DNA of 64,000 nucleotides from a phage. Position numbers and translations under genes: made by a program. Under the pieces are notes generated by a model. The model was not told where the DNA came from. It ran no database searches and saw only the letters and a list, made by a program, of their open reading frames with translations. This document shows positions 1 through 64,000 of this stretch, piece after piece (positions within the stretch are counted from its first letter, which is position 1; the number at the start of each line of letters is the position of its first letter). The stretch lies in NCBI GenBank assembly GCA_012813795.1, contig GCA_012813795.1_4087.1. The stretch is one strand, 5' to 3'.

Positions 1-34
1 AAAAAAAAAGAGTGACAAAGATATATTGTCACTC
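1..34 (-). terminator. rho-independent terminator downstream of 55..894
   Basis: 8-9 bp inverted repeat GAGTGACAA/TTGTCACTC (10-34) followed on the minus strand by U9 (plus A9 at 1-9). Confidence 0.6.
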
Positions 35-54
35 ATCATTATATCACCAGAAAC

Positions 55-894
55 TTATTTGTCCTGGGTATTTTCAGTAAATTTCTTCCACAGTAGTAAT
101 GTATTTTGACGAATTATTTCAATATGTCTTGAACTAAATTGTCTTTCATTATCGTCCCATAGTGCATCTGAATTCAAAAATGCAAGAAACACAAATGCAA
201 CATCTTCTCGTGGTACATTAAACACTGTATTGTTCGTACATACACGATCCATTGGTACAGGCATACCACCAGTACGATCACTGTACTGTAAGTCACGTGC
301 CACCAGATTTACATCTTTGACGAATTTATGATTGATATAAGGCTTCAGAACGTTAAGGAAGTCATTGTATCCATTATTGTGGTCAATTTCAAACATTACA
401 TGTTCAGTATTGTCCGCGTCTTCACAGTCGTTATTATTGCTATTTTTGAAATCAAAAAATCGCTCACTCATTCTACTGGAGTTTGAAGATGAACAATTGC
501 GTATACCACCAGAACGGCGTTTGAGATTTTCTAAATCTTCATCAGTACTGGAATAATAAGTAAGATCGTATGAATCATTACCAATAATAATACGCTTAGT
601 ATAATGGTTATAAACTATAAAGTCATAATCTTTAATACCAAGTAACATTAACTGGAATACTAATTCATCCGGTACATCAATGAGTGCATGTTCAAAGTCT
701 TCATATCTGGAACGGAATACAACATCATTAAATCCACGGTAGATAATAAAATTACCAAAGTCGTTATAATTTTCATGCATATGGACATTTTCATTTCTGA
801 TGTATTCAGACGAAGCTGGTGCAACACGGTCATCTTCTGATGCGTAATGATCAGTTTCTTTAACATTAAAGTTGATAATAAAATTTAATTTCAT
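55..894 (-). CDS. hypothetical protein, divergent FamA-like
   Basis: 279-aa minus ORF; variant motif DELVFQLMLLGI. Confidence 0.6.
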   Translation of the reverse strand: MKLNFIINFNVKETDHYASEDDRVAPASSEYIRNENVHMHENYNDFGNFIIYRGFNDVVFRSRYEDFEHALIDVPDELVFQLMLLGIKDYDFIVYNHYTKRIIIGNDSYDLTYYSSTDEDLENLKRRSGGIRNCSSSNSSRMSERFFDFKNSNNNDCEDADNTEHVMFEIDHNNGYNDFLNVLKPYINHKFVKDVNLVARDLQYSDRTGGMPVPMDRVCTNNTVFNVPREDVAFVFLAFLNSDALWDDNERQFSSRHIEIIRQNTLLLWKKFTENTQDK

Positions 895-907
895 AGTGCC
901 TCATAGA

Positions 908-933
908 CAAAAAGGCCGAGAATATTCCCGACC
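908..933 (-). terminator. rho-independent terminator (minus strand only)
   Basis: GGUCGGG/CUCGGCC stem is perfect only in the minus-strand RNA (two G-U pairs), followed by U5; lies downstream of 948..1256. Confidence 0.5.
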
Positions 934-947
934 TTTTTTATTATGTA

Positions 948-1256
948 TTAGTTTGAGGTTCCCCAGCAGTAGACTGGTTTCAAATTCTCAAGAGGATTAA
1001 CTTCAGGTTTCAGTACTGTAACGCGAACTTCATAAGTACTTCCATCTGCACGAGTCATTGTTTCATAATGAATACTTTCAATGAACGTTTCATATTCTTC
1101 TTGTGAACGAGCACGAACTGCTGAAGAGTATTTCTTCTTAGTATCCGATTTTAAGGTAACACTTACGAGTTCTGCTTCTTCGCCATTTTCAAGCTTGTTG
1201 AAATCAAACTCTGGTACACCTTCAAACATATCAAATTTCATTCCGTTGTCTTCCAT
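948..1256 (-). CDS. hypothetical protein
   Basis: 102-aa minus ORF in tiled array. Confidence 0.6.
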   Translation of the reverse strand: MEDNGMKFDMFEGVPEFDFNKLENGEEAELVSVTLKSDTKKKYSSAVRARSQEEYETFIESIHYETMTRADGSTYEVRVTVLKPEVNPLENLKPVYCWGTSN

Positions 1257-1310
1257 TTTAAATTCCTTTTTATATAATGTTTAATTAGTTTGTTTTAATA
1301 ATCGGAGATA

Positions 1311-1697
1311 TTACAGTACTTCGTATTGTAGTGTTCCGTGACGGAACTTCTCTAGCTGTGATAGTACTTCTTTACGTTCAACAATCTCTGGTACTTCTTC
1401 TTGAAGTTGATTACACACTTCAACAATGAAATCCCAATCTGAATCACAATTCTGACGAACAGCTTCAATTGTTTTCCAGTCAGTACTGATTTCACCTTCG
1501 TCATTGCGATAGTTAGGCCATGCACGACCGTAGTCACCTACTGTTTTATCATTCAAAACGCGAATTGCATTGAAAATCTGACCAGTACCAAAGAATTTAG
1601 TTTGTTTCATATCTTCTAAACAACATAGTTTTGGTTCACCTTGTACCTCGATGAGAAGTACACCACCAATTGCTTTTAGAATAGAACTTGTATTCAT
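1311..1697 (-). CDS. hypothetical protein
   Basis: 128-aa minus ORF. Confidence 0.6.
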   Translation of the reverse strand: MNTSSILKAIGGVLLIEVQGEPKLCCLEDMKQTKFFGTGQIFNAIRVLNDKTVGDYGRAWPNYRNDEGEISTDWKTIEAVRQNCDSDWDFIVEVCNQLQEEVPEIVERKEVLSQLEKFRHGTLQYEVL

Positions 1698-1763
1698 CTT
1701 TATCTCCGTTTATCAAAAAGATGCGAACATTATATCATTGAATTGTCATATGTCCAGATGATT

Positions 1764-2066
1764 TTAGACAATATTTTCAATCCAATTTTCAAAGTCTTGA
1801 ATTGCAAGGATGAACATATTCTCGTCTTGGAAGTCGAGGATGTGCTCGCTATATAGATAACTGATGTACTTACTGTCCTCTGTCTTTGTATTGTGCTTAC
1901 AGTTCATGATAAGCATTTCAACAGCACGCTCATATGAACATGGATTCAAATACAATTTAGTACCATCAGGGTGAACAACCTCTACTGCTCCTTCAGGAAT
2001 AAAACGTTTCCCAGTATTAGGAGTATATGGTTGTGTCAAAAATTTAATTTCAAATTTAGTATCCAT
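1764..2066 (-). CDS. hypothetical protein
   Basis: 100-aa minus ORF. Confidence 0.55.
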   Translation of the reverse strand: MDTKFEIKFLTQPYTPNTGKRFIPEGAVEVVHPDGTKLYLNPCSYERAVEMLIMNCKHNTKTEDSKYISYLYSEHILDFQDENMFILAIQDFENWIENIV

Positions 2067-2086
2067 ACTAAATCTATCTCCATGTA

Positions 2087-2923
2087 TTAACTTACTCTTT
2101 CAATATTTTCGAGAATAGTATTAACTATACTCATCTTACCACCTAACTGTTGGTAAGTTTTCAACTTATTAACTATGCCTTTACGTAAGATATCAAGAAT
2201 CTCGTACTGCTTAGGGTTCAGTACTAACTCTGCTTGAAATGCTGCCAGAGGATCAAAAATACCAAGCAATGATGCATCAGGTACATCCAGTTCTAATGTA
2301 AACGAATGTCGGTATCCAGCGGTTATAGTGGCGATTGTTTTATCGCCTGTACTAGTGATATCCAAATCACACATTACTGGGCGACCATCATCACTTGTAT
2401 ATCTAAAAAAAGCAACACTACGCATAATAATACCGTCTGATGACAAACGTTCTTGGAGTGTGATGTTGCTTTCTTCTGTACCTTGTGTTAGACGGAAAGT
2501 TGTTTCAAATGATCGTACATTATTTTCAACAGTATATTTTGCAAATCTATCAGTACTGTGAATAGAAACTATACCCTTGGCATTAACTCTACGATTGAAA
2601 ACTATATCATTAATCGTAGTATCTCGGTAACGAATTGTATCTTCTGACTTGTAATAATGGACTGATGGTGTGTTGAATATTTCAGACTTAAGATCTGAAT
2701 CATATTCGTATGATAGTGAAGTTTCATAAGTTTCATTATTACGAATATTAATATCTAGTGTCGAAGGACGGATATTGTTTTTTACAGAAACAGTATATCC
2801 TGTAATGTTATAAACATCATAAGATTCTCCATTTGCTGTTTTAACTGCACCAAATGTTTCAGGATTCTCAGATAGAATCTTGATATGATCAAGTACTGAA
2901 TACTCTTTGAAGTTTAAGAACAT
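2087..2923 (-). CDS. hypothetical protein
   Basis: 278-aa minus ORF. Confidence 0.6.
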   Translation of the reverse strand: MFLNFKEYSVLDHIKILSENPETFGAVKTANGESYDVYNITGYTVSVKNNIRPSTLDINIRNNETYETSLSYEYDSDLKSEIFNTPSVHYYKSEDTIRYRDTTINDIVFNRRVNAKGIVSIHSTDRFAKYTVENNVRSFETTFRLTQGTEESNITLQERLSSDGIIMRSVAFFRYTSDDGRPVMCDLDITSTGDKTIATITAGYRHSFTLELDVPDASLLGIFDPLAAFQAELVLNPKQYEILDILRKGIVNKLKTYQQLGGKMSIVNTILENIERVS

Positions 2924-2945
2924 TTACATTTCCTCGGACAAAAAA

Positions 2946-3083
2946 TTAGTCGAGATAAAATCTCGACTGGTGTTTAATTTTTCCATTTTTGACAGCTTTC
3001 TTGCGGTCCACGTGCACTTGAGCCTTATTAAACTCATTACAGTGCTTTGCAACAAAGTTGTTTACTTTAGATTTCTTAGCCAT
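2946..3083 (-). CDS. small highly basic protein (45 aa), not in ORF track
   Basis: Hand-translated MAKKSKVNNFVAKHCNEFNKAQVHVDRKKAVKNGKIKHQSRFYLD; GGAG SD 5 nt upstream of ATG; fills the gap between neighbours; hairpin GTCGAGAT..ATCTCGAC overlaps the 3' end. Confidence 0.45.
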   Translation of the reverse strand: MAKKSKVNNFVAKHCNEFNKAQVHVDRKKAVKNGKIKHQSRFYLD

Positions 3084-3085
3084 AA

Positions 3086-3559
3086 TTACTCCAGGTATGG
3101 ATCTTTCACTGTAAGGCTCTCGATATCACTTGCATATAGAACTACATTGACTTGCTTCTCAGATACTTTAAAGTCATGATAACTATCTTTGATTATGAAG
3201 TTGTCAAGTAGAAAACCCTTGGTAACGCACATCATAATTTTATCATCTTTAATAGTATATGTATTTTTCTTCTTATGCACTTCACTCTGTGGTGTGATAG
3301 AAGGATCATTACGAACAACACAATCAATATATTCTTCATTTGTATTCATTGGAATACCCATAATAAATGAGTTTTCAGTACTGATAGTTAGTATAAAAAT
3401 ATTAGTACGTGGACAATGGAAATGTTCATACATTGACTTGCTGCACAAGAAAAGGCATTGGATAATGTCTCTTACGTTAAACATTATATCATGCACTTTG
3501 AAAGCGTCCAACTCTAAAATGTCATCAATCTTTCCGTTTTCAACAGTTTTAATCTCCAT
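3086..3559 (-). CDS. hypothetical protein
   Basis: 157-aa minus ORF. Confidence 0.6.
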   Translation of the reverse strand: MEIKTVENGKIDDILELDAFKVHDIMFNVRDIIQCLFLCSKSMYEHFHCPRTNIFILTISTENSFIMGIPMNTNEEYIDCVVRNDPSITPQSEVHKKKNTYTIKDDKIMMCVTKGFLLDNFIIKDSYHDFKVSEKQVNVVLYASDIESLTVKDPYLE

Positions 3560-3599
3560 GATCTATCCTTGATCGTCATCGCACATCCATGTGCTGGTG

Positions 3600-4100
3600 T
3601 TACGACACAGCGTTTTCGTAATATTCTATTGCTTCCGAGATATTTTGAATTGCCTGTGCCTTTAATGATTTGTTATAGCGACCAGTAAATGAACCTAAAT
3701 TCTTAATGAGATCAAGAAATAATGGAAGTACTTCAGATGTATCAGTAAAATCACACTGATATAAAGTTCCCATCTGGAACAATTCACCGCCGTCTACGCA
3801 CAACGTGTTAAAGTCTTTTTGTACTCCCTTTTCTTCATTGAAAATGAAATACGAAGTCCCCATGTGGTGAAGATAAACACCATGTTCATCCTGAACGTGG
3901 CAGGGGGTAATACACATCGCCGTATTGTCAATATTATTTACTATCGTCAAACGGAGGCTATGTAATCCGAAAACTACAGTACTATTGAGTGTACTGCATT
4001 GTAAATGGTCATTGGTGATAGTAACTTTACTTGTCCTTTTGTCATCGAATGAACGTGTAATCAAAGAAATGCAAAGTTTCATATCAGTTGTTAGTTTCAT
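3600..4100 (-). CDS. FamA paralog
   Basis: 166 aa; motif GGELFQMGTLYQ. Confidence 0.65.
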   Translation of the reverse strand: MKLTTDMKLCISLITRSFDDKRTSKVTITNDHLQCSTLNSTVVFGLHSLRLTIVNNIDNTAMCITPCHVQDEHGVYLHHMGTSYFIFNEEKGVQKDFNTLCVDGGELFQMGTLYQCDFTDTSEVLPLFLDLIKNLGSFTGRYNKSLKAQAIQNISEAIEYYENAVS

Positions 4101-4542
4101 CCAAAATACCCTTAATATGTTTGATTAAATTGACTAGTACTGATTTATCAAATGGATTATTTAGACCAATACACTCGTACTGGAATAAGTCACCATCAAG
4201 AATAACATCTAAATCAATATCTAACTTCTTATTGTTGGTATCAAACATAGTAACATTATCAGAAGAAACTGTCAACACTTTTTGTGAATTTTTAATCTTA
4301 TTACTGATATAAACATCAATAAGTAATTTACTGTTCACTGTAACCGTTTCAAAGATGATTTGACTAGTACCGTAAATGTATTTTACTGAATTATGTATTC
4401 GTGAATATTTTAATTTGTATAAATTAATACCATTGTACTTACATTTGGTATCAATTTTTAATTTGCATGATAAGATAGCATTAACTAATTCATTTATATT
4501 AGTTAATCTTGTTTTGGCTATCGATAAAGTTGGTAAATTCAT
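4084..4542 (-). CDS. FamA paralog
   Basis: 152 aa; motif DGDLFQYECIGL; start uncertain (44-nt overlap with upstream gene). Confidence 0.6.
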   Translation of the reverse strand: MNLPTLSIAKTRLTNINELVNAILSCKLKIDTKCKYNGINLYKLKYSRIHNSVKYIYGTSQIIFETVTVNSKLLIDVYISNKIKNSQKVLTVSSDNVTMFDTNNKKLDIDLDVILDGDLFQYECIGLNNPFDKSVLVNLIKHIKGILDETNN

Positions 4543-4963
4543 TATGTAATACCTTTAGGCATTGTAATGTTTCTGACATGATATTTGAATCGAACTCAAT
4601 ACTATCAAATTTGATAAATGTACTTTGTGTGAAGAAGGTAGATTCCACATCGGTTGAATAAAATGATTCATCAAAGAGATTAGTACTGAACATACCAGTT
4701 TTCTTTTTAAAGAACATCATAAATTTTGAATTATAACGAATGACGGCTTCATCTTTATTAATGATTATACGAGAAATCTGTGTTCTCGTTTGGGTGAGAA
4801 TATTGATTTGGAAAACATTTTTCTTAACTTCAACAATATCAACCATATAACCATCCCCACTATAAAAGTTACTTCTAACTTGGATTGGCTTTGATGTGAT
4901 ATTGATAATAGCGTCTTGAATAAAAAAGTTTACCGTATCAATGTTTCCTAAAATGTCTAACAT
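4499..4963 (-). CDS. FamA paralog (divergent)
   Basis: 154 aa; motif STFFTQSTFIKF. Confidence 0.55.
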   Translation of the reverse strand: MLDILGNIDTVNFFIQDAIINITSKPIQVRSNFYSGDGYMVDIVEVKKNVFQINILTQTRTQISRIIINKDEAVIRYNSKFMMFFKKKTGMFSTNLFDESFYSTDVESTFFTQSTFIKFDSIEFDSNIMSETLQCLKVLHNEFTNFIDSQNKIN

Positions 4964-5481
4964 AAATTCTCCTTAATAGCTGTCATATTTACGAGAAATT
5001 CTTCAAGTACTTCCTCTGTAATACGCTCTGTATACCAGAATATCACAATATCTTTTGAAAGACGAACATTCATAAAAATATCTACTAACTCTCTGTAGTA
5101 CTCTAGAGTTTCTAGATCTTTTAGAATTAATGAGTACTGAAACATAGATTCTTCAGTTAACTTAAATTCTGGATATAGTAATTCGTTAAATTCAATTGAT
5201 TCAATCTGTACTTTTATTTCTTTGAAGTTATTGGTTATACAACCTGAATAATTATTTCGGTACAACGCGGCATAATCCAGGAATTGTGCTTTGTGATTAA
5301 AATCAAGAACAGTTTCACCTTTATATGACAATCGGTGGAACGCCGAGAACCTTGTAATTTCCCACGGTTGCTTAATATCTAGTTCTGTAATATCAATTTG
5401 ATTGTGCATAAGATCTGTGAAAATCTCACCAATCTTTAATAGTAACTTAGTACGTACCAGTACTGTCATTGGATCAGTCAT
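4957..5481 (-). CDS. FamA paralog
   Basis: 174 aa; motif EESMFQYSLIL. Confidence 0.65.
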   Translation of the reverse strand: MTDPMTVLVRTKLLLKIGEIFTDLMHNQIDITELDIKQPWEITRFSAFHRLSYKGETVLDFNHKAQFLDYAALYRNNYSGCITNNFKEIKVQIESIEFNELLYPEFKLTEESMFQYSLILKDLETLEYYRELVDIFMNVRLSKDIVIFWYTERITEEVLEEFLVNMTAIKENLC

Positions 5482-5900
5482 TATACACCTTCATATTCAT
5501 CAAGAAAATCTTCGATAATCATTTCAGCTTCATCCATATGCATAGCATCAACTTCAACAATACGAACTTTAGATGTATCCCAAATCATATAACTAGGAAC
5601 ATTGTCCGGCTCGTATTCATTTTTGTACTGAACTGCATCGTAACCTTCAGTATCACAATACTCAATAAGTGATCGCCATTCGTCATCACTACCCAAATCC
5701 TCACACAGAAGCACGTTATCAACGTCAACTTCTAATACATGCAAGTACACTGTGTCAGCATCAACAACGTTCAGTGGGCTTCTCAGCTTGCGTAATGCAG
5801 CCTCAAGAGCACTATGCTTCCCTCCCATATGCAAACCACCATACGGAATGTAGAAGTTGTCAATTTTAACAGTACTTGCATGGTATAGAATCATCATCAA
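5481..5900 (-). CDS. hypothetical protein
   Basis: 139-aa minus ORF; no FamA motif. Confidence 0.6.
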   Translation of the reverse strand: MMMILYHASTVKIDNFYIPYGGLHMGGKHSALEAALRKLRSPLNVVDADTVYLHVLEVDVDNVLLCEDLGSDDEWRSLIEYCDTEGYDAVQYKNEYEPDNVPSYMIWDTSKVRIVEVDAMHMDEAEMIIEDFLDEYEGV

Positions 5901-6496
5901 TCCTCAGTGAGAATACAGTTCAGGTACGAACACAGTTCATCGTAAAAGAGTTTGTCCAGCACTGTAAGATAACAGATACCGTTCTCTTTCATTGCAGCCT
6001 GTATTTTATCATAACCATTCACTGTGTCAAGGATTTCTTGATAAGATAATGCATCATCGTTAACAGTACTGCTCTGGAATGCCATTTCTTCTATGTTATC
6101 GATGGGTTCCTCATCGGAATTTAAGAAGCCTCCATTTTGATATATAATGTAATCTTCATTCCATGATTTAGTGAAACGGAGCAGGATGGGTTCATTAGCG
6201 AACATTTCGATATCGCCACTTTCAATGTCGTATGAACAATATAGATTACAGTCTTCATCTATGAATTCTGCCATAAAGATTGCAGTTCGAGAACCATCAT
6301 ATACATAAACTCCAGTTTTGTTCATCTCAACATCAACTGCCATTCCATTTTTGAATTGCATTCGAATCGTGATTTTAAGACTTTGGAGTATGTTATTTTC
6401 TGTATCTTTAACACTATACAATCCACGATATCGTAACCACAAATCTTTGATAGTACTTAAAGAAATGATTAAGTCTTCATTGGGATCTTTTTTCAT
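5897..6496 (-). CDS. FamA paralog
   Basis: 199 aa; motif EEMAFQSSTVND. Confidence 0.65.
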   Translation of the reverse strand: MKKDPNEDLIISLSTIKDLWLRYRGLYSVKDTENNILQSLKITIRMQFKNGMAVDVEMNKTGVYVYDGSRTAIFMAEFIDEDCNLYCSYDIESGDIEMFANEPILLRFTKSWNEDYIIYQNGGFLNSDEEPIDNIEEMAFQSSTVNDDALSYQEILDTVNGYDKIQAAMKENGICYLTVLDKLFYDELCSYLNCILTED

Positions 6497-7098
6497 TCTG
6501 GAATTACCATGTCCGTAATTAATGTGGGCTGTTCAATACATTCAGGGTTAATAACAATGAACATTTTACGTAAACTTTTCACTTTGTACCAATCATTCAG
6601 TACTGAAACCATCAGCCACAATTCTTCTGGTGTAGTGGTAACTTCACCGAGTACACTCATTTGAAACAAAGCACCCTTGCAATCTTCAAGTGAAGTCAGT
6701 TTTGTTTTGTATCCTGATTCAACATCCATGAATGTTTTTGTCTTAGCATCGTATACGATGTACACACCCTTACCATCATCTAAAGTTAAAAATACCGGAG
6801 AGCCAGTGCTAAATTTACATTCATTAAACTCAGGAAACAGGTCATTAACTTCTTCATCTGGAACTTCTGTCAATTCCAGTGCTGAATAGTCAGTATAGAT
6901 ATTAGTAATCTCAATACTATATTTGTTGTACCAAGTCGCAAATGGTGTAGATTTACCTTTTTTGAATAATTTAAAATCACTTTTTGAACCGTACTTTTGG
7001 AATAGTTCTTTTTTAGCTTTAACTAAATCAGGGGCAATAGCTAATAAATCACGTAGTGCTTTTTCGTATTGTAAGTATTCTTTTCTGATATTACTCAT
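6493..7098 (-). CDS. FamA paralog
   Basis: 201 aa; motif KGALFQMSVLGE. Confidence 0.65.
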   Translation of the reverse strand: MSNIRKEYLQYEKALRDLLAIAPDLVKAKKELFQKYGSKSDFKLFKKGKSTPFATWYNKYSIEITNIYTDYSALELTEVPDEEVNDLFPEFNECKFSTGSPVFLTLDDGKGVYIVYDAKTKTFMDVESGYKTKLTSLEDCKGALFQMSVLGEVTTTPEELWLMVSVLNDWYKVKSLRKMFIVINPECIEQPTLITDMVIPE

Positions 7099-7630
7099 TG
7101 TAACCCTCTAAAAAATAATCTAATGTATCAAGTACATCACTATCAAAAAAGCAATTATTAACTACAACGATACCAGTATTATGTTCTAAATCATAACATT
7201 TATCCAGTACATTGATGCATTCATTGTACTCAATGATATCATGAAGAGTACTGTGCTGAAAGTGTTCTTCTTCAGTGTACTCGCAGTAATTAATATCAAC
7301 ACTGAACGATTGGTCGTTTCTTTTGCACGGATATAATTTAGTAGACTTTCGTCCAGACCATGTAATTGAATAACAACCAATCGAATTCTGTGGGATTTGT
7401 GTACCAGCATGAAGCATAATGTACAGAGCTTGCGAACTGTATGATTCAACGTACAAACGGTTCTTATCTGCATTCATAACACAACCATCAATTGACATGC
7501 TTAGTGAATGTGACATTCTACTGGCTTTCCTGATACCACGGCAGAAATTCACATAACGCTGGCGTAAGCTGTTAACTTTCTCAGGCCATAGCTCAAATTC
7601 TTTAGTATTTGATAATGTTGCAATGTGCAT
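7091..7630 (-). CDS. FamA paralog
   Basis: 179 aa; motif EEEHFQHSTLHD. Confidence 0.65.
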   Translation of the reverse strand: MHIATLSNTKEFELWPEKVNSLRQRYVNFCRGIRKASRMSHSLSMSIDGCVMNADKNRLYVESYSSQALYIMLHAGTQIPQNSIGCYSITWSGRKSTKLYPCKRNDQSFSVDINYCEYTEEEHFQHSTLHDIIEYNECINVLDKCYDLEHNTGIVVVNNCFFDSDVLDTLDYFLEGYNE

Positions 7631-7632
7631 TA

Positions 7633-8235
7633 TTATTCCTTAATAACTGGTATAGCAGACCAAATTCGTTTCATTAGTTCATCTTCTAATACCACATCAG
7701 TACTGATCTTTTTGTAGTTCATTGATAATAGAAAATTACATTTCAGTTCTGATTTTAATTTTTCATAAAGATCAATGTTCATATGCATTTCTTCATATGA
7801 AGGTAAAGAATGAATTAATGTATTTTGAAAATACCATTCTTCGCTGAAATCTTTCACTTCAACACTTTTGATATTCTTAAATGAATCCTTATCAAAATAA
7901 TATGAAACATCAGAACCATTATAATGTGAAAATGTTTTGAATAATTTTATTTCATTTGTACTACGAAGAATTCTTTCATAGGACAGAATTTTACTATCTT
8001 CTAATTCACCATGAAGTATCAGTGAAATATCAAAATCATTTGCAAGTCCAGCACCAAGGCGTTTGAATGCTAGTGTAATTCGTTGTTCACATGCCGAGAT
8101 TTCAATCCTGTAAAAATCAGTTGCATACGTTAACATAGAGTATGGGAGATGCAACTTTTCATTATTAGAAATACTTTTAGCTAACGTAATGACAGGGTTA
8201 AGCATTTTATTAAGAATAGGCATGTCAATGATCAT
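7633..8235 (-). CDS. FamA paralog
   Basis: 200 aa; motif EEWYFQNTLIHS. Confidence 0.65.
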   Translation of the reverse strand: MIIDMPILNKMLNPVITLAKSISNNEKLHLPYSMLTYATDFYRIEISACEQRITLAFKRLGAGLANDFDISLILHGELEDSKILSYERILRSTNEIKLFKTFSHYNGSDVSYYFDKDSFKNIKSVEVKDFSEEWYFQNTLIHSLPSYEEMHMNIDLYEKLKSELKCNFLLSMNYKKISTDVVLEDELMKRIWSAIPVIKE

Positions 8236-8236
8236 A

Positions 8237-8740
8237 TCATAATTCTCTTAGTTTTTTCAATACATAGTGTAGTACTTCATCTTCATTTGCATACGATGTG
8301 TACATGAGAAATTTGCAACAAGTACTGTTAAGATAGCACATGTAGGTGAACATTGCACTATAATTATTCACAGTACTGTTCTGAAATTCAACTTCATCAA
8401 TTTCACCCAATGATACAGGTCGCATGTTGCAATCTACACCATCAATTTTTACAACAGTAGTTCCTGGATGAAAGACTGCGGATTGTGAACCTATGGTGCT
8501 TGTATCGAAACTTGGTGCATCATAGATAGGACTATTGCTATCAAAGAGCATGAAAATGTCATGGTCTAAACCTCTTTTCTGCTCAAATACAACTCGGATC
8601 ATACCATCTTTTTGTATTTTAAGAATAATATCTGGAGCCAGTTCGAATCGACCATATTGTTCATTGATATATTTTTCTTCAAGAATTTTATGTAATTCCA
8701 CAAAGTCTTTAGTACTAAAGTGTTCCATCATATCCCTCAA
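8237..8740 (-). CDS. FamA paralog
   Basis: 167 aa; motif EVEFQNSTVNN. Confidence 0.65.
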   Translation of the reverse strand: MRDMMEHFSTKDFVELHKILEEKYINEQYGRFELAPDIILKIQKDGMIRVVFEQKRGLDHDIFMLFDSNSPIYDAPSFDTSTIGSQSAVFHPGTTVVKIDGVDCNMRPVSLGEIDEVEFQNSTVNNYSAMFTYMCYLNSTCCKFLMYTSYANEDEVLHYVLKKLREL

Positions 8741-9173
8741 CTAATTTTGTAATTTCTGCTCTTCGTACATCAATGTCATGAGCAAATGATATGGATGTGA
8801 AACCACGTTCTGCTGCAATGGCTCGCAACTGTAGGAGAAGTAATAACGGATATATCACTTCATCAGAATACAAAGTACTTAATTGAAATATGGTTGCTTC
8901 ATCAATCTCAGTACTTAAATCTATACTTTTAATATCAATGATTAACTGTGTATTGAAATACCATACATTGTCATTGACATAATCTATAGTAGTATTATCC
9001 ATTACACTATAATCAATGTATCTTTCATTTGACCATAATGTCATCATATCATCGCCGTCTGATGGATAGCTTACATCAAACCATGAACCTGATTTTCGAG
9101 CTTTACCATTATCCAGTTCATTGAGGCAGTACTGGATTAACTTTTTCAGTAATTCGTAATCGTCTTTATTCAT
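8715..9173 (-). CDS. FamA paralog
   Basis: 152 aa; motif EATIFQLSTLYS. Confidence 0.65.
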   Translation of the reverse strand: MNKDDYELLKKLIQYCLNELDNGKARKSGSWFDVSYPSDGDDMMTLWSNERYIDYSVMDNTTIDYVNDNVWYFNTQLIIDIKSIDLSTEIDEATIFQLSTLYSDEVIYPLLLLLQLRAIAAERGFTSISFAHDIDVRRAEITKLVEGYDGTL

Positions 9174-9651
9174 TGCATTTCCAGAATATAGGATGTTTGT
9201 TAAGTGTTTGAAATATCATATCAAATGTAAATTTGTAATAAGAATAAACACCGAAATTAATTGATATAGAATTTAAATTAGTTTCATGCACCATAGCACT
9301 ATGTATCAGTACTGCATTTCTATGAAACTCATTATCAAGGCTCACTTCAGCCATAAAATCATCTAAAGTTCTGTCGCCGTTCTTTTTCTCGTATATGATT
9401 TCACCACTGGGTTCAATGAATACTGAACTTTCCCTTGATAGGATCATGTTTCGTTTCACAATAACATTTTGAGATTCTTGACAGTTGAGTTCACAAAATG
9501 TCCATGAGCCACAGAACACAGATATAATGTCGTTGTTTTTCACGAAGTTAAAGGGAATGCCATCAATCATTATCTGTACTTCGTGCACAAATTTATGAGA
9601 ATACTTCTCAAGAATTTTACAAAATTTAATAACGTCTGCTGGATTTAACAT
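9166..9651 (-). CDS. FamA-like (divergent)
   Basis: 161 aa; degenerate motif DNEFHRNAVLIHS. Confidence 0.55.
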   Translation of the reverse strand: MLNPADVIKFCKILEKYSHKFVHEVQIMIDGIPFNFVKNNDIISVFCGSWTFCELNCQESQNVIVKRNMILSRESSVFIEPSGEIIYEKKNGDRTLDDFMAEVSLDNEFHRNAVLIHSAMVHETNLNSISINFGVYSYYKFTFDMIFQTLNKHPIFWKCNE

Positions 9652-10205
9652 TGGATTGCCTTAATATGTTCAATCATTGCCTTGGAGTTAGTACTCATGT
9701 ACTCAAATATATCATCATTCATGAGTTCTGTCAAGTTCAATTCAACCGTACATCCATCTGGTAAGTTCTTCTGACAGAACGGAGCCAGTACTGCACCGTA
9801 CAGTACATACGGATCATCAATAATTAAACTCTTCTGGAAGCAATCACAATCCATATCTTCTTCATTATCGAAGTAAGTACTGATATCTATTGCAGTACTA
9901 TCTTTACACATCAACTCTACATCACCTTTTTTAATTACTACACGCTTTGTCTTGGTATTGCGTAATCGGGTGTATTCTTTTATGTGTCGTTGTTGTGTAT
10001 TGATTTCAATGATATCTTTGTGGTTGTGCGTTATTGTGAAGTGCATATCATTATTCAAATCACCACTCAGAAAAAAATTAAGATCTCTTAGTACAGTGTG
10101 ATTGACTTTAATGTATTCACCTTCACGAATTAAACTCAGTGCAGCTACACAATCTTCAATGAACTTCTCAAGAAACTTTCCTCTACTGTAAAGACTATAT
10201 TTCAT
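9645..10205 (-). CDS. FamA-like (divergent)
   Basis: 186 aa; degenerate motif DDIFEYMSTNS. Confidence 0.55.
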   Translation of the reverse strand: MKYSLYSRGKFLEKFIEDCVAALSLIREGEYIKVNHTVLRDLNFFLSGDLNNDMHFTITHNHKDIIEINTQQRHIKEYTRLRNTKTKRVVIKKGDVELMCKDSTAIDISTYFDNEEDMDCDCFQKSLIIDDPYVLYGAVLAPFCQKNLPDGCTVELNLTELMNDDIFEYMSTNSKAMIEHIKAIQC

Positions 10206-10780
10206 GAGAACTCCCCAGTATTGTTGATAAGACTGTCCAGACCTTCATGAATTCTTTTAAATTCACTACGTTTAAAACGATGAACAATTTGTTGCAATGG
10301 ACAGTATTTGTCTTTCTTATCCAGTTCATGATTGACGATTGTACTGAAAAGTAATAAATCCAATTCGTTAGTACTGTACATAGTACTTAACTGGAATAGT
10401 TCTTCTTCTATAGTACTACTGTTAAGATTAATCTTTGGAATTTTTTTACCTGAAATAACAATCCCTGCAAATTCACTTGTCCCTGGAACTTCAGCATTTC
10501 CTCCAATAATATAATCGTAGTTAATGTACCCATCGTTATTGGTTAAATCTTCTTTATTGTACTTAATTATCAGAAAGACACGTAGATCATTCATCGAAAC
10601 TACTGCATGATCATACATACCTTCCTGGTCTTTAGTAATCGCCAAACGCATATATGGGAGATTAAATGTCTTTCTTGTTTTACATAAATCACTATTAAGA
10701 ATAGCATTCACTTTCAAAACCATCTTAGTGTAATATTGATACTCTTCGGACATGTAATTATAAAGATTTGAGAAATGCAT
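10202..10780 (-). CDS. FamA paralog
   Basis: 192 aa; motif EEELFQLSTMYS. Confidence 0.65.
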   Translation of the reverse strand: MHFSNLYNYMSEEYQYYTKMVLKVNAILNSDLCKTRKTFNLPYMRLAITKDQEGMYDHAVVSMNDLRVFLIIKYNKEDLTNNDGYINYDYIIGGNAEVPGTSEFAGIVISGKKIPKINLNSSTIEEELFQLSTMYSTNELDLLLFSTIVNHELDKKDKYCPLQQIVHRFKRSEFKRIHEGLDSLINNTGEFS

Positions 10781-11330
10781 TTAATTCCTCCAGTAATTCT
10801 TCTTGTGTTTCAGTACTTTCATTGTATAAATTATTGAAAGCGGAACACTCCCCACTACCAAGTTGCATTGATAGTTGATATACAAAATCAGCTTTAGCTA
10901 TCATATCATAACCTGGGAGCAACGACAACTGGAAAAGATATGCTTCTCGCTCTTCTGGATTTTGTAGCTCAGGTGCAATATGAAGATATTCTTCATCATC
11001 ATAATAATCATCGTACAAATTTCTGACGATTAATTCGTTAGTTTCTTTGAGTTTATTCACAGTAAGACTACAATCAGAAACTGAACCCAGAAATTTACTC
11101 TCTCTGCCTGATGCCACATAAGAAGCATCAACTGACCATATATTTTTGGTTTTATGTTGAATGCAGTGTTGTATTTGGATATTAGCATAACGATACAAAG
11201 TACTGCAATCAAAAACTAATCGGTACATTGGATTGTTGAAGTAATGAAAAATATTCTCAGTTCTTTTTTGTTCATCTAACTTATGAGTAAGTTCTTCTAG
11301 TACTTTAAAAATATCAATTAGTGTTTTCAT
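10758..11330 (-). CDS. FamA paralog
   Basis: 190 aa; motif EAYLFQLSLLPG. Confidence 0.65.
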   Translation of the reverse strand: MKTLIDIFKVLEELTHKLDEQKRTENIFHYFNNPMYRLVFDCSTLYRYANIQIQHCIQHKTKNIWSVDASYVASGRESKFLGSVSDCSLTVNKLKETNELIVRNLYDDYYDDEEYLHIAPELQNPEEREAYLFQLSLLPGYDMIAKADFVYQLSMQLGSGECSAFNNLYNESTETQEELLEELNAFLKSL

Positions 11331-11868
11331 GTTCTTTTCTCGTTTGTGCGTAGTTTTTCAAGTCCTTGAGTAATACTACTAATTGATCATCAGTGAGTAA
11401 TGATGCTGTTGCACTATATGACATATAATAATTATTGAGATTGAAATCAAATTTATAGTTACGTGCTAAAGCTTCAATCGTAAGTGCATCAGTGATTAAT
11501 TTATCGTGAGTTACAGAACTCTGGAAATTTTGTTCTTCTAAATTCTCAGTACTGAACAACGCAATAGGATCATATGATGGTTCTTTGTAATCAACTGCCT
11601 CTTTCATTCGAGGATTACGTGAAATAAAAGCCCAAGTACTGTCATATGAAAAATCAACAACACAGTCTTCCTCATCACCTTCATGTGGATAAATGCACAG
11701 AAAAGTTTTATTTTCTTCTGTGAACATCTGCTGCGTTGCAATACCCTCTCCTGTGTATTCAATTTCATAATCGAAACCGATTCTTAATTTACGTCCCTGT
11801 GAATTACACGTTTCAAGAAGTTTTCCCAGTTCGTTGTAAATTTGTAAGATTAATAGGTAATTGTTCAT
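11314..11868 (-). CDS. FamA paralog
   Basis: Track ORF 11314..11925 trimmed to internal ATG at 11868 (MNNYLLIL...), preceded by GAGGA SD; the discarded N-terminus translates the terminator hairpin; motif EEQNFQSSVTHD. Confidence 0.6.
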   Translation of the reverse strand: MNNYLLILQIYNELGKLLETCNSQGRKLRIGFDYEIEYTGEGIATQQMFTEENKTFLCIYPHEGDEEDCVVDFSYDSTWAFISRNPRMKEAVDYKEPSYDPIALFSTENLEEQNFQSSVTHDKLITDALTIEALARNYKFDFNLNNYYMSYSATASLLTDDQLVVLLKDLKNYAQTRKEHENTN

Positions 11869-11904
11869 ATGATATCCTCGGTTAAATAATATTAAAATAA
11901 TAGC

Positions 11905-11934
11905 AAAGAAAAAAGCCAGAGTCAATACCCTGGC
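11905..11934 (-). terminator. rho-independent terminator of the chemoreceptor cassette
   Basis: GCCAGAG..CCCTGGC hairpin followed on the minus strand by UUUUUUCUUU, directly after the stop of 11942..13354. Confidence 0.6.
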
Positions 11935-11941
11935 TTTAAAA

Positions 11942-13354
11942 TTATTTCACGTTAAAAATCGAAGTGGCTTTTTGTAAAGCATGTACTTCAGACTGTTGAT
12001 TGTCTACCATCATCATTGTGTCCTTTACATGCTCCGCATTTTGCTGTACTGAACGGTCCATCATATTAACACTCTCAGTAACCTGAAGGATTGCAATACT
12101 TTGTTGTTCAGCCATTATAGCTAAATCATCAATGAACTGCAAGAGTGAATCAACATTTTTTACAATAGAATCAATATCACTTGCAGTTTCGTTGATTTGT
12201 TCTATTACTTGGTTGTTGTTTTTTACGGAGTTATCAACGATTTCTTTAATTTCTTTACTACATGCATCACATTTCATTGCTAAGTTACGAACTTCCTGTG
12301 CAACAACAGAGAATCCACGTCCATGTTCACCCGCTTTAGCAGCTTCAATACTGGCATTTAAAGAAAGAATATTAGTCTGGAAAGCAATAGTTTCTATATT
12401 TTTGAGTATAGCAACTATAGCATTAGAATCTTCTTTAATTCTATCCATCTGCTCTTTGCAATTATTGATACTTTCAATTGCATTAGTACTGGATTCTTTT
12501 GTAGTTTTAACCATACTTTTTGCAGTATTGGAGTTATCAGATGTATTTGCAGATGTAGCACTTAATTCTTCCATAGCAGCAGCGATTTGAGTAAGTGCCT
12601 GTCCTTGTGTTTCAGTTCTGAAAGCTAAATCATTACTTTTACTTTCGAGATGATAGGAGTTGCTTTTCATTGACTGAACTGTAATTTGTACTTGTTCAAT
12701 TGCCTCACGCATAGCTGATATTGTTTTACTAAAAGTCTGTGCAAATTCGGAGTTGAAATGATTATTTTGTATTTCTAAAGTAATATTGCCGTCTTCAGAA
12801 TTCACTGATCTTGCAATTCGTTGAATTTCATCTGCTTCATTTGCATCTTTCTCCATAATGTACGCAACGTACATCAGAACTATTGCCTGAACTACTACAT
12901 ATATTGCGTGCTCTATAATGTGCCATAACGAAATATGGTGAAAAGAAAACACAAATAATATTGGAATTCCAGCACCCTGTAACAATCCAAATAATAAATG
13001 ATGTATAGCAATCAGTACTGAACCTGCTAATACACAACGCCAGTCACGCCATACAATCAATAAACTTAAAAAGATAAAAACTGTAAAGTGCCATTCCACC
13101 ATCCCTACACCAAGATGTATTAGTAACGCACTCCAGCACATCACATTTATACTTAACAACGTTCGAGTGAATGCATTACTTTCAACAAATAGTAAAGGAG
13201 TTAGCATTACTAATAATAAAACTGCACCGATTAGTGCAATAATAAAACTACCATGAACAACACCGGAAACTAAAGTAGCAGCAAATAAAGCCCCTATACA
13301 ACATAGTACTAAATTATCGGCTTTTTTGCGTATATTTTCTAAATTACTTTTCAA
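11942..13354 (-). CDS. methyl-accepting chemotaxis protein (MCP)-like polytopic membrane protein
   Basis: 470 aa; N-terminal half has several hydrophobic helices; C-terminal half carries the MCP signalling-domain signature [37 protein letters not shown] (canonical chemoreceptor hairpin-tip motif); no periplasmic sensor or HAMP domain evident. Confidence 0.8.
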
Positions 13355-13899
13355 CGTACTTCTCCATAATTTAAATTATCATCAATGTATTTTTTTAATA
13401 ACAAATGTATTTTCTCTAGTTCCTCTTGGCTTTTGGTAAGTAACTTGTCCATAATTGTAATTTCATAATGATCTTCTAATAACCTAAGTAATTTATAACC
13501 CATTTCTAGCTTATTATAAGTTAATTGATCATATGACATAGCAGCCATGAACATTTGTTCTTTGAAAGTGTTTGAATCAATTTTAGCTACAGCTAACTTC
13601 TCGTCATCTTCATAAGAATGTTTTACCAGTATCTTAGTGTAGCGTGATACATTATATAGACGAATTTCACTATCTCCGCGTAGAATTTCCATCTTGTATT
13701 CTTGTCTACGTTGTGTTGCATTAATGATCTTTACGACATAACCTAAACCACTAATGAACAATGTAATATTAGAATATACTGATGGAGATTCTTTTGGGTT
13801 GATATTTAATTCACCTAACTCAAAATTAACAGTATTATTATCAGGACTGTTTTTAAAAATATAAATCATGCATTCAATAATATTTACAATGCTATCCAT
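13351..13899 (-). CDS. hypothetical protein, first gene of the MCP cassette
   Basis: 182-aa minus ORF overlapping the MCP-like gene by 4 nt (coupled); own promoter upstream. Confidence 0.6.
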
Positions 13900-13930
13900 A
13901 AAATACGCTCTCTTTTAAATAGGTTACAAT

Positions 13931-13959
13931 ATTCTAACATTCTACATTACTAATGTCAA
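13931..13959 (-). promoter_or_regulatory. sigma70-like promoter of the MCP cassette
   Basis: Minus strand reads TTGACA-N17-TAGAAT. Confidence 0.55.
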
Positions 13960-13970
13960 CCTATAAACGA

Positions 13971-13994
13971 AAAAAGACCCATCAGGGTCTTTTA
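13971..13994. terminator. bidirectional rho-independent terminator
   Basis: GACCC-atca-GGGTC hairpin flanked by A5 and T4; contains the stop codon of 13982..14533. Confidence 0.55.
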
Positions 13995-14533
13995 AATGCT
14001 CGTAAGTCTCTCAGAATGTTTGGTAGAGTGCCTTGTTCCATTACGGAATTCAGTACATTAAGATCCATTGTAAGATAGAAACCATCAGGGATGTAATCAC
14101 GAACTAACTTATCCAACTCAATGATATCCATTGTTAACTGATCATATAGAGTACTGTACTGGAAAAGCACCCCATCGTCAACATTTAAATCTATTAAGTT
14201 ATCACCGTGATTGCATTGGCAAAAGTTATTAGCAAGATTTTTATGTTTAATGCTGCTTATGTACACATATGGATAACGTGTGAGTACACGATTCTGTGCC
14301 TCCGAGCATCCATCTTGTATTTCTTCTTCTGATAACTCAGGGTGCAAAAGAAACAATGAACTATCACTAATGTACAAAGTACCGATGCAACCGATTTTAT
14401 TATTACTGTGTCGAATATAACATGAACCAAGATTTGATATAGGTTTTATATCTTGTAGTACAATAGGAAAAAAGTTAATAATAACTTTAGATAGATCTTT
14501 TAGTACTGGGTTTATTGTTAATGGTAGACTCAT
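13982..14533 (-). CDS. FamA paralog
   Basis: 183 aa; motif DGVLFQYSTLYD. Confidence 0.65.
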   Translation of the reverse strand: MSLPLTINPVLKDLSKVIINFFPIVLQDIKPISNLGSCYIRHSNNKIGCIGTLYISDSSLFLLHPELSEEEIQDGCSEAQNRVLTRYPYVYISSIKHKNLANNFCQCNHGDNLIDLNVDDGVLFQYSTLYDQLTMDIIELDKLVRDYIPDGFYLTMDLNVLNSVMEQGTLPNILRDLRAFKRP

Positions 14534-15162
14534 TTCATTATCCTTGAACCGCCTATATAGGTATCGTTAAAATAATTATCATTTTCAAACGCCATGTTAT
14601 TCAAATCAGCAAGGTCATCGAAGTAACCGCCTTCAATACATATTTCTTTGAATACATCACTGTACTTGAATAAATTTACTAAACTAAAGGTAATGTCTGC
14701 TCTTTGAACTTTAGTACCTTTAAGGTGCTCATGTAGATATGGGAAAACAATAGTATATAATAAATCATTCGGTTCATATAATAAACTATATTGAAAGAAT
14801 GATTCTTCTGAATAATCCATATCATTGAGGTTCAATCTAAGTACCTCATTACGATCCAGTACTAATGTTTTATCTGACAAATCGAAGTTCAAGCAGTGCG
14901 TATAAAATGGTCCTAAGTTCCCAACTCTATTTTTATCTGAACCACTAGGACTGAAATCAAGCCATACTTCATTCAACTCACTATCATCTGATTCTATGTA
15001 CTCAAGAACATTGTTATGAAAACGCATGTCATAACATTCAAGGAACTTATCATCCTTCAGACGTGGTAATATGTCCGTTAATGCTCGTGCATACGCAATG
15101 CAGTGCTTATACTCTAGGCGATGAAACACGTACTTTGAAATTGGTTTTCTTTTTGAACTCAT
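14530..15162 (-). CDS. FamA paralog
   Basis: 210 aa; motif EESFFQYSLLYE. Confidence 0.65.
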   Translation of the reverse strand: MSSKRKPISKYVFHRLEYKHCIAYARALTDILPRLKDDKFLECYDMRFHNNVLEYIESDDSELNEVWLDFSPSGSDKNRVGNLGPFYTHCLNFDLSDKTLVLDRNEVLRLNLNDMDYSEESFFQYSLLYEPNDLLYTIVFPYLHEHLKGTKVQRADITFSLVNLFKYSDVFKEICIEGGYFDDLADLNNMAFENDNYFNDTYIGGSRIMK

Positions 15163-15166
15163 TCAA

Positions 15167-15781
15167 TTAATCCCCAATTGAACATATGTTTTCTTCAGTA
15201 ATACTTTTTAATTTAAGTAATAACCCATCCCAGTCCTGTTCTTTGAATATTTCAGGTTCTAATTTGATATACTTTGTCAATGGTAATTTAGGGGATAGAT
15301 TTTTACAAAATTTAATAGCATCAATAACACAGGCGTTGTGAATTAATGAGTACTGAAACAATGTTTCGTCGAGTACATCATCATCTGGAATATCCAGAAA
15401 TTCAGGTTCATGTGTTGTGACATAGTAATCTTCTTCTTCATCCATATCAATGTAGACTTTATTAAGATAATTAAGTCCAGATGAACTAATAAAAATACCA
15501 TCGCTTCTTGAGATACAAATATAAGAACTGGGCATATATATATCTAAATCTCTTGCACTGTTGTGGTCGGTCAATTCTGTTCTTACGCAGATGATAGCTT
15601 TACAATTTTCATCCATTAAATCAAACCATTTGTCACCACGGTCAAATTTGTATGTAGAATTTTGTTCAGTACTGGTATGAAATGAAATAACACGATTTGT
15701 TAGACGCCATGCAAATTCATGAATACGAATTAGTTCTAAACTTATCTGACTAATTTTATCTATTGTTTCGTTTGTCAGCAT
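15167..15781 (-). CDS. FamA paralog
   Basis: 204 aa; motif DETLFQYSLIHN. Confidence 0.65.
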   Translation of the reverse strand: MLTNETIDKISQISLELIRIHEFAWRLTNRVISFHTSTEQNSTYKFDRGDKWFDLMDENCKAIICVRTELTDHNSARDLDIYMPSSYICISRSDGIFISSSGLNYLNKVYIDMDEEEDYYVTTHEPEFLDIPDDDVLDETLFQYSLIHNACVIDAIKFCKNLSPKLPLTKYIKLEPEIFKEQDWDGLLLKLKSITEENICSIGD

Positions 15782-16262
15782 TTTTTAAAATCCTTACCTG
15801 TTTAATAAAGTGCTTCATTGAAGCAAATTCAAAACTAATTCTCTGAAACTCACTATATTTTTTAAAGTACGATAGAATAAACATAGCTTTAAGTTCAGAG
15901 TCATTGTAAATTAATGAATTTTGGAAATAATTTTCATCCGTTAAATCAGTAATGTACGGAAGTATATGATTAATAAATTGTGCTTTTCCTCTTTGGTGTG
16001 AAATATATTTTATATCAGAACCATCTGAACGAAATAGAATATAGTCTGTTTTACCTTTCTCAAACATAGAATGAGCCAGACGATCTTCAGCTTTAGTATG
16101 AAAATATATACAATGAGCACCATGACGTATATTAAAAGACGATTCAGTACTGTGATGGATAGCGAAATATCTATGCAAATTAACTTCATTAACGTACAAA
16201 TAAGTTATTGTATCAAGACAATCCTTTGCGAACTTTATTAGTTCTGATAGTTTCCTCGACAT
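15756..16262 (-). CDS. FamA paralog
   Basis: 168 aa; motif DENYFQNSLIYN. Confidence 0.65.
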   Translation of the reverse strand: MSRKLSELIKFAKDCLDTITYLYVNEVNLHRYFAIHHSTESSFNIRHGAHCIYFHTKAEDRLAHSMFEKGKTDYILFRSDGSDIKYISHQRGKAQFINHILPYITDLTDENYFQNSLIYNDSELKAMFILSYFKKYSEFQRISFEFASMKHFIKQVRILKNADKRNNR

Positions 16263-16271
16263 ATAGCACCT

Positions 16272-16742
16272 TTATAAATGTTCCAAAAAAGTATTAAAGA
16301 AATCCAAATCAATATAAAAGGAATTAAGTCCCTCGCTTCTTAAGTATGTCACAATCACAGATAGTAAAAGTATATTACTTGTATATAATAATGAGTTTTG
16401 AAAGTACATCTCTTCATTACATATTTCAATATGTGAAGGTAATACTTTAAAATCACTGTCATGAACACAAATTTTATCAAGGTATGAATGGTACTGAATA
16501 TAATGGTAATCAAAGCTCATGAATGATTCATCATCACACACTGATTCCCCTATGTTTAAAACTTCAGTACCAGCGTAATACCATGCATTATGAGTATTTG
16601 ATTTTTCAAACACTTTGTCAAATTTACCATTATTACCAGCATGATAAATCTTCATCAAAATCTTTGCAAAATCAATACACGCCGCATATGAATCGTATCG
16701 GATGACATGACCATCCAGTACTAACTCGTCGGATTCTATCAT
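16272..16742 (-). CDS. FamA paralog
   Basis: 156 aa; motif EEMYFQNSLLYT. Confidence 0.65.
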   Translation of the reverse strand: MIESDELVLDGHVIRYDSYAACIDFAKILMKIYHAGNNGKFDKVFEKSNTHNAWYYAGTEVLNIGESVCDDESFMSFDYHYIQYHSYLDKICVHDSDFKVLPSHIEICNEEMYFQNSLLYTSNILLLSVIVTYLRSEGLNSFYIDLDFFNTFLEHL

Positions 16743-17221
16743 AGAGAAAGTTCCTCTGCAAGTAATTCCTCAATAAGTTCAAGATGTACTAAATCCAGAT
16801 AGAAAGCACTGGCATTTACACTATTGAGATATGAATACAACATTATAGCACGAACTGTTTCTTCTGTATAGATCAAAGATAACTGAAAGTGCGTCTCTTC
16901 AGTAGGCTTATAAGAACCTATATTATCAAGTACAATTGTCTCTTCCTCCCATTGGAAGTAACATACAAGTGTATTCCCTGGGGTAAAGGTCATGTACAAA
17001 TCCATTAGATTGTATTCTGAATCATCATAAATCGTAGCGTAGATGGCCTCTCTTTTGGATTTGAATGTAGGTAGTTTTATGACAAATGAACTTTTATCAC
17101 AGCTTTTAATCTTATCGACATATGAACGCTTTTGGAACTCAGTACTTTCCATTATAAGATGAATTTTGTAAATCTTTTTTGCAAAATCAATATCTTCCTG
17201 GAATGTCATTAATCTCTCCAT
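16739..17221 (-). CDS. FamA paralog
   Basis: 160 aa; motif EETHFQLSLIYT. Confidence 0.65.
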   Translation of the reverse strand: MERLMTFQEDIDFAKKIYKIHLIMESTEFQKRSYVDKIKSCDKSSFVIKLPTFKSKREAIYATIYDDSEYNLMDLYMTFTPGNTLVCYFQWEEETIVLDNIGSYKPTEETHFQLSLIYTEETVRAIMLYSYLNSVNASAFYLDLVHLELIEELLAEELSL

Positions 17222-17640
17222 TTTTTTCCTGGGAAATGCTTATCGTAGAACTCATCATCACTAAGCATATAATCAGGAATTTCTCTTTCGATCTTTAAAA
17301 ACTCTACATTAGTTGAAAAATATTCAGGGTTAGACTTAGGCACAAAGTCCATTAAACCCTCCTGAATCTTCTTGAGAAGGTCAATATCACCACGGTAAGG
17401 ACATACTAAGCTGTACTGAAATAGCTCGTCAGGTAGCATTACAGCGAGATTCTCAATGTCATATTGTGAGTTATCTTTGTGAGAATAGATATAGAATTTA
17501 TTCTCCGGTACTGGTTGTGTTACTTTAGAATAATACAATTCGTTATTATCATCCAGCATTACACTATGAGTGCAACCATACGTTTGAAATCTTGTATTAA
17601 GTAAAGCCTTTGATTTAACTTTTATAATTTCAAAATACAT
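17209..17640 (-). CDS. FamA paralog
   Basis: 143 aa; motif DELFQYSLVCP. Confidence 0.65.
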   Translation of the reverse strand: MYFEIIKVKSKALLNTRFQTYGCTHSVMLDDNNELYYSKVTQPVPENKFYIYSHKDNSQYDIENLAVMLPDELFQYSLVCPYRGDIDLLKKIQEGLMDFVPKSNPEYFSTNVEFLKIEREIPDYMLSDDEFYDKHFPGKKWRD

Positions 17641-17978
17641 TAATCCACCTCAAGTGTATATTTGTGCATCATAAATGATTTAACCAGAAATAAATCTTTG
17701 TGTTTTAGTTTCTGAAGAGACTCCAACAAAATATTCTGTACATCTAATAATTCGTATACATCATATTCAAATGCAGTGCTCATTTGAAATAGTTCTTCTT
17801 CACTTAAATTGTAAAGAAGTTCCAAATTCGTATCTTTGTGTTTAGTAGAAATAAAAGATACAATGGATTCATCCTCTTCTACAGAGAAGATAACCCAATG
17901 TCCAGCCTTGCATTCTTTTTGGACAATGAAAATTTCATCACCATCGTGCATGTACTCAATATCAACTACTTTTCCCAT
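17640..17978 (-). CDS. FamA paralog (short)
   Basis: 112 aa; motif EEELFQMSTAFE. Confidence 0.65.
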   Translation of the reverse strand: MGKVVDIEYMHDGDEIFIVQKECKAGHWVIFSVEEDESIVSFISTKHKDTNLELLYNLSEEELFQMSTAFEYDVYELLDVQNILLESLQKLKHKDLFLVKSFMMHKYTLEVD

Positions 17979-18465
17979 TTAGATATCCCTTGCATACTTC
18001 AAAATCATTCAAATCAAAATAGAAGTCAGTTTCAATTTCATGCTTATATCGGAGAAAACTGTAGAGTGTTATGACATTCAATACCAACATATTCATAGTA
18101 GTACTTAACTGAAAGTAATCTTCTTCAGAAATTAGTTTTACATCTTCTTCATTGATACTACTCTTTTTATTACGACCCTTTTCATCACGTAAATCTACTA
18201 CAACTTCACCTTCTTTTGAGTAAGATAGGTAATTCATGCCTACACTATATTCACTATCATCAAATGATTCACAGAAGATTTCCATCATTTCGCCTGATTT
18301 CTGTGTATATGTTAAACAACTTTTCCTATCCCTGTTAAGACTCTTTTTTCGAGAATACATTGAACCAAATGCTGTAGTATTGTTCTTGAATTCATCATAG
18401 ATTTCGTAGATATCTTTTGCGTACTGTTCAATCTCATCGTAATTAAGCTTACTAATATCAGGCAT
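17962..18465 (-). CDS. FamA paralog
   Basis: 167 aa; motif EEDYFQLSTTMN. Confidence 0.65.
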   Translation of the reverse strand: MPDISKLNYDEIEQYAKDIYEIYDEFKNNTTAFGSMYSRKKSLNRDRKSCLTYTQKSGEMMEIFCESFDDSEYSVGMNYLSYSKEGEVVVDLRDEKGRNKKSSINEEDVKLISEEDYFQLSTTMNMLVLNVITLYSFLRYKHEIETDFYFDLNDFEVCKGYLNGKSS

Positions 18466-18962
18466 TACAATTCTCCTACACGATTAATATGATCCAACAT
18501 GATATCATAATCACAAAGGTCAAAGTAAAATTGGGCATCAGGTGGTAATTTTTTATGCAATTCAGATATTGCAGTTAATGCAAAAACCACATCTTCTGAA
18601 TAGATTGTGCAGTACTGAAAGTATTCACACTCATCATTGATATCAATGAGATCTATATCTTCGTACTCCAAAAATTCTTTATAAAAACGAAGTGTACCTT
18701 TCGCTTTCGCATTGAATCCAAAGAATGACGAACCAAGAATTCTTACATTATTATATGCTTCAACTTTGCTGTATAACATATGCATACGAAATGACAGGAC
18801 ACTGGATACCTGTACTGTATCGGTAAACATTTCACCACTTTTGGGGTACACATATGTAACGTCAAAATTAGTTTCAACATCTCTTAAAAAGTTATGAATG
18901 CGAATTAAATTGTCTGCAAAAGTTATAGCATTACTGTATGAGAGTTCAGGATTGAATTGCAT
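18465..18962 (-). CDS. FamA paralog
   Basis: 165 aa; motif ECEYFQYCTIYS. Confidence 0.65.
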   Translation of the reverse strand: MQFNPELSYSNAITFADNLIRIHNFLRDVETNFDVTYVYPKSGEMFTDTVQVSSVLSFRMHMLYSKVEAYNNVRILGSSFFGFNAKAKGTLRFYKEFLEYEDIDLIDINDECEYFQYCTIYSEDVVFALTAISELHKKLPPDAQFYFDLCDYDIMLDHINRVGEL

Positions 18963-19018
18963 GATATGATCCTTTTCGTATTAGATGAAAAAGATTATAT
19001 CATGCACAGAAGGAGGTG

Positions 19019-19555
19019 TCAAGAGGGATTACGAACAAAATTCCAAATTAGATCGTAAAAAGTAAGGTCAACATAAAAAGGAGGGAAGTTATTCTGTTTA
19101 AGCCAAGAGAACATGAATTGTACACCAACTATGTACGGGTCGTCAACAGTACTCATCTGAAAGAACAGTTCTTCGGTAAGTTCTTCTTCGATAAATGGAA
19201 GAACAATGTCAGTATCTACGTAAAAGAACTTTATTCTGTCATAGTAAGGTGAATAACTTAAAAAGCCACCGCTGTATTTTGGATCATATTCAGGGTCATT
19301 AAATTTGTTGATATTGAACATATCAACACTGTACCCGTCATCATCCAGACCTCTTGAACGAATACTGAAGTAATCATAACTTGAATCAATAAATCTGTCA
19401 GATTTTACCCAAATAGAAGTCTCTCTGTTATTACAAATGAACTCATGGATTTGCATAAGATCTTGAGCAGTACTGCGAGCGTGTTCAAAAGTGTCAACCT
19501 TTAAATGGTGAGTACCGTCCCAATCATCTTTCTCTATTCTGTCATAATCTAACAT
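19019..19555 (-). CDS. FamA paralog
   Basis: 178 aa; motif EELFFQMSTVDD. Confidence 0.65.
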   Translation of the reverse strand: MLDYDRIEKDDWDGTHHLKVDTFEHARSTAQDLMQIHEFICNNRETSIWVKSDRFIDSSYDYFSIRSRGLDDDGYSVDMFNINKFNDPEYDPKYSGGFLSYSPYYDRIKFFYVDTDIVLPFIEEELTEELFFQMSTVDDPYIVGVQFMFSWLKQNNFPPFYVDLTFYDLIWNFVRNPS

Positions 19556-19557
19556 AA

Positions 19558-19896
19558 TTAAACCTCTTTGTATTGGACAATAAATTCCAGTTTTCTTTGT
19601 AGTTCACATGGATAGTTATTCATTATATCTTTCATTAGTTGCTGATACTTAATTAACTTTTCAATATCTACAATTCTATTGTACTCCCATACTAATGATT
19701 CCTGAAATAACTCTTCTTCACTATAATCACTGTAATCAAAAATATGAAATACATCTCGTGCTAAATTATTAGTGATTATCTTGAACATATTCTTTTCATA
19801 TGTAAGATAATAAAAATGTTCTTTCTTGTGGTTATAACCTAACTCAATCATTACATAGTACTGATGTTTGGCTATAGTAACTTTTACTAAATCCAT
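19558..19896 (-). CDS. FamA paralog (short)
   Basis: 112 aa; motif EEELFQESLVWE. Confidence 0.65.
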   Translation of the reverse strand: MDLVKVTIAKHQYYVMIELGYNHKKEHFYYLTYEKNMFKIITNNLARDVFHIFDYSDYSEEELFQESLVWEYNRIVDIEKLIKYQQLMKDIMNNYPCELQRKLEFIVQYKEV

Positions 19897-20309
19897 CAGT
19901 ACTCAACCTCTACATGGATAGATTCAGGAAACTTAGTCATATGATCTTCTGGATAGTTCTGCATTGCTTTGATCATTTCTGCCTGTGTAGCACGGACGTA
20001 TTCAATTGGTGCTCCTGGTAAATCCCAGACTGTACTTTCCTGAAAGAATTCCTCTTCTAACAGTACTGTAAGATTTACAAAATCATTACGATAATTTTTT
20101 GAATCATCATATGTGAAGATTTTAAAAGACCCATTTTCATATAGTACAAGAACAAAATGGGAGAATTTTTGTAATGCACCACCCATTTCCACGACCGCAT
20201 GATTCAGTGTACAAATGACCTCTTTTTTCCTCATACCGAATTGGATTCTAATTTCTTTTTTCATAAAATCTCCTTCAGATGAGTACAAAATTTGTACAGT
20301 ATATTGCAA
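19896..20309 (-). CDS. FamA paralog
   Basis: 137 aa; motif EEEFFQESTVWD. Confidence 0.65.
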   Translation of the reverse strand: MQYTVQILYSSEGDFMKKEIRIQFGMRKKEVICTLNHAVVEMGGALQKFSHFVLVLYENGSFKIFTYDDSKNYRNDFVNLTVLLEEEFFQESTVWDLPGAPIEYVRATQAEMIKAMQNYPEDHMTKFPESIHVEVEY

Positions 20310-20911
20310 TCCGCAATGTACAATAACTCAAGAATTTTGGAATTCTGAAATTCCTTGCACAGAACATTAGAACTGTATGTAGCTGCTGAATCCACATCCA
20401 TAATCAAATCCTGTTGGAATGCAACATCAGTACTTGGATTGAGATCCACATCTTGTACTGCACCTTTATTATAAAATGAAGTACCTGTGCCTAAATTCTT
20501 ACCCAATCCAATAATGAAAGAAGTACTGGAATTTAATGTAAGTTGATACAGATTGCTTCTTACATCGTAGAAGAAACGATTTAAATCACGATCAATCTTG
20601 AAATCATCATTGCATTTAATCAAATCACGCTTTGACATATATGGTTTAATATACATAAAGTTCACACCATTATATGAAAGCTCAAAGTCTTTTTGTGTTT
20701 TATTAAATGATTTAACTAAATCACGAAATGTAGAAGGTGATTGACTCAGTACTGTATCGTAATAATATTCAGCAGTACTGATAAGTAGCTTAGCTTTCTC
20801 GTGAATATCAAATGTGGAAGTTTTGTTTAAATTGATCAATTCTTCTCTCCATTTCATCAATACAAGTATCAATGTCTTCATAATTTGCATATACAAATAC
20901 AGGAGCATCAT
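20261..20911 (-). CDS. FamA-like (divergent)
   Basis: 216 aa; motif DVAFQQDLIMD; overlaps upstream gene by ~100 nt, so true start is probably an internal Met (e.g. MKWREEL, ~20857). Confidence 0.5.
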   Translation of the reverse strand: MMLLYLYMQIMKTLILVLMKWREELINLNKTSTFDIHEKAKLLISTAEYYYDTVLSQSPSTFRDLVKSFNKTQKDFELSYNGVNFMYIKPYMSKRDLIKCNDDFKIDRDLNRFFYDVRSNLYQLTLNSSTSFIIGLGKNLGTGTSFYNKGAVQDVDLNPSTDVAFQQDLIMDVDSAATYSSNVLCKEFQNSKILELLYIADCNILYKFCTHLKEIL

Positions 20912-21356
20912 CCCTTAAACGAAGGATATTCCACAAAGAAATACCAAACACTTCAATATCATTGTACACTGTACTTAACTGAAAAACACTTTCTTCATTA
21001 ATTTCAAGGTGTGGTAAATCTATGTGTTTGTCAACATCGCTTAATGATGTAACATCAACTGCACTCGCACCTGCATTAAAAGTATTCAGTACTGTCGAAT
21101 CTTTTCTGTACACTAATCCATACAATTCCCCATTGTTATGGGTGCACATAGATAATTTTCCATTTGTTTCAGGAACAGAACCGAACTTAATAATTGTTCG
21201 GCCTGACGATCTGAAAGACATATACGTTATGGAATCGTTTTGTGAAACAATTAGCTCACTCCTAGAAAGTATACGCTCATCTTGCAGTACTACTTCCGTC
21301 AATTTGGTTAGTGTACTTAACTTATTTGCAAAAGAAATTATCTCATCATAGGTCAT
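20808..21356 (-). CDS. FamA paralog
   Basis: 182 aa; motif EESVFQLSTVYN. Confidence 0.65.
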   Translation of the reverse strand: MTYDEIISFANKLSTLTKLTEVVLQDERILSRSELIVSQNDSITYMSFRSSGRTIIKFGSVPETNGKLSMCTHNNGELYGLVYRKDSTVLNTFNAGASAVDVTSLSDVDKHIDLPHLEINEESVFQLSTVYNDIEVFGISLWNILRLRDDAPVFVYANYEDIDTCIDEMERRIDQFKQNFHI

Positions 21357-21582
21357 AGTGTTCGCTCATTTCATTCATATATTCATAGCACGATAGGTAT
21401 ATAATTTTTTTAATCATAAAAGACATATCAGATTTGTCACTGTCCTCTGCAATACGAAAAATATAACGCATATTAGCAAAGATATAAAGAGGTATATCCG
21501 ATTCTTCAGTACCAGAAAATATATCTATAATAAACCCATAACTAAAATCCGATGCTGGTGCTTGTTCAAAAGTATTGTCCAT
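21346..21582 (-). CDS. hypothetical protein
   Basis: 78-aa minus ORF. Confidence 0.5.
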   Translation of the reverse strand: MDNTFEQAPASDFSYGFIIDIFSGTEESDIPLYIFANMRYIFRIAEDSDKSDMSFMIKKIIYLSCYEYMNEMSEHYDL

Positions 21583-21772
21583 TTTTCATCCTTATAATAC
21601 CCAAAAGATACTTAATATACGTCTCAACTGAAGCCTCCTGGTATTGTGTCCCTATGTACATCAGTAACTGTAATTCCGACACGTCATTTTGATTGGATGA
21701 CCTGATTGCAGTGAACATTTGAGCACTGTATTGGTTAAGAATATCTTGCATGTCTCTGTGTCTTATACCCAC
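21566..21772 (-). CDS. FamB paralog
   Basis: 68 aa; motif LLMYIGTQYQEASV. Confidence 0.6.
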   Translation of the reverse strand: MGIRHRDMQDILNQYSAQMFTAIRSSNQNDVSELQLLMYIGTQYQEASVETYIKYLLGIIRMKNGQYF

Positions 21773-21990
21773 GTGGACTCCCCCTTTCCTTGAACTTTAT
21801 TCTGAATTAATTTCTGAAGGTTAAAAATGTAATCTTTCATCACAACCTCTTGATAATTAGTTCCAAGAAAATGATTCAACTTGTAATCATGATATGGACG
21901 CCTCTTCTTCAAAAGGGGATGAAATGTATTCCATTTTGTGTAAATGTCAGAACACATTCTGTAGTACTGGTGTTTTGGAATATACTTCAT
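21763..21990 (-). CDS. FamB paralog
   Basis: 75 aa; motif HFLGTNYQEVVM. Confidence 0.6.
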   Translation of the reverse strand: MKYIPKHQYYRMCSDIYTKWNTFHPLLKKRRPYHDYKLNHFLGTNYQEVVMKDYIFNLQKLIQNKVQGKGESTWV

Positions 21991-22556
21991 AGTATACCAT
22001 CAACGAATACATCTTCGAATTCAAATGTTGAAGTATCAATGTATAAATTACTTCTGAAGTTCATTTGCATCTCCATATATAGACGCAAGATCATGTACAT
22101 GTCATCTGTACATGACAATTGAAACATCTGCTCTTCAAATGTGTTGTAATTGTATTTTGGGATTTCAATAGTACTACTCTTTACTGTATCCCACCAGTTC
22201 TGAATACCAAAATATAATTCAGTACTTTTTCCTGTATAAAACAAATTCATGATTTGATTTTTTTCATTCAAGTACAAACGGTTCGTGCCGCATACGGCAA
22301 TACCAATACCAATAAGTGTAAGTGCAGGAAGACCGTCACGTAATACACGACAACGATGAAATGTACCACCCTTATAGACTGCCTGTAGGTAGTATCCTTC
22401 TTTAATAATGTCTCGTGATGGAATCAAACCAGTACTACAATCCTTAAGCAAAGGAACTATAATGTTGATTTTACGAGATAATTCCTGCATTTCCTCTGCA
22501 TTGTAAGCATCAATAATCATTTCATGTGCACCTTTTGAATTAATATTACTGTGCAT
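21987..22556 (-). CDS. FamA paralog
   Basis: 189 aa; motif EEQMFQLSCTDD. Confidence 0.65.
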   Translation of the reverse strand: MHSNINSKGAHEMIIDAYNAEEMQELSRKINIIVPLLKDCSTGLIPSRDIIKEGYYLQAVYKGGTFHRCRVLRDGLPALTLIGIGIAVCGTNRLYLNEKNQIMNLFYTGKSTELYFGIQNWWDTVKSSTIEIPKYNYNTFEEQMFQLSCTDDMYMILRLYMEMQMNFRSNLYIDTSTFEFEDVFVDGIL

Positions 22557-22592
22557 TGTAACACAGTACAGGCTCTTGTCAATAGCATGAAC

Positions 22593-23039
22593 TCATTTTT
22601 TAGAACTAATCTTACGTAAGTACTCAAAGTAATCTAAATCAATGTATACCTGATCGTGCTTCAAGTTCATAGTACTAATAAGATAAAACAAACGTAATAC
22701 ATGTAGTTCTTCATGATTCAGTACTGTACTCAATTGAAAGTATCCTTCGTCAGTACCTACACTTTGTATTGTCTCTCTGGTATACACTGTACGGTCATCA
22801 CTACTGTCACGTACCACAATCAACTCGTCTGCCAGTGCATTATAGGAGATGTAATTTGAATAAGAATTGAAAAATGATTGCTCATCAGAGCACCCACCAC
22901 AGAAAGTAAAATATACACACCCACCTTTCTCGTATTCAAGTTCACTACCCAATACTTTAGGATTATCATTGAAGTACTTGATTATTTGTACAATATCCTG
23001 AACCAACTTATCATTTACTTCATAATAATAAAAAAACAT
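22593..23039 (-). CDS. FamA paralog
   Basis: 148 aa; motif DEGYFQLSTVLN. Confidence 0.65.
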   Translation of the reverse strand: MFFYYYEVNDKLVQDIVQIIKYFNDNPKVLGSELEYEKGGCVYFTFCGGCSDEQSFFNSYSNYISYNALADELIVVRDSSDDRTVYTRETIQSVGTDEGYFQLSTVLNHEELHVLRLFYLISTMNLKHDQVYIDLDYFEYLRKISSKK

Positions 23040-23044
23040 TACAA

Positions 23045-23500
23045 TTACCTCTTATATTTCTGTGTCTCTATGTATTCATAATCCATATAGAAACATGTTG
23101 AATCTATACTTTTAAAGTACCACATAATGACCAGAGTATCGAGTTCATGTTCAGTATATACAGTACTTTGCTGAAAGTAATACTCTTCACTATCCCACGG
23201 ACCATCCAGTACTGAAAACGGAATTGTCAAATCTTTAGCATAATAATCAGGGTTGTATACGGTTATATCTGACCCTGGGTAGTAATTGATAAAGTAGTAC
23301 AAAGGGTTATAACCACAATTATCATGATCATAATCATCACATTGCAGTACTAATGTATCAGAACCATCAAAATCCTCAATATTCTTCGTGCAATATTCAG
23401 TCTCTGACATTTTGAAGATACCTGGAATTTCTCCACCTTTGACCTTAATCATGTACTCATGAATCTTCTTTGCTTCTTTCAATGCACTTTGTAACGACAT
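23045..23500 (-). CDS. FamA paralog, MSL-subfamily
   Basis: 151 aa; N-terminus MSLQSALKEAKKIHEYM; motif EEYYFQQSTVYT. Confidence 0.65.
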   Translation of the reverse strand: MSLQSALKEAKKIHEYMIKVKGGEIPGIFKMSETEYCTKNIEDFDGSDTLVLQCDDYDHDNCGYNPLYYFINYYPGSDITVYNPDYYAKDLTIPFSVLDGPWDSEEYYFQQSTVYTEHELDTLVIMWYFKSIDSTCFYMDYEYIETQKYKR

Positions 23501-23943
23501 TACAAATCCCCTGTACTTAAATATTCACATGCTCCCCAGTCAAGAAAGAATGGTTCAAAATTCAATTCCTTAAAGTACCACAACACAACCAAGGAATCAA
23601 GCATTTCTTGGTTAAAAATGAGACTCTGTTGGAAGTAATACTCTTCAGTACCCCACGGGCCATCAAGTACCCCGAAGTCAACAGGTGAATTTGATGTGTC
23701 AAAAGTAATCTTAGTACCTGGAATATATACCATAAAACTAGTATATTGACTACATGAAGAGTACTGTATAGTATTGTCTTTATCATGACCCATAAGTAAA
23801 ATATCAGCAGAGTATGTCTTTATACCTGATAGATAATACTCATTACCAAAAGCACTTACTTTATCACCATAGAACCCACTTTTTATGTTATCGTGGAAGT
23901 GATGTATTTTGTGTGCCAGTTCAAGTGCACTTACTAAACTCAT
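23500..23943 (-). CDS. FamA paralog, MSL-subfamily
   Basis: 147 aa; MSLVSALELAHKIHHF; motif EEYYFQQSLIFN. Confidence 0.65.
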   Translation of the reverse strand: MSLVSALELAHKIHHFHDNIKSGFYGDKVSAFGNEYYLSGIKTYSADILLMGHDKDNTIQYSSCSQYTSFMVYIPGTKITFDTSNSPVDFGVLDGPWGTEEYYFQQSLIFNQEMLDSLVVLWYFKELNFEPFFLDWGACEYLSTGDL

Positions 23944-24410
23944 ATATCCTCTTTTATAACTCGTAATAGATCCAAGTCCATATAGAAGTTAGGACAATCA
24001 GTGTTGTTAAAGTACCACAGAATGACAAGCTTGTCAAGCACATCTTCCTCGTAGATAGTATTCTGCTGGAAGTAGAACTCTTCACTTCCCCAGTCATTAT
24101 CCAGTACTGAATACGGAAGATATACCTCTGGTGCACCTGTTTGAATAAATGAATCTTGGATTAAAATATCAGCATCACGACAGAAGTACATGTAATTATC
24201 TTCCAAATTAACATCACATCCAATGAGTGTTGTTTCAGAATCATCTAAGTTTTCTTCATACATATGAATATATTCACTACTGTCATCGTATATCATTCGA
24301 CAATATGATTTACCTTCCTTGAATAGATATCCATTGAGACAATTTGATACAATTTCTTTGCTGCATAAATCAATTAACTTCGCAATCTCTAATGCTCTTT
24401 CTAAACTCAT
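23940..24410 (-). CDS. FamA paralog, MSL-subfamily
   Basis: 156 aa; MSLERALEIAK; motif EEFYFQQNTIYE. Confidence 0.65.
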   Translation of the reverse strand: MSLERALEIAKLIDLCSKEIVSNCLNGYLFKEGKSYCRMIYDDSSEYIHMYEENLDDSETTLIGCDVNLEDNYMYFCRDADILIQDSFIQTGAPEVYLPYSVLDNDWGSEEFYFQQNTIYEEDVLDKLVILWYFNNTDCPNFYMDLDLLRVIKEDI

Positions 24411-24411
24411 T

Positions 24412-24894
24412 TCAACCCCTGTGAAGTTTATTAATACCGTTATCTACAGTTTTCTTTACGTATCTGTAATCGAAATAGAAGTTCGCAGAACCAATACTTT
24501 TAAAGTACCACATAATTACAATACAATCAAGTTCTTCTTCATTGTATACAGTACTTTGTTGGAAGTAATACTCTTCACTATCCCACGGACCTTCCAGTAC
24601 TGCACACGGAATTATAATGTCATCGGTATCGTGGACAGTACTGTAGATGGTAATATCTCCATCATTAACATAGACCATGTACTCATTATGCATATCAATG
24701 AAACATTCATAATCATTAGGGTCGGTATCTAGTACGCACGTTTCTGTATCTGGGAAGTCATTATCAATGAGGTTATCAGAGACATAATATTGAGTACTTG
24801 TGTCTTTGGAAATACCGTAAACTGAACCTTCTTTTGCCATATTCATGTACTCATGAATCTTCTTTGCTTCTTGTAATGCTCTTTCTAAACTCAT
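24412..24894 (-). CDS. FamA paralog, MSL-subfamily
   Basis: 160 aa; MSLERALQEAKKIHEYM; motif EEYYFQQSTVYN; C-terminal ...LHRG encoded by a repeated junction sequence. Confidence 0.65.
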   Translation of the reverse strand: MSLERALQEAKKIHEYMNMAKEGSVYGISKDTSTQYYVSDNLIDNDFPDTETCVLDTDPNDYECFIDMHNEYMVYVNDGDITIYSTVHDTDDIIIPCAVLEGPWDSEEYYFQQSTVYNEEELDCIVIMWYFKSIGSANFYFDYRYVKKTVDNGINKLHRG

Positions 24895-24895
24895 T

Positions 24896-25078
24896 TCAAC
24901 CCCTGTGAAGTGTCTTAATATATTCTCGGTACGCCCAGAGAATATTAGCTATATACAATTCACTACTATCTCGTGCACCGAAGCTGTCATTTGTAATACA
25001 GTTTTTATGACTAATGTCTTTAACAAAACGACGAATAACTGCGTTTATAAATGATTCCATTTGTTCTTTTTTAAGCAT
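24896..25078 (-). CDS. hypothetical protein, possible duplication remnant
   Basis: 60 aa; shares only the C-terminal LHRG-stop junction with 24412..24894. Confidence 0.4.
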   Translation of the reverse strand: MLKKEQMESFINAVIRRFVKDISHKNCITNDSFGARDSSELYIANILWAYREYIKTLHRG

Positions 25079-25404
25079 CAGTACTCCAGATTAATAGAAT
25101 AAATGCAAGAACGAACTATTTGGTCCTTGTTATCTCTGTAGTACTTTTGTAATGCAAGGTACATAAAGAAATCGATTTCTTTATCCCATACTAATGATTC
25201 CTGAAATATAAAACTTTCATAGTTCTCCATGTATTCGCATTCGATGTAATTAGGAAGCTTATCTGTTTTGGATATGTACTCAATATTACATTCATTGAAA
25301 TCACGAATAATCAATATAGGTGTTTTATTCAATGTAGTAAAAAAGCACGTATAAGTAAAACCACTTCCCATTGTACTTGAAGAAACATATATTTTAGTAT
25401 TCAT
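25078..25404 (-). CDS. FamA paralog (short)
   Basis: 108 aa; motif ESFIFQESLVWD. Confidence 0.6.
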   Translation of the reverse strand: MNTKIYVSSSTMGSGFTYTCFFTTLNKTPILIIRDFNECNIEYISKTDKLPNYIECEYMENYESFIFQESLVWDKEIDFFMYLALQKYYRDNKDQIVRSCIYSINLEY

Positions 25405-25748
25405 TAGAATCTACTCTTAATAAGTTTATTACAGTGCTCATTGTATTCTTCCTCGGAAATAACTTGAGTACTGCTATTGTTGAAATGATTTCTGTAATGA
25501 CCAGTATTCAAACAGAATGATGCGTTGTTACGAGTTATAATGTATTTCACAATTTCTCCGCACCAGACTTCTCCAGTGAAAGTCTTTATTTTAATTTTAG
25601 TACCATTATGTTTTTTCTGTAGTACTACTTTTATTTCTTCGAACATTTCATTAAAGAAAGAAAGACTTGTCCATCCGTGCATTAAATCTTCAATTTCATA
25701 TAATGTATTCTGGAGAAGATCTATTTCACGGTATTCATTGTATGTCAT
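25404..25748 (-). CDS. hypothetical protein
   Basis: 114-aa minus ORF; no FamA motif. Confidence 0.55.
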   Translation of the reverse strand: MTYNEYREIDLLQNTLYEIEDLMHGWTSLSFFNEMFEEIKVVLQKKHNGTKIKIKTFTGEVWCGEIVKYIITRNNASFCLNTGHYRNHFNNSSTQVISEEEYNEHCNKLIKSRF

Positions 25749-25759
25749 AGTTAAGACCC

Positions 25760-26116
25760 CTATAGATTGAAATAGTACTGAACCGTCTTGTGCTTATCTA
25801 GAGTTAATTCCATCATGCACTTCGCAGAGTATTCTTTCATGATATTCTGAATACCAATAACTTCATCTAGTGTACAAATATATTTCTTATCGAACACTAA
25901 TGATTCCTGAAATAGAGTAGCCTCATCCATTTCTGTATAGTCCAGCATAGGTTCATTAACACCACCACCAACTCGACCGTAATCAACAAAAGAAAATCCA
26001 TCTAATGTGTACTTAATATATCGGTCCAACGAATGATTGGTATCCCCCTTAACGAGATTACAATAGAACTCAACCTTTTTGTAGAAAAAACTGTGAATAG
26101 CAAAATCATTGCTCAT
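25760..26116 (-). CDS. FamA paralog (short)
   Basis: 118 aa; motif EATLFQESLVFD. Confidence 0.6.
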   Translation of the reverse strand: MSNDFAIHSFFYKKVEFYCNLVKGDTNHSLDRYIKYTLDGFSFVDYGRVGGGVNEPMLDYTEMDEATLFQESLVFDKKYICTLDEVIGIQNIMKEYSAKCMMELTLDKHKTVQYYFNL

Positions 26117-26316
26117 AATAACCTCTACTATAATTAATAAGGTAAACTACAATATAAGGAGCACGTTCGGCGGCGGGGTATTTTTTGTTTAAGGAAACAT
26201 GAACTGTACTCTGAAAAACACAATATAAAATTTTATATTAAACATATACCTTAACATGTTTTTCAGCGAAAATTTTTTTGACCCCCAAAAACAAGCCTAT
26301 ATTTATCATTTTAAAA

Positions 26317-26883
26317 TTACCCCTTTTCCGCGTCCTTATCAAACACGTACTGTATGTACTGAAGCATTGCAACGAGATCAATATCACGGTCAAATCTCAA
26401 CGTTAACTTCTCCGTTAACTCCCCGAAGGTATCATAATAATGCTTAACAAAATAACGATATCGTATTGAATTATAATCGTGCAATGTACTGTACTGAAAC
26501 ACTACATCAGGACTATATGGCATCAAATCTATAAGCTCACTTACTTTTAATTTCTCATTTTCGCCATTATTTTTAACTGTTATATATTCATTTGAACTGA
26601 ACCATGCACATGATACATCTGAACAAATTGATGTTGTACTGTAAAATCTATCTGTACTCACAAATAATACACTATGTGATTTGTTGGATTTTCTTTCGTA
26701 AATCGATAAATCCGACATAAGCGTAATGATTGGTTCGTGACGAAATTTATCATGCTGGTACGTTTCCTGAAACGCATTCGGATTTTTGTAAATCCTATCT
26801 ACAATTAAATACAACCCCTTGATGTATTCTAAATCATCTTCTATCGCTTTGCATGTACTTTCTATGTCCTGAAGGTCCAGCAT
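26317..26883 (-). CDS. FamA paralog
   Basis: 188 aa; motif PDVVFQYSTLHD. Confidence 0.65.
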   Translation of the reverse strand: MLDLQDIESTCKAIEDDLEYIKGLYLIVDRIYKNPNAFQETYQHDKFRHEPIITLMSDLSIYERKSNKSHSVLFVSTDRFYSTTSICSDVSCAWFSSNEYITVKNNGENEKLKVSELIDLMPYSPDVVFQYSTLHDYNSIRYRYFVKHYYDTFGELTEKLTLRFDRDIDLVAMLQYIQYVFDKDAEKG

Positions 26884-27419
26884 TACTCCCCCTTAATCTC
26901 TTTGAGATCTTTTACTAACCTATCGTACCACGTTAAAGCTAAAAAGAAATTCGTTTTCACATTAGCACGTAATACATTATATACTTGCTGCACCTGTAAA
27001 ACATAAGGATCTTGTACTAAGGACTCCTGAAAATATTCTTCAGGACTCAGGATGTTAGGATTCAAGGTTGCAATATCAACGTGCTTTGTTAAACCAAAAA
27101 AGGTTTCTTCCTCTCTCTTGCTCATATCCAAATAACGAATCCAATTCACTGGAGCGAACTCTTCAGATGCTGATGTAGCCGATGTAATAGCATTGAACAA
27201 AAGACAATACTCTAACTGCATCTTCTCACCTACAGCGTGCATTACCGTATCTCTCCTGTAATACACAATAGAGGGATACTTTTCAATATCGCTCTTAGGC
27301 TCAAGCCATCCTTCCTTGTGCTTAGGATAGATGTGGTCAAAATCCCCAGCCTCAAACGCCTGTACGATTTTTACTAAATTGTCAGCGAACTCGTACTCAA
27401 AATGTTTGTGCTGGATCAT
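26883..27419 (-). CDS. FamA paralog
   Basis: 178 aa; motif PEEYFQESLVQD. Confidence 0.65.
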   Translation of the reverse strand: MIQHKHFEYEFADNLVKIVQAFEAGDFDHIYPKHKEGWLEPKSDIEKYPSIVYYRRDTVMHAVGEKMQLEYCLLFNAITSATSASEEFAPVNWIRYLDMSKREEETFFGLTKHVDIATLNPNILSPEEYFQESLVQDPYVLQVQQVYNVLRANVKTNFFLALTWYDRLVKDLKEIKGE

Positions 27420-27471
27420 CTAAATCACTCCCGTCTTTGTTGTATTGTGTGTTATTGCATGTTATTGCGTA

Positions 27472-28110
27472 TTATAACACAATCTCTTTTAACTTCAAAA
27501 TGAAATCTTCATATACTTTTATCTGAAAATGCGGACTCTGTGCACTGAAACTAAACCCATGTTCAATCAATTTCTTGTACTCATTCGCATATTTGCACAA
27601 CTTCAGGATTTCGGTAGGGTCCACCATATCCTTCTGTACTAAGGACATTTGAAAAAGCACTTCCTCTACACCCTCGTACTCTTGCCCTGCAATGTAACAT
27701 ATGTCATCTTCTAACGATAATGATATGAACGTCTTTGTACTTATTGCATTACCATCTTTTGAAACACCATAATCTGCAACTGAATCCACAAAGGAATCCG
27801 GCTTAGATGAACCTGCTATGTCGCAAATGTACTTGTCAATGTATGTGATGTTATTGTTGTTATCGAATATACCAAATGCTAATGACGTGTCAAATACTTC
27901 CCTGAAACCAATTCTGTCACTACCGATAACTAAAACTAATTTACCACAGGATGCACTGTATCTGGATGCGGAATCAAATGGAATCTCCAATTTTGAATTC
28001 TCAGGGAAAATAGCATTGAACTTCTTTAGCATTTCAAACATATAAGGAACATGAGGCTCCATGAACTTCATCACCTCATACGGTGAAGCATTTCTGGGAA
28101 AATTATTCAT
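27472..28110 (-). CDS. FamA paralog
   Basis: 212 aa; motif EEVLFQMSLVQK. Confidence 0.65.
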   Translation of the reverse strand: MNNFPRNASPYEVMKFMEPHVPYMFEMLKKFNAIFPENSKLEIPFDSASRYSASCGKLVLVIGSDRIGFREVFDTSLAFGIFDNNNNITYIDKYICDIAGSSKPDSFVDSVADYGVSKDGNAISTKTFISLSLEDDICYIAGQEYEGVEEVLFQMSLVQKDMVDPTEILKLCKYANEYKKLIEHGFSFSAQSPHFQIKVYEDFILKLKEIVL

Positions 28111-28627
28111 AGGTTTTTACCCTTAAATTTTCGAAATCCCATACATCGCTGATTGTACCCTCGTGTCTGTAATCATAATATTGTACTAAAACATTATACA
28201 ATAACTTCAACGATACAAATTCATGATTCCACGGAGCTTTATTCTCATGAACACATTTAGAGATATAAGGTATCATATATAAAGCAACCATCTCTAATGG
28301 TTCATGTACACATTGCTTTTGAAAATATTCTTCTTCTTGCATACAATGCTCAGGAATAATTAGATCATCATGTTTACCGAAGACATATGAACCTACTGTG
28401 TATTTTTTCACATCGCAAGCGAACCATATTGTACTATCCGAAACAAATGGAATGATACCATTATTGTTTGCAATGTACATCATATGGTAAGAGCTATTTG
28501 GCTTGTTAAATACCTCTATACTTTTAATATTACTACAAATCGCGTATTCAATACAATCAATAATCTTATCTTTAAATGCACCAATTTCATTGAATGTCAT
28601 TGCTTTCTGTATTGTTGAACTGCTCAT
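28103..28627 (-). CDS. FamA-like
   Basis: 174 aa; motif EEEYFQKQCVHE. Confidence 0.6.
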   Translation of the reverse strand: MSSSTIQKAMTFNEIGAFKDKIIDCIEYAICSNIKSIEVFNKPNSSYHMMYIANNNGIIPFVSDSTIWFACDVKKYTVGSYVFGKHDDLIIPEHCMQEEEYFQKQCVHEPLEMVALYMIPYISKCVHENKAPWNHEFVSLKLLYNVLVQYYDYRHEGTISDVWDFENLRVKTYE

Positions 28628-29148
28628 ATGTTCTCCTTAAAAAAATCCAAATACTCTTCATTGAAAGCATAGGTATCATCTTTTTTGTTATGCACAATGT
28701 AATCATAAAGAGCAATGAATGCAGGGATTATGATCTTACATGATTTATTATTGTATTTGTGCTGCTCCAAATCAACGGTGTTCAATTTAGCAATAAGCAT
28801 AGCAGCAAAGATATCTTCATGGTGGTGTACTGTGCTGTACTGAAAATATTCATCCTCTCCAATATCGGGTTGATTTAATTGTATATCCAAATAATCATGC
28901 TCATTGGACCTTGTTATATTATATCTTTGTAATGCGACTGAATGCATGAACCACAATCTATCTTCTTTGAAATATGGAAAAATCGTTTGTTCTGTGCTAA
29001 CAAAAATTTCCTCATTTTTATCATATTTCACAAGAGGTGCATACATTTTATTTTTTGATGCACTAATAATTAAATTAAAAATATAATGAACCTTATACAC
29101 TGCACTTGATGCATCTTCGTATGTACTTGGGATCATGAAACTCGCCAT
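28624..29148 (-). CDS. FamA paralog
   Basis: 174 aa; motif EDEYFQYSTVHH. Confidence 0.65.
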   Translation of the reverse strand: MASFMIPSTYEDASSAVYKVHYIFNLIISASKNKMYAPLVKYDKNEEIFVSTEQTIFPYFKEDRLWFMHSVALQRYNITRSNEHDYLDIQLNQPDIGEDEYFQYSTVHHHEDIFAAMLIAKLNTVDLEQHKYNNKSCKIIIPAFIALYDYIVHNKKDDTYAFNEEYLDFFKENI

Positions 29149-29228
29149 AAATGTCTCCTTTAAAATGAATACACATGATAACAGCTTTGGTCTTCTATGT
29201 CAATACCAAAACAAAAAAAGCCCATATC

Positions 29229-29726
29229 TTACGATACAGGCTCGGTTGGGTAAAAGGACTCATATACATTTTTCATTTGCTGGAAATAAAAATATACATG
29301 ATTCTTAAGCACACCATTCTCATAAAGCATCTTATATATTGCGTAGAAAAAGATATCAATTTCTTCATACAATGTACTGTACTGGAACCACAATTCCGGT
29401 GTCAAGGGTTCTGTACTGTATTTGATTTCCAACAAAGCATCATCCATTGGTTTATCACGTCCTGGATACGTATACCAAAGGTCATCTCTTTCCAGACGAA
29501 GATCATTTTCATCAGGATATACATTGTCAGGAGCAAAATTTAAAAAACTAAAAAGCACTTTACCTGAATTTGATTCTTCTAACTGATTGTTGATGTAATC
29601 ATATTTGTGATTTATTGAAGCATATCCTTTTCCTTCATATGCTTTCATTATATTGTATACACCTTCAATGTACTTAACGTACTGTACAGCACTCTCTAAA
29701 CTAAATTCCACTTTACATTTTTGCAT
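29229..29726 (-). CDS. FamA paralog
   Basis: 165 aa; motif PELWFQYSTLYE. Confidence 0.65.
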   Translation of the reverse strand: MQKCKVEFSLESAVQYVKYIEGVYNIMKAYEGKGYASINHKYDYINNQLEESNSGKVLFSFLNFAPDNVYPDENDLRLERDDLWYTYPGRDKPMDDALLEIKYSTEPLTPELWFQYSTLYEEIDIFFYAIYKMLYENGVLKNHVYFYFQQMKNVYESFYPTEPVS

Positions 29727-30058
29727 AATAAAATAATCTCAACTAAAGCAAGAACTGTATTGAATTCAAAACACCCTGTGATTCCTTGAATGCTCATGTA
29801 CTTTGCTATTACATATTTCTGTACTAAATTATCATTCTTCTTGAATTCATCAAACGCATCATTACAACGTGTCATGTATTCTGTACTCAAAAATATCTTA
29901 TGCATCTCTAATGCACTCTGATAATATGCGTACAACTCACGAATATCTATACTACGCAAATCACTTTGTTCGTACTTATGATACGGAATAGCTTCAATTT
30001 CAATATTATAAAACCATTCTGTTAACTTATTAATATCAAATGTATTATTCAGCTTCAT
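29696..30058 (-). CDS. hypothetical protein
   Basis: 120-aa minus ORF; no FamA motif. Confidence 0.55.
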   Translation of the reverse strand: MKLNNTFDINKLTEWFYNIEIEAIPYHKYEQSDLRSIDIRELYAYYQSALEMHKIFLSTEYMTRCNDAFDEFKKNDNLVQKYVIAKYMSIQGITGCFEFNTVLALVEIILLCKNVKWNLV

Positions 30059-30623
30059 AACTCAATATCTCCATTAAGCACTCATAAACACCATCAATCG
30101 CATAAGCACAAAAATTGAAATTAATTTTGTGATTCTTGTGTAATGGACTATTGTGTACTGTACTCAACATAACACTATAAAACAAAGAACGTTCATGGGT
30201 AAATAATGATTCCTGAAAAAATGCTTCCTCTGATTTAATTTTATTATATTCAATCGGTTGATCATTAGAATAAAATGAATCTTGATTTGAATTGTACCAT
30301 GTGCAATCCAAATCATTCTTTGATATAACTGGTGTTGGATTAAACTGTAAAAGACTAATAACACTACGGGCATTCGGTGTATCAGGTGTATTGAATCGTT
30401 TGTCAAAATGACGTGTGCACGCAATATGTGAATCAAAATCAGATGGTTTAAACCCTATGCACGCGTTAATGATTCTTGTATATGGTTTTTTATTATGTGC
30501 TGCTTTCTGTACATTATATAAGGCTGCAACAATACAAGCTAACTTTTGTCCCATAAGGATTGCATTAGCATAGGTGTACTGAATATCCTTACTTTCATTA
30601 TACTCATTGTACTTCGAGGTCAT
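30045..30623 (-). CDS. FamA paralog
   Basis: 192 aa; motif EEAFFQESLFTH. Confidence 0.65.
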   Translation of the reverse strand: MTSKYNEYNESKDIQYTYANAILMGQKLACIVAALYNVQKAAHNKKPYTRIINACIGFKPSDFDSHIACTRHFDKRFNTPDTPNARSVISLLQFNPTPVISKNDLDCTWYNSNQDSFYSNDQPIEYNKIKSEEAFFQESLFTHERSLFYSVMLSTVHNSPLHKNHKINFNFCAYAIDGVYECLMEILSYEAE

Positions 30624-30912
30624 AATATTTCCTTTCCCATTCGGTTACATGTGCATTAAAATTCATAACAGCTTTCTGTATCTTTTTTAATAATAACACA
30701 TCATATCCACCTGTGTCAATCACTAATTGCTGTTGAAACAATTCTTCGTCGGATAATGTATTGAAATCTACAAAATAATCTGTGACTTCGTTATCATTTA
30801 AATGTGCCATGTACCAACCTGAACTACATGAATAAATCAAATTCCAACCGTCTTCATCGCCTTCTAATTCAACATAAATCATATCTTTGGTATAGAGCAT
30901 TCTATACTTCAT
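30604..30912 (-). CDS. FamA-like (short)
   Basis: 102 aa; motif DEELFQQQLVID. Confidence 0.6.
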   Translation of the reverse strand: MKYRMLYTKDMIYVELEGDEDGWNLIYSCSSGWYMAHLNDNEVTDYFVDFNTLSDEELFQQQLVIDTGGYDVLLLKKIQKAVMNFNAHVTEWERKYYDLEVQ

Positions 30913-31417
30913 AACTATATCCTTGCATCAAAATATCATAAACTGCTTGAATGTCAGGAACTTTTATATAAAATTTAAAACCCTTAATTAAAGGATTCGC
31001 GTACAATGAACTGAATAACTTTAGATAATGCATTTGACGAGGACTATATAATAACGATTTCTGAAATAATTCAGCACTACAATCTGTACTAATATCAATT
31101 AAATCAATTCGTTCTTCTACTTCATCATCTTGTTTCAAATCATAAAAGAAATAATCGTTTGTGTTTACCCACAAATACCCTTCTTTATTTTCGTATACAA
31201 CAGGAGATGTTTGTACTGGATTGGCTTGGGTAAATGCTGCAATACAAACGTTAACATTCCCTGCATTATTTGCATTGTGAAACATAAACGATAATTTACC
31301 ATGCCTATCTTCTATGCGTAATTCACGTATATCAATGTACTTATGTATAGGATGATTATTTTTGAGCATAAGCATTATTGTACTAATCTTGTGCGTTAAT
31401 AATTCAATTTCATTCAT
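30902..31417 (-). CDS. FamA paralog
   Basis: 171 aa; motif SAELFQKSLLYS. Confidence 0.65.
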   Translation of the reverse strand: MNEIELLTHKISTIMLMLKNNHPIHKYIDIRELRIEDRHGKLSFMFHNANNAGNVNVCIAAFTQANPVQTSPVVYENKEGYLWVNTNDYFFYDLKQDDEVEERIDLIDISTDCSAELFQKSLLYSPRQMHYLKLFSSLYANPLIKGFKFYIKVPDIQAVYDILMQGYSYEV

Positions 31418-31423
31418 ATATTA

Positions 31424-31789
31424 TTACCTATAGCATTTGAGCACTGTAACCAATCCCTCTGCATTCTTGAAATGCATTAAAGACAATGAACTATCAACGT
31501 ACTGCAATGATATAATTACATCCTGATTGGTGTGTTTGAATAAAAATTCCTGTACTGAATTCGTACCATAATACATGTACTTCGTTGCTTCAATCTGCAA
31601 ATAAGGTACTTCTGTATTGTGTAAAAAGATATTGATTATTTCATTATTCTGCAATCTGCAATCAAATTTGTATGTTTCATATAACGGTACATCCGATGAT
31701 GCCTGTGCTGTATGTGCGGTGTTTATAAATGATAAAAACACAAATGTTAAAATGAATATGATTTTATTGAACATGTTTTGTTTCCTCAA
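31424..31789 (-). CDS. secreted (signal-peptide) protein
   Basis: 121 aa; N-terminal hydrophobic stretch FILTFVFLSFINTAHTAQA|SS with AxA-type signal-peptidase site. Confidence 0.6.
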   Translation of the reverse strand: MRKQNMFNKIIFILTFVFLSFINTAHTAQASSDVPLYETYKFDCRLQNNEIINIFLHNTEVPYLQIEATKYMYYGTNSVQEFLFKHTNQDVIISLQYVDSSLSLMHFKNAEGLVTVLKCYR

Positions 31790-31983
31790 TAATGTTTGTA
31801 CTTGTGTAAAATTCTATCCTGTACTGAAAGATGCTCAAATACAATTAAACTCAAATAATAATTGTAATCATTGATACCACCCCTCAAATGCATATTGTAA
31901 TACAGCTTAATACTATCTAATAATGAATCCTGTAATGCATGTAATGCATTTAATGTCTTTGCATCTATCATCATCTTTCCCAT
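31786..31983 (-). CDS. hypothetical small protein
   Basis: 65-aa minus ORF. Confidence 0.5.
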   Translation of the reverse strand: MGKMMIDAKTLNALHALQDSLLDSIKLYYNMHLRGGINDYNYYLSLIVFEHLSVQDRILHKYKHY

Positions 31984-32372
31984 TTAATAGGGTATTCCGT
32001 TTCATTTACTACATACGACATAATCCATCCGTAATGGATAGGATGATATTTGTCTGAATCAGGAATAAAATATAAAGCTGTACTGGGATTATAACTGAAG
32101 AAATCCCTCTCGTCAAATGTTAATCTGGCTAACTTAATTTTCCTTGGAATTGCATGAGGACGAACTGTATTCTTTACACAGAATATACCATCCTTGTATT
32201 TTGGTACTATAACATCCAATGCACTCTGGATTAACTCCTGAAAGACTAAATTGATTTGTGCAAATGAATCCTTCTTGTTATGCATTTCGTGCCATAAATC
32301 TCGTCTTGCATTTAACATCATTATTACTGGTCTAAGATCCTGTACTACTGTTAGATTCTGCATTGTATTCAT
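31971..32372 (-). CDS. hypothetical protein
   Basis: 133-aa minus ORF. Confidence 0.55.
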   Translation of the reverse strand: MNTMQNLTVVQDLRPVIMMLNARRDLWHEMHNKKDSFAQINLVFQELIQSALDVIVPKYKDGIFCVKNTVRPHAIPRKIKLARLTFDERDFFSYNPSTALYFIPDSDKYHPIHYGWIMSYVVNETEYPIKWER

Positions 32373-32589
32373 TTATCTCATTCTGTAACTTAACAACCAA
32401 AATTTGCGTATGAATTTTTCGTTCAAGGTGCTTGATAAATTTCTGTACCATTTCTTCTTGTACTGATGTACCAAGATAAAATAACATATTAAATTCCGAT
32501 AATCGCAAAGCAAAATCTTCATCGCCCCCTTGTAAACAAAAATCCCTGTACTTTGATGCGTACAAATGATGGTTTACATTTTTGTACAT
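32332..32589 (-). CDS. FamB paralog
   Basis: 85 aa; motif MLFYLGTSVQEEMV. Confidence 0.6.
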   Translation of the reverse strand: MYKNVNHHLYASKYRDFCLQGGDEDFALRLSEFNMLFYLGTSVQEEMVQKFIKHLERKIHTQILVVKLQNEINEYNAESNSSTGS

Positions 32590-32792
32590 TTAGACTCCTT
32601 TGGTGTGCATACTATCTCTGTTCGTAAAGCCCTTATGTATGCATCAACAAATTGTGGCTGTGCTCTCGTTCCTAGATAAAATAATAAATCGAACTCTGCC
32701 ATTTTAACATTAAAAGGATCTGAATCTACATTTCGAATAAAATGTCTGTACTTCAATTCATATCCGTTAGGCATCTTCTTGTATACTATCAT
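32574..32792 (-). CDS. FamB paralog
   Basis: 72 aa; motif LLFYLGTRAQPQFV. Confidence 0.6.
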   Translation of the reverse strand: MIVYKKMPNGYELKYRHFIRNVDSDPFNVKMAEFDLLFYLGTRAQPQFVDAYIRALRTEIVCTPKESKCTKM

Positions 32793-33102
32793 ATTCTATA
32801 CAATCACCTCTTTTAATCGAATCCCAAACTTCCTTCATCTTCTTCTGTAATGCAATCATAATATCTATATCAAACATATAAGGGTCATGAATTAGACTGT
32901 ACTGAAATAATTCATCTTCCTGCATAAGAGAAAGATCCTGAAGCAACTCGTACTTACCTAAACTCCTGGGACTCAAATAAGCAAAATATTCTTTACCGTC
33001 CTCAAAAACATAATGTACTTCATGATTCATGTACTTCTTGTAATTCTCATGCGTATAAGCAAATATACAACCGGAATTAATTCTATGAATGTTGAATTTC
33101 AT
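32767..33102 (-). CDS. FamA paralog (short)
   Basis: 111 aa; motif EDELFQYSLIHD. Confidence 0.65.
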   Translation of the reverse strand: MKFNIHRINSGCIFAYTHENYKKYMNHEVHYVFEDGKEYFAYLSPRSLGKYELLQDLSLMQEDELFQYSLIHDPYMFDIDIMIALQKKMKEVWDSIKRGDCIEYDSIQEDA

Positions 33103-33109
33103 ATATCCC

Positions 33110-33445
33110 CTATATTACAATTCTATGCACATCTTGAATGAAATGCTTTGGAAGATTACTATACGATATCATCTGCCTTTGTACTTCCTTCATTTCATTG
33201 AACGTAAATCCAAAAGAATCATCGTGTACTAAACTGTACTGAAACTCTTCTTCTTCAGAGATATCAACTAGATTCGGTACTGCAATCTTGTTTCCTGTGG
33301 ATTTTACACCGTCTACCCAATAGAAACAATTATCAACTTTATTGTACTCAAATACCTTAACCCCAGAACCGCTCTGGAAATTGGACAACGCAATGAAACA
33401 GATTTTATCTCTGACAATACAATTGAATTTACGTGTCATCTCCAT
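33110..33445 (-). CDS. FamA paralog (short)
   Basis: 111 aa; motif EEEFQYSLVHD. Confidence 0.65.
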   Translation of the reverse strand: MEMTRKFNCIVRDKICFIALSNFQSGSGVKVFEYNKVDNCFYWVDGVKSTGNKIAVPNLVDISEEEEFQYSLVHDDSFGFTFNEMKEVQRQMISYSNLPKHFIQDVHRIVI

Positions 33446-33681
33446 CTCTCTCCGTCATCGCAAGAGTACTGGTACGTTGTCGTTAGGGTAGGAACCATGT
33501 TTGTAATCGGCATGTTATTCACAATAACCGTTACGGGCATCATAACCGTCTCTTTTCTACTCTGTCCTGTCTTTGTGCAATTCATCTTGTGCATTTCATC
33601 TGAATCCAGATACGCTAATACAAACGGTGCAATCCCAAGAACAATACACAAGACGATAAGGAAATTTAAAAATTTTAACAT
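33436..33681 (-). CDS. small membrane-anchored protein
   Basis: 81 aa; N-terminal hydrophobic segment FLNFLIVLCIVLGIAPFVLAYL. Confidence 0.55.
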   Translation of the reverse strand: MLKFLNFLIVLCIVLGIAPFVLAYLDSDEMHKMNCTKTGQSRKETVMMPVTVIVNNMPITNMVPTLTTTYQYSCDDGERWR

Positions 33682-33719
33682 AATCTGTACCCTATGATTA
33701 ACGTTAGTGTACTATAGCA

Positions 33720-33950
33720 CTACATTAGAGTACTGTCAACTGCTTTGTTCTCTATTATGCTCATTAAACCCCAAATTAGATAACGAACACTATCAGCTTG
33801 ATAGTTAGTACCTACTGTGCATTTTAAAATTAACTCATCTTTCAGTACTGCACGTTCTTCTTGGGGTATAGGAAGAGAATTTATTTGTTGTATTTGTGGT
33901 TGTAAAGTATTAATAAGCTTACAGTACTCTTCGAATGATAATCTTTTCAT
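33720..33950 (-). CDS. FamB paralog
   Basis: 76 aa; motif CTVGTNYQADSV. Confidence 0.6.
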   Translation of the reverse strand: MKRLSFEEYCKLINTLQPQIQQINSLPIPQEERAVLKDELILKCTVGTNYQADSVRYLIWGLMSIIENKAVDSTLM

Positions 33951-33962
33951 GGTTCAGTACTC

Positions 33963-34304
33963 TTAATACTCAATAATGTGTTCTTCATAAGCATCACGAG
34001 GCTCCTGTTTAGTTTCTTTCATTAGTACTATCATTTTATGTACTAAGGGCATAGGAAACTCTAAATCCCATACTAATGATTCCTGAAAGTATTCCTCTTC
34101 TGATAAAGTACTTAAATCTTCAATGTCAATGTGTTCGTACATATTATTTTCGTAATTAGCAAAAGATATATATAAACCTCCTGTGGAACTGTAAGTAACT
34201 GTGAATGGCGTACCCTTGTAGTCCATTACATCTTTACATAGACTACTTTTGATGTATATATTTTCATACGATATGTATACCTTGAGTTGAATATTAGTTT
34301 TCAT
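33963..34304 (-). CDS. FamA paralog (short)
   Basis: 113 aa; motif EEEYFQESLVWD. Confidence 0.65.
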   Translation of the reverse strand: MKTNIQLKVYISYENIYIKSSLCKDVMDYKGTPFTVTYSSTGGLYISFANYENNMYEHIDIEDLSTLSEEEYFQESLVWDLEFPMPLVHKMIVLMKETKQEPRDAYEEHIIEY

Positions 34305-34306
34305 TT

Positions 34307-34528
34307 TTAAACACCTATTCCATTAGCAATAGCATCACGTAAAGCTGTCAAATACTTCTGTACTGCTTGCTCTTGATGATTTGTATCTAAAAGTATATAC
34401 ATCCATAATTCACTGTAATGTACATCTTGTGTATAAGGGTCATTGTAACTTTTTGATAATATAGCATCAAATTCAGATGCATGAACCCTTGTGAACTTAA
34501 GAATATCTTTTTGTGTTATGATTCTCAT
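34307..34528 (-). CDS. FamB paralog
   Basis: 73 aa; motif ILLDTNHQEQAV. Confidence 0.6.
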   Translation of the reverse strand: MRIITQKDILKFTRVHASEFDAILSKSYNDPYTQDVHYSELWMYILLDTNHQEQAVQKYLTALRDAIANGIGV

Positions 34529-34740
34529 ATCTTTTCCTGTACTATCTTTATAAGAATCTCAATATATGAATTAACAGTTATTTCTTGATGCTGTGTTCCT
34601 AAGAGTAGCAGTACTATCATCTCTGAACGCAAAAGATTTTTTTCAAGTTCCCCTATATCAGTTCTTGTATCAAGTACAATAAATTCTTTCTTATTTTTTC
34701 TGAATAGTGCCAAGTACTCTTGGTTTGATATTTCCTTCAT
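34525..34740 (-). CDS. FamB paralog
   Basis: 71 aa; motif LLLGTQHQEITV. Confidence 0.6.
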   Translation of the reverse strand: MKEISNQEYLALFRKNKKEFIVLDTRTDIGELEKNLLRSEMIVLLLLGTQHQEITVNSYIEILIKIVQEKI

Positions 34741-34967
34741 AGTTTATCCCTGATGCCATTTAAAAGTGCTCTAATATGCTCCTGTACGAATTGGTACTGA
34801 CTGTCTGTTCCTAGAGTGAGTAACAATCTTAAATCTGAACTTTTGATATGATATTCTAAATCATTATTTGATTCTTGCATCAGTTTCTTAAAGGATGAGA
34901 AGTTTGCTGCCATTAGTTCAATGTATTCTGCTGTTCCTAGGGGTTTGTGTATGTGCTGTCTGTGCAT
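34737..34967 (-). CDS. FamB paralog
   Basis: 76 aa; motif LTLGTDSQYQFV. Confidence 0.6.
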   Translation of the reverse strand: MHRQHIHKPLGTAEYIELMAANFSSFKKLMQESNNDLEYHIKSSDLRLLLTLGTDSQYQFVQEHIRALLNGIRDKL

Positions 34968-35179
34968 TTTAATTGTATTACCCTTTTGAGTGTATTAATG
35001 TAATTATAAACATTGGCTTCTTGATAGTTAGTTCCTAGAGTAGCTTGAACGTAGATTTCATTTAACTTAATAATTTTATCCGTATCTGGTAGTTTTGATG
35101 TGTTAATGGCAAATAACTTCAAAAACAGTCCATTTATGATTGTTCGGTATTCTTCTCCGGTAATGATTCGCATTTGCAT
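34937..35179 (-). CDS. FamB paralog
   Basis: 80 aa; motif ATLGTNYQEANV; start may be Met3. Confidence 0.6.
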   Translation of the reverse strand: MQMRIITGEEYRTIINGLFLKLFAINTSKLPDTDKIIKLNEIYVQATLGTNYQEANVYNYINTLKRVIQLKCTDSTYTNP

Positions 35180-35379
35180 TGGATAGACCTTTGGAGTGTA
35201 TTAAGATAATCCACGATGATGTGTTCTTGATAGTTAGTTCCTATAGTAGCTAGAACATAGATTTCACTTATTAGAATATTTTTTTCATCCTGTGATAATT
35301 CTTCTGACCAGCTACGATGCAACTTTGGAATTAAACTACTTAATAGTTGGTTGTATTCAGTAGGTGAAATGATTTTCAT
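35134..35379 (-). CDS. FamB paralog
   Basis: 81 aa; motif ATIGTNYQEHII. Confidence 0.6.
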   Translation of the reverse strand: MKIISPTEYNQLLSSLIPKLHRSWSEELSQDEKNILISEIYVLATIGTNYQEHIIVDYLNTLQRSIQCKCESLPEKNTEQS

Positions 35380-35591
35380 TTACATCTTCTCAGTACTGAT
35401 TCTTTAAGTTCATCGATGTAGTCCTCAACAAATTGTTCTTGTAGGTTTGTTCCGAGATGTAACAGTACTCTTAAATCTGCTCTCAGTACTTCTTTGTCAT
35501 CTTCATCTATATCAGACAGTGATATGTTTAAGAATTTACTTGAATTCTCTATAAGTAATATTACTTCATCACCTTCGCTTAAAATTTTCAT
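35376..35591 (-). CDS. FamB paralog
   Basis: 71 aa; motif LHLGTNLQEQFV. Confidence 0.6.
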   Translation of the reverse strand: MKILSEGDEVILLIENSSKFLNISLSDIDEDDKEVLRADLRVLLHLGTNLQEQFVEDYIDELKESVLRRCK

Positions 35592-35797
35592 AATCTTTGT
35601 GTTTTCCTCGACAGTAGATACAGGTAACGTTCAGTGCATTGTTCTTGATAGTTTGTTCCTAATAAATGAACTAATTGTTGTTCAGCTATAGAAAGCTGTT
35701 TATCTTCATAACAAGCGTATCGTTGTTTCCTATGGTATTCTTTATTGATAACATCAAGGATGATAACACCGTATTCGTCATCGGTCAAGTGTTTCAT
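35588..35797 (-). CDS. FamB paralog
   Basis: 69 aa; motif HLLGTNYQEQCT. Confidence 0.6.
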   Translation of the reverse strand: MKHLTDDEYGVIILDVINKEYHRKQRYACYEDKQLSIAEQQLVHLLGTNYQEQCTERYLYLLSRKTQRL

Positions 35798-36035
35798 GTG
35801 CTTTTCTTTTTCTTATATGTTTAGTTAAAAGGTATATTAGTTTTCTTACGTACTCGTCTTGATAGTTAGTCCCTAATAGTGCAAGAAGTTTTGCTTCAAC
35901 TAAAGCTAATTGTCGTTCTTCAAATGTGTGTTCCAGAATGTACTTGGGGTTTGATTTTTTAGAAATTGCACTATTAGTCTTCATTATAATCTTATGATAT
36001 TCATTGACCGTCAAGATTTTTATATTCTTGATCAT
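35778..36035 (-). CDS. FamB paralog
   Basis: Track ORF 35778..36146 trimmed to internal Met (MIKNIKILTVNEY) to remove overlap with the next paralog; motif ALLGTNYQDEYV. Confidence 0.5.
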   Translation of the reverse strand: MIKNIKILTVNEYHKIIMKTNSAISKKSNPKYILEHTFEERQLALVEAKLLALLGTNYQDEYVRKLIYLLTKHIRKRKAHETLDR

Positions 36036-36255
36036 ATATCTTTTCCTTAATAGTAATTTTAAGATATCTAAGAATCGATCGAACATAATAATCCTGTCTA
36101 TCGGTTCCAAGAAAGTACAGGAGTTGTTGATATAATACTTCTGCACTCCTTGCAGCAGGGGTTTGGTTTGGGTCTTTTGGAAGTTGATTTGTATGTTTTC
36201 TGGATTTAATTATTCTTTCTTTTATTTCATCGTCTGTTAAGTATATCATTTGCAT
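36001..36255 (-). CDS. FamB paralog
   Basis: Track ORF 36001..36291 trimmed to internal Met (MQMIYLTDDEI); motif YFLGTDRQDYYV. Confidence 0.5.
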   Translation of the reverse strand: MQMIYLTDDEIKERIIKSRKHTNQLPKDPNQTPAARSAEVLYQQLLYFLGTDRQDYYVRSILRYLKITIKEKIYDQEYKNLDGQ

Positions 36256-36482
36256 TTTATGTTCCTCACATGAATTGTTTGGATTAAACATTCAATCCAA
36301 GATGTAACATATCTTGTTTGATATTGTGTGCCTAAGAGACTCTGCATTTTAAACTCTGCTTCAAGTTCATATCTCTTTTCTATCGTAAAGCTTAAATGAC
36401 CATATTCTGCATCGTATCTTCTCAGTGATTCCCCAATTCTAGTAAATCTTTCTGCTAAGTTGATGTTATTCACAGTATTCAT
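36246..36482 (-). CDS. FamB paralog
   Basis: 78 aa; motif SLLGTQYQTRYV. Confidence 0.6.
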   Translation of the reverse strand: MNTVNNINLAERFTRIGESLRRYDAEYGHLSFTIEKRYELEAEFKMQSLLGTQYQTRYVTSWIECLIQTIHVRNIKCK

Positions 36483-36742
36483 CGATCAGTACACCTCAGT
36501 GGTTGGGTCATTTGATAAAAGTACAGCTTACCTCTGATTTCCATTAACAACTCGGCGATGACGCGATTTACTTCTGTCTCTTGATAGTTTGTTCCTAAGA
36601 AGACACCCATCTTTAACTCACGATGCATAATCATCTTCTTACTGTGTTGAATTTCTTGGCTGTAATAGATTGCATTACGTTTAGGTGAGATTTTTGCTAG
36701 TCGCTCGTTATATTCATCTTGACTTAAATTGATCATTTGCAT
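36479..36742 (-). CDS. FamB paralog
   Basis: 87 aa; motif VFLGTNYQETEV. Confidence 0.6.
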   Translation of the reverse strand: MQMINLSQDEYNERLAKISPKRNAIYYSQEIQHSKKMIMHRELKMGVFLGTNYQETEVNRVIAELLMEIRGKLYFYQMTQPLRCTDR

Positions 36743-36957
36743 TTACTTTGGACCTCATTTTGAAGTGCATTAATGACCTTCAGTACAGCACTCGCTTGAT
36801 AGTTTGTTCCTAAGACTGAAAGCATCTTGATCTCATTTACTACAATCCACTTATTTGATTGTTCAATAATGTAACTTTCATAAATGGCCTTGCGTAATGA
36901 ATAAGTTTTTGCAAGACGTACATAATATTCATCTTTACTTAAATTAATCATTTGCAT
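36733..36957 (-). CDS. FamB paralog
   Basis: 74 aa; motif SVLGTNYQASAV. Confidence 0.6.
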   Translation of the reverse strand: MQMINLSKDEYYVRLAKTYSLRKAIYESYIIEQSNKWIVVNEIKMLSVLGTNYQASAVLKVINALQNEVQSKCK

Positions 36958-37166
36958 TTACTTTTAACCTCTTTCTGGAGTGCATCAATCCATAGGTCTA
37001 TATACGTTTGTTGATAGTTTGTGCCTAAGAGTGCCTCTACATAGAGTTCAGCTACCTTTGCGTGCTTTAGGTCAACAGGGATGCTCTTATCGCTTGATAA
37101 CATTCTCCTTCTGCTGGTGCATGTTTTCAGAAGCCTGATGTATTCAACACCTTGTAATTTTCTCAT
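36948..37166 (-). CDS. FamB paralog
   Basis: 72 aa; motif ALLGTNYQQTYI. Confidence 0.6.
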   Translation of the reverse strand: MRKLQGVEYIRLLKTCTSRRRMLSSDKSIPVDLKHAKVAELYVEALLGTNYQQTYIDLWIDALQKEVKSKCK

Positions 37167-37378
37167 TCTCTGGATATCACCTTGTTACGTAGACTTGCTA
37201 ACCATGCGTCAGTATAGATGTTTTGATAGTTTGTCCCAATGAAGATAGATAGCTTCATTTCAGTTATTATAACACATTTGTCCACTTGTGCAATAGATTT
37301 GTTTAAAGAAATACTAGAAACTTTTGCTTGTATAGTTCGCAACAGCCTGTAATATTCATACCCACTAAGGATTTTCAT
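37163..37378 (-). CDS. FamB paralog
   Basis: 71 aa; motif IFIGTNYQNIYT. Confidence 0.6.
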   Translation of the reverse strand: MKILSGYEYYRLLRTIQAKVSSISLNKSIAQVDKCVIITEMKLSIFIGTNYQNIYTDAWLASLRNKVISRE

Positions 37379-37625
37379 TCTCTCGTCTCCAGACTTCCGT
37401 TCTTATATGTTGTTGATATGCTTCCAGATAGTTCTCTATTGCCTTAGCGATTGTTTGTGTATCGTCTCCCGTCATCAGTACAAGCATCTCTGCTTCACAG
37501 TGAATAAGTCTGCTGATATCATTAGTGAGTTTATCAGATACTGTATCATAGTGTTTGTGGATTAGTTTCTGAAATAGTTTAACGTACATGATGTGATTTA
37601 TTCTGGATCGCATTGTCTTTTCCAT
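37365..37625 (-). CDS. FamB-like (divergent)
   Basis: 86 aa; degenerate motif LVLMTGDDTQTIA. Confidence 0.5.
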   Translation of the reverse strand: MEKTMRSRINHIMYVKLFQKLIHKHYDTVSDKLTNDISRLIHCEAEMLVLMTGDDTQTIAKAIENYLEAYQQHIRTEVWRRENENP

Positions 37626-37849
37626 TCTCTTTTGGTCTGGCGGGTTTTATATGCTACAAGGTTTCTTAGTGCATTGATATAACGATCAGTGAAGATATCT
37701 TGTTTATTAGTTCCAACGAATTTAAGAAGAAACACGTCACCATTAACTACATCATTCTCAGGGGAAGGATAAAGTTCATTGTTCTTGCGAAGGGTGTTTA
37801 GTAAAGAGAATAGGGCAGATTGATACTCAGTGCTTGATAATACTTTCAT
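37598..37849 (-). CDS. FamB paralog
   Basis: 83 aa; motif KFVGTNKQDIFT. Confidence 0.6.
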   Translation of the reverse strand: MKVLSSTEYQSALFSLLNTLRKNNELYPSPENDVVNGDVFLLKFVGTNKQDIFTDRYINALRNLVAYKTRQTKREWKRQCDPE

Positions 37850-38073
37850 TAGTTCATTCCCTTTCTTTCTATATGTTTCATAAGAACATTAAGATACTCA
37901 CCCACAAACCTATTCTGATACTGCGTCCCCATGAATTCAAACAGCCATACTTCAGCAACCATTTCTTCAATTTCATTCCAAGATAAGTACATCATAGTGA
38001 AGTAAATGTGGTTCTCTTTTTGAGATGCACACCTTGAGCGAGCCTCGTATTCAAAGTTATTAATGCAGTTCAT
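37849..38073 (-). CDS. FamB paralog
   Basis: 74 aa; motif EFMGTQYQNRFV. Confidence 0.6.
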   Translation of the reverse strand: MNCINNFEYEARSRCASQKENHIYFTMMYLSWNEIEEMVAEVWLFEFMGTQYQNRFVGEYLNVLMKHIERKGMN

Positions 38074-38282
38074 AGTTTACTCCTGATGTATTTCTCAAGA
38101 GCTATTAGATACTCTTGGACATAAGATTTCTGGTGGTCAGTTCCTAAGAAGACACCCATAAGTAATTCTTTTTCCATAACTTTTGATAAGTGTACATCAT
38201 CACGGTCTGCATATATCAGCAAGATTTCAATCTGCTTAGAATTGTAACGTTTCCTATATTGCTCTGGTGTTAATATAATCAT
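38070..38282 (-). CDS. FamB paralog
   Basis: 70 aa; motif VFLGTDHQKSYV. Confidence 0.6.
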   Translation of the reverse strand: MIILTPEQYRKRYNSKQIEILLIYADRDDVHLSKVMEKELLMGVFLGTDHQKSYVQEYLIALEKYIRSKL

Positions 38283-38497
38283 AGTTTACTCTTTATATCT
38301 TCAATTAAAAATCCAATCCAATCATTGACATACTCTTCCTGAAAGTTTGTGTCCAGTACAGCCATCATGCGATATTCTGCTCTTTTGGCGTCGATTACAG
38401 TTTTAGGGAGGTCACCATGTATATCTATCATGTCATCAAGGTATTTCAATATACGACCAAATGCTTGTGTCTGTGTTATGATTTTCAATGTTTGCAC
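38279..38497 (-). CDS. FamB paralog
   Basis: 72 aa; motif AVLDTNFQEEYV. Confidence 0.6.
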   Translation of the reverse strand: MQTLKIITQTQAFGRILKYLDDMIDIHGDLPKTVIDAKRAEYRMMAVLDTNFQEEYVNDWIGFLIEDIKSKL

Positions 38498-38685
38498 CTC
38501 GCTCGTATGTCAGCTTTCAAAGATTCCAAATAGTGAGTTATCCACACTTCCTGATAGTTGGTTCCCATCGCAATCAACAGGTACAACTCAACTCTTTCTA
38601 AGTGCACATTGCTTTGGTAAATCCTTGCCGTGTTTTTACGTAGTATATGATGATATTCATCTTGGGTTAATGTACGCATTTTCAT
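38485..38685 (-). CDS. FamB paralog
   Basis: 66 aa; motif IAMGTNYQEVWI. Confidence 0.6.
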   Translation of the reverse strand: MKMRTLTQDEYHHILRKNTARIYQSNVHLERVELYLLIAMGTNYQEVWITHYLESLKADIRARCKH

Positions 38686-38879
38686 AGTTTACCATTTATC
38701 TCTAAACATAACTCTTTTACATATAGTTTAACATATTCATTTTGTAAGTTAGTTCCTAAGAATAGTTCCATAACTAATTCACGTTTATAGGCATTACCAC
38801 GTTTATGAGACTTATACATTATCATAGCCATGTTATTGATAAGTCTTTCGTGATGCTCTTCTTGGGTTAAAATACGCAT
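38682..38879 (-). CDS. FamB paralog (first of array)
   Basis: 65 aa; motif LFLGTNLQNEYV. Confidence 0.6.
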   Translation of the reverse strand: MRILTQEEHHERLINNMAMIMYKSHKRGNAYKRELVMELFLGTNLQNEYVKLYVKELCLEINGKL

Positions 38880-38913
38880 AGGGTAAATTCCATAGGTTCA
38901 TATATGAAAAAAC

Positions 38914-38942
38914 ATCATACCCCATACGAGGCATGATGTCAA
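38914..38942 (-). promoter_or_regulatory. sigma70-like promoter heading the FamB array
   Basis: Minus strand reads TTGACA-N17-TATGAT; overlaps palindrome CATCAT..ATGATG. Confidence 0.5.
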
Positions 38943-38949
38943 GTAGAAC

Positions 38950-39372
38950 TTATTTTTTCAAATAATTACATATATCGTTAATACTCATATTTTCTTGTTT
39001 AGTATATGGCCTGGTGTTTTCATATAAATCCCCAGATACACCGTTGTCATGTGGAACAGATAAATTACCCACATCAAACGAACTAATTACTGTATTTGAT
39101 ACATCAAGAAGGTTGAATTTATATTGGTTACTGGGTGTATCTAAAACAAATTGACCTTTATAATCTGAATATTCAATGTTAAATATTTCAGAATCATCAC
39201 TTATGAAATAAACACTTGAACGCATAACATCTTCATTCTTATTAACACAATTAATCAACATAGAATTCGATAGTATATGATAACTGAATGACATTTTTAG
39301 TAAGTTTTTTGGAAATTGAACATTTGCATCCATTTGTATATTAGAATTATAATCAACTTTAAATTTAATCAT
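38950..39372 (-). CDS. hypothetical protein
   Basis: 140-aa minus ORF. Confidence 0.6.
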   Translation of the reverse strand: MIKFKVDYNSNIQMDANVQFPKNLLKMSFSYHILSNSMLINCVNKNEDVMRSSVYFISDDSEIFNIEYSDYKGQFVLDTPSNQYKFNLLDVSNTVISSFDVGNLSVPHDNGVSGDLYENTRPYTKQENMSINDICNYLKK

Positions 39373-39482
39373 TGGTTTCTCCTTATGTTATTTGTTATGA
39401 TTATAGCATACGAAACATTTTTGTCCCACCCATGAACCCCTTCACACGAGCTAAGCAATTACCCGCCCCTAGTTGCCCTAAG

Positions 39483-39503
39483 TTATAATAACAGGTCGTT
39501 ATT
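39483..39503. repeat. perfect 8-bp-stem palindrome
   Basis: ATAATAAC-aggtc-GTTATTAT in the non-coding interval 39373-39607. Confidence 0.6.
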
Positions 39504-39537
39504 ATCACTGGGGTTATAAGGTATTGGTTCATTTTTT

Positions 39538-39584
39538 AATTGAGTCAATTATTTTTTGACTCAATTATTTTCTGACTAATAGTT
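39538..39584. repeat. tandem direct repeats (candidate operator/regulatory site)
   Basis: TTGAGTCAATTATTTT / TTGACTCAATTATTTT / cTGACTAATAGTTTT; each unit has a TGA(G/C)TCA half-palindrome. Confidence 0.6.
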
Positions 39585-39607
39585 TTAGTACTGAATCATT
39601 TAATTCA

Positions 39608-39817
39608 TTAATCATTACTTACTGCAATGATAATCTGCGTATCCGCGTAGTCCTGCCAGACTTCACCGCCAGCCTTTGCCCTGGTTAGTCGTGCTGTCAT
39701 CTGCTTAATAGTCTTAGGCTTTAGTGGAACCTGTTGCAGTACTGTACGCATAGCATCATCGACGTTATAGTGTACGCCTGCAATAGTACCTAGAACGCTG
39801 TATACTGTATAGTTCAT
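39608..39817 (-). CDS. hypothetical protein
   Basis: 69-aa minus ORF. Confidence 0.55.
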   Translation of the reverse strand: MNYTVYSVLGTIAGVHYNVDDAMRTVLQQVPLKPKTIKQMTARLTRAKAGGEVWQDYADTQIIIAVSND

Positions 39818-39885
39818 GTGTATGTACTCCTGATATAGTTAAGGCCGCTAGAGAGCGGCCTATGATGTTTGGTGATGTGTAACGC

Positions 39886-40287
39886 TTACAACCCTAAGAT
39901 AGTACGGGCTTCGTTACGCTCCTTAGTCTGCTGCATGATGTAAGCGAGCAAGTCCTTACTAATGTATCCCGTGCCCATAGCTTCACGGATGGATACATCA
40001 TAAGCACCGAACCCCGTGCGAACGATACGCACATCATTCAGGTTAGTGTTATAGATACCGCCGAGGTCAACGGCTTCAAATACTGCATCAACAGTATATT
40101 CATTGTTACCATCATTGAAGTTTTCCAGTTCAATAGTATTGTTAGTTGCCCAACGTTTACAGCTTCCAATGATGCGGCAATATTCAGGGTGCATGTGACC
40201 ATTGTTTACAGCATACTCCATGCCAGCTTTACCAAAAGTCCGAGCCAGTACTAAAACGTCAGCGTAGGAAGTGATTGAGAAAGTCAT
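39886..40287 (-). CDS. hypothetical protein
   Basis: Track ORF 39886..40350 trimmed to ATG at 40287 (MTFSITSYADV...) preceded by AAGGAG SD; the extension translates the promoter/hairpin module. Confidence 0.65.
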   Translation of the reverse strand: MTFSITSYADVLVLARTFGKAGMEYAVNNGHMHPEYCRIIGSCKRWATNNTIELENFNDGNNEYTVDAVFEAVDLGGIYNTNLNDVRIVRTGFGAYDVSIREAMGTGYISKDLLAYIMQQTKERNEARTILGL

Positions 40288-40341
40288 GGTAGTACTCCTT
40301 AAGTTAGGAGGGAGAACCATTTCCCCCTCTCTATGTAAAAC

Positions 40342-40369
40342 ATTATACACTTTACTAAGTACTATGCAA
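40342..40369 (-). promoter_or_regulatory. sigma70-like early promoter (module copy)
   Basis: Minus strand TTGCAT-N16-TATAAT, then GGGGG..CCCC 5'-UTR hairpin, then SD. Confidence 0.55.
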
Positions 40370-40376
40370 GTACTTT

Positions 40377-40709
40377 TTACATTTTAATACCTGGATTCAG
40401 GTAGCGGTGAGATCCATATTCTGGATCGGTTTCGGTCCAGTACTGTAAATCGATAGTACCTTTAGCGTTAATCTTGTCTACCAGCTTATTCATCTTAGCG
40501 TATACTACGTCCGCATCGATGCGTTTAAAGCCAGTAGCTTTAGTGTAGTAGTAGTGATTTGCTTCGCTATCATTGAGGATATACCGAGCACCGTTTGCAG
40601 TTTGTGCGATAATGATTGAGTATTCTACTTCCCGATCCAGCCCGTCAATGAATACAGATGAAACATTGGTACGGATGAAAGCGTTTACGATAGCGATTGA
40701 AGTACTCAT
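40377..40709 (-). CDS. hypothetical protein
   Basis: Track ORF trimmed to ATG at 40709 (MSTSIAIVNAF...) with AGGAG SD. Confidence 0.6.
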   Translation of the reverse strand: MSTSIAIVNAFIRTNVSSVFIDGLDREVEYSIIIAQTANGARYILNDSEANHYYYTKATGFKRIDADVVYAKMNKLVDKINAKGTIDLQYWTETDPEYGSHRYLNPGIKM

Positions 40710-40860
40710 TTGTGAATCTCCTAACTTTGTGGGCCGTCGCACCATTGCCGCCCTACGAGATACATTATTGCAGTACTGCTATACTTTGTCAATAGTTTTT
40801 TATTAATAGTTTTCCACTCCACCAGCAGATAGTTACTCACCGTTATTAACTATATATTTT

Positions 40861-40950
40861 AGATACACCTATGCACCCTGTGGGCTAGTTTTTGTCTATG
40901 CGTATATAATAGCAAAGGGACTGACCGGAGTCAATCCCTTTTTTTATTCT
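40861..40950. repeat. conserved inter-gene boundary element, copy 1
   Basis: ~90-bp unit: GATACAC..GCACCC-N3-GGGC box, TATATAAT, then GGGACTGAC-cgga-GTCAATCCC hairpin and T-run; near-identical copies at 43931, 47245, 49700. Confidence 0.6.
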
Positions 40951-40956
40951 TTTTTG

Positions 40957-41157
40957 TTAGATGATCTTCCAATCTTCCACGATCATTGTAAGATACCGAA
41001 CCATCGATTCGAGTGATTCGAATTCACGATAATCTGTCGCCCCACCAGCGGTACAAGTACAACCGATTAAGCCATTTTGCAATTCCTTAATCTGTACATC
41101 GATAAGGTTAGCTTTAGCTTCTTTCAGTACTTCAACCAGTGCGATAGCGATAGACAT
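40957..41157 (-). CDS. hypothetical protein
   Basis: 66-aa minus ORF with promoter module upstream. Confidence 0.6.
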   Translation of the reverse strand: MSIAIALVEVLKEAKANLIDVQIKELQNGLIGCTCTAGGATDYREFESLESMVRYLTMIVEDWKII

Positions 41158-41246
41158 AATGTTTTACTCCAAACTATTGGCGGGAGAACTATTCCCCCGC
41201 TCTATGTAAAACATTATACACTATAGGATAGTACTGTCAAATAGTT

Positions 41247-41504
41247 TTATGAGATATCCTCGATATAGTCGGCCCATTTCATTTTTTCAGTACTGTCAAT
41301 GGCTACCGGATTATTTGGATCAAACCATTCACCATTACCGCAATACATCCCCACGGCAACGGTTTTATATCCATCCTGGGCCGTATTCCAGGCAAGGCCA
41401 CGATAGATACGGCCTTTAACTGGTTGCAGTACTGGTAACGTTTTATGGTCTTCTACGTAGGCCATAGCTTGAGGATTTACCCGATATTGTGTGAATTGTT
41501 CCAT
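41247..41504 (-). CDS. hypothetical protein (paralog of 41585..41851)
   Basis: 85 aa; shares V.P..G..Y....W.....Y....G.W.DP..P pattern with neighbour. Confidence 0.6.
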   Translation of the reverse strand: MEQFTQYRVNPQAMAYVEDHKTLPVLQPVKGRIYRGLAWNTAQDGYKTVAVGMYCGNGEWFDPNNPVAIDSTEKMKWADYIEDIS

Positions 41505-41584
41505 GATGTTTCCCCTTTTAATATTGGGGGAGTATTCCCCCTATGCAAAACATTATACACTATCAGTTAGTACTGTCAATACTA

Positions 41585-41851
41585 TCAATTAAATTTAGGA
41601 TGTATTTCAATGTAGTCACAATAAGGAAAATATTCAATATAACGCGTAGTGATTGGATGTAACGGATCGGACCATACACCGCTACCCTCATAGCGTGCTA
41701 GTGGGCCTTTTAAGTACTTTTGTTGTTTCCTTGACCAGTATATGGATTGATAGACTACACCAACGGCAGGGACAACGAGCGGGAGCATAGAGTGATCTAA
41801 TACAACGGATTGATAATTTTTATTATAGCGATATGTTGTTTTCTTTTTCAT
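41585..41851 (-). CDS. hypothetical protein (paralog of 41247..41504)
   Basis: 88-aa minus ORF. Confidence 0.6.
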   Translation of the reverse strand: MKKKTTYRYNKNYQSVVLDHSMLPLVVPAVGVVYQSIYWSRKQQKYLKGPLARYEGSGVWSDPLHPITTRYIEYFPYCDYIEIHPKFN

Positions 41852-41903
41852 TGTTAACCTATTATAGAAATTATTAAGGGGATATTATCATCCCCTTTTA
41901 TTG

Positions 41904-42128
41904 TTATACTAGATTATTTAATCCTCTTATGGTTGATGCTTTTTCTTCTTTCTCCCATTGACGGTAATACTTCCATGCTTCGTGATAGGTGGCGATCAGT
42001 TCATCTTTTTGATCCTGATTACATGCCAGTACTGAATCACGGAAAGCGGTGTTATAGATAGAATCGAATGATTTCTTTTCTGCCGCCAGGTTAGATACTT
42101 CCCGAATCAGTTCATCATGATTAGCCAT
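41904..42128 (-). CDS. hypothetical protein
   Basis: Track ORF trimmed to ATG at 42128 (MANHDELIREV...). Confidence 0.6.
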   Translation of the reverse strand: MANHDELIREVSNLAAEKKSFDSIYNTAFRDSVLACNQDQKDELIATYHEAWKYYRQWEKEEKASTIRGLNNLV

Positions 42129-42196
42129 CGTAGTACTCCTTATTAGTGGGGGAGGATATCTCCCCCTATGCAAAACATTATACTTTGTTTTACTTA

Positions 42197-42460
42197 CTAT
42201 GCAAGTACTTTTTTCATATAAACATTAAATTCTACACCGCCGTAACCTTCTACGATGATATGTTTTGCGTTATCACGCTTGCACATAGTGAAACCGTTGT
42301 TGATATGTTCTGCATTTTCCAGGGATACATCACCGATAGCGGCACATACGGCACTTATAACAGTATTCCGCAAAGTACTGGTATCGTTAGCGGTCATAGT
42401 AGTTTGCAGTACTACGTTGTCGTATACGTGTGCATTGATAGTGATTTCAATAGCGTTCAT
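42197..42460 (-). CDS. hypothetical protein
   Basis: Track ORF trimmed to ATG at 42460 (MNAIEITINAH...); discarded MFYIERGKWFPL is translated promoter/hairpin. Confidence 0.6.
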   Translation of the reverse strand: MNAIEITINAHVYDNVVLQTTMTANDTSTLRNTVISAVCAAIGDVSLENAEHINNGFTMCKRDNAKHIIVEGYGGVEFNVYMKKVLA

Positions 42461-42547
42461 GGTGTATCTCCTGGACTTGAGGGGAAACCATTTCCCCCTC
42501 TCGATATAAAACATTATACGTTGATCTAACTACAATGCAAGTACTTT

Positions 42548-42739
42548 TTAAATTTTATTTCCGATATAGTCCGGCCTATTCTTTTCGGTCATACGCTTTG
42601 CTAATGTTTGCATATGGCTTATCGCGTTTAAGGTGTCTTCCTCCAGGGATGAATCAACATAATCAGGATCATTCTTCACCTTACAATGATTATGATAGCG
42701 TAGTACTGCCAGTACTTTTTTAACTTCTTCAACTGTCAT
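42548..42739 (-). CDS. hypothetical protein
   Basis: 63 aa; ATGA start/stop overlap with the upstream gene (translational coupling). Confidence 0.55.
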   Translation of the reverse strand: MTVEEVKKVLAVLRYHNHCKVKNDPDYVDSSLEEDTLNAISHMQTLAKRMTEKNRPDYIGNKI

Positions 42740-43008
42740 AATAAGTATTCCACTTCGTTAGCTTTCAGGTTAGTATCAATCATCAGTGGATTTTTGTAGT
42801 TCACAAAACGATTAGTTTTCTCGATAGCGAATCCCATATAATCCAGCTTACTAACAGTACATTCATTCTTAAAAACTTCTTTCGCTGCATCGATGGCTGA
42901 TTGCATGGATAACCGACCATCTAAATTAATGTTTCCAAATGATCCACCAGCAGAAGTAGGATTACCGTTCATATCTTTAATGATCATAGTAGCGGAGTAG
43001 CTAGACAT
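42736..43008 (-). CDS. hypothetical protein
   Basis: 90-aa minus ORF with promoter module upstream. Confidence 0.6.
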   Translation of the reverse strand: MSSYSATMIIKDMNGNPTSAGGSFGNINLDGRLSMQSAIDAAKEVFKNECTVSKLDYMGFAIEKTNRFVNYKNPLMIDTNLKANEVEYLL

Positions 43009-43061
43009 AATTTTGTTTCCTTTTAGTATCGGGGAGAACTATTCTCCCCTTGATGTAAACT

Positions 43062-43089
43062 ATTATACAGTACTGATATACTTTGTCAA
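43062..43089 (-). promoter_or_regulatory. sigma70-like early promoter (module copy)
   Basis: Minus strand TTGACA-N16-TATAAT; 5'-UTR hairpin GGGGAGAA..TTCTCCCC; module duplicated ~exactly at 43504-43586. Confidence 0.6.
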
Positions 43090-43095
43090 ATACTT

Positions 43096-43503
43096 TTATT
43101 CGCCCATATAGATTAGATTATCATCGCCTACATAGGGATCGCAAACGTTGATTTCTTCGCAGTACTTAGTGAATACATCGTCATAGTGACCGATATCACG
43201 ATCCCAAAAGCCAGTGCCGTGACCTTCGCGAGTAAGAAAGAGATCATGACCTGCATGATTATAAGTATAATCAGGATTATGGTGTTTTTGTACTGTTTCC
43301 ATATCTTCACCATGTACAGCAAGGAAACGTGAACATGCAATCACTGCCGCTTGATGGGCTTGCTCTGATAATTCATAATCTTCCAGGTAATCGCCGTTCT
43401 CATTGTATACAGTACTGAATTGCATAGCTTCAATGTAACCAGCGACCATTGCAGCATGATTTTTATCGTTGGTGATGTTCCGAGCTTGATTAGTAGTAGT
43501 CAT
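43096..43503 (-). CDS. hypothetical protein
   Basis: 135-aa minus ORF. Confidence 0.6.
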   Translation of the reverse strand: MTTTNQARNITNDKNHAAMVAGYIEAMQFSTVYNENGDYLEDYELSEQAHQAAVIACSRFLAVHGEDMETVQKHHNPDYTYNHAGHDLFLTREGHGTGFWDRDIGHYDDVFTKYCEEINVCDPYVGDDNLIYMGE

Positions 43504-43555
43504 GTTTTTATTCCTTTTAGTATCGGGGAGAACTATTCTCCCCTTGATGTAAACT

Positions 43556-43583
43556 ATTATACAGTACTGATATACTTTGTCAA
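43556..43583 (-). promoter_or_regulatory. sigma70-like early promoter (module copy)
   Basis: Minus strand TTGACA-N16-TATAAT; duplicate of the 43062 module. Confidence 0.6.
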
Positions 43584-43586
43584 TAC

Positions 43587-43808
43587 TTAATTACGTTTAA
43601 AATGATATGTGCCTTTATCATCCTGAACGCCCCATACTGATTTACCATCAACACCAGTGAAGCCGGATTGTAATTCAATATGGAAACCATTATTATCAAC
43701 TACAAAAACTTTTTTATTTTCATCCCGATAACATTGATATTCTGAATCAACATTAAAGGCCGCATCATTCAGAAGATTGGAAGCGTAAATGCAAGTCATT
43801 GTAGTCAT
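43587..43808 (-). CDS. hypothetical protein
   Basis: Track ORF trimmed to ATG at 43808 (MTTMTCIYASN...) with AAGGA SD. Confidence 0.6.
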   Translation of the reverse strand: MTTMTCIYASNLLNDAAFNVDSEYQCYRDENKKVFVVDNNGFHIELQSGFTGVDGKSVWGVQDDKGTYHFKRN

Positions 43809-43930
43809 GATTTTATTCCTTATTGCCAGGGAGAACCGTTTCCCCCTCTCGATATAAAACATTATACTTGATTCTAAGTACAATGCAAGTACTTTTTAAA
43901 AATAGTTTTCAGTACTCAATCATTATACAA

Positions 43931-44020
43931 TAGATACACTCCCGCACCCTATGGGTCAGTGAGCTATCTCTCAATGAATATATAATAGCAAAGGGACTGA
44001 CCGGAGTCAATCCCTTTTTT
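43931..44020. repeat. conserved inter-gene boundary element, copy 2
   Basis: Same unit as 40861..40950, directly 3' of the kinase-like gene. Confidence 0.6.
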
Positions 44021-44028
44021 AATCTTTT

Positions 44029-44613
44029 TTATCGTGTTATAGTTACGGCTTTTACGTCGCGTTGTTTATAGTACTGATTCCAAATATTGCGGGTTAAACC
44101 GTAATCAAGTACTTTAATCAGGCCATTGCGATCCTCGCCTATGTTCTGCTTTCTGATATCTCTTATCGTTAGTGTTGATAAGGTATCATCAACGTGTTGT
44201 AGTGCATCAGCGAAATGGTGTTGGCGTTCAATAGTGTTACGTTTAACATTGTACTTTAATTCATTGCAAGCGTTAACGTGCTTTACACTGCCTTTGCTTG
44301 CAGTACTCAAACGATCCATAACAATAAACATATTATCAGGATCGCTTAAATGCATATGCACTTTCGCAAAGAACTGTTTCAACCGAGGACGGTCATAATC
44401 TAAAAAATTCCATACCTTACATTCTGTTTCATTTTGTTCTACGCCAGCATCACAATTCGCGACCTTAATCACTAACCGATCATTTAAAGCGAATACGATA
44501 CGGGATGATCCGGCCCCGATGATTTCAAGTCCAGCCAACCGACAAACTGTAAGGATCTCTTTGTTAGTTTCCATTTCTGCCAGTGCCCGGATGAATTTAG
44601 TATAGTTACGCAT
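44029..44613 (-). CDS. protein kinase-like protein (T7 gp0.7-type Ser/Thr kinase fold suspected)
   Basis: 194 aa; glycine-rich loop IGAGSSRIVF, conserved lysine context LVIKVA, catalytic-loop-like DIRKQNIG, DFG-like VLDYG; AAGGAG SD. Confidence 0.55.
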   Translation of the reverse strand: MRNYTKFIRALAEMETNKEILTVCRLAGLEIIGAGSSRIVFALNDRLVIKVANCDAGVEQNETECKVWNFLDYDRPRLKQFFAKVHMHLSDPDNMFIVMDRLSTASKGSVKHVNACNELKYNVKRNTIERQHHFADALQHVDDTLSTLTIRDIRKQNIGEDRNGLIKVLDYGLTRNIWNQYYKQRDVKAVTITR

Positions 44614-44664
44614 TGCATTTACTCCTTAAGATAGCAGGGAGGTATTCCCTGCCTTGATGTGACT

Positions 44665-44693
44665 ATTATATGTTAGTACTAATTAGATTGCAA
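44665..44693 (-). promoter_or_regulatory. sigma70-like promoter of the kinase-like gene
   Basis: Minus strand TTGCAA-N17-TATAAT. Confidence 0.55.
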
Positions 44694-44910
44694 CAGTTTT
44701 ATTTGCAATTACTGAATGAATTGCGGTTTTACCTGATTTAGTACTGAATACATTAGCACGACCATTTTCAATAGTGATGCGGTATTCACCTTTACTATCA
44801 ATGAGGTTGATAAATTCAGGAGTACTAAACCGAGTTACTTTAAAAGTCAGTACATTGAGCAGGTCCACCAGCGTAGTAGTTTCTTTGATGCGTTCTAAGA
44901 TATTAATCAT
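44683..44910 (-). CDS. hypothetical protein
   Basis: 75-aa minus ORF. Confidence 0.55.
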   Translation of the reverse strand: MINILERIKETTTLVDLLNVLTFKVTRFSTPEFINLIDSKGEYRITIENGRANVFSTKSGKTAIHSVIANKTVAI

Positions 44911-44975
44911 TTTGTTTCTCCAGTTATTCCGTGTTGGTATAGATACATAGTACTAAAACATTTGAGTACTGTCAA

Positions 44976-45194
44976 TTAGATAATTGCATATTTCTTTAAA
45001 GATAATGCGTCTTGTGTTGGCTGATACTCCACGCCGTTACCGTTATCTACTTTAACTAATAAACCTTTGTCAATTAGTTTTTTAATAGTCCGTTGGCCTT
45101 GTTGAAAATTGGTAAAGTGTGAATCATTACGAAAGGTGTAACCATGTTGGATAGCTACATCAATAGTTTTCTTTTCGACTTTAGATAAATTCAT
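44976..45194 (-). CDS. hypothetical protein, possible small DNA-binding protein
   Basis: 72 aa; basic, ...RTIKKLIDKGLLVKV... reminiscent of a winged-helix recognition helix (weak). Confidence 0.45.
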   Translation of the reverse strand: MNLSKVEKKTIDVAIQHGYTFRNDSHFTNFQQGQRTIKKLIDKGLLVKVDNGNGVEYQPTQDALSLKKYAII

Positions 45195-45248
45195 TTTGTT
45201 ACTCCCCGTGTTGGTATGTACATATAGTACTAAAACATTTGAGTACTG

Positions 45249-45503
45249 TCAACGTGATATTAGTTTTATTTTCTTATTATATTGTTGGTGTTCATAGAGG
45301 TTCATCTTTCCGGTATTCTCGATTACTATCCTGTTGTTAGTGTCCACATCGATTACACGCAGTTTTCCGTTGCTTAACTTCCTCGGTAATAGATTACCAT
45401 TAATAAACTCATTAGCGAGCGTGACGGCCTTTGTGATGATTCTCTGAGGGGCTTTATAGTGTACCCGCAAGATATTATCTTTAGATAGTTGTACCTTAAT
45501 CAT
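45249..45503 (-). CDS. hypothetical protein
   Basis: 84-aa minus ORF. Confidence 0.55.
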   Translation of the reverse strand: MIKVQLSKDNILRVHYKAPQRIITKAVTLANEFINGNLLPRKLSNGKLRVIDVDTNNRIVIENTGKMNLYEHQQYNKKIKLISR

Positions 45504-45516
45504 TTTAGTTTATCCT

Positions 45517-45543
45517 ATAAAAAAGGCGGGAACTGATCCCGCC
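45517..45543 (-). terminator. rho-independent terminator
   Basis: GGCGGGA-actga-TCCCGCC hairpin followed on the minus strand by UUUUUUAU; downstream of 45566..45970. Confidence 0.65.
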
Positions 45544-45565
45544 GTGTTGTTAGTACTGCAAGTTA

Positions 45566-45970
45566 TTAGATAACCTGGCGGCGTTTACTGAATACTGTTA
45601 CACGATTACCCTTACGATCATGTCGGATCTCTTTCTGGTTGCGAACCAGTTCACTTGGACGCTTGAGGTTTGCCAGGTGATCCGCGTGAGTCCAAGCGGT
45701 ATGGTTTGCCTGTACTTTGATATCAGAACCAGCGATAAACTCATCTTGTGCGTCAAGTATTGCCGCCAGCATATCCGCTCGTTTTAGTTCTGCTGCTGTC
45801 AGTACTGGTTCAGGTGAATTCACAATATCAGAGATTTCTTTGAACTGTACGGCCCAGCGTTGGCCTTTCGGTGCTGTCGTTCCCATGTCTTTAAATGCTG
45901 CTCCTTCCTCGCGTGCAACAATACGGGCAGCTTCACGGGTAGCGTAGAATTTAGTAATCATGGTATACAT
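45566..45970 (-). CDS. hypothetical protein (paralog of 56881..57147)
   Basis: 134 aa; shares FxTREqAR..A...GA.FKDMG and IKHDRKGNRVTV with 56881..57147. Confidence 0.6.
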   Translation of the reverse strand: MYTMITKFYATREAARIVAREEGAAFKDMGTTAPKGQRWAVQFKEISDIVNSPEPVLTAAELKRADMLAAILDAQDEFIAGSDIKVQANHTAWTHADHLANLKRPSELVRNQKEIRHDRKGNRVTVFSKRRQVI

Positions 45971-46056
45971 CCTATTAGTTAAGTTAGTACTACAAGTTAG
46001 AGTCTATTATAAAGTACTATCTGGGCAATGTCAAATAGTACTTTAAATGGATTCTA

Positions 46057-46380
46057 TTACATGTCTTTCTTACGTTTTACATCGTTGTAGCGAACTGTTA
46101 TTTCTTTGTTGATCTCTTTTTCTATTTGATGAATAACTTTTTCTTTCGGGTTGAAACCTATAACGGTTTCTTTAATGATCTCCAAGCCTGTGTATTCGCC
46201 TTGTGTGCCGTAACCGTAAGTAAAGGTTTCATGTCCTAAATCCTCCCAGCGATCACCAATCAAAGCAGACACGTAGCAAGAGTGGTAAGTATTGCCGTGT
46301 GAATCAGTCCACCGATTAACATTAATGTCAAAGGAAGTAATAATTTTCAGTTCTACTTTCTGGGTGAGGATCATAGCCAT
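46057..46380 (-). CDS. hypothetical protein (paralog of 51661..51984)
   Basis: Track ORF trimmed to internal Met (MAMILTQKVEL); shares RWTDSxGNTYHSC.VS...FTYGY...NVKRKKD with 51661..51984. Confidence 0.6.
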   Translation of the reverse strand: MAMILTQKVELKIITSFDINVNRWTDSHGNTYHSCYVSALIGDRWEDLGHETFTYGYGTQGEYTGLEIIKETVIGFNPKEKVIHQIEKEINKEITVRYNDVKRKKDM

Positions 46381-46468
46381 TTTTATTTCTCTCTCTTTGT
46401 TAGGAGGGGAACCGTTTCCCCTCACTTGATGTAAACTATTATACAGTACTAAGATACTTTGTCAATAC

Positions 46469-46651
46469 TTATTTTTTGGAAAGTTTACGCATTAATTCTA
46501 CGCTTTCTTGTGAACGTTTTGCTACCTGGCAATCTGCATGGGCAGTAAACATTTTTGTATAGTCTGACGCTTTGCCACCGAACCGAGCGGCACGTTCACG
46601 GGCACTTGGAACTAATACGATTTCTTTCTTACAGATAGTGCACTTAGCCAT
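46469..46651 (-). CDS. small Cys/His-containing protein
   Basis: Track ORF trimmed to MAKCTICKKEIV...; CxxC...HxxC spacing suggests possible Zn binding; the upstream ~90-bp promoter module is identical to that of 46057..46380. Confidence 0.5.
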   Translation of the reverse strand: MAKCTICKKEIVLVPSARERAARFGGKASDYTKMFTAHADCQVAKRSQESVELMRKLSKK

Positions 46652-46739
46652 TTTTATTTCTCTCTCTTTGTTAGGAGGGGAACCGTTTCCCCTCACTTGA
46701 TGTAAACTATTATACAGTACTAAGATACTTTGTCAATAC

Positions 46740-47015
46740 TTAAGTATTGTAAATGTCGTGAATAGTGATAAAGTTTTTACGACCGTAAACCTGTAAATCA
46801 GTATCAATGTAGTGCTTATCAAGTACATCCTCGACGCTTAACGCGGTGTCGTGAATATCTTCGTAGAATTGAGGATCTACAATCTTGCTTAAGTCATCCG
46901 GCGTTAACTTATCGTTAAGCCATTGAACCGCCTGGATATCTGCATCACGTTTCCAGTCTTGCAGGTTAGTAGTAAGTACTTGTTCGATTTCGTTAGCTGT
47001 CAGTAGAATCCGCAT
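46740..47015 (-). CDS. hypothetical protein
   Basis: 91-aa minus ORF. Confidence 0.6.
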   Translation of the reverse strand: MRILLTANEIEQVLTTNLQDWKRDADIQAVQWLNDKLTPDDLSKIVDPQFYEDIHDTALSVEDVLDKHYIDTDLQVYGRKNFITIHDIYNT

Positions 47016-47244
47016 TTTATGTTTCCTTCTCAGTGGTTGATGTAAGTATTATACTCGTTTACTTTCTATTGTCAAACTATTTTATCAGGGGAGTTTTTCG
47101 TGTGCCTTACTCCTGGGCTACTTAACGGGGTTACTTGTTTCATTCCCCGTCCTGATGTAAAACATTATACTTGATTCTAAGTACAATGCAAGTACTTTTT
47201 TATAATAGTTTTCAGTACTAGATAATACGTCCACCAGCATATAA

Positions 47245-47335
47245 TAGATACATTTATGCACCCTGTGGGCTGATTTGTTTCTATGCGTATATAATAGCAA
47301 AGGGACTGACCGGAGTCAATCCCTTTTTCAATTAT
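47245..47335. repeat. conserved inter-gene boundary element, copy 3
   Basis: Same unit as 40861..40950. Confidence 0.6.
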
Positions 47336-47337
47336 TT

Positions 47338-47487
47338 TTAAACTTCTTTTGGGTTGCGATATGTGATAGCGTTAGGGTACATTTTCTTTAAGTTATTCCA
47401 TGCCTGGTTAAGACTATAACCGCTGGATCTTACTAGTTGGTGCATACCTTGCCCCAAAAATGTAACTTCGAATAAGTATTCTTTCAT
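47338..47487 (-). CDS. small protein (49 aa), not in ORF track
   Basis: Hand-translated MKEYLFEVTFLGQGMHQLVRSSGYSLNQAWNNLKKMYPNAITYRNPKEV; GAGGTG SD; ATGA overlap with the upstream gene. Confidence 0.45.
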   Translation of the reverse strand: MKEYLFEVTFLGQGMHQLVRSSGYSLNQAWNNLKKMYPNAITYRNPKEV

Positions 47488-47657
47488 GCTTGCACCTCGC
47501 GATCTGCTTTGCCTTTACGCCAGGCCGTTGCTAATTGTTCGCGTTGCCATACATCCAGCGATACGTAAAGTTTTGCGGTATCACCTTTCGGATATTCGCC
47601 AGTAGTACCCATCCGATAAAACAGATCTTTCAGTACTGTCAATTCTACCTGGATCAT
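47484..47657 (-). CDS. small protein (57 aa), not in ORF track
   Basis: Hand-translated MIQVELTVLKDLFYRMGTTGEYPKGDTAKLYVSLDVWQREQLATAWRKGKADREVQA; AAGGA SD; promoter module upstream. Confidence 0.45.
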   Translation of the reverse strand: MIQVELTVLKDLFYRMGTTGEYPKGDTAKLYVSLDVWQREQLATAWRKGKADREVQA

Positions 47658-47744
47658 GTTACTTTCCTTTTTGTTAGGAGGGGAACTATTCCCCTCTCTA
47701 TGTAAAACATTATACTTGATTCTAAGTACTACACAAGTACTTTT

Positions 47745-47957
47745 TTAATCTTTCAGCCAATGATCTTGGATGAATTTTTCACCGAAGCCTTGCTGCATGG
47801 ATTGTAACAGGCGTTCACGGTGAGCGGCGGCAAATTGCTCAGTACTATGCGTTACACCTGGTTGATATCTGGATTCACCATTGGGGGCGATGTATTGTAC
47901 ATCCCACGGTTTAGCGTTAGTATCAGACCATTTACGAACGATTAGTTGACCTTGCAT
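47745..47957 (-). CDS. hypothetical protein
   Basis: Track ORF trimmed to internal Met (MQGQLIVRKWSD). Confidence 0.55.
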   Translation of the reverse strand: MQGQLIVRKWSDTNAKPWDVQYIAPNGESRYQPGVTHSTEQFAAAHRERLLQSMQQGFGEKFIQDHWLKD

Positions 47958-48043
47958 TTTTCTTTCCTCAGTACTGGGGAGAATCATTTCTCCCCTTCAT
48001 GTAACTTATTATACAGTACTATAATCTATTGTCCAGTACTTTT

Positions 48044-48232
48044 TTAAAGTTTATGAATTAATTCTTTATCTAAACGATAGCGTACATTATTAATTGTAAC
48101 AGCATTGTTTTTAATGCTACGCTGTACAGGTCCACCAGCAATAACAAACGTTGCCTTATTACCCCGAACAATGATAGCACTTCCTGGATTGCCGTATTCA
48201 TCTTGTACTAAAATACTTGATAATTGTTCCAT
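48044..48232 (-). CDS. hypothetical protein
   Basis: 62-aa minus ORF with promoter module (TTGACA-N16-TATAAT) upstream. Confidence 0.55.
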   Translation of the reverse strand: MEQLSSILVQDEYGNPGSAIIVRGNKATFVIAGGPVQRSIKNNAVTINNVRYRLDKELIHKL

Positions 48233-48393
48233 TTTGTTTTCCTCAGTACTGGGAAGGGTTATCCTCCCCTTGATATAAAATATTATACACTATCTATCAG
48301 TACTGTCAATACTTTTTAGTACTTATTTAAACGCTCTCAAACGCATTCTAACGAGCTAATCTATTTTGTAGTACTATCGGATAGGTATATACT

Positions 48394-48422
48394 AAAAAGC
48401 CCACCAGCGTTAACCAGTGGGC
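48394..48422 (-). terminator. rho-independent terminator
   Basis: GCCCAC..GTGGGC hairpin followed on the minus strand by UUUUUAGU. Confidence 0.55.
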
Positions 48423-48428
48423 TATAAT

Positions 48429-48572
48429 CTTACATCTTGCGGATAATCTTAACAGTATCTTTCACCGATTTACCGTCTTGCTGGCATTGTTCGATCATTG
48501 CGTATTGTTCTGTGGTCAGATCTTCGCCAGTTTTTTCCAGTACTGCTTCGATGAATGAATCCAGTGCGATCA
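48429..48572 (-). CDS. small protein (47 aa), not in ORF track
   Basis: Hand-translated MIALDSFIEAVLEKTGEDLTTEQYAMIEQCQQDGKSVKDTVKIIRKM; promoter TTGACT-N16-TATAAT upstream, terminator downstream. Confidence 0.45.
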
Positions 48573-48663
48573 TTTTCTTTCTCTCTTAGGTTAAGTTAAC
48601 TACTGTTTATAAAACTTATTATACAGTACTATCGTATAGAGTCAATAGTACTGGTAATATATT

Positions 48664-48843
48664 TTAGCGGTAGTCGTCGTATGCTTTATTCAACTGGCGA
48701 ATGTAACTTTCAAAGGCTTCGTCTACCGTTTCATACTCCAGAACATAATCACCATAGGAAACTACATACATACCTTTTTGATCTTCAAACGTCATGATGA
48801 TAGAATCCAGACCAACGATTTCAGTTTTTGCGATGATAGCCAT
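48664..48843 (-). CDS. hypothetical protein
   Basis: Track ORF trimmed to MAIIAKTEIVG...; extension translates a promoter module repeated four times in the window. Confidence 0.55.
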   Translation of the reverse strand: MAIIAKTEIVGLDSIIMTFEDQKGMYVVSYGDYVLEYETVDEAFESYIRQLNKAYDDYR

Positions 48844-48925
48844 TTTTAATTCCTTAGTAGTGTAGTTGATAAAATCTATTATGCCAGTACTATCAATCTT
48901 TGTCAATAGTACTGTGATAATATTT

Positions 48926-49138
48926 TTAGTTAATGATAGTCAGTGTAAAATTGTAATCCCCTGCCTGGTATAGTATTTTGTCGCCGAACGTACCAACACG
49001 TTTCATATTGCAATAGATACCCATAACATTTTTTACATCTTTGATATTCCGAACGCCTGTGATATCCTTGTTGAAATTTTCATGATCAGAAAATAAAACT
49101 TGTTTTGCATTTTTCAGTACAGTGCAGATATTAGCCAT
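48926..49138 (-). CDS. hypothetical protein
   Basis: Track ORF trimmed to internal Met (MANICTVLKNAKQ). Confidence 0.55.
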   Translation of the reverse strand: MANICTVLKNAKQVLFSDHENFNKDITGVRNIKDVKNVMGIYCNMKRVGTFGDKILYQAGDYNFTLTIIN

Positions 49139-49217
49139 TTTGTTTTCCTTAGTTGTCTTGATAAAATCTATTATGCCAGTACTATCAATCATTGTCAATA
49201 GTACTGTGATAATAATT

Positions 49218-49577
49218 TTAATCCTGTAAACCGTTCGGGAAGAAATCGAGGCGATCATCGTCGTTCTCGCGTTCGGCGTAAGCACTTTCTAACGCCTCGC
49301 CAGTGTGATCATCAGTTAGATAATCATCCTCATAGTTCACATCCACACCAGTGATGAAAAACTGGCTATCGTCTGGATCATTGAAATTAATTTTCTGAAT
49401 GTTTACAATAACTGTATTGATTCCCAGGACACCGCCATCAGCCGTTACAAAGTACTGATAGTTTTCACATCCACCACTATTGAAACCGTAATTGATTTCG
49501 GCCCGACCATCATTTAAACGCAGTGCCTGGGCGATGATTTCGTTTTCAAAGTTAGATTGAGCAATTGAGATAGTCAT
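49218..49577 (-). CDS. hypothetical protein
   Basis: Track ORF trimmed to MTISIAQSNF... Confidence 0.6.
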   Translation of the reverse strand: MTISIAQSNFENEIIAQALRLNDGRAEINYGFNSGGCENYQYFVTADGGVLGINTVIVNIQKINFNDPDDSQFFITGVDVNYEDDYLTDDHTGEALESAYAERENDDDRLDFFPNGLQD

Positions 49578-49699
49578 GATTCGTTTCCTTATTACCAGGG
49601 GAAACCGTTTCCCCTCTCGATGTAAAACATTATACGCCAATTGAGATAGTTTGCAAGTACTTTTTAAAAATAGTTTTCAGTACTCAATACTTATATAAT

Positions 49700-49800
49700 A
49701 GATACACTTATGCACCCGGTGGGCTAGTGAGCTATCTCTCAATGAATATATAATAGCAAAATGGCTGACCGAAGTCAACCACTTTTTTCATTTATTTTTT
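49700..49800. repeat. conserved inter-gene boundary element, copy 4
   Basis: Same unit; the hairpin here shows compensatory substitutions (TGGCTGAC..GTCAACCA) relative to copies 1-3, consistent with selection for the structure. Confidence 0.6.
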
Positions 49801-49926
49801 AGCTTTTAGAATCGCCGCCTTTCGCGTCATGCCTTGCTTGATGTACTCCTTTACTTTCGCTTTACGTGCTTTCGCTTTATCTGCTTTCGTTTTAGGAGTA
49901 CTGTAAATTAAACCGTTAGGATTCAT
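49792..49926 (-). CDS. small Lys-rich basic protein (44 aa), not in ORF track
   Basis: Hand-translated MNPNGLIYSTPKTKADKAKARKAKVKEYIKQGMTRKAAILKAKK; TAAATG junction with the upstream small gene. Confidence 0.4.
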   Translation of the reverse strand: MNPNGLIYSTPKTKADKAKARKAKVKEYIKQGMTRKAAILKAKK

Positions 49927-50016
49927 TTAAATCACCATAAAGAATAGATATGTTACTAACAATACCGCGATCAATGCACCGCCCAGGGCCGAACTGTAAT
50001 AAGCTAATGATTTCAT
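49927..50016 (-). CDS. small hydrophobic peptide (29 aa), not in ORF track
   Basis: Hand-translated MKSLAYYSSALGGALIAVLLVTYLFFMVI, a single predicted TM helix; ATGA overlap with the upstream gene. Confidence 0.35.
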   Translation of the reverse strand: MKSLAYYSSALGGALIAVLLVTYLFFMVI

Positions 50017-50165
50017 TTTTTAGCCTGAAAATAATGTTTAATTTGAGCGGCGGTCAGTGCACAATTACGCAGGAAGTTTTCTGTATAACTGCGGCGAGTA
50101 CTGAAAGAAAATTGACCTTTGCCGTTGCCGATAGTAACATCAAACCGAGCATTATATTGTTTCAT
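50013..50165 (-). CDS. small protein (50 aa), not in ORF track
   Basis: Hand-translated MKQYNARFDVTIGNGKGQFSFSTRRSYTENFLRNCALTAAQIKHYFQAKK; AAGGAGA SD; promoter module upstream. Confidence 0.45.
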   Translation of the reverse strand: MKQYNARFDVTIGNGKGQFSFSTRRSYTENFLRNCALTAAQIKHYFQAKK

Positions 50166-50247
50166 TTTGATTCTCCTTGTATCAGGGGAGAACCATTTCC
50201 CCCCTCTATGTAAAACATTATACAGTACTAAAAACTAATTGCAAGTA

Positions 50248-50394
50248 TTATTTTTTAGATTTACGCAAACTTTCTACCATCTCAGGAGTAAGGCCCGGCG
50301 GGTAGGAAACCACTTCATCAACGAAACGTAAAGGGAATACCCCAGCGAAAGGTGAACATGCTTTCTTGGTATTACTCTTTTTTGATGCTTTCAT
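50248..50394 (-). CDS. small protein (48 aa), not in ORF track
   Basis: Hand-translated codon by codon: MKASKKSNTKKACSPFAGVFPLRFVDEVVSYPPGLTPEMVESLRKSKK; AAGGA SD. Confidence 0.45.
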   Translation of the reverse strand: MKASKKSNTKKACSPFAGVFPLRFVDEVVSYPPGLTPEMVESLRKSKK

Positions 50395-50476
50395 TTCATA
50401 TTCCTTAATTAGTGGGGAGAACCATTTCTCCCCTCTATGTAAAACATTATACAGTACTGAAAACTAATTGCAAGTA

Positions 50477-50719
50477 TTATTTTAAACTTTGTGCGACTAA
50501 TTTCGCACGGTCAATCATATACTGCCATTTTTGGATCTCTTCTGGTAGAAAACGATATTCACCAATAACAATAGTGATACACTTTTCAGCCTGGTCAATG
50601 TATGTAGTATCAATCTCGACTTGAACGGGTACACGTTCGCCGTATTCAGTTCCTGGGATAATACAATCATTATCATAAGTAACAGTAGTTGCAGTGTCTT
50701 TGATTAAAATGGTTTCCAT
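50477..50719 (-). CDS. hypothetical protein
   Basis: Track ORF trimmed to METILIKDTA... Confidence 0.6.
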   Translation of the reverse strand: METILIKDTATTVTYDNDCIIPGTEYGERVPVQVEIDTTYIDQAEKCITIVIGEYRFLPEEIQKWQYMIDRAKLVAQSLK

Positions 50720-50771
50720 TATACTTTCCTCGTTAGGTGTAAGGGGAAAAAGTTTCCCCTCTATGTAAAAC

Positions 50772-50799
50772 ATTATACAGTACTGAAAACTAATTGCAA
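50772..50799 (-). promoter_or_regulatory. sigma70-like early promoter (module copy)
   Basis: Minus strand TTGCAA-N16-TATAAT, then GGGGAAAC..TTTCCCC hairpin, then GAGGAA SD. Confidence 0.6.
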
Positions 50800-50999
50800 G
50801 TATTATTTTCTAAAAAATGATTGTATGCTGCATCAACCACTCTTTCGATAACATACGCCATCGGCACGTATCCAACTACATGACTACAATAGAAAGGACT
50901 ACGATTAGAATCATCGTATGCAAATACTTTTTCAGGATCTGCATCAATCACATACATATTAACTTTGAGTATGTCAATCTTATCCTGTACAGTAAGCAT
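50790..50999 (-). CDS. hypothetical protein
   Basis: 69-aa minus ORF. Confidence 0.55.
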   Translation of the reverse strand: MLTVQDKIDILKVNMYVIDADPEKVFAYDDSNRSPFYCSHVVGYVPMAYVIERVVDAAYNHFLENNTCN

Positions 51000-51004
51000 A
51001 TTAA

Positions 51005-51259
51005 TTAACCTTTTAAGTACTGGCTCAAATAGTCTTTTTGTTCTTCGGTGATTGGCGGCATCTTCCCTAGTACTGGATTGATGATATAATCCCCTGTAAC
51101 GTCATGATCCGCGTTCTCAGTACTAGCAACCGGACGAATACGGGCCATCGCCTGGGCTTGTTCTACGCTGTATTGTTCGTATAGTCTGCATTCTTCCGGT
51201 GTAGGCATTACATCGCTACGCTGCATAGGTTTAATGATGCTTTCTTGATTAACGTTCAT
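51005..51259 (-). CDS. hypothetical protein
   Basis: 84-aa minus ORF. Confidence 0.55.
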   Translation of the reverse strand: MNVNQESIIKPMQRSDVMPTPEECRLYEQYSVEQAQAMARIRPVASTENADHDVTGDYIINPVLGKMPPITEEQKDYLSQYLKG

Positions 51260-51310
51260 GGTATTATCCTCAATATTAGCGGCCTAAATCGACCGCTAAC
51301 GATGTTTTGA

Positions 51311-51580
51311 TTAATAGGTGTATGGTTGACGCTCAAACAATGATTGCACGTTGTACGCCCCGCTAATGGGCTTCGCTGGCAAATCAATTTTATATTGCTC
51401 ACGCTTAAAGATGATAAAACGACAATTGTTCTTAATATCAAAATTGATTGAACGTTCCAGGAGTTTTCCATCGTGCACAAATACAAGATAACCGCTTGCT
51501 ACTTGTTTTGTAGTACTGGTTGCAACCATCGACCGACGAACATGCGTACCTGCATCGATTAAAGTACTGATATTTTTCAT
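51311..51580 (-). CDS. hypothetical protein
   Basis: 89 aa; preferred over overlapping 51256..51486 because of AAGAGGA SD. Confidence 0.55.
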   Translation of the reverse strand: MKNISTLIDAGTHVRRSMVATSTTKQVASGYLVFVHDGKLLERSINFDIKNNCRFIIFKREQYKIDLPAKPISGAYNVQSLFERQPYTY

Positions 51581-51660
51581 TTTACTATCCTCTTAATTTG
51601 ATTTAATTTCTTTCCCCTATGCAGACACTATATCAAAGTATCTGCATAAAGTAAAGCTAA

Positions 51661-51984
51661 TTAAAGATCTTTTTTGCGTTTAACATTCTGTACAGTACAA
51701 TGCAACGGGATAGACAAATCATTACACAAACGATAGAGGGAGGTTTCAACAGTATCAAGCCCGTCTACTGATTCCTTTAAGAGATCTAACGCCGTTTGTT
51801 GATATGCATCTTCATAGCCATAAGTAAATGATTCAACCGCCAGATCATTCACACCGTTATCCAGTTCAACGCTTACATGACAAGAATGATAAGTATTGCC
51901 ATATGAATCAGTCCAACGTTTACCGTCAACATTGATTGCACGGATTGCAGCCAGGGAAACGGTGTTAATGATAGTTTTAGCCAT
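51661..51984 (-). CDS. hypothetical protein (paralog of 46057..46380)
   Basis: 107 aa. Confidence 0.6.
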   Translation of the reverse strand: MAKTIINTVSLAAIRAINVDGKRWTDSYGNTYHSCHVSVELDNGVNDLAVESFTYGYEDAYQQTALDLLKESVDGLDTVETSLYRLCNDLSIPLHCTVQNVKRKKDL

Positions 51985-52075
51985 TTTAGTATTCCTTAAA
52001 TTAATATGCGTTGTCTTGATAAAATCTATTATGCCAGTACTATCAAACTATGTCAATAGTACTGTGATAATATTT

Positions 52076-52288
52076 TTACTTACTTTCTTTAGCTGCTTTA
52101 TGTGCTTCCACTGCCATAACCACATCAGCACGAACAAAGTTAGCAACCGTATCAGTGTAATATTTGATTGCATCGTCAACTTCTGCGAACGTCCGATACA
52201 TACCACACCAAGATACTTTATAACCTGCTTTCACTTGTTCCAGCTTAACCAGTGATTTGTTTACTTTGATTTTAGTAATGATAGCCAT
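52076..52288 (-). CDS. hypothetical protein
   Basis: 70-aa minus ORF. Confidence 0.55.
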   Translation of the reverse strand: MAIITKIKVNKSLVKLEQVKAGYKVSWCGMYRTFAEVDDAIKYYTDTVANFVRADVVMAVEAHKAAKESK

Positions 52289-52370
52289 TTTTTGTTTCCT
52301 CTTAGTTGTCTTGATAAAATCTATTATGCCAGTACTATCAAACTATGTCAATAGTACTGTGATAATATTT

Positions 52371-52514
52371 TTACTTACTTTTTGCTTTCTTTGATGCTTC
52401 AACCTGGTCAGCCCACTCTTTACCCCATACTTGAGCATTATAGTGATACTGACAAAGAGCAACGCCCCGCTTTAAACCAGTAATAGATTTTTTACCACAT
52501 TGACAAGTTTTCAT
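52371..52514 (-). CDS. small Cys-containing protein (47 aa), not in ORF track
   Basis: Hand-translated MKTCQCGKKSITGLKRGVALCQYHYNAQVWGKEWADQVEASKKAKSK; GAGGAA SD; promoter module upstream. Confidence 0.45.
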   Translation of the reverse strand: MKTCQCGKKSITGLKRGVALCQYHYNAQVWGKEWADQVEASKKAKSK

Positions 52515-52600
52515 TTTTCGTTTCCTCTTAGTGGGGAGAATCATTTCTCCCCTTGATGTAATGTATTATACTTTATCCGATTTACTTTGCAAGTACTTTT

Positions 52601-52828
52601 TTAATTTAATTCATCTAGGCAAAGGATACGATCTACACCTAAATCAGTTAAGCTAATAGACGGCACTTGATAGGTTTCAATGTATGCTACATCGGCCCAC
52701 TGACCGAACTCACCTGCCGCCCAGTTATACATTGCAAAATGTAATTCCGCACCTTTCTTATTAGTAATTACAGCAACAGTAGAAGAATTGCCAGTAGTAC
52801 CAGTTACGCGAGTGATTACGATAGCCAT
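52601..52828 (-). CDS. hypothetical protein
   Basis: 75-aa minus ORF. Confidence 0.55.
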   Translation of the reverse strand: MAIVITRVTGTTGNSSTVAVITNKKGAELHFAMYNWAAGEFGQWADVAYIETYQVPSISLTDLGVDRILCLDELN

Positions 52829-52898
52829 TGTTTTGATTCCTATTCAGTAGTTGATGTATGTATTATGTCAGTACTTAAAACTATTGTCAAACTATTTT

Positions 52899-53051
52899 TT
52901 AAAGTTTATCAATGATTGATGCCGTTTCATTGATAGTCTTGCCGTGTTTTGCACACGCGATAACTGCTTTAAATTCCTTTGATGACCAATCTTTTTTCCT
53001 GCATACTGACATTACTTGTAAAGTGAAACAATCCAGTTCATAAGTATTCAT
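52899..53051 (-). CDS. small protein (50 aa), not in ORF track
   Basis: Hand-translated MNTYELDCFTLQVMSVCRKKDWSSKEFKAVIACAKHGKTINETASIIDKL; GAGGA SD; promoter TTGCAC-N16-TATAAT. Confidence 0.45.
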   Translation of the reverse strand: MNTYELDCFTLQVMSVCRKKDWSSKEFKAVIACAKHGKTINETASIIDKL

Positions 53052-53220
53052 CTTTATATCCTCAGTTAGTTAAGGTGTCTCGCCTTGATGTAATTAATTA
53101 TACGCTAATCTCTTAATCGTGCAAGTACTTTTTATTAGTTTTTATAAAATACTTTTAACGCTCTCAATCGCATTCTAACGGCCTTAACGCCACCAGCTAG
53201 GGCGATGTATCACATAAACG

Positions 53221-53254
53221 AAAAAAGCCCGTAGAATTGATTCTACGAGCTTTT
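53221..53254. terminator. bidirectional rho-independent terminator
   Basis: GCCCGTAGA..TCTACGAGC hairpin flanked by A6 and T4; 3' of the lipoprotein gene. Confidence 0.55.
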
Positions 53255-53270
53255 AAGCTGGTTGATTGTA

Positions 53271-53678
53271 TTACTTACAGTTATAGACTATGATCCCGAC
53301 CGTCCCGTGTCCAATGACTTCAACGTTATACACTAACTTGCCATTTACACGCTCGCGAGCATAAAAAACGCGTTCATTCTCGGCATCGCGATACGCTGAT
53401 AAAAATTTACGGTTTGGATACGCTTTCAGTACTGGCGACTCAGTGAAAAAGTCACCGATAACTACACTAAAATGATCCCCGTGTTCTGTTAATGGTATAC
53501 TACGCGGATCAGTAAATTGCGGACGGTTATCAATAACAAAATATGGATTCACTGTACAAATCTTATCGCCCATCTCTGAATAAGTTGGCTTAGGATCATT
53601 AGCCTGGATGGATGATTTAGGGGCCGTACATCCCACCGCCAACAGTACACAACTAATAACCGCAATTTTTTTAAACAT
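53271..53678 (-). CDS. lipoprotein (candidate superinfection-exclusion or receptor-blocking factor)
   Basis: 135 aa; signal peptide MFKKIAVISCVLLAVG|C with lipobox LLAVGC. Confidence 0.65.
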   Translation of the reverse strand: MFKKIAVISCVLLAVGCTAPKSSIQANDPKPTYSEMGDKICTVNPYFVIDNRPQFTDPRSIPLTEHGDHFSVVIGDFFTESPVLKAYPNRKFLSAYRDAENERVFYARERVNGKLVYNVEVIGHGTVGIIVYNCK

Positions 53679-53742
53679 AATGTTTACTCCTATAAAATTG
53701 TATTTAAAAGAAAATCCCCTAGCAATCAGGGGATTCGTTTGA

Positions 53743-54225
53743 TTATGCTACATCTTTACGGTGAGCTTCGATCCATTCCTCGCGAGTCATACCGCTGGCG
53801 TTAATCGCGTCCAGTACTACGGCAATGCAGTTACCGCGTACTGGTACAGTGTATTCCTCGCCATTATCCAGTACTACCGTGACACGTTCTTGAATCCATT
53901 TTTTAGCTTTTACTTCTGGCTTGTCTTCCCCGTATTTCGCTGCCAGGGCTTTACGGGCCATTTCGGTAACTACTTCCAGATCAAGCCCAGCGACGGCGGC
54001 GTTAATATCTTCAATCGTTTTCTGCAATTCTGCTTCGCGTGCTGCCTTCTCTGCTTCAATTGCCGCCGCTTTATTAGCTTGCAGTTCTTTCGCTTCGCTG
54101 TACGCAATGTTAAAATTGTTGCGTACTGCTTTCATGGTATCGCTATCCAGTTCAGCCAGGATCTCTGCCGCTACATTAGTTTCATTTGCTACCAGTGCTT
54201 TGATGAATGATTTTACGTTAGCCAT
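53743..54225 (-). CDS. hypothetical Ala/Glu-rich coiled-coil protein
   Basis: Track ORF begins at a TTG; ATG at 54225 (MANVKSFIKAL...) has GAGGAA SD; central AAAIEAEKAAREAELQK heptad-like region. Confidence 0.6.
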   Translation of the reverse strand: MANVKSFIKALVANETNVAAEILAELDSDTMKAVRNNFNIAYSEAKELQANKAAAIEAEKAAREAELQKTIEDINAAVAGLDLEVVTEMARKALAAKYGEDKPEVKAKKWIQERVTVVLDNGEEYTVPVRGNCIAVVLDAINASGMTREEWIEAHRKDVA

Positions 54226-54424
54226 TATGTAATTCCTCAATTAAAGTTTAGTTTACGTTAGATAGTGTATCAAAGTTTTCTCGACGTGTCCAGTTTTTCG
54301 TTCGACTTACTGGCGGTCTACTTAGTGCTCCCCGTCTTGATGTAATACATTCTACGCCTTTTTGTGGTAATGTCAACTACTTTTTTAAAACTATTTTCAA
54401 AGTATTCCAGTACTACGATACTAC

Positions 54425-54451
54425 AAAAACAAAAAAGCCCACCAGGTGGGC
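54425..54451 (-). terminator. rho-independent terminator
   Basis: GCCCACC-a-GGTGGGC hairpin followed on the minus strand by UUUUUUGUUUUUG; 3' of 54459..54689. Confidence 0.65.
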
Positions 54452-54458
54452 TATGTAC

Positions 54459-54689
54459 TTAATCAGTAAGTAAAATATTAAACACTTTGCCATTTAACGT
54501 TATTGGTGTACTGCTACCAGGCTTGAGATCAGTTAGTACACCTGCAATAGCTTTTTCATTGGCGACCTTTCCAGTGTCCAATAGTACTACAGTACTGATA
54601 AGATTAACGCTCGTTTCAATATCATAATGCACGGCGTTAAGGAGTTGTGTAGTACTTCCAGCGTTAAGTAAAACTATTCGCTTAGTCAT
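54459..54689 (-). CDS. hypothetical protein
   Basis: 76-aa minus ORF. Confidence 0.55.
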   Translation of the reverse strand: MTKRIVLLNAGSTTQLLNAVHYDIETSVNLISTVVLLDTGKVANEKAIAGVLTDLKPGSSTPITLNGKVFNILLTD

Positions 54690-54767
54690 GGTATTACCCC
54701 TTATACCAGGGGAACCGTTCCCCCTATGTAAAACATTATACGCGTTTAAAAACTATTGTATAGTACT

Positions 54768-55004
54768 TTATGATTTTTTATAAAACATTTCAGCAGTGAT
54801 ATTTTTACCCGTTGGTTGTACTTTATCCAGAATTTTTTGATGTCCAGGGCGACCAAATGAATAAGATCCGTAAACCGTAAACCAGTAGTTACCCTCAGTG
54901 TTTACATGTACAGCACAATAGGGAACGCCCCGCGATTCATCACTAGTAAAGTGTGCTACCGTTCCCGTTACATTCGAAGACGTTGATTTGATTTGTTCGA
55001 CCAT
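54768..55004 (-). CDS. hypothetical protein (paralog of 56154..56387)
   Basis: 78 aa; shares GVPYCAVHVNT.G.YW.TVYG.YSF.RP.H.KIL with 56154..56387. Confidence 0.6.
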   Translation of the reverse strand: MVEQIKSTSSNVTGTVAHFTSDESRGVPYCAVHVNTEGNYWFTVYGSYSFGRPGHQKILDKVQPTGKNITAEMFYKKS

Positions 55005-55112
55005 TTTCTTATTCCTTAGTTACCAGGGGAACCGCTCCCCCTATGCAAAACATTATACGCGTTTAAAAACTAATAGCAAGTATTTTAATAAAAAGTATTT
55101 GGAAAATAATTG

Positions 55113-55255
55113 TTGACAAGTGCATCCAGTACTGGCATAATTACTACATCAAGACGAAACAGTCACTAACCCACCGGGTGCCGAGATCCGTCTATTAAAT
55201 GATTCAGTACTGAAAAAGTAACGGGGAGTTATTATCTCCCCGCGTTGTTATTTTG
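55113..55255 (+). ncRNA. candidate plus-strand small RNA (box-containing)
   Basis: Only plus-strand unit with promoter-like TTGACA-N17-CATAAT (55113-55141); no ORF; contains conserved CCCACCGGGTGC box; ends at GGGGAG..CTCCCC hairpin (55223-55241). Confidence 0.35.
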
Positions 55256-55469
55256 TAAGGTATAAACAGAAGTCACCTTTATTTGCTACGCCGCCAGTGT
55301 AACGCGATGAATAGTTAGTAACGTCCTGGACTTCTGCTATTACCAGTGTATCATCATTCAATTCGTCGCAGAAGCAAACGGCTGGATCTTTTACGCCGAT
55401 ATTGTCGGCATGTTCCCGCATAGATTTAACCAGTGCTTCAAGTTGGGAAAGGGTAGTAATGTTAGCCAT
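55248..55469 (-). CDS. hypothetical protein
   Basis: Track ORF trimmed to MANITTLSQLE... Confidence 0.55.
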   Translation of the reverse strand: MANITTLSQLEALVKSMREHADNIGVKDPAVCFCDELNDDTLVIAEVQDVTNYSSRYTGGVANKGDFCLYLTK

Positions 55470-55555
55470 TGTATTTTCCTCATTACCAGGGAGAACCATT
55501 TCTCCCCTTGATGTAAACTATTATACAGTACTAAAAACTAATTGCAAGTACTTTT

Positions 55556-55759
55556 TTAATTTAATTGCTTTAACACATAATCATAAACACCACGCACATC
55601 ATTGATCATCGCCTCACGGTTAGCAGGTAACGCAGAAGGATCGCCACTATCCCAGGCATTGATAAAACTCCCCAAATCATGATAGATTTTATTTTGTAAG
55701 CCGATCAACTGTAATTCTTTTTCTTCAAGCTCTTTGATACGGTCGATTAAATCACTCAT
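55556..55759 (-). CDS. hypothetical protein
   Basis: 67 aa; SD GAGGATTATCTA shared with the upstream gene. Confidence 0.55.
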   Translation of the reverse strand: MSDLIDRIKELEEKELQLIGLQNKIYHDLGSFINAWDSGDPSALPANREAMINDVRGVYDYVLKQLN

Positions 55760-55776
55760 TAGATAATCCTCAGTAC

Positions 55777-56064
55777 TTAATTGTAAGATCCGCAGCGGTT
55801 GCAGTAGTTCCCGTCTTCCTCGTCATCGTCAACGAATTGACCGACGAAATGATCTACTTTCTCTTTGAGGCTTTTATAATCCTCTTCTACTTCCTTTAAA
55901 CGTTTCTGGTAGTATTCCAGGGCTTGCACATACGCCGCCTCAGCAGTTTTCTCCCGCATAGCTAAATTCATGCCGCGTGTTTCATCATAAAGCCAATAAC
56001 CATCGGTGCACTGGCTGATAGAAAATGATTTGGTTAACACTTTATAGTCAATTACTTTGCTCAT
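55777..56064 (-). CDS. hypothetical protein with C-terminal Cys pair
   Basis: 95 aa; acidic stretch then ...YCNRCGSYN. Confidence 0.55.
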   Translation of the reverse strand: MSKVIDYKVLTKSFSISQCTDGYWLYDETRGMNLAMREKTAEAAYVQALEYYQKRLKEVEEDYKSLKEKVDHFVGQFVDDDEEDGNYCNRCGSYN

Positions 56065-56153
56065 TAGATAATCCTCTGTAAATGCAGGGGAACCATTTCC
56101 CCCGCCTCGATATAAAGTATTATACTCGTTTAAACTTAGTATGCAAGTACTTT

Positions 56154-56387
56154 TTAGTGCTTAGTAAAATATTTTTCTGCGGTGATATCCTTTCCGGTAG
56201 GCTTCACTACTTCCAGGATCTTACTATGTGCCGGACGAGCAAACGAATACCCCCCGTATACAGTTAACCAATAGTCACCGTCAGTGTTTACGTGTACAGC
56301 ACAATAGGGTACACCTTTATCAGTATCAGCGATGGAATGTACTTTCGTTCCGGTCCGGCTTGTAGTCGTTTGAATTTGTTCGATCAT
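56154..56387 (-). CDS. hypothetical protein (paralog of 54768..55004)
   Basis: 77-aa minus ORF. Confidence 0.6.
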   Translation of the reverse strand: MIEQIQTTTSRTGTKVHSIADTDKGVPYCAVHVNTDGDYWLTVYGGYSFARPAHSKILEVVKPTGKDITAEKYFTKH

Positions 56388-56444
56388 GATGCTTACTCCT
56401 GGTTATAGGCGGGAACCACTCCCGCCATTGATTCAGTACTGAAA

Positions 56445-56675
56445 TTACATTCCAACCATTGCCGCACGAATTGCAGTAGTGCTATACTTAAAGCCGTCCG
56501 GCGTTGACTGACCGCGTAAAGTATCCATCATTAGCCGGGCGGCGGCATCGCGGTTATTTGTCTCATTGATGCAATCCAGGGCGTGACGATACAACCAGCT
56601 ATCATTGTTAATCCAAAGGCTTACATTCCAATGAGTTTTGTTTTTGTGACCTAAGAACATTTTTGATTTAGCCAT
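56445..56675 (-). CDS. hypothetical protein (paralog of 57230..57469)
   Basis: 76 aa; shares GHKNKT.WNVSLWINND..LYR and PDGFKYSTTAIRAAMVGM with 57230..57469. Confidence 0.6.
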   Translation of the reverse strand: MAKSKMFLGHKNKTHWNVSLWINNDSWLYRHALDCINETNNRDAAARLMMDTLRGQSTPDGFKYSTTAIRAAMVGM

Positions 56676-56880
56676 TTTGAAAATCCTCGTTTGATTTGAG
56701 CGGGGAACTATTCCCCGTCCTGATGTAAAACATTATACGCCTTTAAACATAGTTTGCAAGTACTTTTTAAAAATAGTTTTAATCACTTTCCTATAGATAC
56801 ACTCCCGCACCCTATGGGCTATCGCCTTGTATCCGGCTTGTAAGTATTATCTCACTAAGCCGGATAATGGTCAAGTACTT

Positions 56881-57147
56881 TTATTCAAGTACTGCAATCT
56901 TTTTAGTACGGTACACAGTAACACGGTTGCCCTTGCGGTCGTGCTTTATTTCTACCACTCGACGCGATACACTATCAGGACTTTTTAACGCCGATAACCA
57001 GTACTGTAACGATCTGGCGGTGCTACGCTTTACAATGACCCAACGTTCACCCCTGGCTGATTGTACGCCCATATCTTTAAACGTTGCACCGTCAACCTTT
57101 GCCGCTTGCCGAGCTTGTTCACGCGTTTCAAAGTATATAATATTCAT
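56881..57147 (-). CDS. hypothetical protein (paralog of 45566..45970)
   Basis: Track ORF trimmed to MNIIYFETREQARQ... Confidence 0.6.
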   Translation of the reverse strand: MNIIYFETREQARQAAKVDGATFKDMGVQSARGERWVIVKRSTARSLQYWLSALKSPDSVSRRVVEIKHDRKGNRVTVYRTKKIAVLE

Positions 57148-57229
57148 GCTGATACCCCATCGTTGATGTATGAATAAAATCCTATTATAAAGTACTATCA
57201 CCGTGCAATAGTACTTTAAATCTATTCTC

Positions 57230-57469
57230 TTACATTCCAACCATCGCGGCACGGATCGCCGTAGTGCTATACTTGAATCCGTCTGGAGTTTTATCTTGTC
57301 CAGTTTGCTCTAAAAATAGCATCATATGACGGGCCGCATCATTACGATTAGTATTAGCGTCGATAAATTCTTTCGCCAGACGATACAATGACTCATCGTT
57401 ATTAATCCAAAGGCTTACATTCCACTGAGTTTTGTTTTTGTGACCGTTGAAAGTTTTAGTAGTAGCCAT
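57230..57469 (-). CDS. hypothetical protein (paralog of 56445..56675)
   Basis: 79-aa minus ORF. Confidence 0.6.
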   Translation of the reverse strand: MATTKTFNGHKNKTQWNVSLWINNDESLYRLAKEFIDANTNRNDAARHMMLFLEQTGQDKTPDGFKYSTTAIRAAMVGM

Positions 57470-57554
57470 AATTAAAAATCCTCTTAATTATAGTGGGGAA
57501 CTATTCCCCACCTGATAGAAAGTATTATACGCCTTTAAACTTAGTTTGCAAGTA

Positions 57555-57788
57555 CTATTTTTTCAGTACTGGTAAACCTTTGATCTCACCTGGCTGTACT
57601 TCCTCAAAGGTCGCCGCCATCATACGGCTATCATCTTCCTTGCACTCTTCCATTGCATCACAAAAATGATTAATAACGTCCGGTGCAACGTCAACCACAT
57701 CAAACAAGCCAACCTCAGTGCAACGGCTTAAAGCGTTTAACAGGTCAGTCAGTGCAACGGATTGAGAAACAGTTAAGATAGTACTCAT
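57555..57788 (-). CDS. hypothetical protein
   Basis: 77-aa minus ORF. Confidence 0.55.
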   Translation of the reverse strand: MSTILTVSQSVALTDLLNALSRCTEVGLFDVVDVAPDVINHFCDAMEECKEDDSRMMAATFEEVQPGEIKGLPVLKK

Positions 57789-57882
57789 AAAATTAATCTC
57801 TTAATTATAGTGGGGAACTATTCCCCACCTGATAGAAAGTATTATACGCCTTTAAACTTAGTATGCAAGTACTTTTTAAAAC

Positions 57883-58245
57883 TTATTCGTAAATCTTGCC
57901 ACTGTCAGCCCATACCAGGAAACGCGGCATATTATCCCATGCATCTTGTTTCAAGTTTAAGCCGTGCAATACTTCTGTACTTTCCATCCCTGGTACTGGT
58001 TTACTATACACCGCAAACATTTCGCCCATGTACTGATACGCCATCGTTAAATCACTGGCGATCATCTTATGGATCATCGCATCAAGCATCACAGTAGCGG
58101 CGTATTGTTCACGCTTAAGCGGCAACATTGCAATCAATTCCCGATAAGCTGAAATATGAATCTTTACAGTCTCAGCCGGAAGATCTTTCATCTCTTCGCG
58201 AAAGTTAACCAGGTTAGCAATGATTTTAGTGATTTGAGTCGCCAT
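57883..58245 (-). CDS. hypothetical protein
   Basis: 120-aa minus ORF; last gene before the non-coding hub. Confidence 0.6.
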   Translation of the reverse strand: MATQITKIIANLVNFREEMKDLPAETVKIHISAYRELIAMLPLKREQYAATVMLDAMIHKMIASDLTMAYQYMGEMFAVYSKPVPGMESTEVLHGLNLKQDAWDNMPRFLVWADSGKIYE

Positions 58246-58564
58246 CGTTTTAATTCCTATTAAAGTGAGTTAGGAGCGTTTCCCCCGTCTCGATGTAAAA
58301 CATTATACGCCGTTAAACATAGTATGCAAATACTTTCTGCAAATACTTTTAAAATAGTTTTCTTTCTATATAGGAGTACTATCATTCAGTACTGAATCAA
58401 TCCAGGGAGTACAATTATTCAGTACTATACCCTCAAAACGTCCTCAGTCGCTTTCTAACGCATTAATACACCTAAGCTATACATTTGCACCACTCCCAAC
58501 AATCCAGGGCTTTACGGGCCGTTTAAACGCGTTAAATTATTTTCAATTATTTTGTTTTTAGCTA

Positions 58565-58592
58565 TTGACTCAGTACAGAAAAAGCGTATAAT
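58565..58592 (+). promoter_or_regulatory. plus-strand sigma70-like promoter in the non-coding hub
   Basis: TTGACT-N16-TATAAT; downstream non-coding sequence carries the conserved CCCCAGGGGGTGC box. Confidence 0.45.
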
Positions 58593-58779
58593 TACTACAT
58601 AGACGCGAGAAAGCGGATACCCCAGGGGGTGCGGAACTACGCCCAAAATTCAGTAAATTTAAAAAGGATACACTCCCGCACCCTAGCAGGTCAAAGCACT
58701 TTCTCAGTACTGAATCATAGTACCATAGTACGCCCCATGATAGCAAGCAAATTAATTAAAACTTTTTGCATCCAGGGTA

Positions 58780-58807
58780 TTGCTTTATTTTTCCAGTACT
58801 GTATAAT
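58780..58807 (+). promoter_or_regulatory. plus-strand sigma70-like promoter in the non-coding hub
   Basis: TTGCTT-N16-TATAAT; downstream non-coding sequence carries the CCCAACGGGTGC box. Confidence 0.4.
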
Positions 58808-58904
58808 AGTTCCATCAAGTCGAGAAAGACTCAAGCCCAACGGGTGCATAGTTACGCCCAAAATTCAGTACTAGATTATTTTTTAAAAATATTCATCCAG
58901 GCGG

Positions 58905-58933
58905 TTGACATTGCCCCCAGTTTATTAGATAAT
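58905..58933 (+). promoter_or_regulatory. plus-strand sigma70-like promoter in the non-coding hub
   Basis: TTGACA-N17-GATAAT, followed by GGGGAAACCATCCCC hairpin. Confidence 0.45.
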
Positions 58934-59030
58934 GATTCCAGATTCAGAAAAATCTAACTCCAGATACTGCGGGGAAACCATCCCCACGCGGTAGGGGAAC
59001 TAATGGAAAAAACAGTATAAAATTTTGATT

Positions 59031-59170
59031 TAGCCGTCTATACATCCAGACGTTTAGCCGTCCAAACGTCTAGCGGTACAGCCATCTAGCAGTACAGCCA
59101 TCTAGCCACCTAGAGGGATAGCCATCTTTACTTCCAGACTTCTGGAGGGCTAGACATCTCTACGTCCAAA
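59031..59170. repeat. iteron-like cluster (candidate origin, packaging or partition site)
   Basis: Reiterated ~11-bp units TAGCCGTCTA / TAGCCGTCCA / CAGCCATCTAGC x2 / TAGCCACCTAG / TAGCCATCTT / GGCTAGACATCTC plus palindrome CCAGACTTCTGG. Confidence 0.55.
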
Positions 59171-60000
59171 ATCCACACAGGGTTACTACGCCCAAAATCC
59201 GTCAGTACTATACCATAGATCTATCTTTGAGAAGGGAGTATTCAGTACTGCCATCATAGTCCTCACTATGTTACCCTAGGAGGATGAAGACTATCATGTA
59301 GTACTGAATACTTTTAAGGGGAATATCATCACATTGCGTGATGCATTATATATTAGATTAATATCAGTACTGCTACCATTCTGTTAATAACAGTACTGTT
59401 TATATTACGAAAAAAAGAGGTTGTCAAAGATGAACCACTACATAGGAGGATTCAATCTCTTCTGTACTGTCTCACGACAGGGGGAATAAGGCTCTGAATT
59501 GTTTGCGGCAATCCATCACTCTATGTAGAACATTATACAGTACTGAATCATAATGTCAATAACTTTCTTACATTTGCAGTACTAAAATCGTATCTTCTGT
59601 ATCTCTTCAAAACTCATTATATCCCAATAATCCTATATGTCCCAACGTGAATTCCAACTTTCGAAGATCCAACTTTTATTTCATAGGTACTCCAAAATTT
59701 TTACGATCCAGATTTACGATGGAGTACTAACCAACTTTTTGCTGGAGCCTCAAGGGGTATTCGGAATTTTCCCCAATGGGTAATCGGGATTTTTGACGAA
59801 GGGTAAATTGAACTTTTTTGAATAGGTGATTGGGAGTTTTCAGTACTGGTCATTCCGTGATTACTTTTGATTACATTTGACATGTTATGCAAAGTTGCAG
59901 TACGGTAAAAATATGTAAATTTTGGGCGACTTCATTTGCCTACTTAGTGGGATATCAGTACTGAATCATATAGGGGTAATCCTTCAGTACTGAATACTTT

Positions 60001-60120
60001 CCTGTACTCTAGTACACTCTATTACACTCTAGTACTCAATACTAATCACTACTAACCACTACAATGATTATAAATGATTACTTAAATGTTTATATATGAT
60101 TACTTATGACTACCTATGAT
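60001..60120. repeat. short direct-repeat cluster
   Basis: TACACTCT x2, TAATCACTAC/TAACCACTAC, ATGATTAC x4. Confidence 0.5.
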
Positions 60121-60163
60121 TACGGGGTTTAGCCTGGGGAGAATCCTAGTGATCGCATTTGTC

Positions 60164-60228
60164 CAGGCTGAATTTTAACAATTCAGACGTCGAGCAGGCT
60201 GAATTTTAACATATGCAACATATGTTAA
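60164..60228. repeat. 17-bp direct repeat plus 10-bp inverted repeat
   Basis: CAGGCTGAATTTTAACA x2 (60164-60180, 60194-60210) and TTAACATATG-caa-CATATGTTAA (60206-60228). Confidence 0.6.
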
Positions 60229-60270
60229 AGCCTGTATAATGCTTACACTACGGAGCTTCCCCTAGCTATA

Positions 60271-60513
60271 TTACTTCCTATATATAAGCATTAAGATATA
60301 GTAGTACTGATTGTACTGATTGTACTGATTGTACTGATTGTACTGATTGTACTGATTGTACTGTACATTCTCTTTAACAGGACAAGGGTCTATTGCTATA
60401 TTAGTACATCTATACAATTCATATCTATTAAAGGGTAGTTCTATGAGAGATTTAATCCATACTTGTTCATTCTCTTTGAGTTTACTTATATAGAAGTCTT
60501 TATGATTATCCAT
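60271..60513 (-). CDS. FamC paralog with internal (YNQ)n repeat
   Basis: 80 aa; MDNHKDFYISKL...; C-terminal YNQYNQYNQYNQYNQYNQYYYILMLIYRK encoded by the 9-bp tandem repeat. Confidence 0.6.
   Translation of the reverse strand: MDNHKDFYISKLKENEQVWIKSLIELPFNRYELYRCTNIAIDPCPVKENVQYNQYNQYNQYNQYNQYNQYYYILMLIYRK
60301..60363. repeat. 9-bp tandem repeat (x7) inside a coding region
   Basis: TGTACTGAT x7 on the plus strand, i.e. (CAG TAC AAT)n = (QYN)n on the coding strand. Confidence 0.8.
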
Positions 60514-60706
60514 AGATATATATTAACAACATTAGGTTAGAGTATAGTGCTTTAGTGTCATCTTGTTCTAGAGCTTCAATTGAGTTCGTTGTAGCTTTCC
60601 TAAAGCACATTTTTGCGTATGCACTTTTTGGATTAACGGGGGCGGTGGCTTCGCACCAGATTCTTTCGGTGGTTGATAGTTTACTCATATAGTATTCTTT
60701 ATACAT
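60506..60706 (-). CDS. FamC paralog
   Basis: 66 aa; MYKEYYMSKL...LMLLIYIYG. Confidence 0.6.
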   Translation of the reverse strand: MYKEYYMSKLSTTERIWCEATAPVNPKSAYAKMCFRKATTNSIEALEQDDTKALYSNLMLLIYIYG

Positions 60707-60707
60707 A

Positions 60708-60896
60708 TTAGTACCTGAATATAAGTAGTATAATGTTATAGTACTGATTAGTACTGCTAAGATTCTCTATAGAGCGAATAACAGTTAGGGAGTAGTTATA
60801 CTTGGAGTATGCATTATCCAGTGGGACTTTATATTGAGCACTAAGTGATAGTTCTGTAGGGAGAGTACTTAAGTAGAATTCTTTATGGTTTTGCAT
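60708..60896 (-). CDS. FamC paralog
   Basis: 62 aa; MQNHKEFYLSTL...ILLIFRY. Confidence 0.6.
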   Translation of the reverse strand: MQNHKEFYLSTLPTELSLSAQYKVPLDNAYSKYNYSLTVIRSIENLSSTNQYYNIILLIFRY

Positions 60897-60897
60897 A

Positions 60898-61086
60898 TTA
60901 GTACCTGAATGTTAGCATTGTTATGTAGTACAGCATATATGGATTGTCATCGTATATTAGGGTGTACTTAGTACATTGTTGGAACATTATTTTTGCATGA
61001 TCTTTTATGCCAATAGGTTTTGTTGGCACATGGTGTTGGAGATGCATTGGGAGATGATCTTTATAAAATTCTTTATAGTTGTTCAT
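60898..61086 (-). CDS. FamC paralog
   Basis: 62 aa; MNNYKEFYKDHL...ITMLTFRY. Confidence 0.6.
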   Translation of the reverse strand: MNNYKEFYKDHLPMHLQHHVPTKPIGIKDHAKIMFQQCTKYTLIYDDNPYMLYYITMLTFRY

Positions 61087-61087
61087 A

Positions 61088-61273
61088 TTAGTACTTATAT
61101 ATTAGTAAAAGGATGTGATACAGTACTCGATTATAGTCGTCAATATCTATCGAGGATTTAGTGCACTTAACGAAGTAGTCTTTTTCGTAGTCTTTTTCTA
61201 TACCCAATGGTTCTGTTGGTACAAGGTATTGTAGATGCATTGGGAGTTTATCTATGTAGTATTCTTTATACAT
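61088..61273 (-). CDS. FamC paralog
   Basis: 61 aa; MYKEYYIDKL...LLLIYKY. Confidence 0.6.
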   Translation of the reverse strand: MYKEYYIDKLPMHLQYLVPTEPLGIEKDYEKDYFVKCTKSSIDIDDYNRVLYHILLLIYKY

Positions 61274-61288
61274 ATTAGTCCTTAGTCC

Positions 61289-61489
61289 TTAGTACTGGAA
61301 CGCGAGATACAGGGTGTGGTACAGTTGTACTTGAGAATTGTTTTCATTAACTTCTTCATTAAGTACTTGTTCAGTACAATTGCGGAAGTAATCAGCTTCA
61401 TATATACAGTTAATGTCGCGAGGTTCATCATCTAATAGATTGCCTTGTAGAAACTTTGGTAGTTCTTTAATATAGAATTCTTTATACAT
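61289..61489 (-). CDS. FamC paralog
   Basis: 66 aa; MYKEFYIKEL...LYLAFQY. Confidence 0.6.
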   Translation of the reverse strand: MYKEFYIKELPKFLQGNLLDDEPRDINCIYEADYFRNCTEQVLNEEVNENNSQVQLYHTLYLAFQY

Positions 61490-61497
61490 ATTAGTCC

Positions 61498-61692
61498 TTA
61501 GTACACGAACGTGAGGTACAGGGTGTGGTATAGTGCTCGATGATAGCTATCATAATCTTGTATACATGCTTTAGTGCACATAATGAATCTTGCTTTATTA
61601 ATCTCTGTGTTTAAGTTTCTAGGATGTTCTAGGTGATCGATTATGTACTGTGGGAAAAATTTTAGGTATAGTTCTTTGTGTTCATTTTTCAT
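61498..61692 (-). CDS. FamC paralog
   Basis: 64 aa; MKNEHKELYLKF...LYLTFVY. Confidence 0.6.
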   Translation of the reverse strand: MKNEHKELYLKFFPQYIIDHLEHPRNLNTEINKARFIMCTKACIQDYDSYHRALYHTLYLTFVY

Positions 61693-61693
61693 A

Positions 61694-61876
61694 TTAGTAC
61701 CTGTATATAAGTGTTAGTACATTGTACAGGTTATAGATATCATCTTCATTTATTGCAGATTCTGTTTGATATCGGTAGAATATAGTTTGGCTCTTATCTT
61801 TGAAATCTACAGGTTCGCGGGGAATAAGCTTTTGTAGATCAATACTAAGAAAACTTATGTAGTATTCTTTATACAT
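61694..61876 (-). CDS. FamC paralog
   Basis: Track ORF 61694..61939 trimmed to MYKEYYISFL...; ends ...LTLIYRY. Confidence 0.55.
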   Translation of the reverse strand: MYKEYYISFLSIDLQKLIPREPVDFKDKSQTIFYRYQTESAINEDDIYNLYNVLTLIYRY

Positions 61877-62540
61877 AGTTTGTAATATACGTAATGAGGT
61901 GATGAATTTTCTTATTAGTACTGATAAGTTCATGTACATGTTTTGTTAGATTGTACGCGTTTTTGTACAGTACAGGGTTATCGATTACAGTACTGTACAT
62001 GAATAGTTCTTCTTCTGATAATTCTTTGCCTTGTAGTTCTTTGAGGAATTCTACAATTGATTTAGTTTCTTCTGTACGTTGTGCTTGCCAGAAGTGCATA
62101 TTCTCGTGTATTTCTTCTGCACCCATACTGTATATGCCACCCATTTGGAATTGTGCTGTATTGACATCGTGGGAGGTGTTACAATTCCCGAAGAAGTATG
62201 TATTCCCGAAGTATAGCATTAAAGTGCACGGGGTATTATCCAACTGCATATGGATGATGAAGGATGCGTTCTTTAGTACCTTCATGCTCGTATTAGTACT
62301 CAATACTTTTAAATCAGTATTATAGATATTCATATAATGAACAGCTATATTATTTTTCTTCATGTACAATTCAAGGTTCTTTGATACGTTAACTCCATTT
62401 GTACTGGTTTTTTTACTTTTCTTTAGGTTCTTTAGTACATTAGGATGATAAGTATATGCATTAGTGGTAGATTCAGCCTGGATTGATTGCAGGTACTTAA
62501 AGTGCTGTAGGTATCGTTTGCTTTGTGGATTAAGTTTCAT
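61869..62540 (-). CDS. FamA-like protein embedded in the FamC array
   Basis: 223 aa; variant motif EEELFMYSTVID. Confidence 0.6.
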   Translation of the reverse strand: MKLNPQSKRYLQHFKYLQSIQAESTTNAYTYHPNVLKNLKKSKKTSTNGVNVSKNLELYMKKNNIAVHYMNIYNTDLKVLSTNTSMKVLKNASFIIHMQLDNTPCTLMLYFGNTYFFGNCNTSHDVNTAQFQMGGIYSMGAEEIHENMHFWQAQRTEETKSIVEFLKELQGKELSEEELFMYSTVIDNPVLYKNAYNLTKHVHELISTNKKIHHLITYITNYV

Positions 62541-62551
62541 TTGGTTTCCTT

Positions 62552-62590
62552 AAATTGCTTATACTGCTTATACTGTTTATACTGTTACAA
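62552..62590. repeat. 9-bp tandem repeat (x3-4), intergenic
   Basis: TGCTTATAC TGCTTATAC TGTTTATAC TGTT just upstream of the 61869..62540 start. Confidence 0.6.
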
Positions 62591-62756
62591 GCGAGATTAT
62601 TTCTCTGTATGGGTTATTTTTTGTCAGGACGTGATGAATGCAGCTATTGAGATTAATAGTTTTAGTACTTTTTGTTCCCAGGTTGTAGTACTTCACGAAG
62701 GTGTCGTACATGAAACGATCCTTAGTACTGAGATTATCGGTGTAGTACTCTAGCAT
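62577..62756 (-). CDS. small Tyr-rich protein (59 aa), not in ORF track
   Basis: Hand-translated codon by codon: MLEYYTDNLSTKDRFMYDTFVKYYNLGTKSTKTINLNSCIHHVLTKNNPYREIISLVTV; AAGGAAT SD. Confidence 0.5.
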   Translation of the reverse strand: MLEYYTDNLSTKDRFMYDTFVKYYNLGTKSTKTINLNSCIHHVLTKNNPYREIISLVTV

Positions 62757-62766
62757 AGTTTATTCC

Positions 62767-62946
62767 TTATATAGAGATAAGTTTCAGTACTTCATTATAT
62801 GTGAACATTTCGTCCTGTGCCAATTTAGTACAATTCAGGAGTAATTTTCTTTGTTTTCTTTGCGAACTACAATGATAGCTCATTGAGAAGTAATTGAAGC
62901 CGTATCTATCTTCTGGGTAAATTACGCTTAGGTAGTATTCTAGCAT
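62767..62946 (-). CDS. small Tyr-rich protein (59 aa), not in ORF track; paralog of 62577..62756
   Basis: Hand-translated MLEYYLSVIYPEDRYGFNYFSMSYHC...; same MLEYY N-terminus; frame checked only at start and stop. Confidence 0.4.
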   Translation of the reverse strand: MLEYYLSVIYPEDRYGFNYFSMSYHCSSQRKQRKLLLNCTKLAQDEMFTYNEVLKLISI

Positions 62947-62954
62947 TGTATTCT

Positions 62955-63140
62955 CTACATTTCAATAAGTTTAAGTACTGCTCTGTACGTGTACTTAGTT
63001 GTTAGTGTTTCTTTTATAGCAGTACAGAAGTAATGTTGTTTGTCTCTAATACTGCCGCGTTTGTAGTACCATACATGGGAGTTGTGGCTGTACTTGTCTC
63101 TGTCGGATAGTTTTTGGTAATAGTAGCTTTTATGATTCAT
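62955..63140 (-). CDS. FamC paralog
   Basis: 61 aa; MNHKSYYYQKL...AVLKLIEM. Confidence 0.6.
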   Translation of the reverse strand: MNHKSYYYQKLSDRDKYSHNSHVWYYKRGSIRDKQHYFCTAIKETLTTKYTYRAVLKLIEM

Positions 63141-63349
63141 TGTAATGTAATTAGCCTTACTATATTAAAGTACTCGGTCCCTGTTGCACCTTGTAGAATA
63201 TTACGCACGACATGTTTGTGGTGCTGGATGATTGCTGAAGGTGCGGTTCTTTTAAGTTTTTTAAAAGTACTGAATTCTTGTTTAAGGATGAACTGTATAT
63301 CTTTAGGGAGAATATCTATGTAGTACTGATGAATGTTCATAGTTTTCAT
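63137..63349 (-). CDS. FamC paralog
   Basis: 70 aa; MKTMNIHQYYIDIL...IVRLITLQ. Confidence 0.6.
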   Translation of the reverse strand: MKTMNIHQYYIDILPKDIQFILKQEFSTFKKLKRTAPSAIIQHHKHVVRNILQGATGTEYFNIVRLITLQ

Positions 63350-63359
63350 ATAGCACCTT

Positions 63360-63551
63360 TTAGAACTTAAAGATGAGGTACATGATAGATAGGTACTTAG
63401 TTTCAGTAAACTGTTGTTCTATTGCATAACGTGTCTCCAACCTGAAATCGTAATTATAAAAGGGACTATTCTTTCTCATAGGTTCTTGAGGGAATGAGTC
63501 CCTGTATTGTTCGTGTAGTTTACTACAGTAGAAATCTTTATGATTATTCAT
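63360..63551 (-). CDS. FamC paralog
   Basis: 63 aa; MNNHKDFYCSKL...IMYLIFKF. Confidence 0.6.
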   Translation of the reverse strand: MNNHKDFYCSKLHEQYRDSFPQEPMRKNSPFYNYDFRLETRYAIEQQFTETKYLSIMYLIFKF

Positions 63552-63753
63552 AGAAGTATATTAGTCCGATTAAACTTGAGTACTGCATATTTTTGTTATT
63601 GCATTCAATAGCTTCTAGAGTACTACGTATACAATTATTAAAGCAATTCCTGGTGTTGGGTGTGTCTATACTTACAGGTGGTACACTCCTTAGAAACATT
63701 TGTTCTTCGTTGCTGAGGTATTTGGTGTAGAATTCTTTATGTTCAGTTTTCAT
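63544..63753 (-). CDS. FamC paralog
   Basis: 69 aa; MKTEHKEFYTKYL...LIGLIYFYE. Confidence 0.6.
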   Translation of the reverse strand: MKTEHKEFYTKYLSNEEQMFLRSVPPVSIDTPNTRNCFNNCIRSTLEAIECNNKNMQYSSLIGLIYFYE

Positions 63754-63754
63754 A

Positions 63755-63955
63755 TTAGTACTCCAATAGTAGTGTTAAGATGAAATAGTACTGCATACTT
63801 TCGTTACCTTCTATTGCATTCCAGATGAGGTTATTCCTGTTTGAGTTCAGGAGTCCTGGTATGCGTTTAGCATTTTTCAGTACTGTTTTTTGGTTCTTCA
63901 TTGCATCTTGTAGGCCAGGGTGCAATGCATTGATGTAGTACGGGTTAATGTTCAT
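63755..63955 (-). CDS. FamC paralog
   Basis: 66 aa; MNINPYYINAL...FILTLLLEY. Confidence 0.6.
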   Translation of the reverse strand: MNINPYYINALHPGLQDAMKNQKTVLKNAKRIPGLLNSNRNNLIWNAIEGNESMQYYFILTLLLEY

Positions 63956-64000
63956 ATAGCCACTAGTACTAAGATATTTAAAAATTGTTTACGGGTATCC

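Follow-up and report, generated by a model that had tools for sequence, protein, structure and literature searches.

A full-length chemoreceptor with a six-helix membrane sensor in a virulent Escherichia coli jumbo phage

The 36-heptad (36H) receptors of E. coli and Salmonella (Tsr, Tar, Tap, Trg, and Aer) place a HAMP-like helix-connector-helix between the membrane and the signaling hairpin, and Aer, Trg, and Tap have no NWETF tether. In Salmonella, expression of the accessory chemoreceptor (MCP) McpC is by itself enough to make cells swim smoothly, through an effect inside the array (PMC7806825), and this resetting of the swimming bias is a precedent for one added MCP changing behavior. Several Enterobacterales (Enterobacter soli, E. 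wuhouensis, Pseudocitrobacter, Pantoea, and Siccibacter) carry chromosomal genes for MCPs of about 483 aa with six transmembrane helices (6TM-MCPs). These are annotated merely as MCPs, the E. soli copy lies downstream of exbBD, and the literature searched contained no characterized member and nothing specific on phage-encoded chemoreceptors or on the 6TM MCP class.

We analyzed an MCP gene in 64,000 nucleotides of phage DNA (the whole stretch, hereafter the window). The window belongs to the genus Asteriusvirus and is 98.4% identical to Escherichia phage A4, and the carrier is a virulent E. coli jumbo phage (355 kb, 34% GC). The phage protein equals the 36H receptors in hairpin length and register, has in its structural model a HAMP-like helix-connector-helix at the same place, and resembles Aer, Trg, and Tap in lacking the tether. 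The ORF already bears an MCP label in the A4 GenBank record.

The chemoreceptor and its domains

The ORF at 11942-13354 (Table 1) encodes a full-length MCP in which a 6TM sensor is joined by a HAMP-like linker to a 36-heptad hairpin. The original prediction, made from the sequence alone, was of a 470-aa MCP-like signaling protein with a hydrophobic multi-helix N-terminus. The length is as given, a topology check predicted six TM helices, and the HMM search against the MCP signaling profile gave a strong match (Pfam PF00015 MCPsignal: E = 1.6e-35 over residues 281-434, with 122.9 bits where the cut-off is 34.6). The tip peptide quoted in that prediction, [37 protein letters not shown], corresponds to residues 323-359. 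NCBIfam MCP models matched with E as low as 3e-48, all of them far under their curated cut-offs (at least 900 bits), Tsr structures were matched with E = 1e-35, and the full-length AlphaFold2 model has a mean pLDDT of 86.5. Translation starts at a TTG, the start annotated in A4, which shares TTGA with the TGA stop of the upstream 182-aa ORF; a GGAG read from the sequence lies 7 nt 5′ of it, inside the upstream gene, and bacterial homologues align to the phage protein from residue ~8 on.

Table 1 Features of the chemoreceptor locus (positions in the window)
Feature	Position	Strand	Evidence or remark
Intrinsic terminator of the upstream gene (13982-14533), ancestral	13972..13993	-	9-bp stem and T-run; -12.5 kcal/mol, z = -3.9
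Sigma-70-type promoter, TTGACA-N17-TAGAAT with TG extension	13931..13959	-	11/12 positions
Resident array gene, 182 aa, outside the insertion	13351..13899	-	Homologue of PBECO4 gp169 and fEgEco12 g139
RBS, GGAG	13362..13365	-	Read from sequence
MCP, 470 aa	11942..13354 (stop codon included)	-	Pfam, NCBIfam, and structure matches; AlphaFold2
6TM membrane sensor, aa 1-168	12851..13354	-	Domain model, pLDDT 90, pTM 0.84
HAMP-like linker, aa 169-216	12707..12850	-	Helix-connector-helix in model; aligns to HAMP
Signaling hairpin, aa 217-470	11945..12706	-	Gapless register with Tsr, Tar, and Tap
Intrinsic terminator adjoining the MCP stop codon	11912..11937	-	11-bp stem and T-run; -15.5 kcal/mol, z = -4.6
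Promoter-like site, TTGACT-N17-TATTAT, TG extended	11897..11925	-	10/12 positions
184-aa ORF, A4 lineage only	11314..11868	-	Between gp169-like and gp168-like genes, with the MCP

The hairpin aligns with Tsr, Tar, and Tap without gaps and so belongs to the 36-heptad class: residue counts are equal to those of the three receptors on both arms, with no indels. The offset to Tsr is +48 on both arms (residues 246 and 469), the MAFFT alignment shows no gaps against Tar or Tap from AS2 to the C-terminus, and 83 of 254 residues (33%) are identical to Tar at a fixed, ungapped offset of +45. In the tip core the identity to Tar rises to 28/35 (80%). The conserved tip motif [23 protein letters not shown] is present, and the model contains a long antiparallel coiled-coil hairpin, with helices at 203-340 and 342-464. 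Residues F325, I329, L332, N333, E337, E343, and V350 match Tsr 373, 377, 380, 381, 385, 391, and 398, E343 at the tip being the equivalent of Tsr E391, and the best-conserved stretches of the cytoplasmic domain are the parts expected to contact CheA/CheW and form the trimer. Among the five equivalents of the Tsr methylation sites, EE is found only at 262-263, the rest being E-T, T-Q, K-D, and Q-Q. The protein ends in SIFNVK, at a position matching Tar residue 515 (Tsr 518), and the C-terminal flexible linker with the NWETF pentapeptide, the tether for CheR/CheB, is absent. Between membrane and hairpin, the sixth TM helix of the model runs to residue 184 and is followed by a connector (185-202, with a strand at 190-193) and a helix from 203. 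This linker aligns with the HAMP domains of Tar, Tap, and Tsr with one small indel, and Pfam HAMP (PF00672) gave no match to it at E ≤ 0.1.

The sensor helices lie at 4-33, 37-56, 61-81, 86-102, 105-127, and from 143 on. Alignments of 28 and 49 members gave the invariants of the sensor family, and the phage copy keeps all of them (G84, E87, H89, F90, F93, H119, H149, and V153). Seven conserved residues (G84, E87, H89, H118, H119, Q126, and H149) would form a cluster, H118 and Q126 being nearly invariant; by the predicted topology, the His/Glu cluster would lie in that half of the bundle which faces the periplasm. As ligand we would guess first at a metal ion or at a cue linked to redox state or pH. 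An exhaustive search returned 5,800 cluster representatives of the family, and because the sensor is also found fused to HisKA, we regard it as modular. Neither the phage protein (E ≤ 0.1) nor six relatives (E ≤ 1) had a Pfam-A family matching the 6TM region. Foldseek found nothing significant for the sensor domain in the PDB and nothing informative for the full-length model in BFVD, and bacterial gene neighborhoods gave no clue to the ligand, with differing contexts in Enterobacter, Cupriavidus, and metagenomic contigs. Searched by blastn ("distant" mode) against 5,426 complete genomes of E. coli, the 6TM-domain DNA of the E. soli homologue had no match, and E. coli thus appears to lack this membrane sensor.

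The locus, its relatives, and its ancestry

The gene was predicted to belong to a moron-like two-gene cassette with its own promoter and terminator. Synteny with PBECO4 and fEgEco12 upheld a part of this, an inserted MCP with its own terminator, and ruled out an imported two-gene moron with its own promoter, since the 182-aa gene, the promoter, and the upstream terminator are ancestral and have counterparts in PBECO4. The 182-aa gene is homologous to PBECO4 gp169 (BLASTP: 29% identity, E = 5e-9, with conserved gene order), to fEgEco12 g139 (E = 3e-8), and to phrog_36809 (E = 1.2e-9), and BLASTP found no paralogue of it within the window at E < 1e-3. The predicted promoter is exactly where it was placed (13959-13931, minus strand) and is the top-scoring site across 9-17 kb; the region is not enriched in promoter-like sites overall (50 found against 45.5 expected). 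In the corresponding place PBECO4 carries TTTACA-N17-TATAAT, upstream of gp169, and it has a near-identical hairpin at the position equivalent to 13972-13993. The 13931-13959 promoter, a strong one of sigma-70 type, would drive the 182-aa gene and presumably the MCP as well. As the TTG overlaps the stop of the resident gene and the only upstream promoter is ancestral and shared with PBECO4, the MCP has no promoter of its own and is translationally coupled to the 182-aa gene. The surrounding array consists of small, early-type genes with no known function.

Downstream, the predicted terminator is present, and its position is 11937-11912 and not 11905-11934. The gp169/gp168 junction of PBECO4 is an ATGA overlap with no equivalent of this terminator, and the homologues of gp169 and gp168 abut in both PBECO4 and fEgEco12. 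The promoter-like site that follows has its -35 hexamer within the terminator hairpin, and a GAGGA and then an ATG at 11868 stand downstream of it; from this site, transcription would start anew into the next gene. That gene, the 184-aa ORF, had a tblastn match in A4 only, where it is annotated from the ATG, and none in the PBECO4 locus; it is also present in the third isolate. The inserted segment, as read from these junctions, consists of the MCP, its terminator, and the 184-aa ORF, set between the gp169-like and gp168-like genes.

The original prediction called chemoreceptors atypical phage cargo, and the searches agree. Among 50,697 phage records, A4 was the single match for the gene. No IMG/VR contig carried the 6TM sensor in a single-protein scan or a profile scan, and the 75 MCP loci found by the latter each matched the signaling domain only, all on contigs of <90 kb and often at contig ends. 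The ORF might have been disrupted in other isolates; both A4 and an independent Logan assembly carry it intact, which brings the intact copies, with the window, to three, and gene order around it is identical in all three. Within Asteriusvirus the gene is confined to one sub-lineage, in a hypervariable region, and other members thrive without it (the PBECO4 and fEgEco12 loci, for example, have none), so that any benefit should be lineage-specific or conditional.

The composition of the gene (GC 34.1%, GC3 24.0%) is the same as that of its flanks, and its RSCU is correlated with that of phage ORFs (r = 0.88). Being indistinguishable from the phage, it reads as an old, ameliorated acquisition and not as a compositionally foreign moron. 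GC3 (24% against 67% in the E. soli homologue) and RSCU rule out recent transfer from a high-GC enterobacterium. Codon differences between the window and A4 are mostly silent (20 synonymous, 7 nonsynonymous). Purifying selection has kept the gene intact in this AT-rich phage lineage, for long enough to erase the codon usage of the donor. In a tree built by a distance method, the phage MCP is the sister group of the chromosomal Enterobacterales 6TM-MCPs (bootstrap 95/100), on a long branch outside the sampled Enterobacterales clade (100/100).

Possible roles in the infected cell

A tblastn search of the 64-kb window with E. coli CheA, CheW, CheY, CheZ, CheR, and CheB found nothing, and CheW searched against all phage records had no match in A4 or any Asteriusvirus; the phage MCP is, to judge from these searches, an orphan receptor. 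We lean, with little more than even confidence, toward a functional, phage-maintained chemoreceptor that joins host CheA/CheW arrays. Host RNA polymerase would transcribe the gene early, a timing suggested by promoter type only, and host Sec/YidC would insert the protein into the inner membrane, its N- and C-termini both being cytoplasmic. There it would dimerize and enter mixed trimers-of-dimers in the polar receptor arrays of the host, and from within the array it would control host CheA through CheW and thereby set the bias of flagellar rotation during infection. Its input would be whatever the cluster of E87, H89, H118-H119, and H149 binds. With no NWETF tail and a single canonical methylation pair, it would be expected to behave as the low-abundance, poorly adapting receptors do (Aer or Trg, for example) and to rely on host Tsr/Tar for adaptation. 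The net effect would be an infected E. coli with a sensory input foreign to its species and a bias in where and how it swims. Such a bias fits the report that A4 leaves its host unlysed in broth (PMC9355613). As a counterpoint, new receptors take time to be incorporated into existing arrays, and infected cells may lose motility.

A further step, that the virulent jumbo phage steers the infected cell by its own receptor toward a cue that E. coli otherwise cannot sense, is a tentative proposal and in our estimate rather doubtful. The His/Glu cluster might detect this cue as a metal, redox, or pH signal, and infected cells could then move to places that favor phage spread or persistence.

The protein may instead set bias without any ligand, entering or titrating CheA/CheW with the 6TM region as a membrane anchor only, so that infected cells are locked in a smooth-swimming, tumbling, or non-chemotactic state. 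We consider this unlikely, but it is the alternative that survives best: the consensus-like promoter suggests high expression, the methylation sites are mostly noncanonical, the NWETF tail is missing, and Salmonella McpC suppresses tumbling from within the array in the absence of ligand (PMC7806825). A mere anchor leaves unexplained why E87, H89, H119, H149, H118, and Q126 are retained at ~38% identity to the nearest relatives. A role outside chemotaxis (polar targeting, a membrane sensor for phage decisions, superinfection exclusion, or interference with host defense) is less probable still. The missing phage Che partners, the position among small early-type genes, and the atypical infection phenotype of A4 would suit it; against it, conservation in the cytoplasmic domain is highest where CheA/CheW and trimer contacts would be made, PADLOC yields only weak coiled-coil noise, and no neighboring partner gene is conserved. 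We also considered a defense-system component and rejected it, the PADLOC matches (JetC, LmuB, and DruC) being weak and of coiled-coil type.

That the gene is a selectively neutral passenger on its way to loss seems very improbable. Its restriction to one sub-lineage and a hypervariable region is what such a passenger would show, but three copies are intact, synonymous differences outnumber nonsynonymous ones, and all family invariants persist in a fully ameliorated gene. Contamination with host DNA or a chimeric assembly, which the many short, host-like records among MCP/CheW matches in the phage collection might bring to mind, is effectively refuted by the shared gene order of the window, A4, and the Logan assembly, the phage-like codon usage, the translational coupling to a phage gene, and the blastn search of E. 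coli genomes, in which the 6TM-domain DNA of the E. soli homologue had no match.

If the receptor works in host arrays as proposed, it would be a case of a virus manipulating host behavior, beyond metabolism, by means of a sensory receptor. The setting would be the best-understood signaling system in biology, where strains already available allow each step to be measured, by FRET kinase assays, in tethered cells, or by cryo-ET of arrays, and the result would help to explain how some jumbo phages persist without visible lysis. The six-helix His/Glu sensor represents a large family without a Pfam model, for which no ligand was found in the literature searched. Because the phage MCP is predicted to be array-compatible with E. 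coli, it would be a convenient handle on what the 6TM family senses, and a tractable entry, within the E. coli chemotaxis toolkit, to undescribed sensors of chemoreceptors and histidine kinases.

Comparison with known systems

Compared with the 36H receptors of E. coli and Salmonella, the phage MCP has neither a periplasmic four-helix-bundle domain nor a PAS-FAD domain and has a six-helix, membrane-embedded sensor in their place; it retains one canonical methylation pair only and is encoded by a virulent phage of 34% GC. Salmonella McpC differs in being a host gene under HilD and H-NS with another sensor domain, and we claim no homology between the two beyond the signaling domain. Six-helix anchors are also found in class III adenylyl cyclases (AC9, 6r3q; AC5, 8sl3) and in the P. 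aeruginosa diguanylate cyclase ImcA (8wcn), at 10-12% identity to the phage sensor; their output domains are different, and any resemblance would be one of fold only, with no homology claimed.

Full-length MCPs are present in other phage genomes too, namely Vibrio phage vB_VmeM-Yong XC31, the record "Microcystis phage MaAM05", and Nitrosospira phages, where they are called "hypothetical protein" in GenBank or named only as morons in a preprint; the literature searched contained no functional study of them. The MaAM05 locus adjoins thiL and ispD and may be unreliable as phage sequence. Their sensors differ from the one described here (dCache-HAMP in the Vibrio phage, protoglobin in MaAM05), and the signaling domain alone is shared. 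The Enterobacterales 6TM-MCPs, in contrast, share the full architecture of the phage MCP at 99% coverage and 37-39% identity, and their invariant residues are also those of the phage copy. What distinguishes the phage protein is the lack of an N-terminal extension of ~13 residues, and its gene is set apart by amelioration toward AT.

The MCP gene and its locus

The window belongs to an Asteriusvirus, a PBECO4-like jumbo myovirus, and its segment 11900-14000 shares 98.4% identity with Escherichia phage A4, which infects E. coli LF82 and has a genome of 355,528 bp (ON286972); among the phage records searched with this segment, none besides A4 matched at that level. ARAGORN found no tRNA genes across the whole 64-kb window (1-64000), and the whole A4 genome has six (PMC9355613). 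The gene for the methyl-accepting chemotaxis protein (MCP) starts at a TTG codon that shares bases with the stop codon (TGA) of the 182-aa ORF upstream (TTGA), with GGAG 7 nt 5′ of the start. The start is identical in the A4 annotation, where the product (A4_379) is named "methyl-accepting chemotaxis protein"; the gene goes unmentioned in the A4 paper (PMC9355613).

Features of the MCP locus and their counterparts in PBECO4, a related Asteriusvirus that has no MCP here (ORFs known by a single coordinate are listed under it)
Feature	Coordinates	Strand	Description	PBECO4 homologue
ORF	10202			gp167
ORF	10758			gp168
184-aa ORF	11314-11868	minus	downstream of MCP	none
Promoter-like site for next gene	11897-11925	minus	-35 (TTGACT) inside MCP terminator hairpin	
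Terminator hairpin	11937-11912	minus	3′ of MCP stop; 11 bp, -15.5 kcal/mol, z = -4.6	
MCP ORF	11942-13354	minus	470 aa	none
182-aa ORF	13351-13899	minus	upstream of MCP	gp169
Promoter	13959-13931	minus	TTGACA-N17-TAGAAT; top-scoring site in surrounding 8 kb	
ORF	13982			gp170
ORF	14530			gp171
ORF	15167			gp172
ORF	15756			gp173
Small-gene arrays	15756-34304, 34937-37849, 8715-23039	minus	paralogous genes	

The original prediction had described a two-gene, moron-like cassette with its own promoter and terminator. Both signals were recovered, the promoter exactly where it had been placed; across the surrounding 8 kb, promoter-like sites taken together show no enrichment (50 found vs. 45.5 expected). 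Termination and re-initiation signals overlap within about 40 bp after the MCP gene (11897-11937). The two-gene unit itself did not hold. We compared window ORFs with PBECO4 gene by gene (BLASTP), and gene order was kept at only 25-35% identity. In PBECO4, gp169 and gp168 overlap at ATGA, their homologues likewise abut in fEgEco12 (another Asteriusvirus lacking an MCP at the locus), and a terminator-promoter pair is kept 5′ of gp169 (AAAGACCCTTATGGGTCTTTTT then TTTACA-N17-TATAAT). Because gene order and this pair are conserved, the comparison marks the 182-aa gene and its upstream promoter as ancestral. The phage MCP is thus not a classical moron; the lineage-specific insertion has three parts: an MCP coupled to a resident gene, the MCP terminator, and the 184-aa ORF. 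By tblastn, none of the other Asteriusvirus genomes has an MCP at any position.

BLASTP clustering of the small-gene arrays gave families of 17, 6 and 5 members and several pairs; a weak F-Q-x-S motif is all that the immediate neighbours of the MCP have in common, their mutual similarity being below BLASTP detection. ORFs 4957-5900 are 76-93% identical to PBECO4 gp159 and gp160, and syntenic genes from 5897 onward (5897-15781) are 24-36% identical and almost unalignable at the DNA level. Judged by these identities, divergence from PBECO4 has a sharp boundary at ~5900, beyond which lies a hypervariable block within conserved gene order.

Signalling hairpin and sensor domain

Sequence evidence for MCP identity is strong, and we regard the identification as solid. 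The protein scored 122.9 bits against Pfam MCPsignal (threshold 34.6 bits, E = 1.6e-35), phmmer against the PDB returned Tsr (E = 1e-35) and Aer (E = 1e-24), and NCBIfam MCP models gave E-values down to 3e-48, yet all far under their curated cut-offs (900 bits or more). The signalling-tip peptide quoted in the original prediction corresponds to residues 323-359. A full-length AlphaFold2 model from 28 homologues (mean pLDDT 86.5) places six helices within residues 1 to ~168 and extends the last of them to residue 184; a short connector, including a strand (190-193), leads to a single long hairpin (203-340 and 342-464). Together with TM prediction, the charge distribution fits, by the positive-inside rule, six TM helices with both termini in the cytoplasm (N-in, C-in), in agreement with the multi-helix N-terminus first proposed. 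The segment from TM6 to the hairpin is HAMP-like in the model and alignment; the Pfam HAMP model gives no match.

Tsr residues 294 and 517 correspond to phage residues 246 and 469 (an offset of 48 on both arms), E343 at the hairpin tip is the equivalent of Tsr E391, and a MAFFT alignment with E. coli Tar and Tap has no gaps between the second HAMP helix and the C-terminus. Since the offset is equal on both arms and the alignment gapless, the phage MCP is assigned to the 36-heptad class, to which all five E. coli receptors belong. Its tip core is identical to that of Tar at 28 of 35 positions. Among what we take to be the trimer-contact positions of Tsr, F373, I377, L380, N381, E385, E391 and V398 are all identical, and V384 and R388 are replaced by I and K, respectively. 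Of the five methylation positions of Tsr, a single one has the canonical EE pair here (E262-E263). The protein stops at the equivalent of Tar 515 and, therefore, lacks the linker and NWETF pentapeptide in the alignment to Tar.

The N-terminal 170 residues matched no Pfam or NCBIfam family, in the phage protein and relatives alike. Residues of this sensor are strongly conserved: H89, H119 and H149 are invariant in 28 full-length homologues (E87 and H118 occur in at least 90%), and 49 diverse members share invariant G84, E87, H89, F90, F93, H119, H149 and V153, with H118, Q126 and a YRDW cytoplasmic turn nearly invariant. The phage copy retains every one. Searching 1.84 billion cluster representatives exhaustively with a profile gave 5,800 proteins at the E ≤ 1e-3 cut-off and 3,226 at the stricter E ≤ 1e-10 (again representatives), mostly MCPs of about 500 aa; longer members carry HAMP, HAMP_2 or PAS, and in one subfamily the domain is fused to HisKA, a histidine-kinase domain, with the gene context of a hybrid kinase. 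Given these varied outputs, the HisKA fusion included, the six-helix domain is best read as a modular membrane sensor, more than an anchor. Foldseek with the sensor domain gave no significant match, so we treat six-helix likeness as fold resemblance only. H89 lies at the start of TM4, H118 and H119 two-thirds up TM5, and H149 early in TM6; by topology, these histidines, E87 and Q126 are all in the periplasm-facing half of the bundle. From this cluster, placed by topology, we infer a putative metal- or small-ligand-binding site.

Origin, maintenance and possible role

Chromosomal MCPs of Enterobacter, Pseudocitrobacter, Pantoea and Siccibacter are homologous over the full length (99% coverage, 37-39% identity), and remoter homologues occur in Burkholderiales (about 31% identity). 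Neighbour joining puts the phage protein on a long branch as sister to the Enterobacterales clade (95/100), outside it (100/100). Enterobacter soli 6TM-domain DNA had zero matches in 5,426 complete E. coli genomes (blastn 'distant'). The phage gene resembles its neighbours in composition (GC 34.1%, GC3 24.0%; E. soli homologue: 57% and 67%), and its RSCU correlates with phage ORFs (0.88) and not with the E. soli gene (-0.30). Between the window and A4, 20 codons of the gene differ synonymously and 7 nonsynonymously, and disruption in other isolates was looked for: a third variant, assembled independently in Logan, is intact with gene order unchanged. Phage-like composition, the 20:7 codon differences, the intact third variant and the long branch together argue for an old acquisition under purifying selection, neither contamination nor decay. 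In E. soli GCA_031460405.1 (locus slice 6592-9452), the gene of the closest bacterial homologue immediately follows exbB-exbD, the TonB energising complex for iron uptake, which could hint at a metal-related cue; this neighbourhood is not conserved in Cupriavidus or one metagenomic contig.

By alignment, the phage MCP is shown to be a complete receptor, equal to E. coli receptors in length class and tip sequence. No phage-encoded Che partners were found in the window, and a CheW search of all phage records returned no Asteriusvirus. Host RNA polymerase would transcribe the gene early from the sigma-70-type promoter, and the protein would enter the inner membrane and join host mixed receptor arrays, where the state of its His/Glu site would determine how it controls CheA, with adaptation weak or assisted as in a low-abundance receptor. 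One added MCP, Salmonella McpC, shifts swimming bias from within the array (PMC7806825). A4 does not lyse its host in broth; the authors who described it suspect that its infection strategy is atypical (PMC9355613), and this would leave time for a behavioural effect. The receptor might instead have a role outside chemotaxis. A ligand-independent jammer of the array is less likely, the sensor invariants being intact in the phage copy, and the evidence of selection makes a neutral passenger unlikely. An artefact is excluded.

Comparison with other phage-borne MCPs

Among the MCP and CheW matches in the phage collection, many are short fragments without annotation or entire bacterial contigs, such as OR85xxxx, OR84xxxx (Salmonella phage S.Kent 1-2-1, Escherichia phage ECO95 1-6-1, Listeria phage LM 4-14-1) and AFYI01/AGRM01; one CheW fragment is 94% identical to the E. 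coli protein. Such records look like host DNA under phage names, inflating apparent counts of phage chemotaxis genes.

Chemoreceptors had been called untypical phage cargo, and phage-borne MCPs are indeed rare, though not unique. The 290-kb Vibrio phage vB_VmeM-Yong XC31 encodes a full-length dCache_1-HAMP-MCPsignal protein (locus slice 1187-3019) and the ~280-kb 'Microcystis phage MaAM05' record a full-length Protoglobin-MCPsignal protein (locus slice 1796-3322), both annotated as hypothetical; a 2026 preprint lists MCP, CheR and CheY among Nitrosospira phage morons. The MaAM05 gene adjoins thiL and ispD and the sample came from hospital wastewater, so the record may not match its name. Our literature search found no functional studies of these three. 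The present protein belongs to the MCP superfamily (36H class), and its receptor biology, as predicted from sequence, is unusually easy to test. Its six-helix His/Glu sensor comes from a very large, widespread family of MCPs and histidine kinases that has no Pfam model and may deserve its own description. Beside the known cases, two features are new: a virulent coliphage joins a signalling module compatible with its host to a sensor that was not found in E. coli, and this sensor is a member of so large a family without a Pfam model.

Follow-up and report, generated by a model that had tools for sequence, protein, structure and literature searches.

A tandem family of small, predicted four-helix paralogues in Asteriusvirus jumbo phages

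The host-takeover module of SPO1, the pre-early region of T5 and the Tre genes of Kayvirus are early or host-takeover modules associated with terminal repeats. The MGF110, MGF360 and MGF505 genes of ASFV and the Bcl-2-like proteins of poxviruses are terminal paralogous families whose copy number varies between strains, and in which a small helical scaffold with diversified surfaces binds different host immune proteins. Bacillus phage G encodes about 35 zinc-ribbon proteins, a lineage-specific expansion proposed to act as regulators or DNA-binding proteins (Iyer et al. 2021, PMC7824862). The tandem gene arrays of phage 121Q were mentioned in one sentence, without coordinates, by Hua et al. (2017, mBio, PMC5646251).

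Here we analysed a window of 64 kb, the whole stretch of DNA under study, from an Asteriusvirus, a PBECO4/121Q-like giant phage of E. coli. A preliminary description of this sequence had reported a family of about 25 small proteins sharing a C-terminal motif and an N-terminal pattern, which we call FamB. All 26 ORFs were found in place and on the minus strand, 21 of them consecutive (34307-38879) and five outlying, and they encode diverged proteins of about 70 residues. Genes 319-341 of 121Q are the orthologous array, with 22 copies in its main part. Together with FamA (100-215 aa, motif EE-Y-F-Q-x-S-T-V) and FamC, FamB accounts for about 45% of the window (44.8%), all of it without assigned function. 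The preliminary view that lineage-specific expansion makes up roughly half of the window thus stood as to its extent, but the expansion is genus-wide and older rather than a property of this phage alone.

Membership and predicted fold of the family

An HMM trained on the 21 consecutive ORFs alone was run against the 360 ORFs of the window. This independent profile matched the five outlying members, at 33720..33950 (76 aa, E 6e-15, with one FamA gene between it and the array), 21763..21990 (75 aa, E 1.2e-10, within the FamA region), 21566..21772 (68 aa, GTG start, E 1.7e-10), 32574..32792 (72 aa, E 1e-8) and 32332..32589 (85 aa, E 1.2e-8). The next-best ORF had an E-value of 0.37, and the top match in 20 shuffled windows one of 0.019. 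In a leave-one-out search, 25 of the 26 members were regained at E <= 3e-8, and the profile spanned every member ORF from end to end.

The array opens with member 1 (38682..38879, 65 aa), which was matched by the HMM (leave-one-out E 3e-10) and has orthologues in four phages. Both the HMM and the leave-one-out search identified members 2 (38485..38685, 66 aa, with an ATGA overlap with member 1), 3 (38279..38497, 72 aa, GTG start), 4 (38070..38282, 70 aa), 5 (37849..38073, 74 aa), 6 (37598..37849, 83 aa), 8 (37163..37378, 71 aa), 10 (36733..36957, 74 aa), 12 (36246..36482, 78 aa), 15 (35588..35797, 69 aa), 19 (34737..34967, 76 aa), 20 (34525..34740, 71 aa) and 21, the last gene (34307..34528, 73 aa). 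HMM matches likewise define members 9 (36948..37166, 72 aa), 11 (36479..36742, 87 aa), 16 (35376..35591, 71 aa, the most acidic, with a net charge of -8), 17 (35134..35379, 81 aa) and 18 (34937..35179, 80 aa), as well as 13 (36001..36255, 84 aa from the start MQMIYLT) and 14 (35778..36035, 85 aa from the start MIKNIKIL). For these last two the profile begins at residues 13 and 42 of the long ORFs, and the family-consistent starts are 36255 and 36035 instead of the longest-ORF starts 36291 and 36146. The deposited genomes of PBECO4, phAPEC6 and A4 omit a number of FamB genes from their annotation.

Member 7 (37365..37625, 86 aa) carries TGDDTQ in place of GTNYQ and reached a leave-one-out E-value of 0.015. 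Its orthologue group aligned colinearly with the other FamB proteins (hhalign probability 80%, E 1.5e-5, 68 columns) and its AF2 model (pLDDT 88) places three long helices as in FamB; we therefore count it as a probable diverged member. It is the one array member without GTNYQ. Otherwise, statistics over 141 members from five phages bore out the motifs: L47, G48 (88%), T49 (97%), N/D/Q50, Y/H/F51, Q52 (96%), E53, V/I56, Y/W59, I/L60 and L63 (95%) in the C-terminal half, and M-K-I-L-T-x-x-E-Y at the N-terminus.

Structure prediction gave a confident domain of four helices for member 11 (AlphaFold pLDDT 95.2). In the model the N-terminus belongs to the folded core (pLDDT 96-98), residue 4 bridging to residue 51. 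A common architecture is strongly supported, in which a hydrophobic core is shared by all copies and the L-G-T-N-Y-Q-E loop would cap the last helix and bridge to the N-terminal strand. The core and the loop are conserved in the alignment whereas columns 15-35 vary, and the hypervariable parts are helix 2, the loop between helices 2 and 3 and the C-terminal tail. At pH 7 the 26 members carry net charges between -8.4 and +7.9, and mean amino-acid identity between copies is 23%. FamB corresponds to PHROG entry phrog_4148, matched by 25 of the 26 members (best E 3.4e-26, profile positions 1-72 of 74), and ten members also match phrog_28039. The family was thus already catalogued as an uncharacterised PHROG, nothing beyond the clustering being known before. 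No relatives were found in Pfam, NCBIfam or the PDB, and no structural neighbours of the fold outside FamB.

An all-helical protein of about 70 aa with a pI above 8 (14 of 26 members) could be a small nucleic-acid-binding regulator, HTH-like or nucleoid-associated, each paralogue having its own site and retuning host or phage transcription. To our reading, L-G-T-x-x-Q...V..Y-I superficially resembles helix-turn-helix signatures, the N-terminal 18 residues resemble Hha, and the best Foldseek match in the PDB is a predicted transcriptional regulator, but with an E-value of 1.8. Against this, none of the 26 members matched a helix-turn-helix or other DNA-binding Pfam profile, and the surface is not consistently basic, with charges down to -8. 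We regard such a role as distinctly improbable. Assignment to the helix-turn-helix class was rejected, as neither a profile match or superposition nor a consistently basic surface was found. A relationship to the H-NS modulators Hha/YmoA was also discarded: hhalign against E. coli Hha gave a probability of 3%, with only those 18 residues aligned, and PF05321 was not matched.

Relatives, age and selection

A syntenic main array of 20-28 copies was present in every Asteriusvirus examined, with 18 members in the 10-kb stretch examined of JNE01. Outside the genus, three copies occupy the corresponding position in Klebsiella phage K64-1, and a metagenomic phage of 29% GC (L009) has six. An exhaustive search of 1.84 billion protein representatives returned only 96 FamB clusters. 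On the strength of the models, FamB is a family of small soluble four-helix proteins of Asteriusvirus jumbo phages and a few relatives.

Orthologues are syntenic and 47-100% identical, compared to 29-53% for the best paralogue. The closest paralogues, members 10 and 11, share 53% of their amino acids and form the best DNA repeat pair, with 71% identity over 198 nt. Against three phages, median dN/dS was 0.37-0.42, close to that of FamA (0.35) and above the 0.17 of the neighbouring terminal-repeat genes. It stayed below 1 for nearly all members and approached 1 in only two; member 21 had about 1.1-1.4. A mean of about 0.4 shows relaxed purifying selection and not the positive selection expected of an arms race. 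From syntenic orthologues that are closer to each other than paralogues are, and from a dN/dS of about 0.4, we conclude that the expansion is old and that every copy has been retained. Mis-called frames or a motif arising from low-complexity composition, which had been named as what could undo the family, did not hold: the profile covers full ORFs, the orthologous genes of other phages have the same ORF borders, and dN/dS lies at about 0.4. FamB is a genuine, old paralogous multigene family. A recent "accordion" amplification was rejected in view of the same low paralogue identities at the DNA and protein levels.

The array has nevertheless changed. Member 9 is only 60% identical to its counterpart in phage A4, amid a background of otherwise about 98% identity, and members 17 and 18 are fused in one gene in A4. 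The fusion reflects an unequal crossover between two units, and the member 9 cassette a replaced allele. The variable copy number of the main array, together with relaxed constraint, would also suit an array that is for the most part expendable filler, generated by tandem duplication in a jumbo-phage genome-expansion ratchet and made of copies of little individual function. Hua et al. (PMC5646251) read the tandem arrays of 121Q and phage G as duplication-driven genome expansion. However, every copy keeps an intact ORF, coupled overlapping junctions and the family core, orthologues are syntenic genus-wide, dN/dS is below 1 in nearly all members, and the DNA repeats decayed long ago, which means that the copies have survived for a long time. 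We give this explanation only a slim chance.

Operon, promoter and terminal repeat

As the preliminary description had it, stop/start overlaps run throughout the main array: all 20 junctions overlap, by 1-46 nt, nine of them as ATGA, and Shine-Dalgarno-like sites accompany the junctions. The promoter placed at its head was also recovered, as a sigma-70-like sequence at 38942-38914 (TTGACA-17-TATGAT, 11 of 12 consensus positions), with a refinement. Promoter and terminator scans and RNA folding showed one hexamer in each arm of a 13-bp hairpin that precedes a T6 run (38911..38942, minus strand, -19.8 kcal/mol, z -4.3), a structure resembling a terminator. The promoter is kept in A4 and PBECO4, while 121Q, fEgEco12 and JNE01 have a different sigma-70-like promoter at the same place; such a promoter heads the array in six phages and in every lineage examined, as judged by consensus matches only. 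Taken together, these features strongly support the prediction that the 21 copies form one translationally coupled operon with its own sigma-70-type promoter.

The direct terminal repeat of fEgEco12 measures 20,993 bp, as confirmed by restriction digestion (PMC13070987), and position 21,091 is the start of its first FamB gene. The alignment with the window extends over both boundaries of this repeat, and by this homology the first FamB gene would lie about 100 bp from the inner edge of a terminal repeat of about 21 kb. The repeat-equivalent region contains 16 conserved early promoters (40.3-58.3 kb), whose flanks resemble those of the head-of-array promoter, strongly supporting a terminal repeat packed with strong predicted sigma-70-like early promoters. 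As a class, promoter-like matches showed no enrichment over the region scanned (38 observed, 47.8 expected). The repeat-equivalent region also holds a kinase-like gene. Both a location beside a long repeat and a host sigma-70-type promoter, the latter by consensus, were found here, as in terminal-repeat-associated early modules.

This location and promoter type suit early and not late genes, which bears on whether FamB proteins have a place inside the virion or in its assembly, as injected proteins or chaperones might. T4 internal proteins carry N-terminal capsid-targeting peptides, and the FamB N-terminus loosely resembles them, which is a lead only; in the model, however, it is part of the folded core. 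Moreover, the 62 proteins of the phAPEC6 virion identified by mass spectrometry do not include gp467c-gp489c, although small proteins can escape detection. A virion role appears very improbable.

Possible roles and comparison with described systems

Our tentative reading, plausible though somewhat short of probable, is that FamB proteins are diversified binding modules that act early, are not virion components and serve host takeover or counter-defence. Judging from position and promoters, the operon would be transcribed by the host RNA polymerase early in infection, and its products would stay in the cytoplasm without being packaged. The variable surface of each paralogue, carried by a common scaffold, may bind a different partner, most likely a host factor or defence protein, the array then constituting a diversified arsenal. 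On this reading copy number shifts by unequal crossing-over between neighbouring units, and single cassettes are exchanged between co-circulating phages. The searches brought up no resemblance to known proteins of anti-defence (Acr, Ocr/Ard, Tad, Acb, Gad and others) or host takeover. The strongly conserved polar residues of the loop (T, N, Q, E) might instead reflect a single ligand common to the paralogues and not a range of targets.

The constant interleaving with FamA may also reflect a joint function instead of independent effectors, FamB being an adaptor, inhibitor or immunity partner of the larger FamA proteins and both expanding as one system. The two families co-occur interleaved on the same strand in three separate lineages: the five outlying FamB genes of the window sit between FamA genes, the three of K64-1 lie directly upstream of the FamA-like gp486 and gp488, and the six of the metagenomic contig are found among 19 FamA genes. 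Yet the counts are unpaired (26 FamB to 43 FamA in the window, 6 to 19 in the contig), FamA genes are absent from the 21-gene main array, neither a profile-level relationship nor a fusion joins the families, and their co-location may reflect a common duplication-permissive region. We consider this partnership unlikely.

A bolder form of the host-takeover reading, possible but on the doubtful side, is that FamB represents a structurally new phage effector scaffold, with about 25 retained paralogues each neutralising its own host factor or immune system, perhaps together with FamA, and with the repeat flank as the phage counterpart of the ASFV and poxvirus terminal families. FamB offers a clean test set, with one small and confidently modelled domain, about 25 long-retained variants and apparently a single promoter. 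Should each variant recognise a host target of its own, the array would rank with the largest phage effector repertoires known on a single scaffold and could readily supply new inhibitors of E. coli proteins or defence systems; otherwise it would be a well-defined case of jumbo phage genome growth and duplicate retention.

Among described systems, phrog_4148 is the same protein family, in an entry without function, structure or genomic description. The 121Q arrays of Hua et al. (PMC5646251) belong to a congener, but the sentence may concern FamA rather than FamB, the copies are called "very similar" whereas mean FamB identity is only 23%, and the fold, expression and evolution of the array were not analysed. 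Like FamB, the zinc ribbons of phage G represent a small domain that a jumbo phage carries in tens of copies; they differ from its cysteine-poor four-helix domain and belong to another phage group and host. The SPO1, T5 and Kayvirus modules consist of unrelated small genes, whereas FamB is one family repeated some 25 times just outside the repeat, with an early timing that is inferred; they share with it many small genes on one strand and strong host-type promoters, in or beside a long direct terminal repeat. Although FamB has no sequence or structural relationship to the ASFV and poxvirus families, so that a role in host interaction is suggested by analogy only, it resembles them in its clustering near the genome end, its variable copy number and its helical scaffold with a diversified surface.

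The FamB family and its predicted fold

The ORF list contains a row of 21 consecutive ORFs (65-87 aa, all on the minus strand) at 34307-38879 and five outliers at 33720, 32574, 32332, 21763 and 21566, in agreement with the preliminary description, which had placed 21 consecutive genes and five further members of a small-protein family, FamB, at these coordinates. An HMM trained on the 21 tandem ORFs only was used to score 360 window ORFs. It retrieved the five outliers with E-values of 6e-15 to 1.2e-8, the next-best ORF reaching 0.37, so that the grouping of about 25 proteins into one family held. A leave-one-out HMM test recovered 25 of the 26 members at E <= 3e-8; the lowest E-value of the profile in shuffled windows (n=20) was 0.019. 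The exception, 37365-37625, carries TGDDTQ where the others have GTNYQ. Its orthologue group is colinear with the remaining FamB proteins (hhalign probability 80%, E 1.5e-5) and its model shows three long helices in a FamB-like arrangement (pLDDT 88); it was treated as a diverged member. For two members, the starts consistent with the family are 36035 and 36255.

Mean pairwise identity among FamB members is 23%. Column statistics on 141 members out of five phages revealed conservation at M2, L/I5, T/S6, E9, Y10, E/D40, L43, L47, G48, T49 (97%), N/D/Q50, Y/H/F51, Q52 (96%), E53, V/I56, Y/W59, I/L60, L63 (95%), I/V67 and K/R70; columns 15-35 are nearly information-free. Structure prediction by AlphaFold2, with the 26 paralogues as alignment, gave a four-helix model (residues 8-17, 19-27, 33-47 and 54-79; pLDDT 95.2, pTM 0.78) in which residue 4 bridges to T51 in the GTN loop. 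The proteins are hydrophilic, with net charges from -8.4 to +7.9, and showed no signal or membrane character. A likeness of the N-terminus to Hha/YmoA was discarded (hhalign probability 3%).

FamB corresponds to phrog_4148, of unknown function. Foldseek found no match in BFVD besides Asteriusvirus paralogues, a sequence-profile search of the PDB returned nothing under E 1, and scanning each of the 26 proteins against Pfam, NCBIfam and PADLOC gave just scattered sub-threshold matches to unrelated families. That FamB proteins are DNA-binding regulators is a less likely explanation.

Operon, promoters and terminal repeat

The stop/start overlaps described throughout the array are present at 20/20 junctions of the main array, by 1-46 nt, with an ATGA overlap at nine of them and a GAGG or AGGAG-like site within the upstream gene at most. 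The sole intergenic gap lies 5' of the first gene and contains the proposed promoter, TTGACA-17-TATGAT (11/12 match). The array is a single coupled operon with a sigma-70-like promoter, adjoining the terminal repeat. The two hexamers are placed in opposite arms of a 13-bp hairpin (-19.8 kcal/mol, z -4.3) followed by T6; because of this arrangement, the element could both end upstream transcripts and start new ones, acting as terminator and promoter, as far as can be judged from sequence. This hairpin-promoter is also found in A4 and PBECO4, and a different sigma-70-like promoter (TTGACT...TATTAT) occupies the same spot in 121Q, fEgEco12 and JNE01. The flanks of the window's own element (tacTTGACAt ... 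TATGATgtttttTcat) are similar to 16 near-identical sigma-70-like promoters, aaaaagtaCTTGCAt-N17-TATAATgttttacat, behind each of which stands a conserved leader, g(a/g)gagggg(g)aaa. These promoters are located solely at 40347-58307 (-), on the strand of the array and in the terminal-repeat-equivalent region, with roughly one for every one or two small genes, and they account for the repeated 'MFYIERGKRFPL' and 'GNGSPPNKEREIKM' pseudo-translations. Separately, FamB and FamA genes flank an ORF of 81 aa whose N-terminal segment is hydrophobic (33436-33681 (-), phrog_8826); upstream of it, an 11/12 sigma-70-like match (33739-33711) falls within FamB gene 33720-33950, at its 3' end.

The direct terminal repeats of fEgEco12 are 20,993 bp long, as confirmed by restriction digestion (PMC13070987), and those of Sharanji 20,668 bp (PhageTerm); the equivalent of this ~21-kb repeat is window ~38.9-60.0 kb. 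The first FamB gene of fEgEco12, g057, begins at position 21,091, which puts it some 100 bp inside the inner boundary of the repeat. The window alignment spans both fEgEco12 boundaries, the outer start at about 60,010, where GC skew changes sign (60 kb), and the inner end at about 38.9-39.6 kb. Since the window is continuous through both, the assembly is of collapsed-repeat or circularly permuted type. Exactly at the repeat/array junction lies a 140-aa ORF (38950-39372 (-)), variable between phages and with no PHROG or Pfam match. fEgEco12 lacks it (222 bp, vs 700 bp in the window), PBECO4 has 366 bp, and A4 a longer version of 819 bp.

Two other ORFs of the repeat-equivalent region were noted. 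A 165-aa ORF (53743-54240 (-)) has a weak Pfam match to Tox-PL-2 (papain-fold toxin 2; E 1.3e-3, below cut-off). A 194-aa kinase-like ORF (44029-44613 (-), phrog_4301) has sub-threshold protein-kinase matches (Pkinase E 2.6e-3), and its counterparts in fEgEco12 and K64-1 are annotated as 'protein kinase'. It would be an early kinase within the terminal repeat, recalling T7 gp0.7.

Copy number, age and turnover of the array

At the DNA level, the window shares 80-98% identity with Asteriusvirus jumbo coliphages, the closest being A4, then PBECO4, 121Q, fEgEco12 and others; every gene under these matches is annotated 'hypothetical protein'. Copy number was checked in the related phages: compared with 21 main-array genes and 5 outliers in the window, we counted 20 and 3 in A4 (10.7 kb fetched), 22 and 5 in 121Q, 28 and 5 in PBECO4, and 28 and 4 in fEgEco12, as well as 18 members within ~5 kb of JNE01 (10 kb fetched; array and outliers not separated). 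Many of these genes are absent from the deposited annotations of PBECO4 (L002), phAPEC6 (L006) and A4 (L001); of the 28 ORFs that the HMM detects in the PBECO4 array, about 18 are annotated, some of them in truncated form.

Orthologues are syntenic and 47-100% identical, the best paralogue being 29-53% identical. The DNA repeats of the array, with a unit spacing of 200-263 nt, have decayed to 60-71%, which rules out recent amplification and indicates that the expansion is older than the genus and that each copy was retained. Median dN/dS (vs three phages) is 0.37-0.42, close to the value for FamA (0.35) and above the 0.17 of the adjacent genes in the terminal repeat; that the array is neutral filler is among the less likely readings. 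Turnover proceeds via recombination. A4 is ~98% identical to the window outside differing units, and two adjacent FamB genes (34937-35379) correspond to a single chimeric gene in A4 (L001 2956-3198), a direct footprint of unequal crossing-over of neighbouring units. At 36948-37166, the cassette allele differs from that of A4 (60% amino-acid identity; PBECO4, 85%).

Relatives, neighbouring families and possible role

Consensus tblastn gave weak FamB matches in Klebsiella jumbo phages. In K64-1 (Alcyoneusvirus), three adjacent members, gp482-gp484 (E 1e-11, 4e-10 and 7e-13), are found 2.6 kb downstream of the kinase, and FamA-like genes follow them directly. When 1.84 billion cluster representatives were searched exhaustively with the HMM, only 96 FamB proteins emerged, 95 of them of 52-121 aa; the exception, P0203, is a 269-aa fusion with an N-terminal FamB domain, whose C-terminal 200 residues gave no informative match. 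Thirty-three of the 96 are <50% identical to any member of the loci analysed, and one of these resides on a metagenomic contig (GC 29%) with six FamB interleaved with 19 FamA genes. FamB is a real, constrained and old protein family of restricted phylogenetic range.

FamA (43 ORFs), FamB (26) and FamC (10) cover 44.8% of the window, close to the half first attributed to expanded families; hhalign probabilities of 0.02-0.15% or lower dismissed their union into one superfamily. The FamC ORFs (61-81 aa, in tandem at 60271-63753 (-); phrog_11711) carry the motif M-Y-K-E-Y-Y ... L-L-I-Y-x-Y, with two weak extra candidates at 63755-63955 and 63137-63349, and align to fEgEco12 g596-g613, which places them where the unique genome ends on the right, immediately before the terminal repeat. 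One member, 60271-60513 (-), contains a (Q-Y-N)x6 run; the DNA encoding it is a short, perfect tandem repeat that may be prone to slippage. The paralogous FamA ORFs (100-223 aa, 4084-34304 and 61869-62540 (-); 20.96 kb in total) match PHROGs of unknown function only (9317, 12674, 13866 and others). Their C-terminal motif, E-E-(Y/F)-F-Q-x-S-(T/L)-V, may superficially resemble 3C/TEV protease sites in its aromatic-Q-S part.

FamA genes are always interleaved with FamB, in K64-1 and the metagenomic phage as well, and this constancy in three lineages suggests the main rival explanation, that FamB works jointly with FamA. Tentatively, we would rather see in the array an early operon whose paralogues are diversified binding modules: host RNA polymerase would transcribe it at an early stage, and its products would act against host factors or defences. 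A role as virion components is less likely, none of the phAPEC6 array products (gp467c-gp489c) being among 62 virion proteins identified by mass spectrometry. Our literature search found neither transcriptomic nor functional studies of the early genes of Asteriusvirus, nor any paper analysing FamB. The tandem gene arrays of 121Q were remarked on by Hua et al. 2017 (PMC5646251), and a 2026 review restates this. The family is real and somewhat under-described, and the array is another example of a feature type already known.

Follow-up and report, generated by a model that had tools for sequence, protein, structure and literature searches.

The window, a 64,000-nucleotide (nt) stretch of phage DNA, is tightly packed over bases 1 to 34,000 with small genes on the minus strand, including four adjacent members of one protein family (F1 to F4) and a neighboring gene of 60 amino acids (aa), o60. 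All five lie on the minus strand: F1 (23045..23500, 151 aa), F2 (23500..23943, 147 aa), F3 (23940..24410, 156 aa), F4 (24412..24894, 160 aa), and o60 (24896..25078), a conserved gene outside the F family. The F proteins start with MSLQSAL, MSLVSAL, MSLERAL, and MSLERAL, respectively, with F3 beginning MSLERALEIAKL, and they carry the motif EEYYFQQS in F1, F2, and F4 and EEFYFQQN in F3. An earlier note on this DNA had correctly described four adjacent genes with MSL(Q/V/E)(S/R)AL starts and EE(Y/F)YFQQ(S/N) motifs; the KIH that it placed after the start motif is present in F1, F2, and F4, but F3 has LID instead. F4, by all appearances a hybrid gene, has the tail NKLHRG, and o60 has the tail KTLHRG followed by a stop codon.

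The closest relative of the window is Escherichia phage A4, with 98.5% identity across the full 3-kb region, and the central 1.8 kb of this region is 84 to 88% identical in most other records. Matches comprise 34 Asteriusvirus records in total, among them 121Q, PBECO4, G17, JP4, phAPEC6, and Sharanji, and this homology identifies the window as evidently part of a ~350-kb jumbo myovirus, a coliphage of the genus Asteriusvirus (121Q/PBECO4 group). Long open reading frames (ORFs) are sparse at 34 to 61 kb of the window; an alternative genetic code or a block of tRNAs was rejected as the explanation, as a search of that segment found no tRNAs and relatives annotate ~90 very small genes there.

The 5' boundaries of F3 and F4 carry two copies of the same short sequence. 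One of these, J' (24390..24436, minus strand), comprises the last 8 codons of F4, a Shine-Dalgarno sequence (AGGGG, 24416-24420), TGA-A-ATG, and the first 7 codons of F3, and it appears to be the native 5' boundary of F3. The other, J (24874..24920, minus strand), comprises the last 8 codons of o60, a Shine-Dalgarno sequence (AGGGG, 24900-24904), TGA-A-ATG, and the first 7 codons of the hybrid F4, and it appears to be a second copy of the F3 boundary. The copies are identical at 45 of 47 positions and contain an exact 38-mer (24390-24427 and 24874-24911); self-comparison of the region, which the earlier note proposed as a check on its repeat of ~35 bp, confirms nucleotide identity at the junctions, 2 nt away from where the note had placed it. 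On the coding strand the repeat reads cttcacaggggttgaaATGAGTTTAGAAAGAGCATTA, which encodes LHRG-stop with the AGGGG Shine-Dalgarno sequence embedded, a 1-nt spacer, and then MSLERAL. One junction copy and the F4 cassette together make up a repeat unit of 484 nt (24428..24911, minus strand).

Outside the repeat, F3 and F4 are ~52 to 55% identical in nucleotide sequence, such that the two copies mismatch at 0 of 38 positions versus ~48% of positions elsewhere between these genes. None of 20,000 column permutations of the F3/F4 alignment produced an exact run of 38 nt (P < 5e-5), and the 38-mer is the longest exact repeat within the paralog array at 1 to 34 kb. The same o60-J-F4-J'-F3 layout is present in A4, which was sequenced independently, and the arrangement is therefore not an assembly artifact. 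No sigma-70 promoter-like sites were found at 24390-24436 or 24874-24920 (the regional count is 29, against 31.8 in shuffled sequences), and RNA structures at the junctions have minimum free energies of -5.7 and -10.2 kcal/mol (z-scores relative to shuffles, +0.53 and -0.66). The absence of a promoter and the shuffle-level z-scores (-0.7 to +0.5) rule out the junction as a promoter or an RNA element.

Three arrangements of this locus occur among the relatives. Type A (~25 records, including 121Q and PBECO4) consists of a gp369-like gene, F4 (with an MTLQSS start and usually an INRG end), F3, F2, F1, and F0, without o60. Type B (8 records) consists of o60, F3, F2, F1, and F0, without an F4 ortholog; the best match to F4 in these phages, at 57 to 60%, is F1. 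Type W consists of o60, J, F4, J', and F3 and is limited to the window and A4, or 2 of ~36 genomes. Outside type W, o60 and F4 are perfectly anticorrelated. The ~25 F4-bearing type A records match F4 at 75 to 82% aa identity in alignments reaching residue 156 only, and the 5' ends of their F4 genes are uniform (MTLQSS) across many lineages. A comparison of copy number across relatives, also suggested in the earlier note, finds F4 present or absent exactly as the repeat-bounded 484-nt unit. Searches for further type W genomes yielded none in a pattern scan of IMG/VR and, in a metagenome scan, three loci that were all type A.

The F genes themselves are old. Pairwise identities among F1 to F4 are 30 to 49% in amino acids and 51 to 66% in nucleotides, with saturated synonymous divergence (dS of 1.0 to 2.2); F3 and F4 are 39% identical in amino acids (dS of 1.04), and the nearest paralog of F4 is F1, not F3. 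Recent tandem duplications, as the earlier note had taken these genes to be, are marked by copies that remain nearly identical from end to end, with little synonymous divergence, and by copies that are missing or single in close relatives, and F1 to F4 display neither feature. Orthologs of F2 and F3 are present in both type A and type B phages, and orthologs of F4 are present in the ~25 type A records. In a tree of orthologs from nine loci, sequences group by gene and not by genome, with deep paralog and short ortholog branches. Outside the A4 lineage, the nucleotide identities of orthologs are 83 to 97% for F2, 89 to 93% for F3, and 89 to 91% for F4, and dS between orthologs of these three genes is 0.04 to 0.57. 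The saturated dS of the paralogs, along with the separate clades formed by the F2, F3, and F4 orthologs, indicates that the duplications predate the radiation of the sampled Asteriusvirus phages. Values of dN/dS are ~0.3 for F2 and F3 and 0.5 to 1.0 for F4 on the window lineage; each of these genes has thus been individually maintained. The F1 gene of the window is only ~71% identical in nucleotides and 60% identical in amino acids to the gene at the same position in other Asteriusvirus phages.

The 60-aa ORF was regarded in the earlier note as a remnant left by duplication, a view that its conservation contradicts. Full-length homologs detected by tblastn are 80% identical in amino acids in A4 and 63 to 66% identical in eight other phages (TH47, fEgEco12, Turkey3, vB_Ec-M-J, WPEC3, WPEC5, CMSTMSU, and ph0011). 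Between the window lineage and these eight phages, dN/dS is 0.23 to 0.42 at a dS of 0.5 to 0.7, and o60 is evidently a real small gene under purifying selection. Its native place in all eight phages, which lack F4, is immediately upstream of an F3 ortholog, with the same junction: in fEgEco12 and ph0011, for example, o60 adjoins the F3 ortholog on its upstream side with the same stop-N-ATG spacing, and the homologous tails read KTQHRS or QTLHGS and then stop. The homologous tail and shared junction show that the LHRG tail is native to o60. The note was right that the ORF has only its C terminus in common with the family (KTLHRG, compared with NKLHRG in F4). The iterative hidden Markov model (HMM) search of the F family did not recover o60, which scores ~1 bit with filters off, and the gene has no PHROG matches. 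It is neither a member nor a fragment of the EE..FQ.S superfamily.

At the 5' boundary of F4, the window switches from homology with one group of relatives to homology with another, and the resulting gene is a hybrid, as is characteristic of mosaic exchange. Upstream of the F4 start codon, the window is homologous to the tail of type B o60; the first 21 nt of F4 (+1 to +21) match F3 exactly; and from about +27, F4 is orthologous to type A F4 (~91% nucleotide identity). This succession suggests that J is the 5' boundary of F3 joined to o60 and that J' is the same boundary joined to F4. In silico deletion of one 484-nt unit generates an o60-F3 sequence that is colinear with and 86.6% identical to fEgEco12, the sole gap being a 3-nt indel inside o60. 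Compared with INRG, the common ending of F4 in type A, the NKLHRG tail has 3 additional codons. One metagenomic contig of type A (L010) also has this 9-nt extension (KPH for KLH; F4 tail INKPHGG), and even there homology between the F4 and o60 tails spans ~25 to 28 nt. Given the shared extension, the likeness of the F4 and o60 tails in part predates the type W hybrid.

F1 and F2 do not differ between the window and A4, and F3 and F4 are 98.6 to 98.9% identical. Differences between the two phages cluster at 24873-25049, making the upstream repeat copy, J, a divergence hot spot. Four of the differences fall at J (24873, 24874, 24880, and 24909), and at three of these (-15, +15, and +21) the window has the state of J', and the exact repeat is therefore 38 nt in the window, as opposed to 28 nt in A4. 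At -14, both repeat copies of the type W lineage have t, and all other lineages in which the position exists have a. Because the differences at J edge a larger divergent patch over o60, they may have come from another phage as readily as from conversion within the genome. The earlier note spoke of ongoing unequal recombination at gene boundaries; the homology breaks, the 484-nt unit, and the hot spot at J bear out recombination at boundaries, and its continuing activity is suggested by comparison among genomes. Two contigs, L011 (1 kb, coverage of 1.3) and L013 (1.4 kb), contain F2, then an F1/F4 hybrid, and then F3. These were rejected as direct evidence of unequal recombination, as their switches at shared k-mers make them probable de Bruijn-graph assembly chimeras: L013 both switches and ends on the shared EEYYFQ k-mer (27 nt exact), and L011 switches inside the shared 5' stretch.

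With moderate confidence, we attribute the type W arrangement to ectopic (unequal) crossing over in which an o60-F3 parent recombined with an F4-F3 parent at the 5' ends of F3 and F4, where these paralogs resemble each other; we infer both the direction of this event and its mechanism from the genome comparisons. Such an event would yield a hybrid F4 whose first 7 codons come from F3 and would automatically duplicate the F3 boundary. J and J' would then have swapped sequence locally, through short-tract gene conversion or further inter-phage patches. The boundary module would supply a ribosome-binding site and tight stop-start spacing, such that a cassette swapped at this point would remain expressed, and the conserved N-terminal helix would tolerate the swap. 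Recombination between the direct repeats of 38 to 47 bp could now precisely delete or amplify the 484-nt F4 cassette. A RecA-type recombinase is annotated in an Asteriusvirus genome (PMC11895373), which is consistent with recombination on short homologies. Counting against the parents specified by the crossover, the o60 protein of the window is only 63 to 66% identical to that of type B phages, and the genes further upstream are not type B-like; the actual left-hand parent is therefore not among the sampled genomes.

The opposite polarity, with type W ancestral, is less parsimonious than an origin by crossover, and we consider it possible and on the unlikely side. An old tandem duplication would have included the o60 tail, and repeated conversion would have kept J and J' alike; type B would have arisen by deletion between J and J', and type A by replacement of o60 and the 5' end of F4. 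Such a history accommodates the type B arrangement obtained by deleting one unit in silico, the homology of the F4 and o60 tails in contig L010, and the signs of concerted evolution between J and J', but it demands that a tract of 38 to 47 nt stay 96 to 100% identical while the adjoining genes diverged to ~52 to 55% nucleotide identity and a dS of ~1. The relationship of F4 to F1 rather than to F3, the confinement of type W to 2 of ~36 genomes, and the uniform MTLQSS 5' ends of type A F4 across many lineages also speak against it.

An account by crossover is further preferred over one in which no recombination took place and the likeness of the junctions reflects selection on the ribosome-binding site, the stop-start spacing, and the N-terminal helix MSLERAL. 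All four F-gene junctions have a G-rich Shine-Dalgarno sequence 6 to 10 nt upstream and tight or overlapping stop and start codons, ACAGGGG recurs at the F2/F1 junction, and MSL(E/Q)(S/R)AL is conserved across the subfamily, as such selection would have it. The identity of J and J', however, extends to every synonymous position: F3 and F4 both start with the codons AGT TTA GAA AGA GCA TTA, whereas for the residues that they share, F1 and F2 have TCG, CTT, and TTG instead. Selection of this kind is also at odds with the complete match over 38 nt beside ~48% mismatches elsewhere, with the absence of RNA structure, and with type A F4, whose 5' end and upstream sequence are different, yet which is maintained in ~25 genomes; we view it as improbable. 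Recent tandem duplication of F3/F4 and of the whole four-gene block, with the 60-aa ORF as a truncated leftover copy, would leave a junction direct repeat spaced one gene length (484 nt) apart, as is seen, but it is ruled out by the divergence of F3 from F4, the orthologs of both across the genus, and the conservation of o60 as a gene with no HMM similarity to the family.

F1 to F4 match PHROG 9317 end to end (E = 4e-47, the value for F1, to 4e-60). This PHROG and the related 12674, 34017, and 28680 consist of hypothetical proteins of RaK2-like jumbo phages with no assigned function, and the comparison says nothing about mechanism. An iterative HMM search of the window returned 45 matching ORFs with an acidic median pI of 4.8, of which 44 form a one-strand array at 4.9 to 34.3 kb. 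Residues F111 and Q112 of the EE-x-x-F-Q-x-S motif are invariant in an alignment of 47 members (window paralogs plus database homologs), and F1 to F4 combine this F-Q with the full-length profile match that together define the superfamily. In a confident AlphaFold2 model of F4 (pLDDT of 88.6), the motif lies on C-terminal helices, and the fold further comprises a beta-sheet region and an N-terminal helix. The model has no significant match among solved structures; its predicted fold matches uncharacterized proteins of 121Q, RaK2, Serratia phage BF, and SP27 at E < 0.01, with weaker matches to proteins of the Yersinia fHe-Yen9 phages and GAP32. Among 1.84 billion representatives searched with a family profile, only 151 clusters reached E ≤ 1e-3, almost all of them 100 to 215 aa long, and the family is apparently narrow, being restricted to RaK2-like jumbo phages. 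Searches for function gave no credible match in Pfam, one sub-threshold match in PADLOC (MTase_II, E = 0.028, 11 bits), and "unknown function" families alone in PHROGs, and neither the family nor the junction is described in papers on 121Q-group and RaK2-like phages. The position, size, and acidity of the proteins and the literature on related phages (PMC5259590) suggest an early, host-directed role. A broader reading, which we offer as speculative and doubtful, is that the ~44 EE..FQ.S proteins, spanning ~30 kb of the window, constitute a diversifying host-takeover or antidefense arsenal whose cassettes are gained, lost, and hybridized via portable boundary modules composed of a Shine-Dalgarno sequence, adjoining stop and start codons, and a conserved N-terminal helix, with J and J' still recombining.

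The locus provides a clean, base-pair-resolved example of the remodeling of an accessory array in a jumbo phage, in which a duplicated translation-initiation boundary could then mediate precise gene loss or gain. It also corrects the tempting impression of a young array, and the age and individual maintenance of the paralogs argue that each may have its own function. For annotators of Asteriusvirus genomes, the practical value is modest: o60 merits annotation as a gene in its own right, and F4 as a hybrid. The protein family, which is unexplored and predicted to be structurally novel, is flagged for functional work.

Among known systems, the PeSL cassettes of T4-type phages (Arbiol et al. 2010, PMC2839356; Comeau et al. 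2014, PMC4122927) are comparable in several respects. Both PeSLs and J are short boundary repeats terminating in a Shine-Dalgarno sequence and start codon, and both flank small, nonessential genes of unknown function in hyperplastic early regions. Like PeSLs, which bound insertions, deletions, and replacements between close relatives, J and J' coincide with the presence or absence of F4 and with the breaks of flank replacements. Unlike PeSLs, J has neither a sigma-70 early promoter nor a stable stem-loop with a G/C tract, lies within coding sequence (the end of one gene and the start of its neighbor), and exists in two copies only. With promoter and RNA structure absent, J was rejected as a PeSL cassette as defined by Arbiol et al. 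(PMC2839356), its behavior being analogous. If the arsenal reading were true, the boundary modules would represent a coding-sequence counterpart of PeSL-mediated shuffling. Genuine PeSL-like cassettes are present at 41 to 58 kb of the window, away from J and J'.

Modular evolution and conserved boundary sequences were reportedly described in lambdoid phages by Susskind and Botstein in 1978, Juhala and coworkers in 2000, and Clark and coworkers in 2001. As in mosaicism of the lambdoid type, homology here starts and stops at gene boundaries, single genes act as modules, and short conserved boundary sequences can act as crossover sites. In contrast to that type, the partners in the present case are paralogs of one family in a tandem array, so that the crossover would be unequal, would make a hybrid gene, and would change copy number.

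Tandem multigene families subject to unequal crossing-over and gene conversion, including the poxvirus "genomic accordions" said to have been reported by Elde and coworkers in 2012, resemble the F array in having paralogs presumed to act on the host, repeat-mediated changes in copy number, and hybrid genes. The copies in accordions are near-identical and recent, whereas the F paralogs are ancient (dS of at least 1) and share just the boundary tract of 38 to 47 nt. J and J' are, in all probability, the outcome of ordinary phage mosaicism acting on an old, uncharacterized multigene family.

Near 23065, the 3′ end of the F block (the adjacent minus-strand paralogs F1 to F4) holds a second mosaic break. 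F1 of the window (23045-23500) is only ~71% identical in nucleotide sequence to the F1 genes of other lineages, with dS of ~1, and its neighbor is a 148-amino-acid (aa) gene (MFFYYYEV..., 22593-23039) standing in place of F0. In phages of both arrangements lacking one of the genes at the other end of the block (type A, without the conserved 60-aa gene o60, and type B, without F4), this slot is occupied by the F0 paralog (MSLQSALEKAKE). Upstream of o60, a 108-aa gene (25078-25404) matches 121Q gp375 at ~75% of nucleotides over ~110 nt. In 121Q, gp375 sits across the F block from this position, beyond F0 in the downstream direction, which indicates that the order of genes has been reshuffled between members of the family.

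Phage A4, the closest relative of the window, diverges from it in a second cluster at 26200-26400 (25 differences in 200 nt, against a background of 0 to 5 per 100 nt outside it). This cluster, located around an intergenic gap and the 3′ terminus of a 188-aa gene (26317-26883), is probably a further patch of recombination. Among close relatives, F4 is either 156/157 or 163/164 aa long because some type A orthologs (L003, 4268-4759; L004, 3860-4354; proteins P0003 and P0005) carry an internal tandem duplication of seven codons (DTETCVL-DTETCIL); F4 of the window has the single-copy form.

Two metagenomic contigs, L011 (ENA ERZ1755840; 1,002 nt) and L013 (OERJ01002822; 1,396 nt), contain the tail of F2, an F1/F4 hybrid gene, and F3, the order expected from an unequal crossover between F1 and F4 or from a circle. 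Their switch points and ends sit at k-mers common to the paralogs; both contigs are therefore probably assembly chimeras, and we do not count them as genuine recombinants.

An array of ~44 tandem superfamily paralogs (4957-34304, minus strand, plus 61869-62540) takes up ~30 kb of the window. These proteins are 100 to 215 aa in length, with a median pI of 4.8, and share the motif EE-x-x-F-Q-x-S, in which F-Q is invariant. No solved structure matches the predicted fold of the superfamily, which appears to be confined to RaK2-like jumbo phages.

Repeats of other kinds occur elsewhere in the window. A 9-nt unit, GTACTGATT, is present in ~6 to 7 tandem copies at 60304-60363, in a region where GC skew switches sign. 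At least 16 composite cassettes lie upstream of small open reading frames on the minus strand (41182-57551), each ordered as a promoter, TTTACATCAAG, a GGGGAGAA..TTCTCCCC hairpin, SD, and ATG. The promoter follows the sigma-70 consensus (TTGACA or TTGCAA, N16-18, TATAAT), with 11 perfect matches versus 0.21 expected, and the longest exact repeats among cassettes are 98 nt (46374/46645), 77 nt (52010/52305), and 73 nt (43017/43511). These features fit the published account of PeSL (promoter/stem-loop) shuffling cassettes in T4-type phages.
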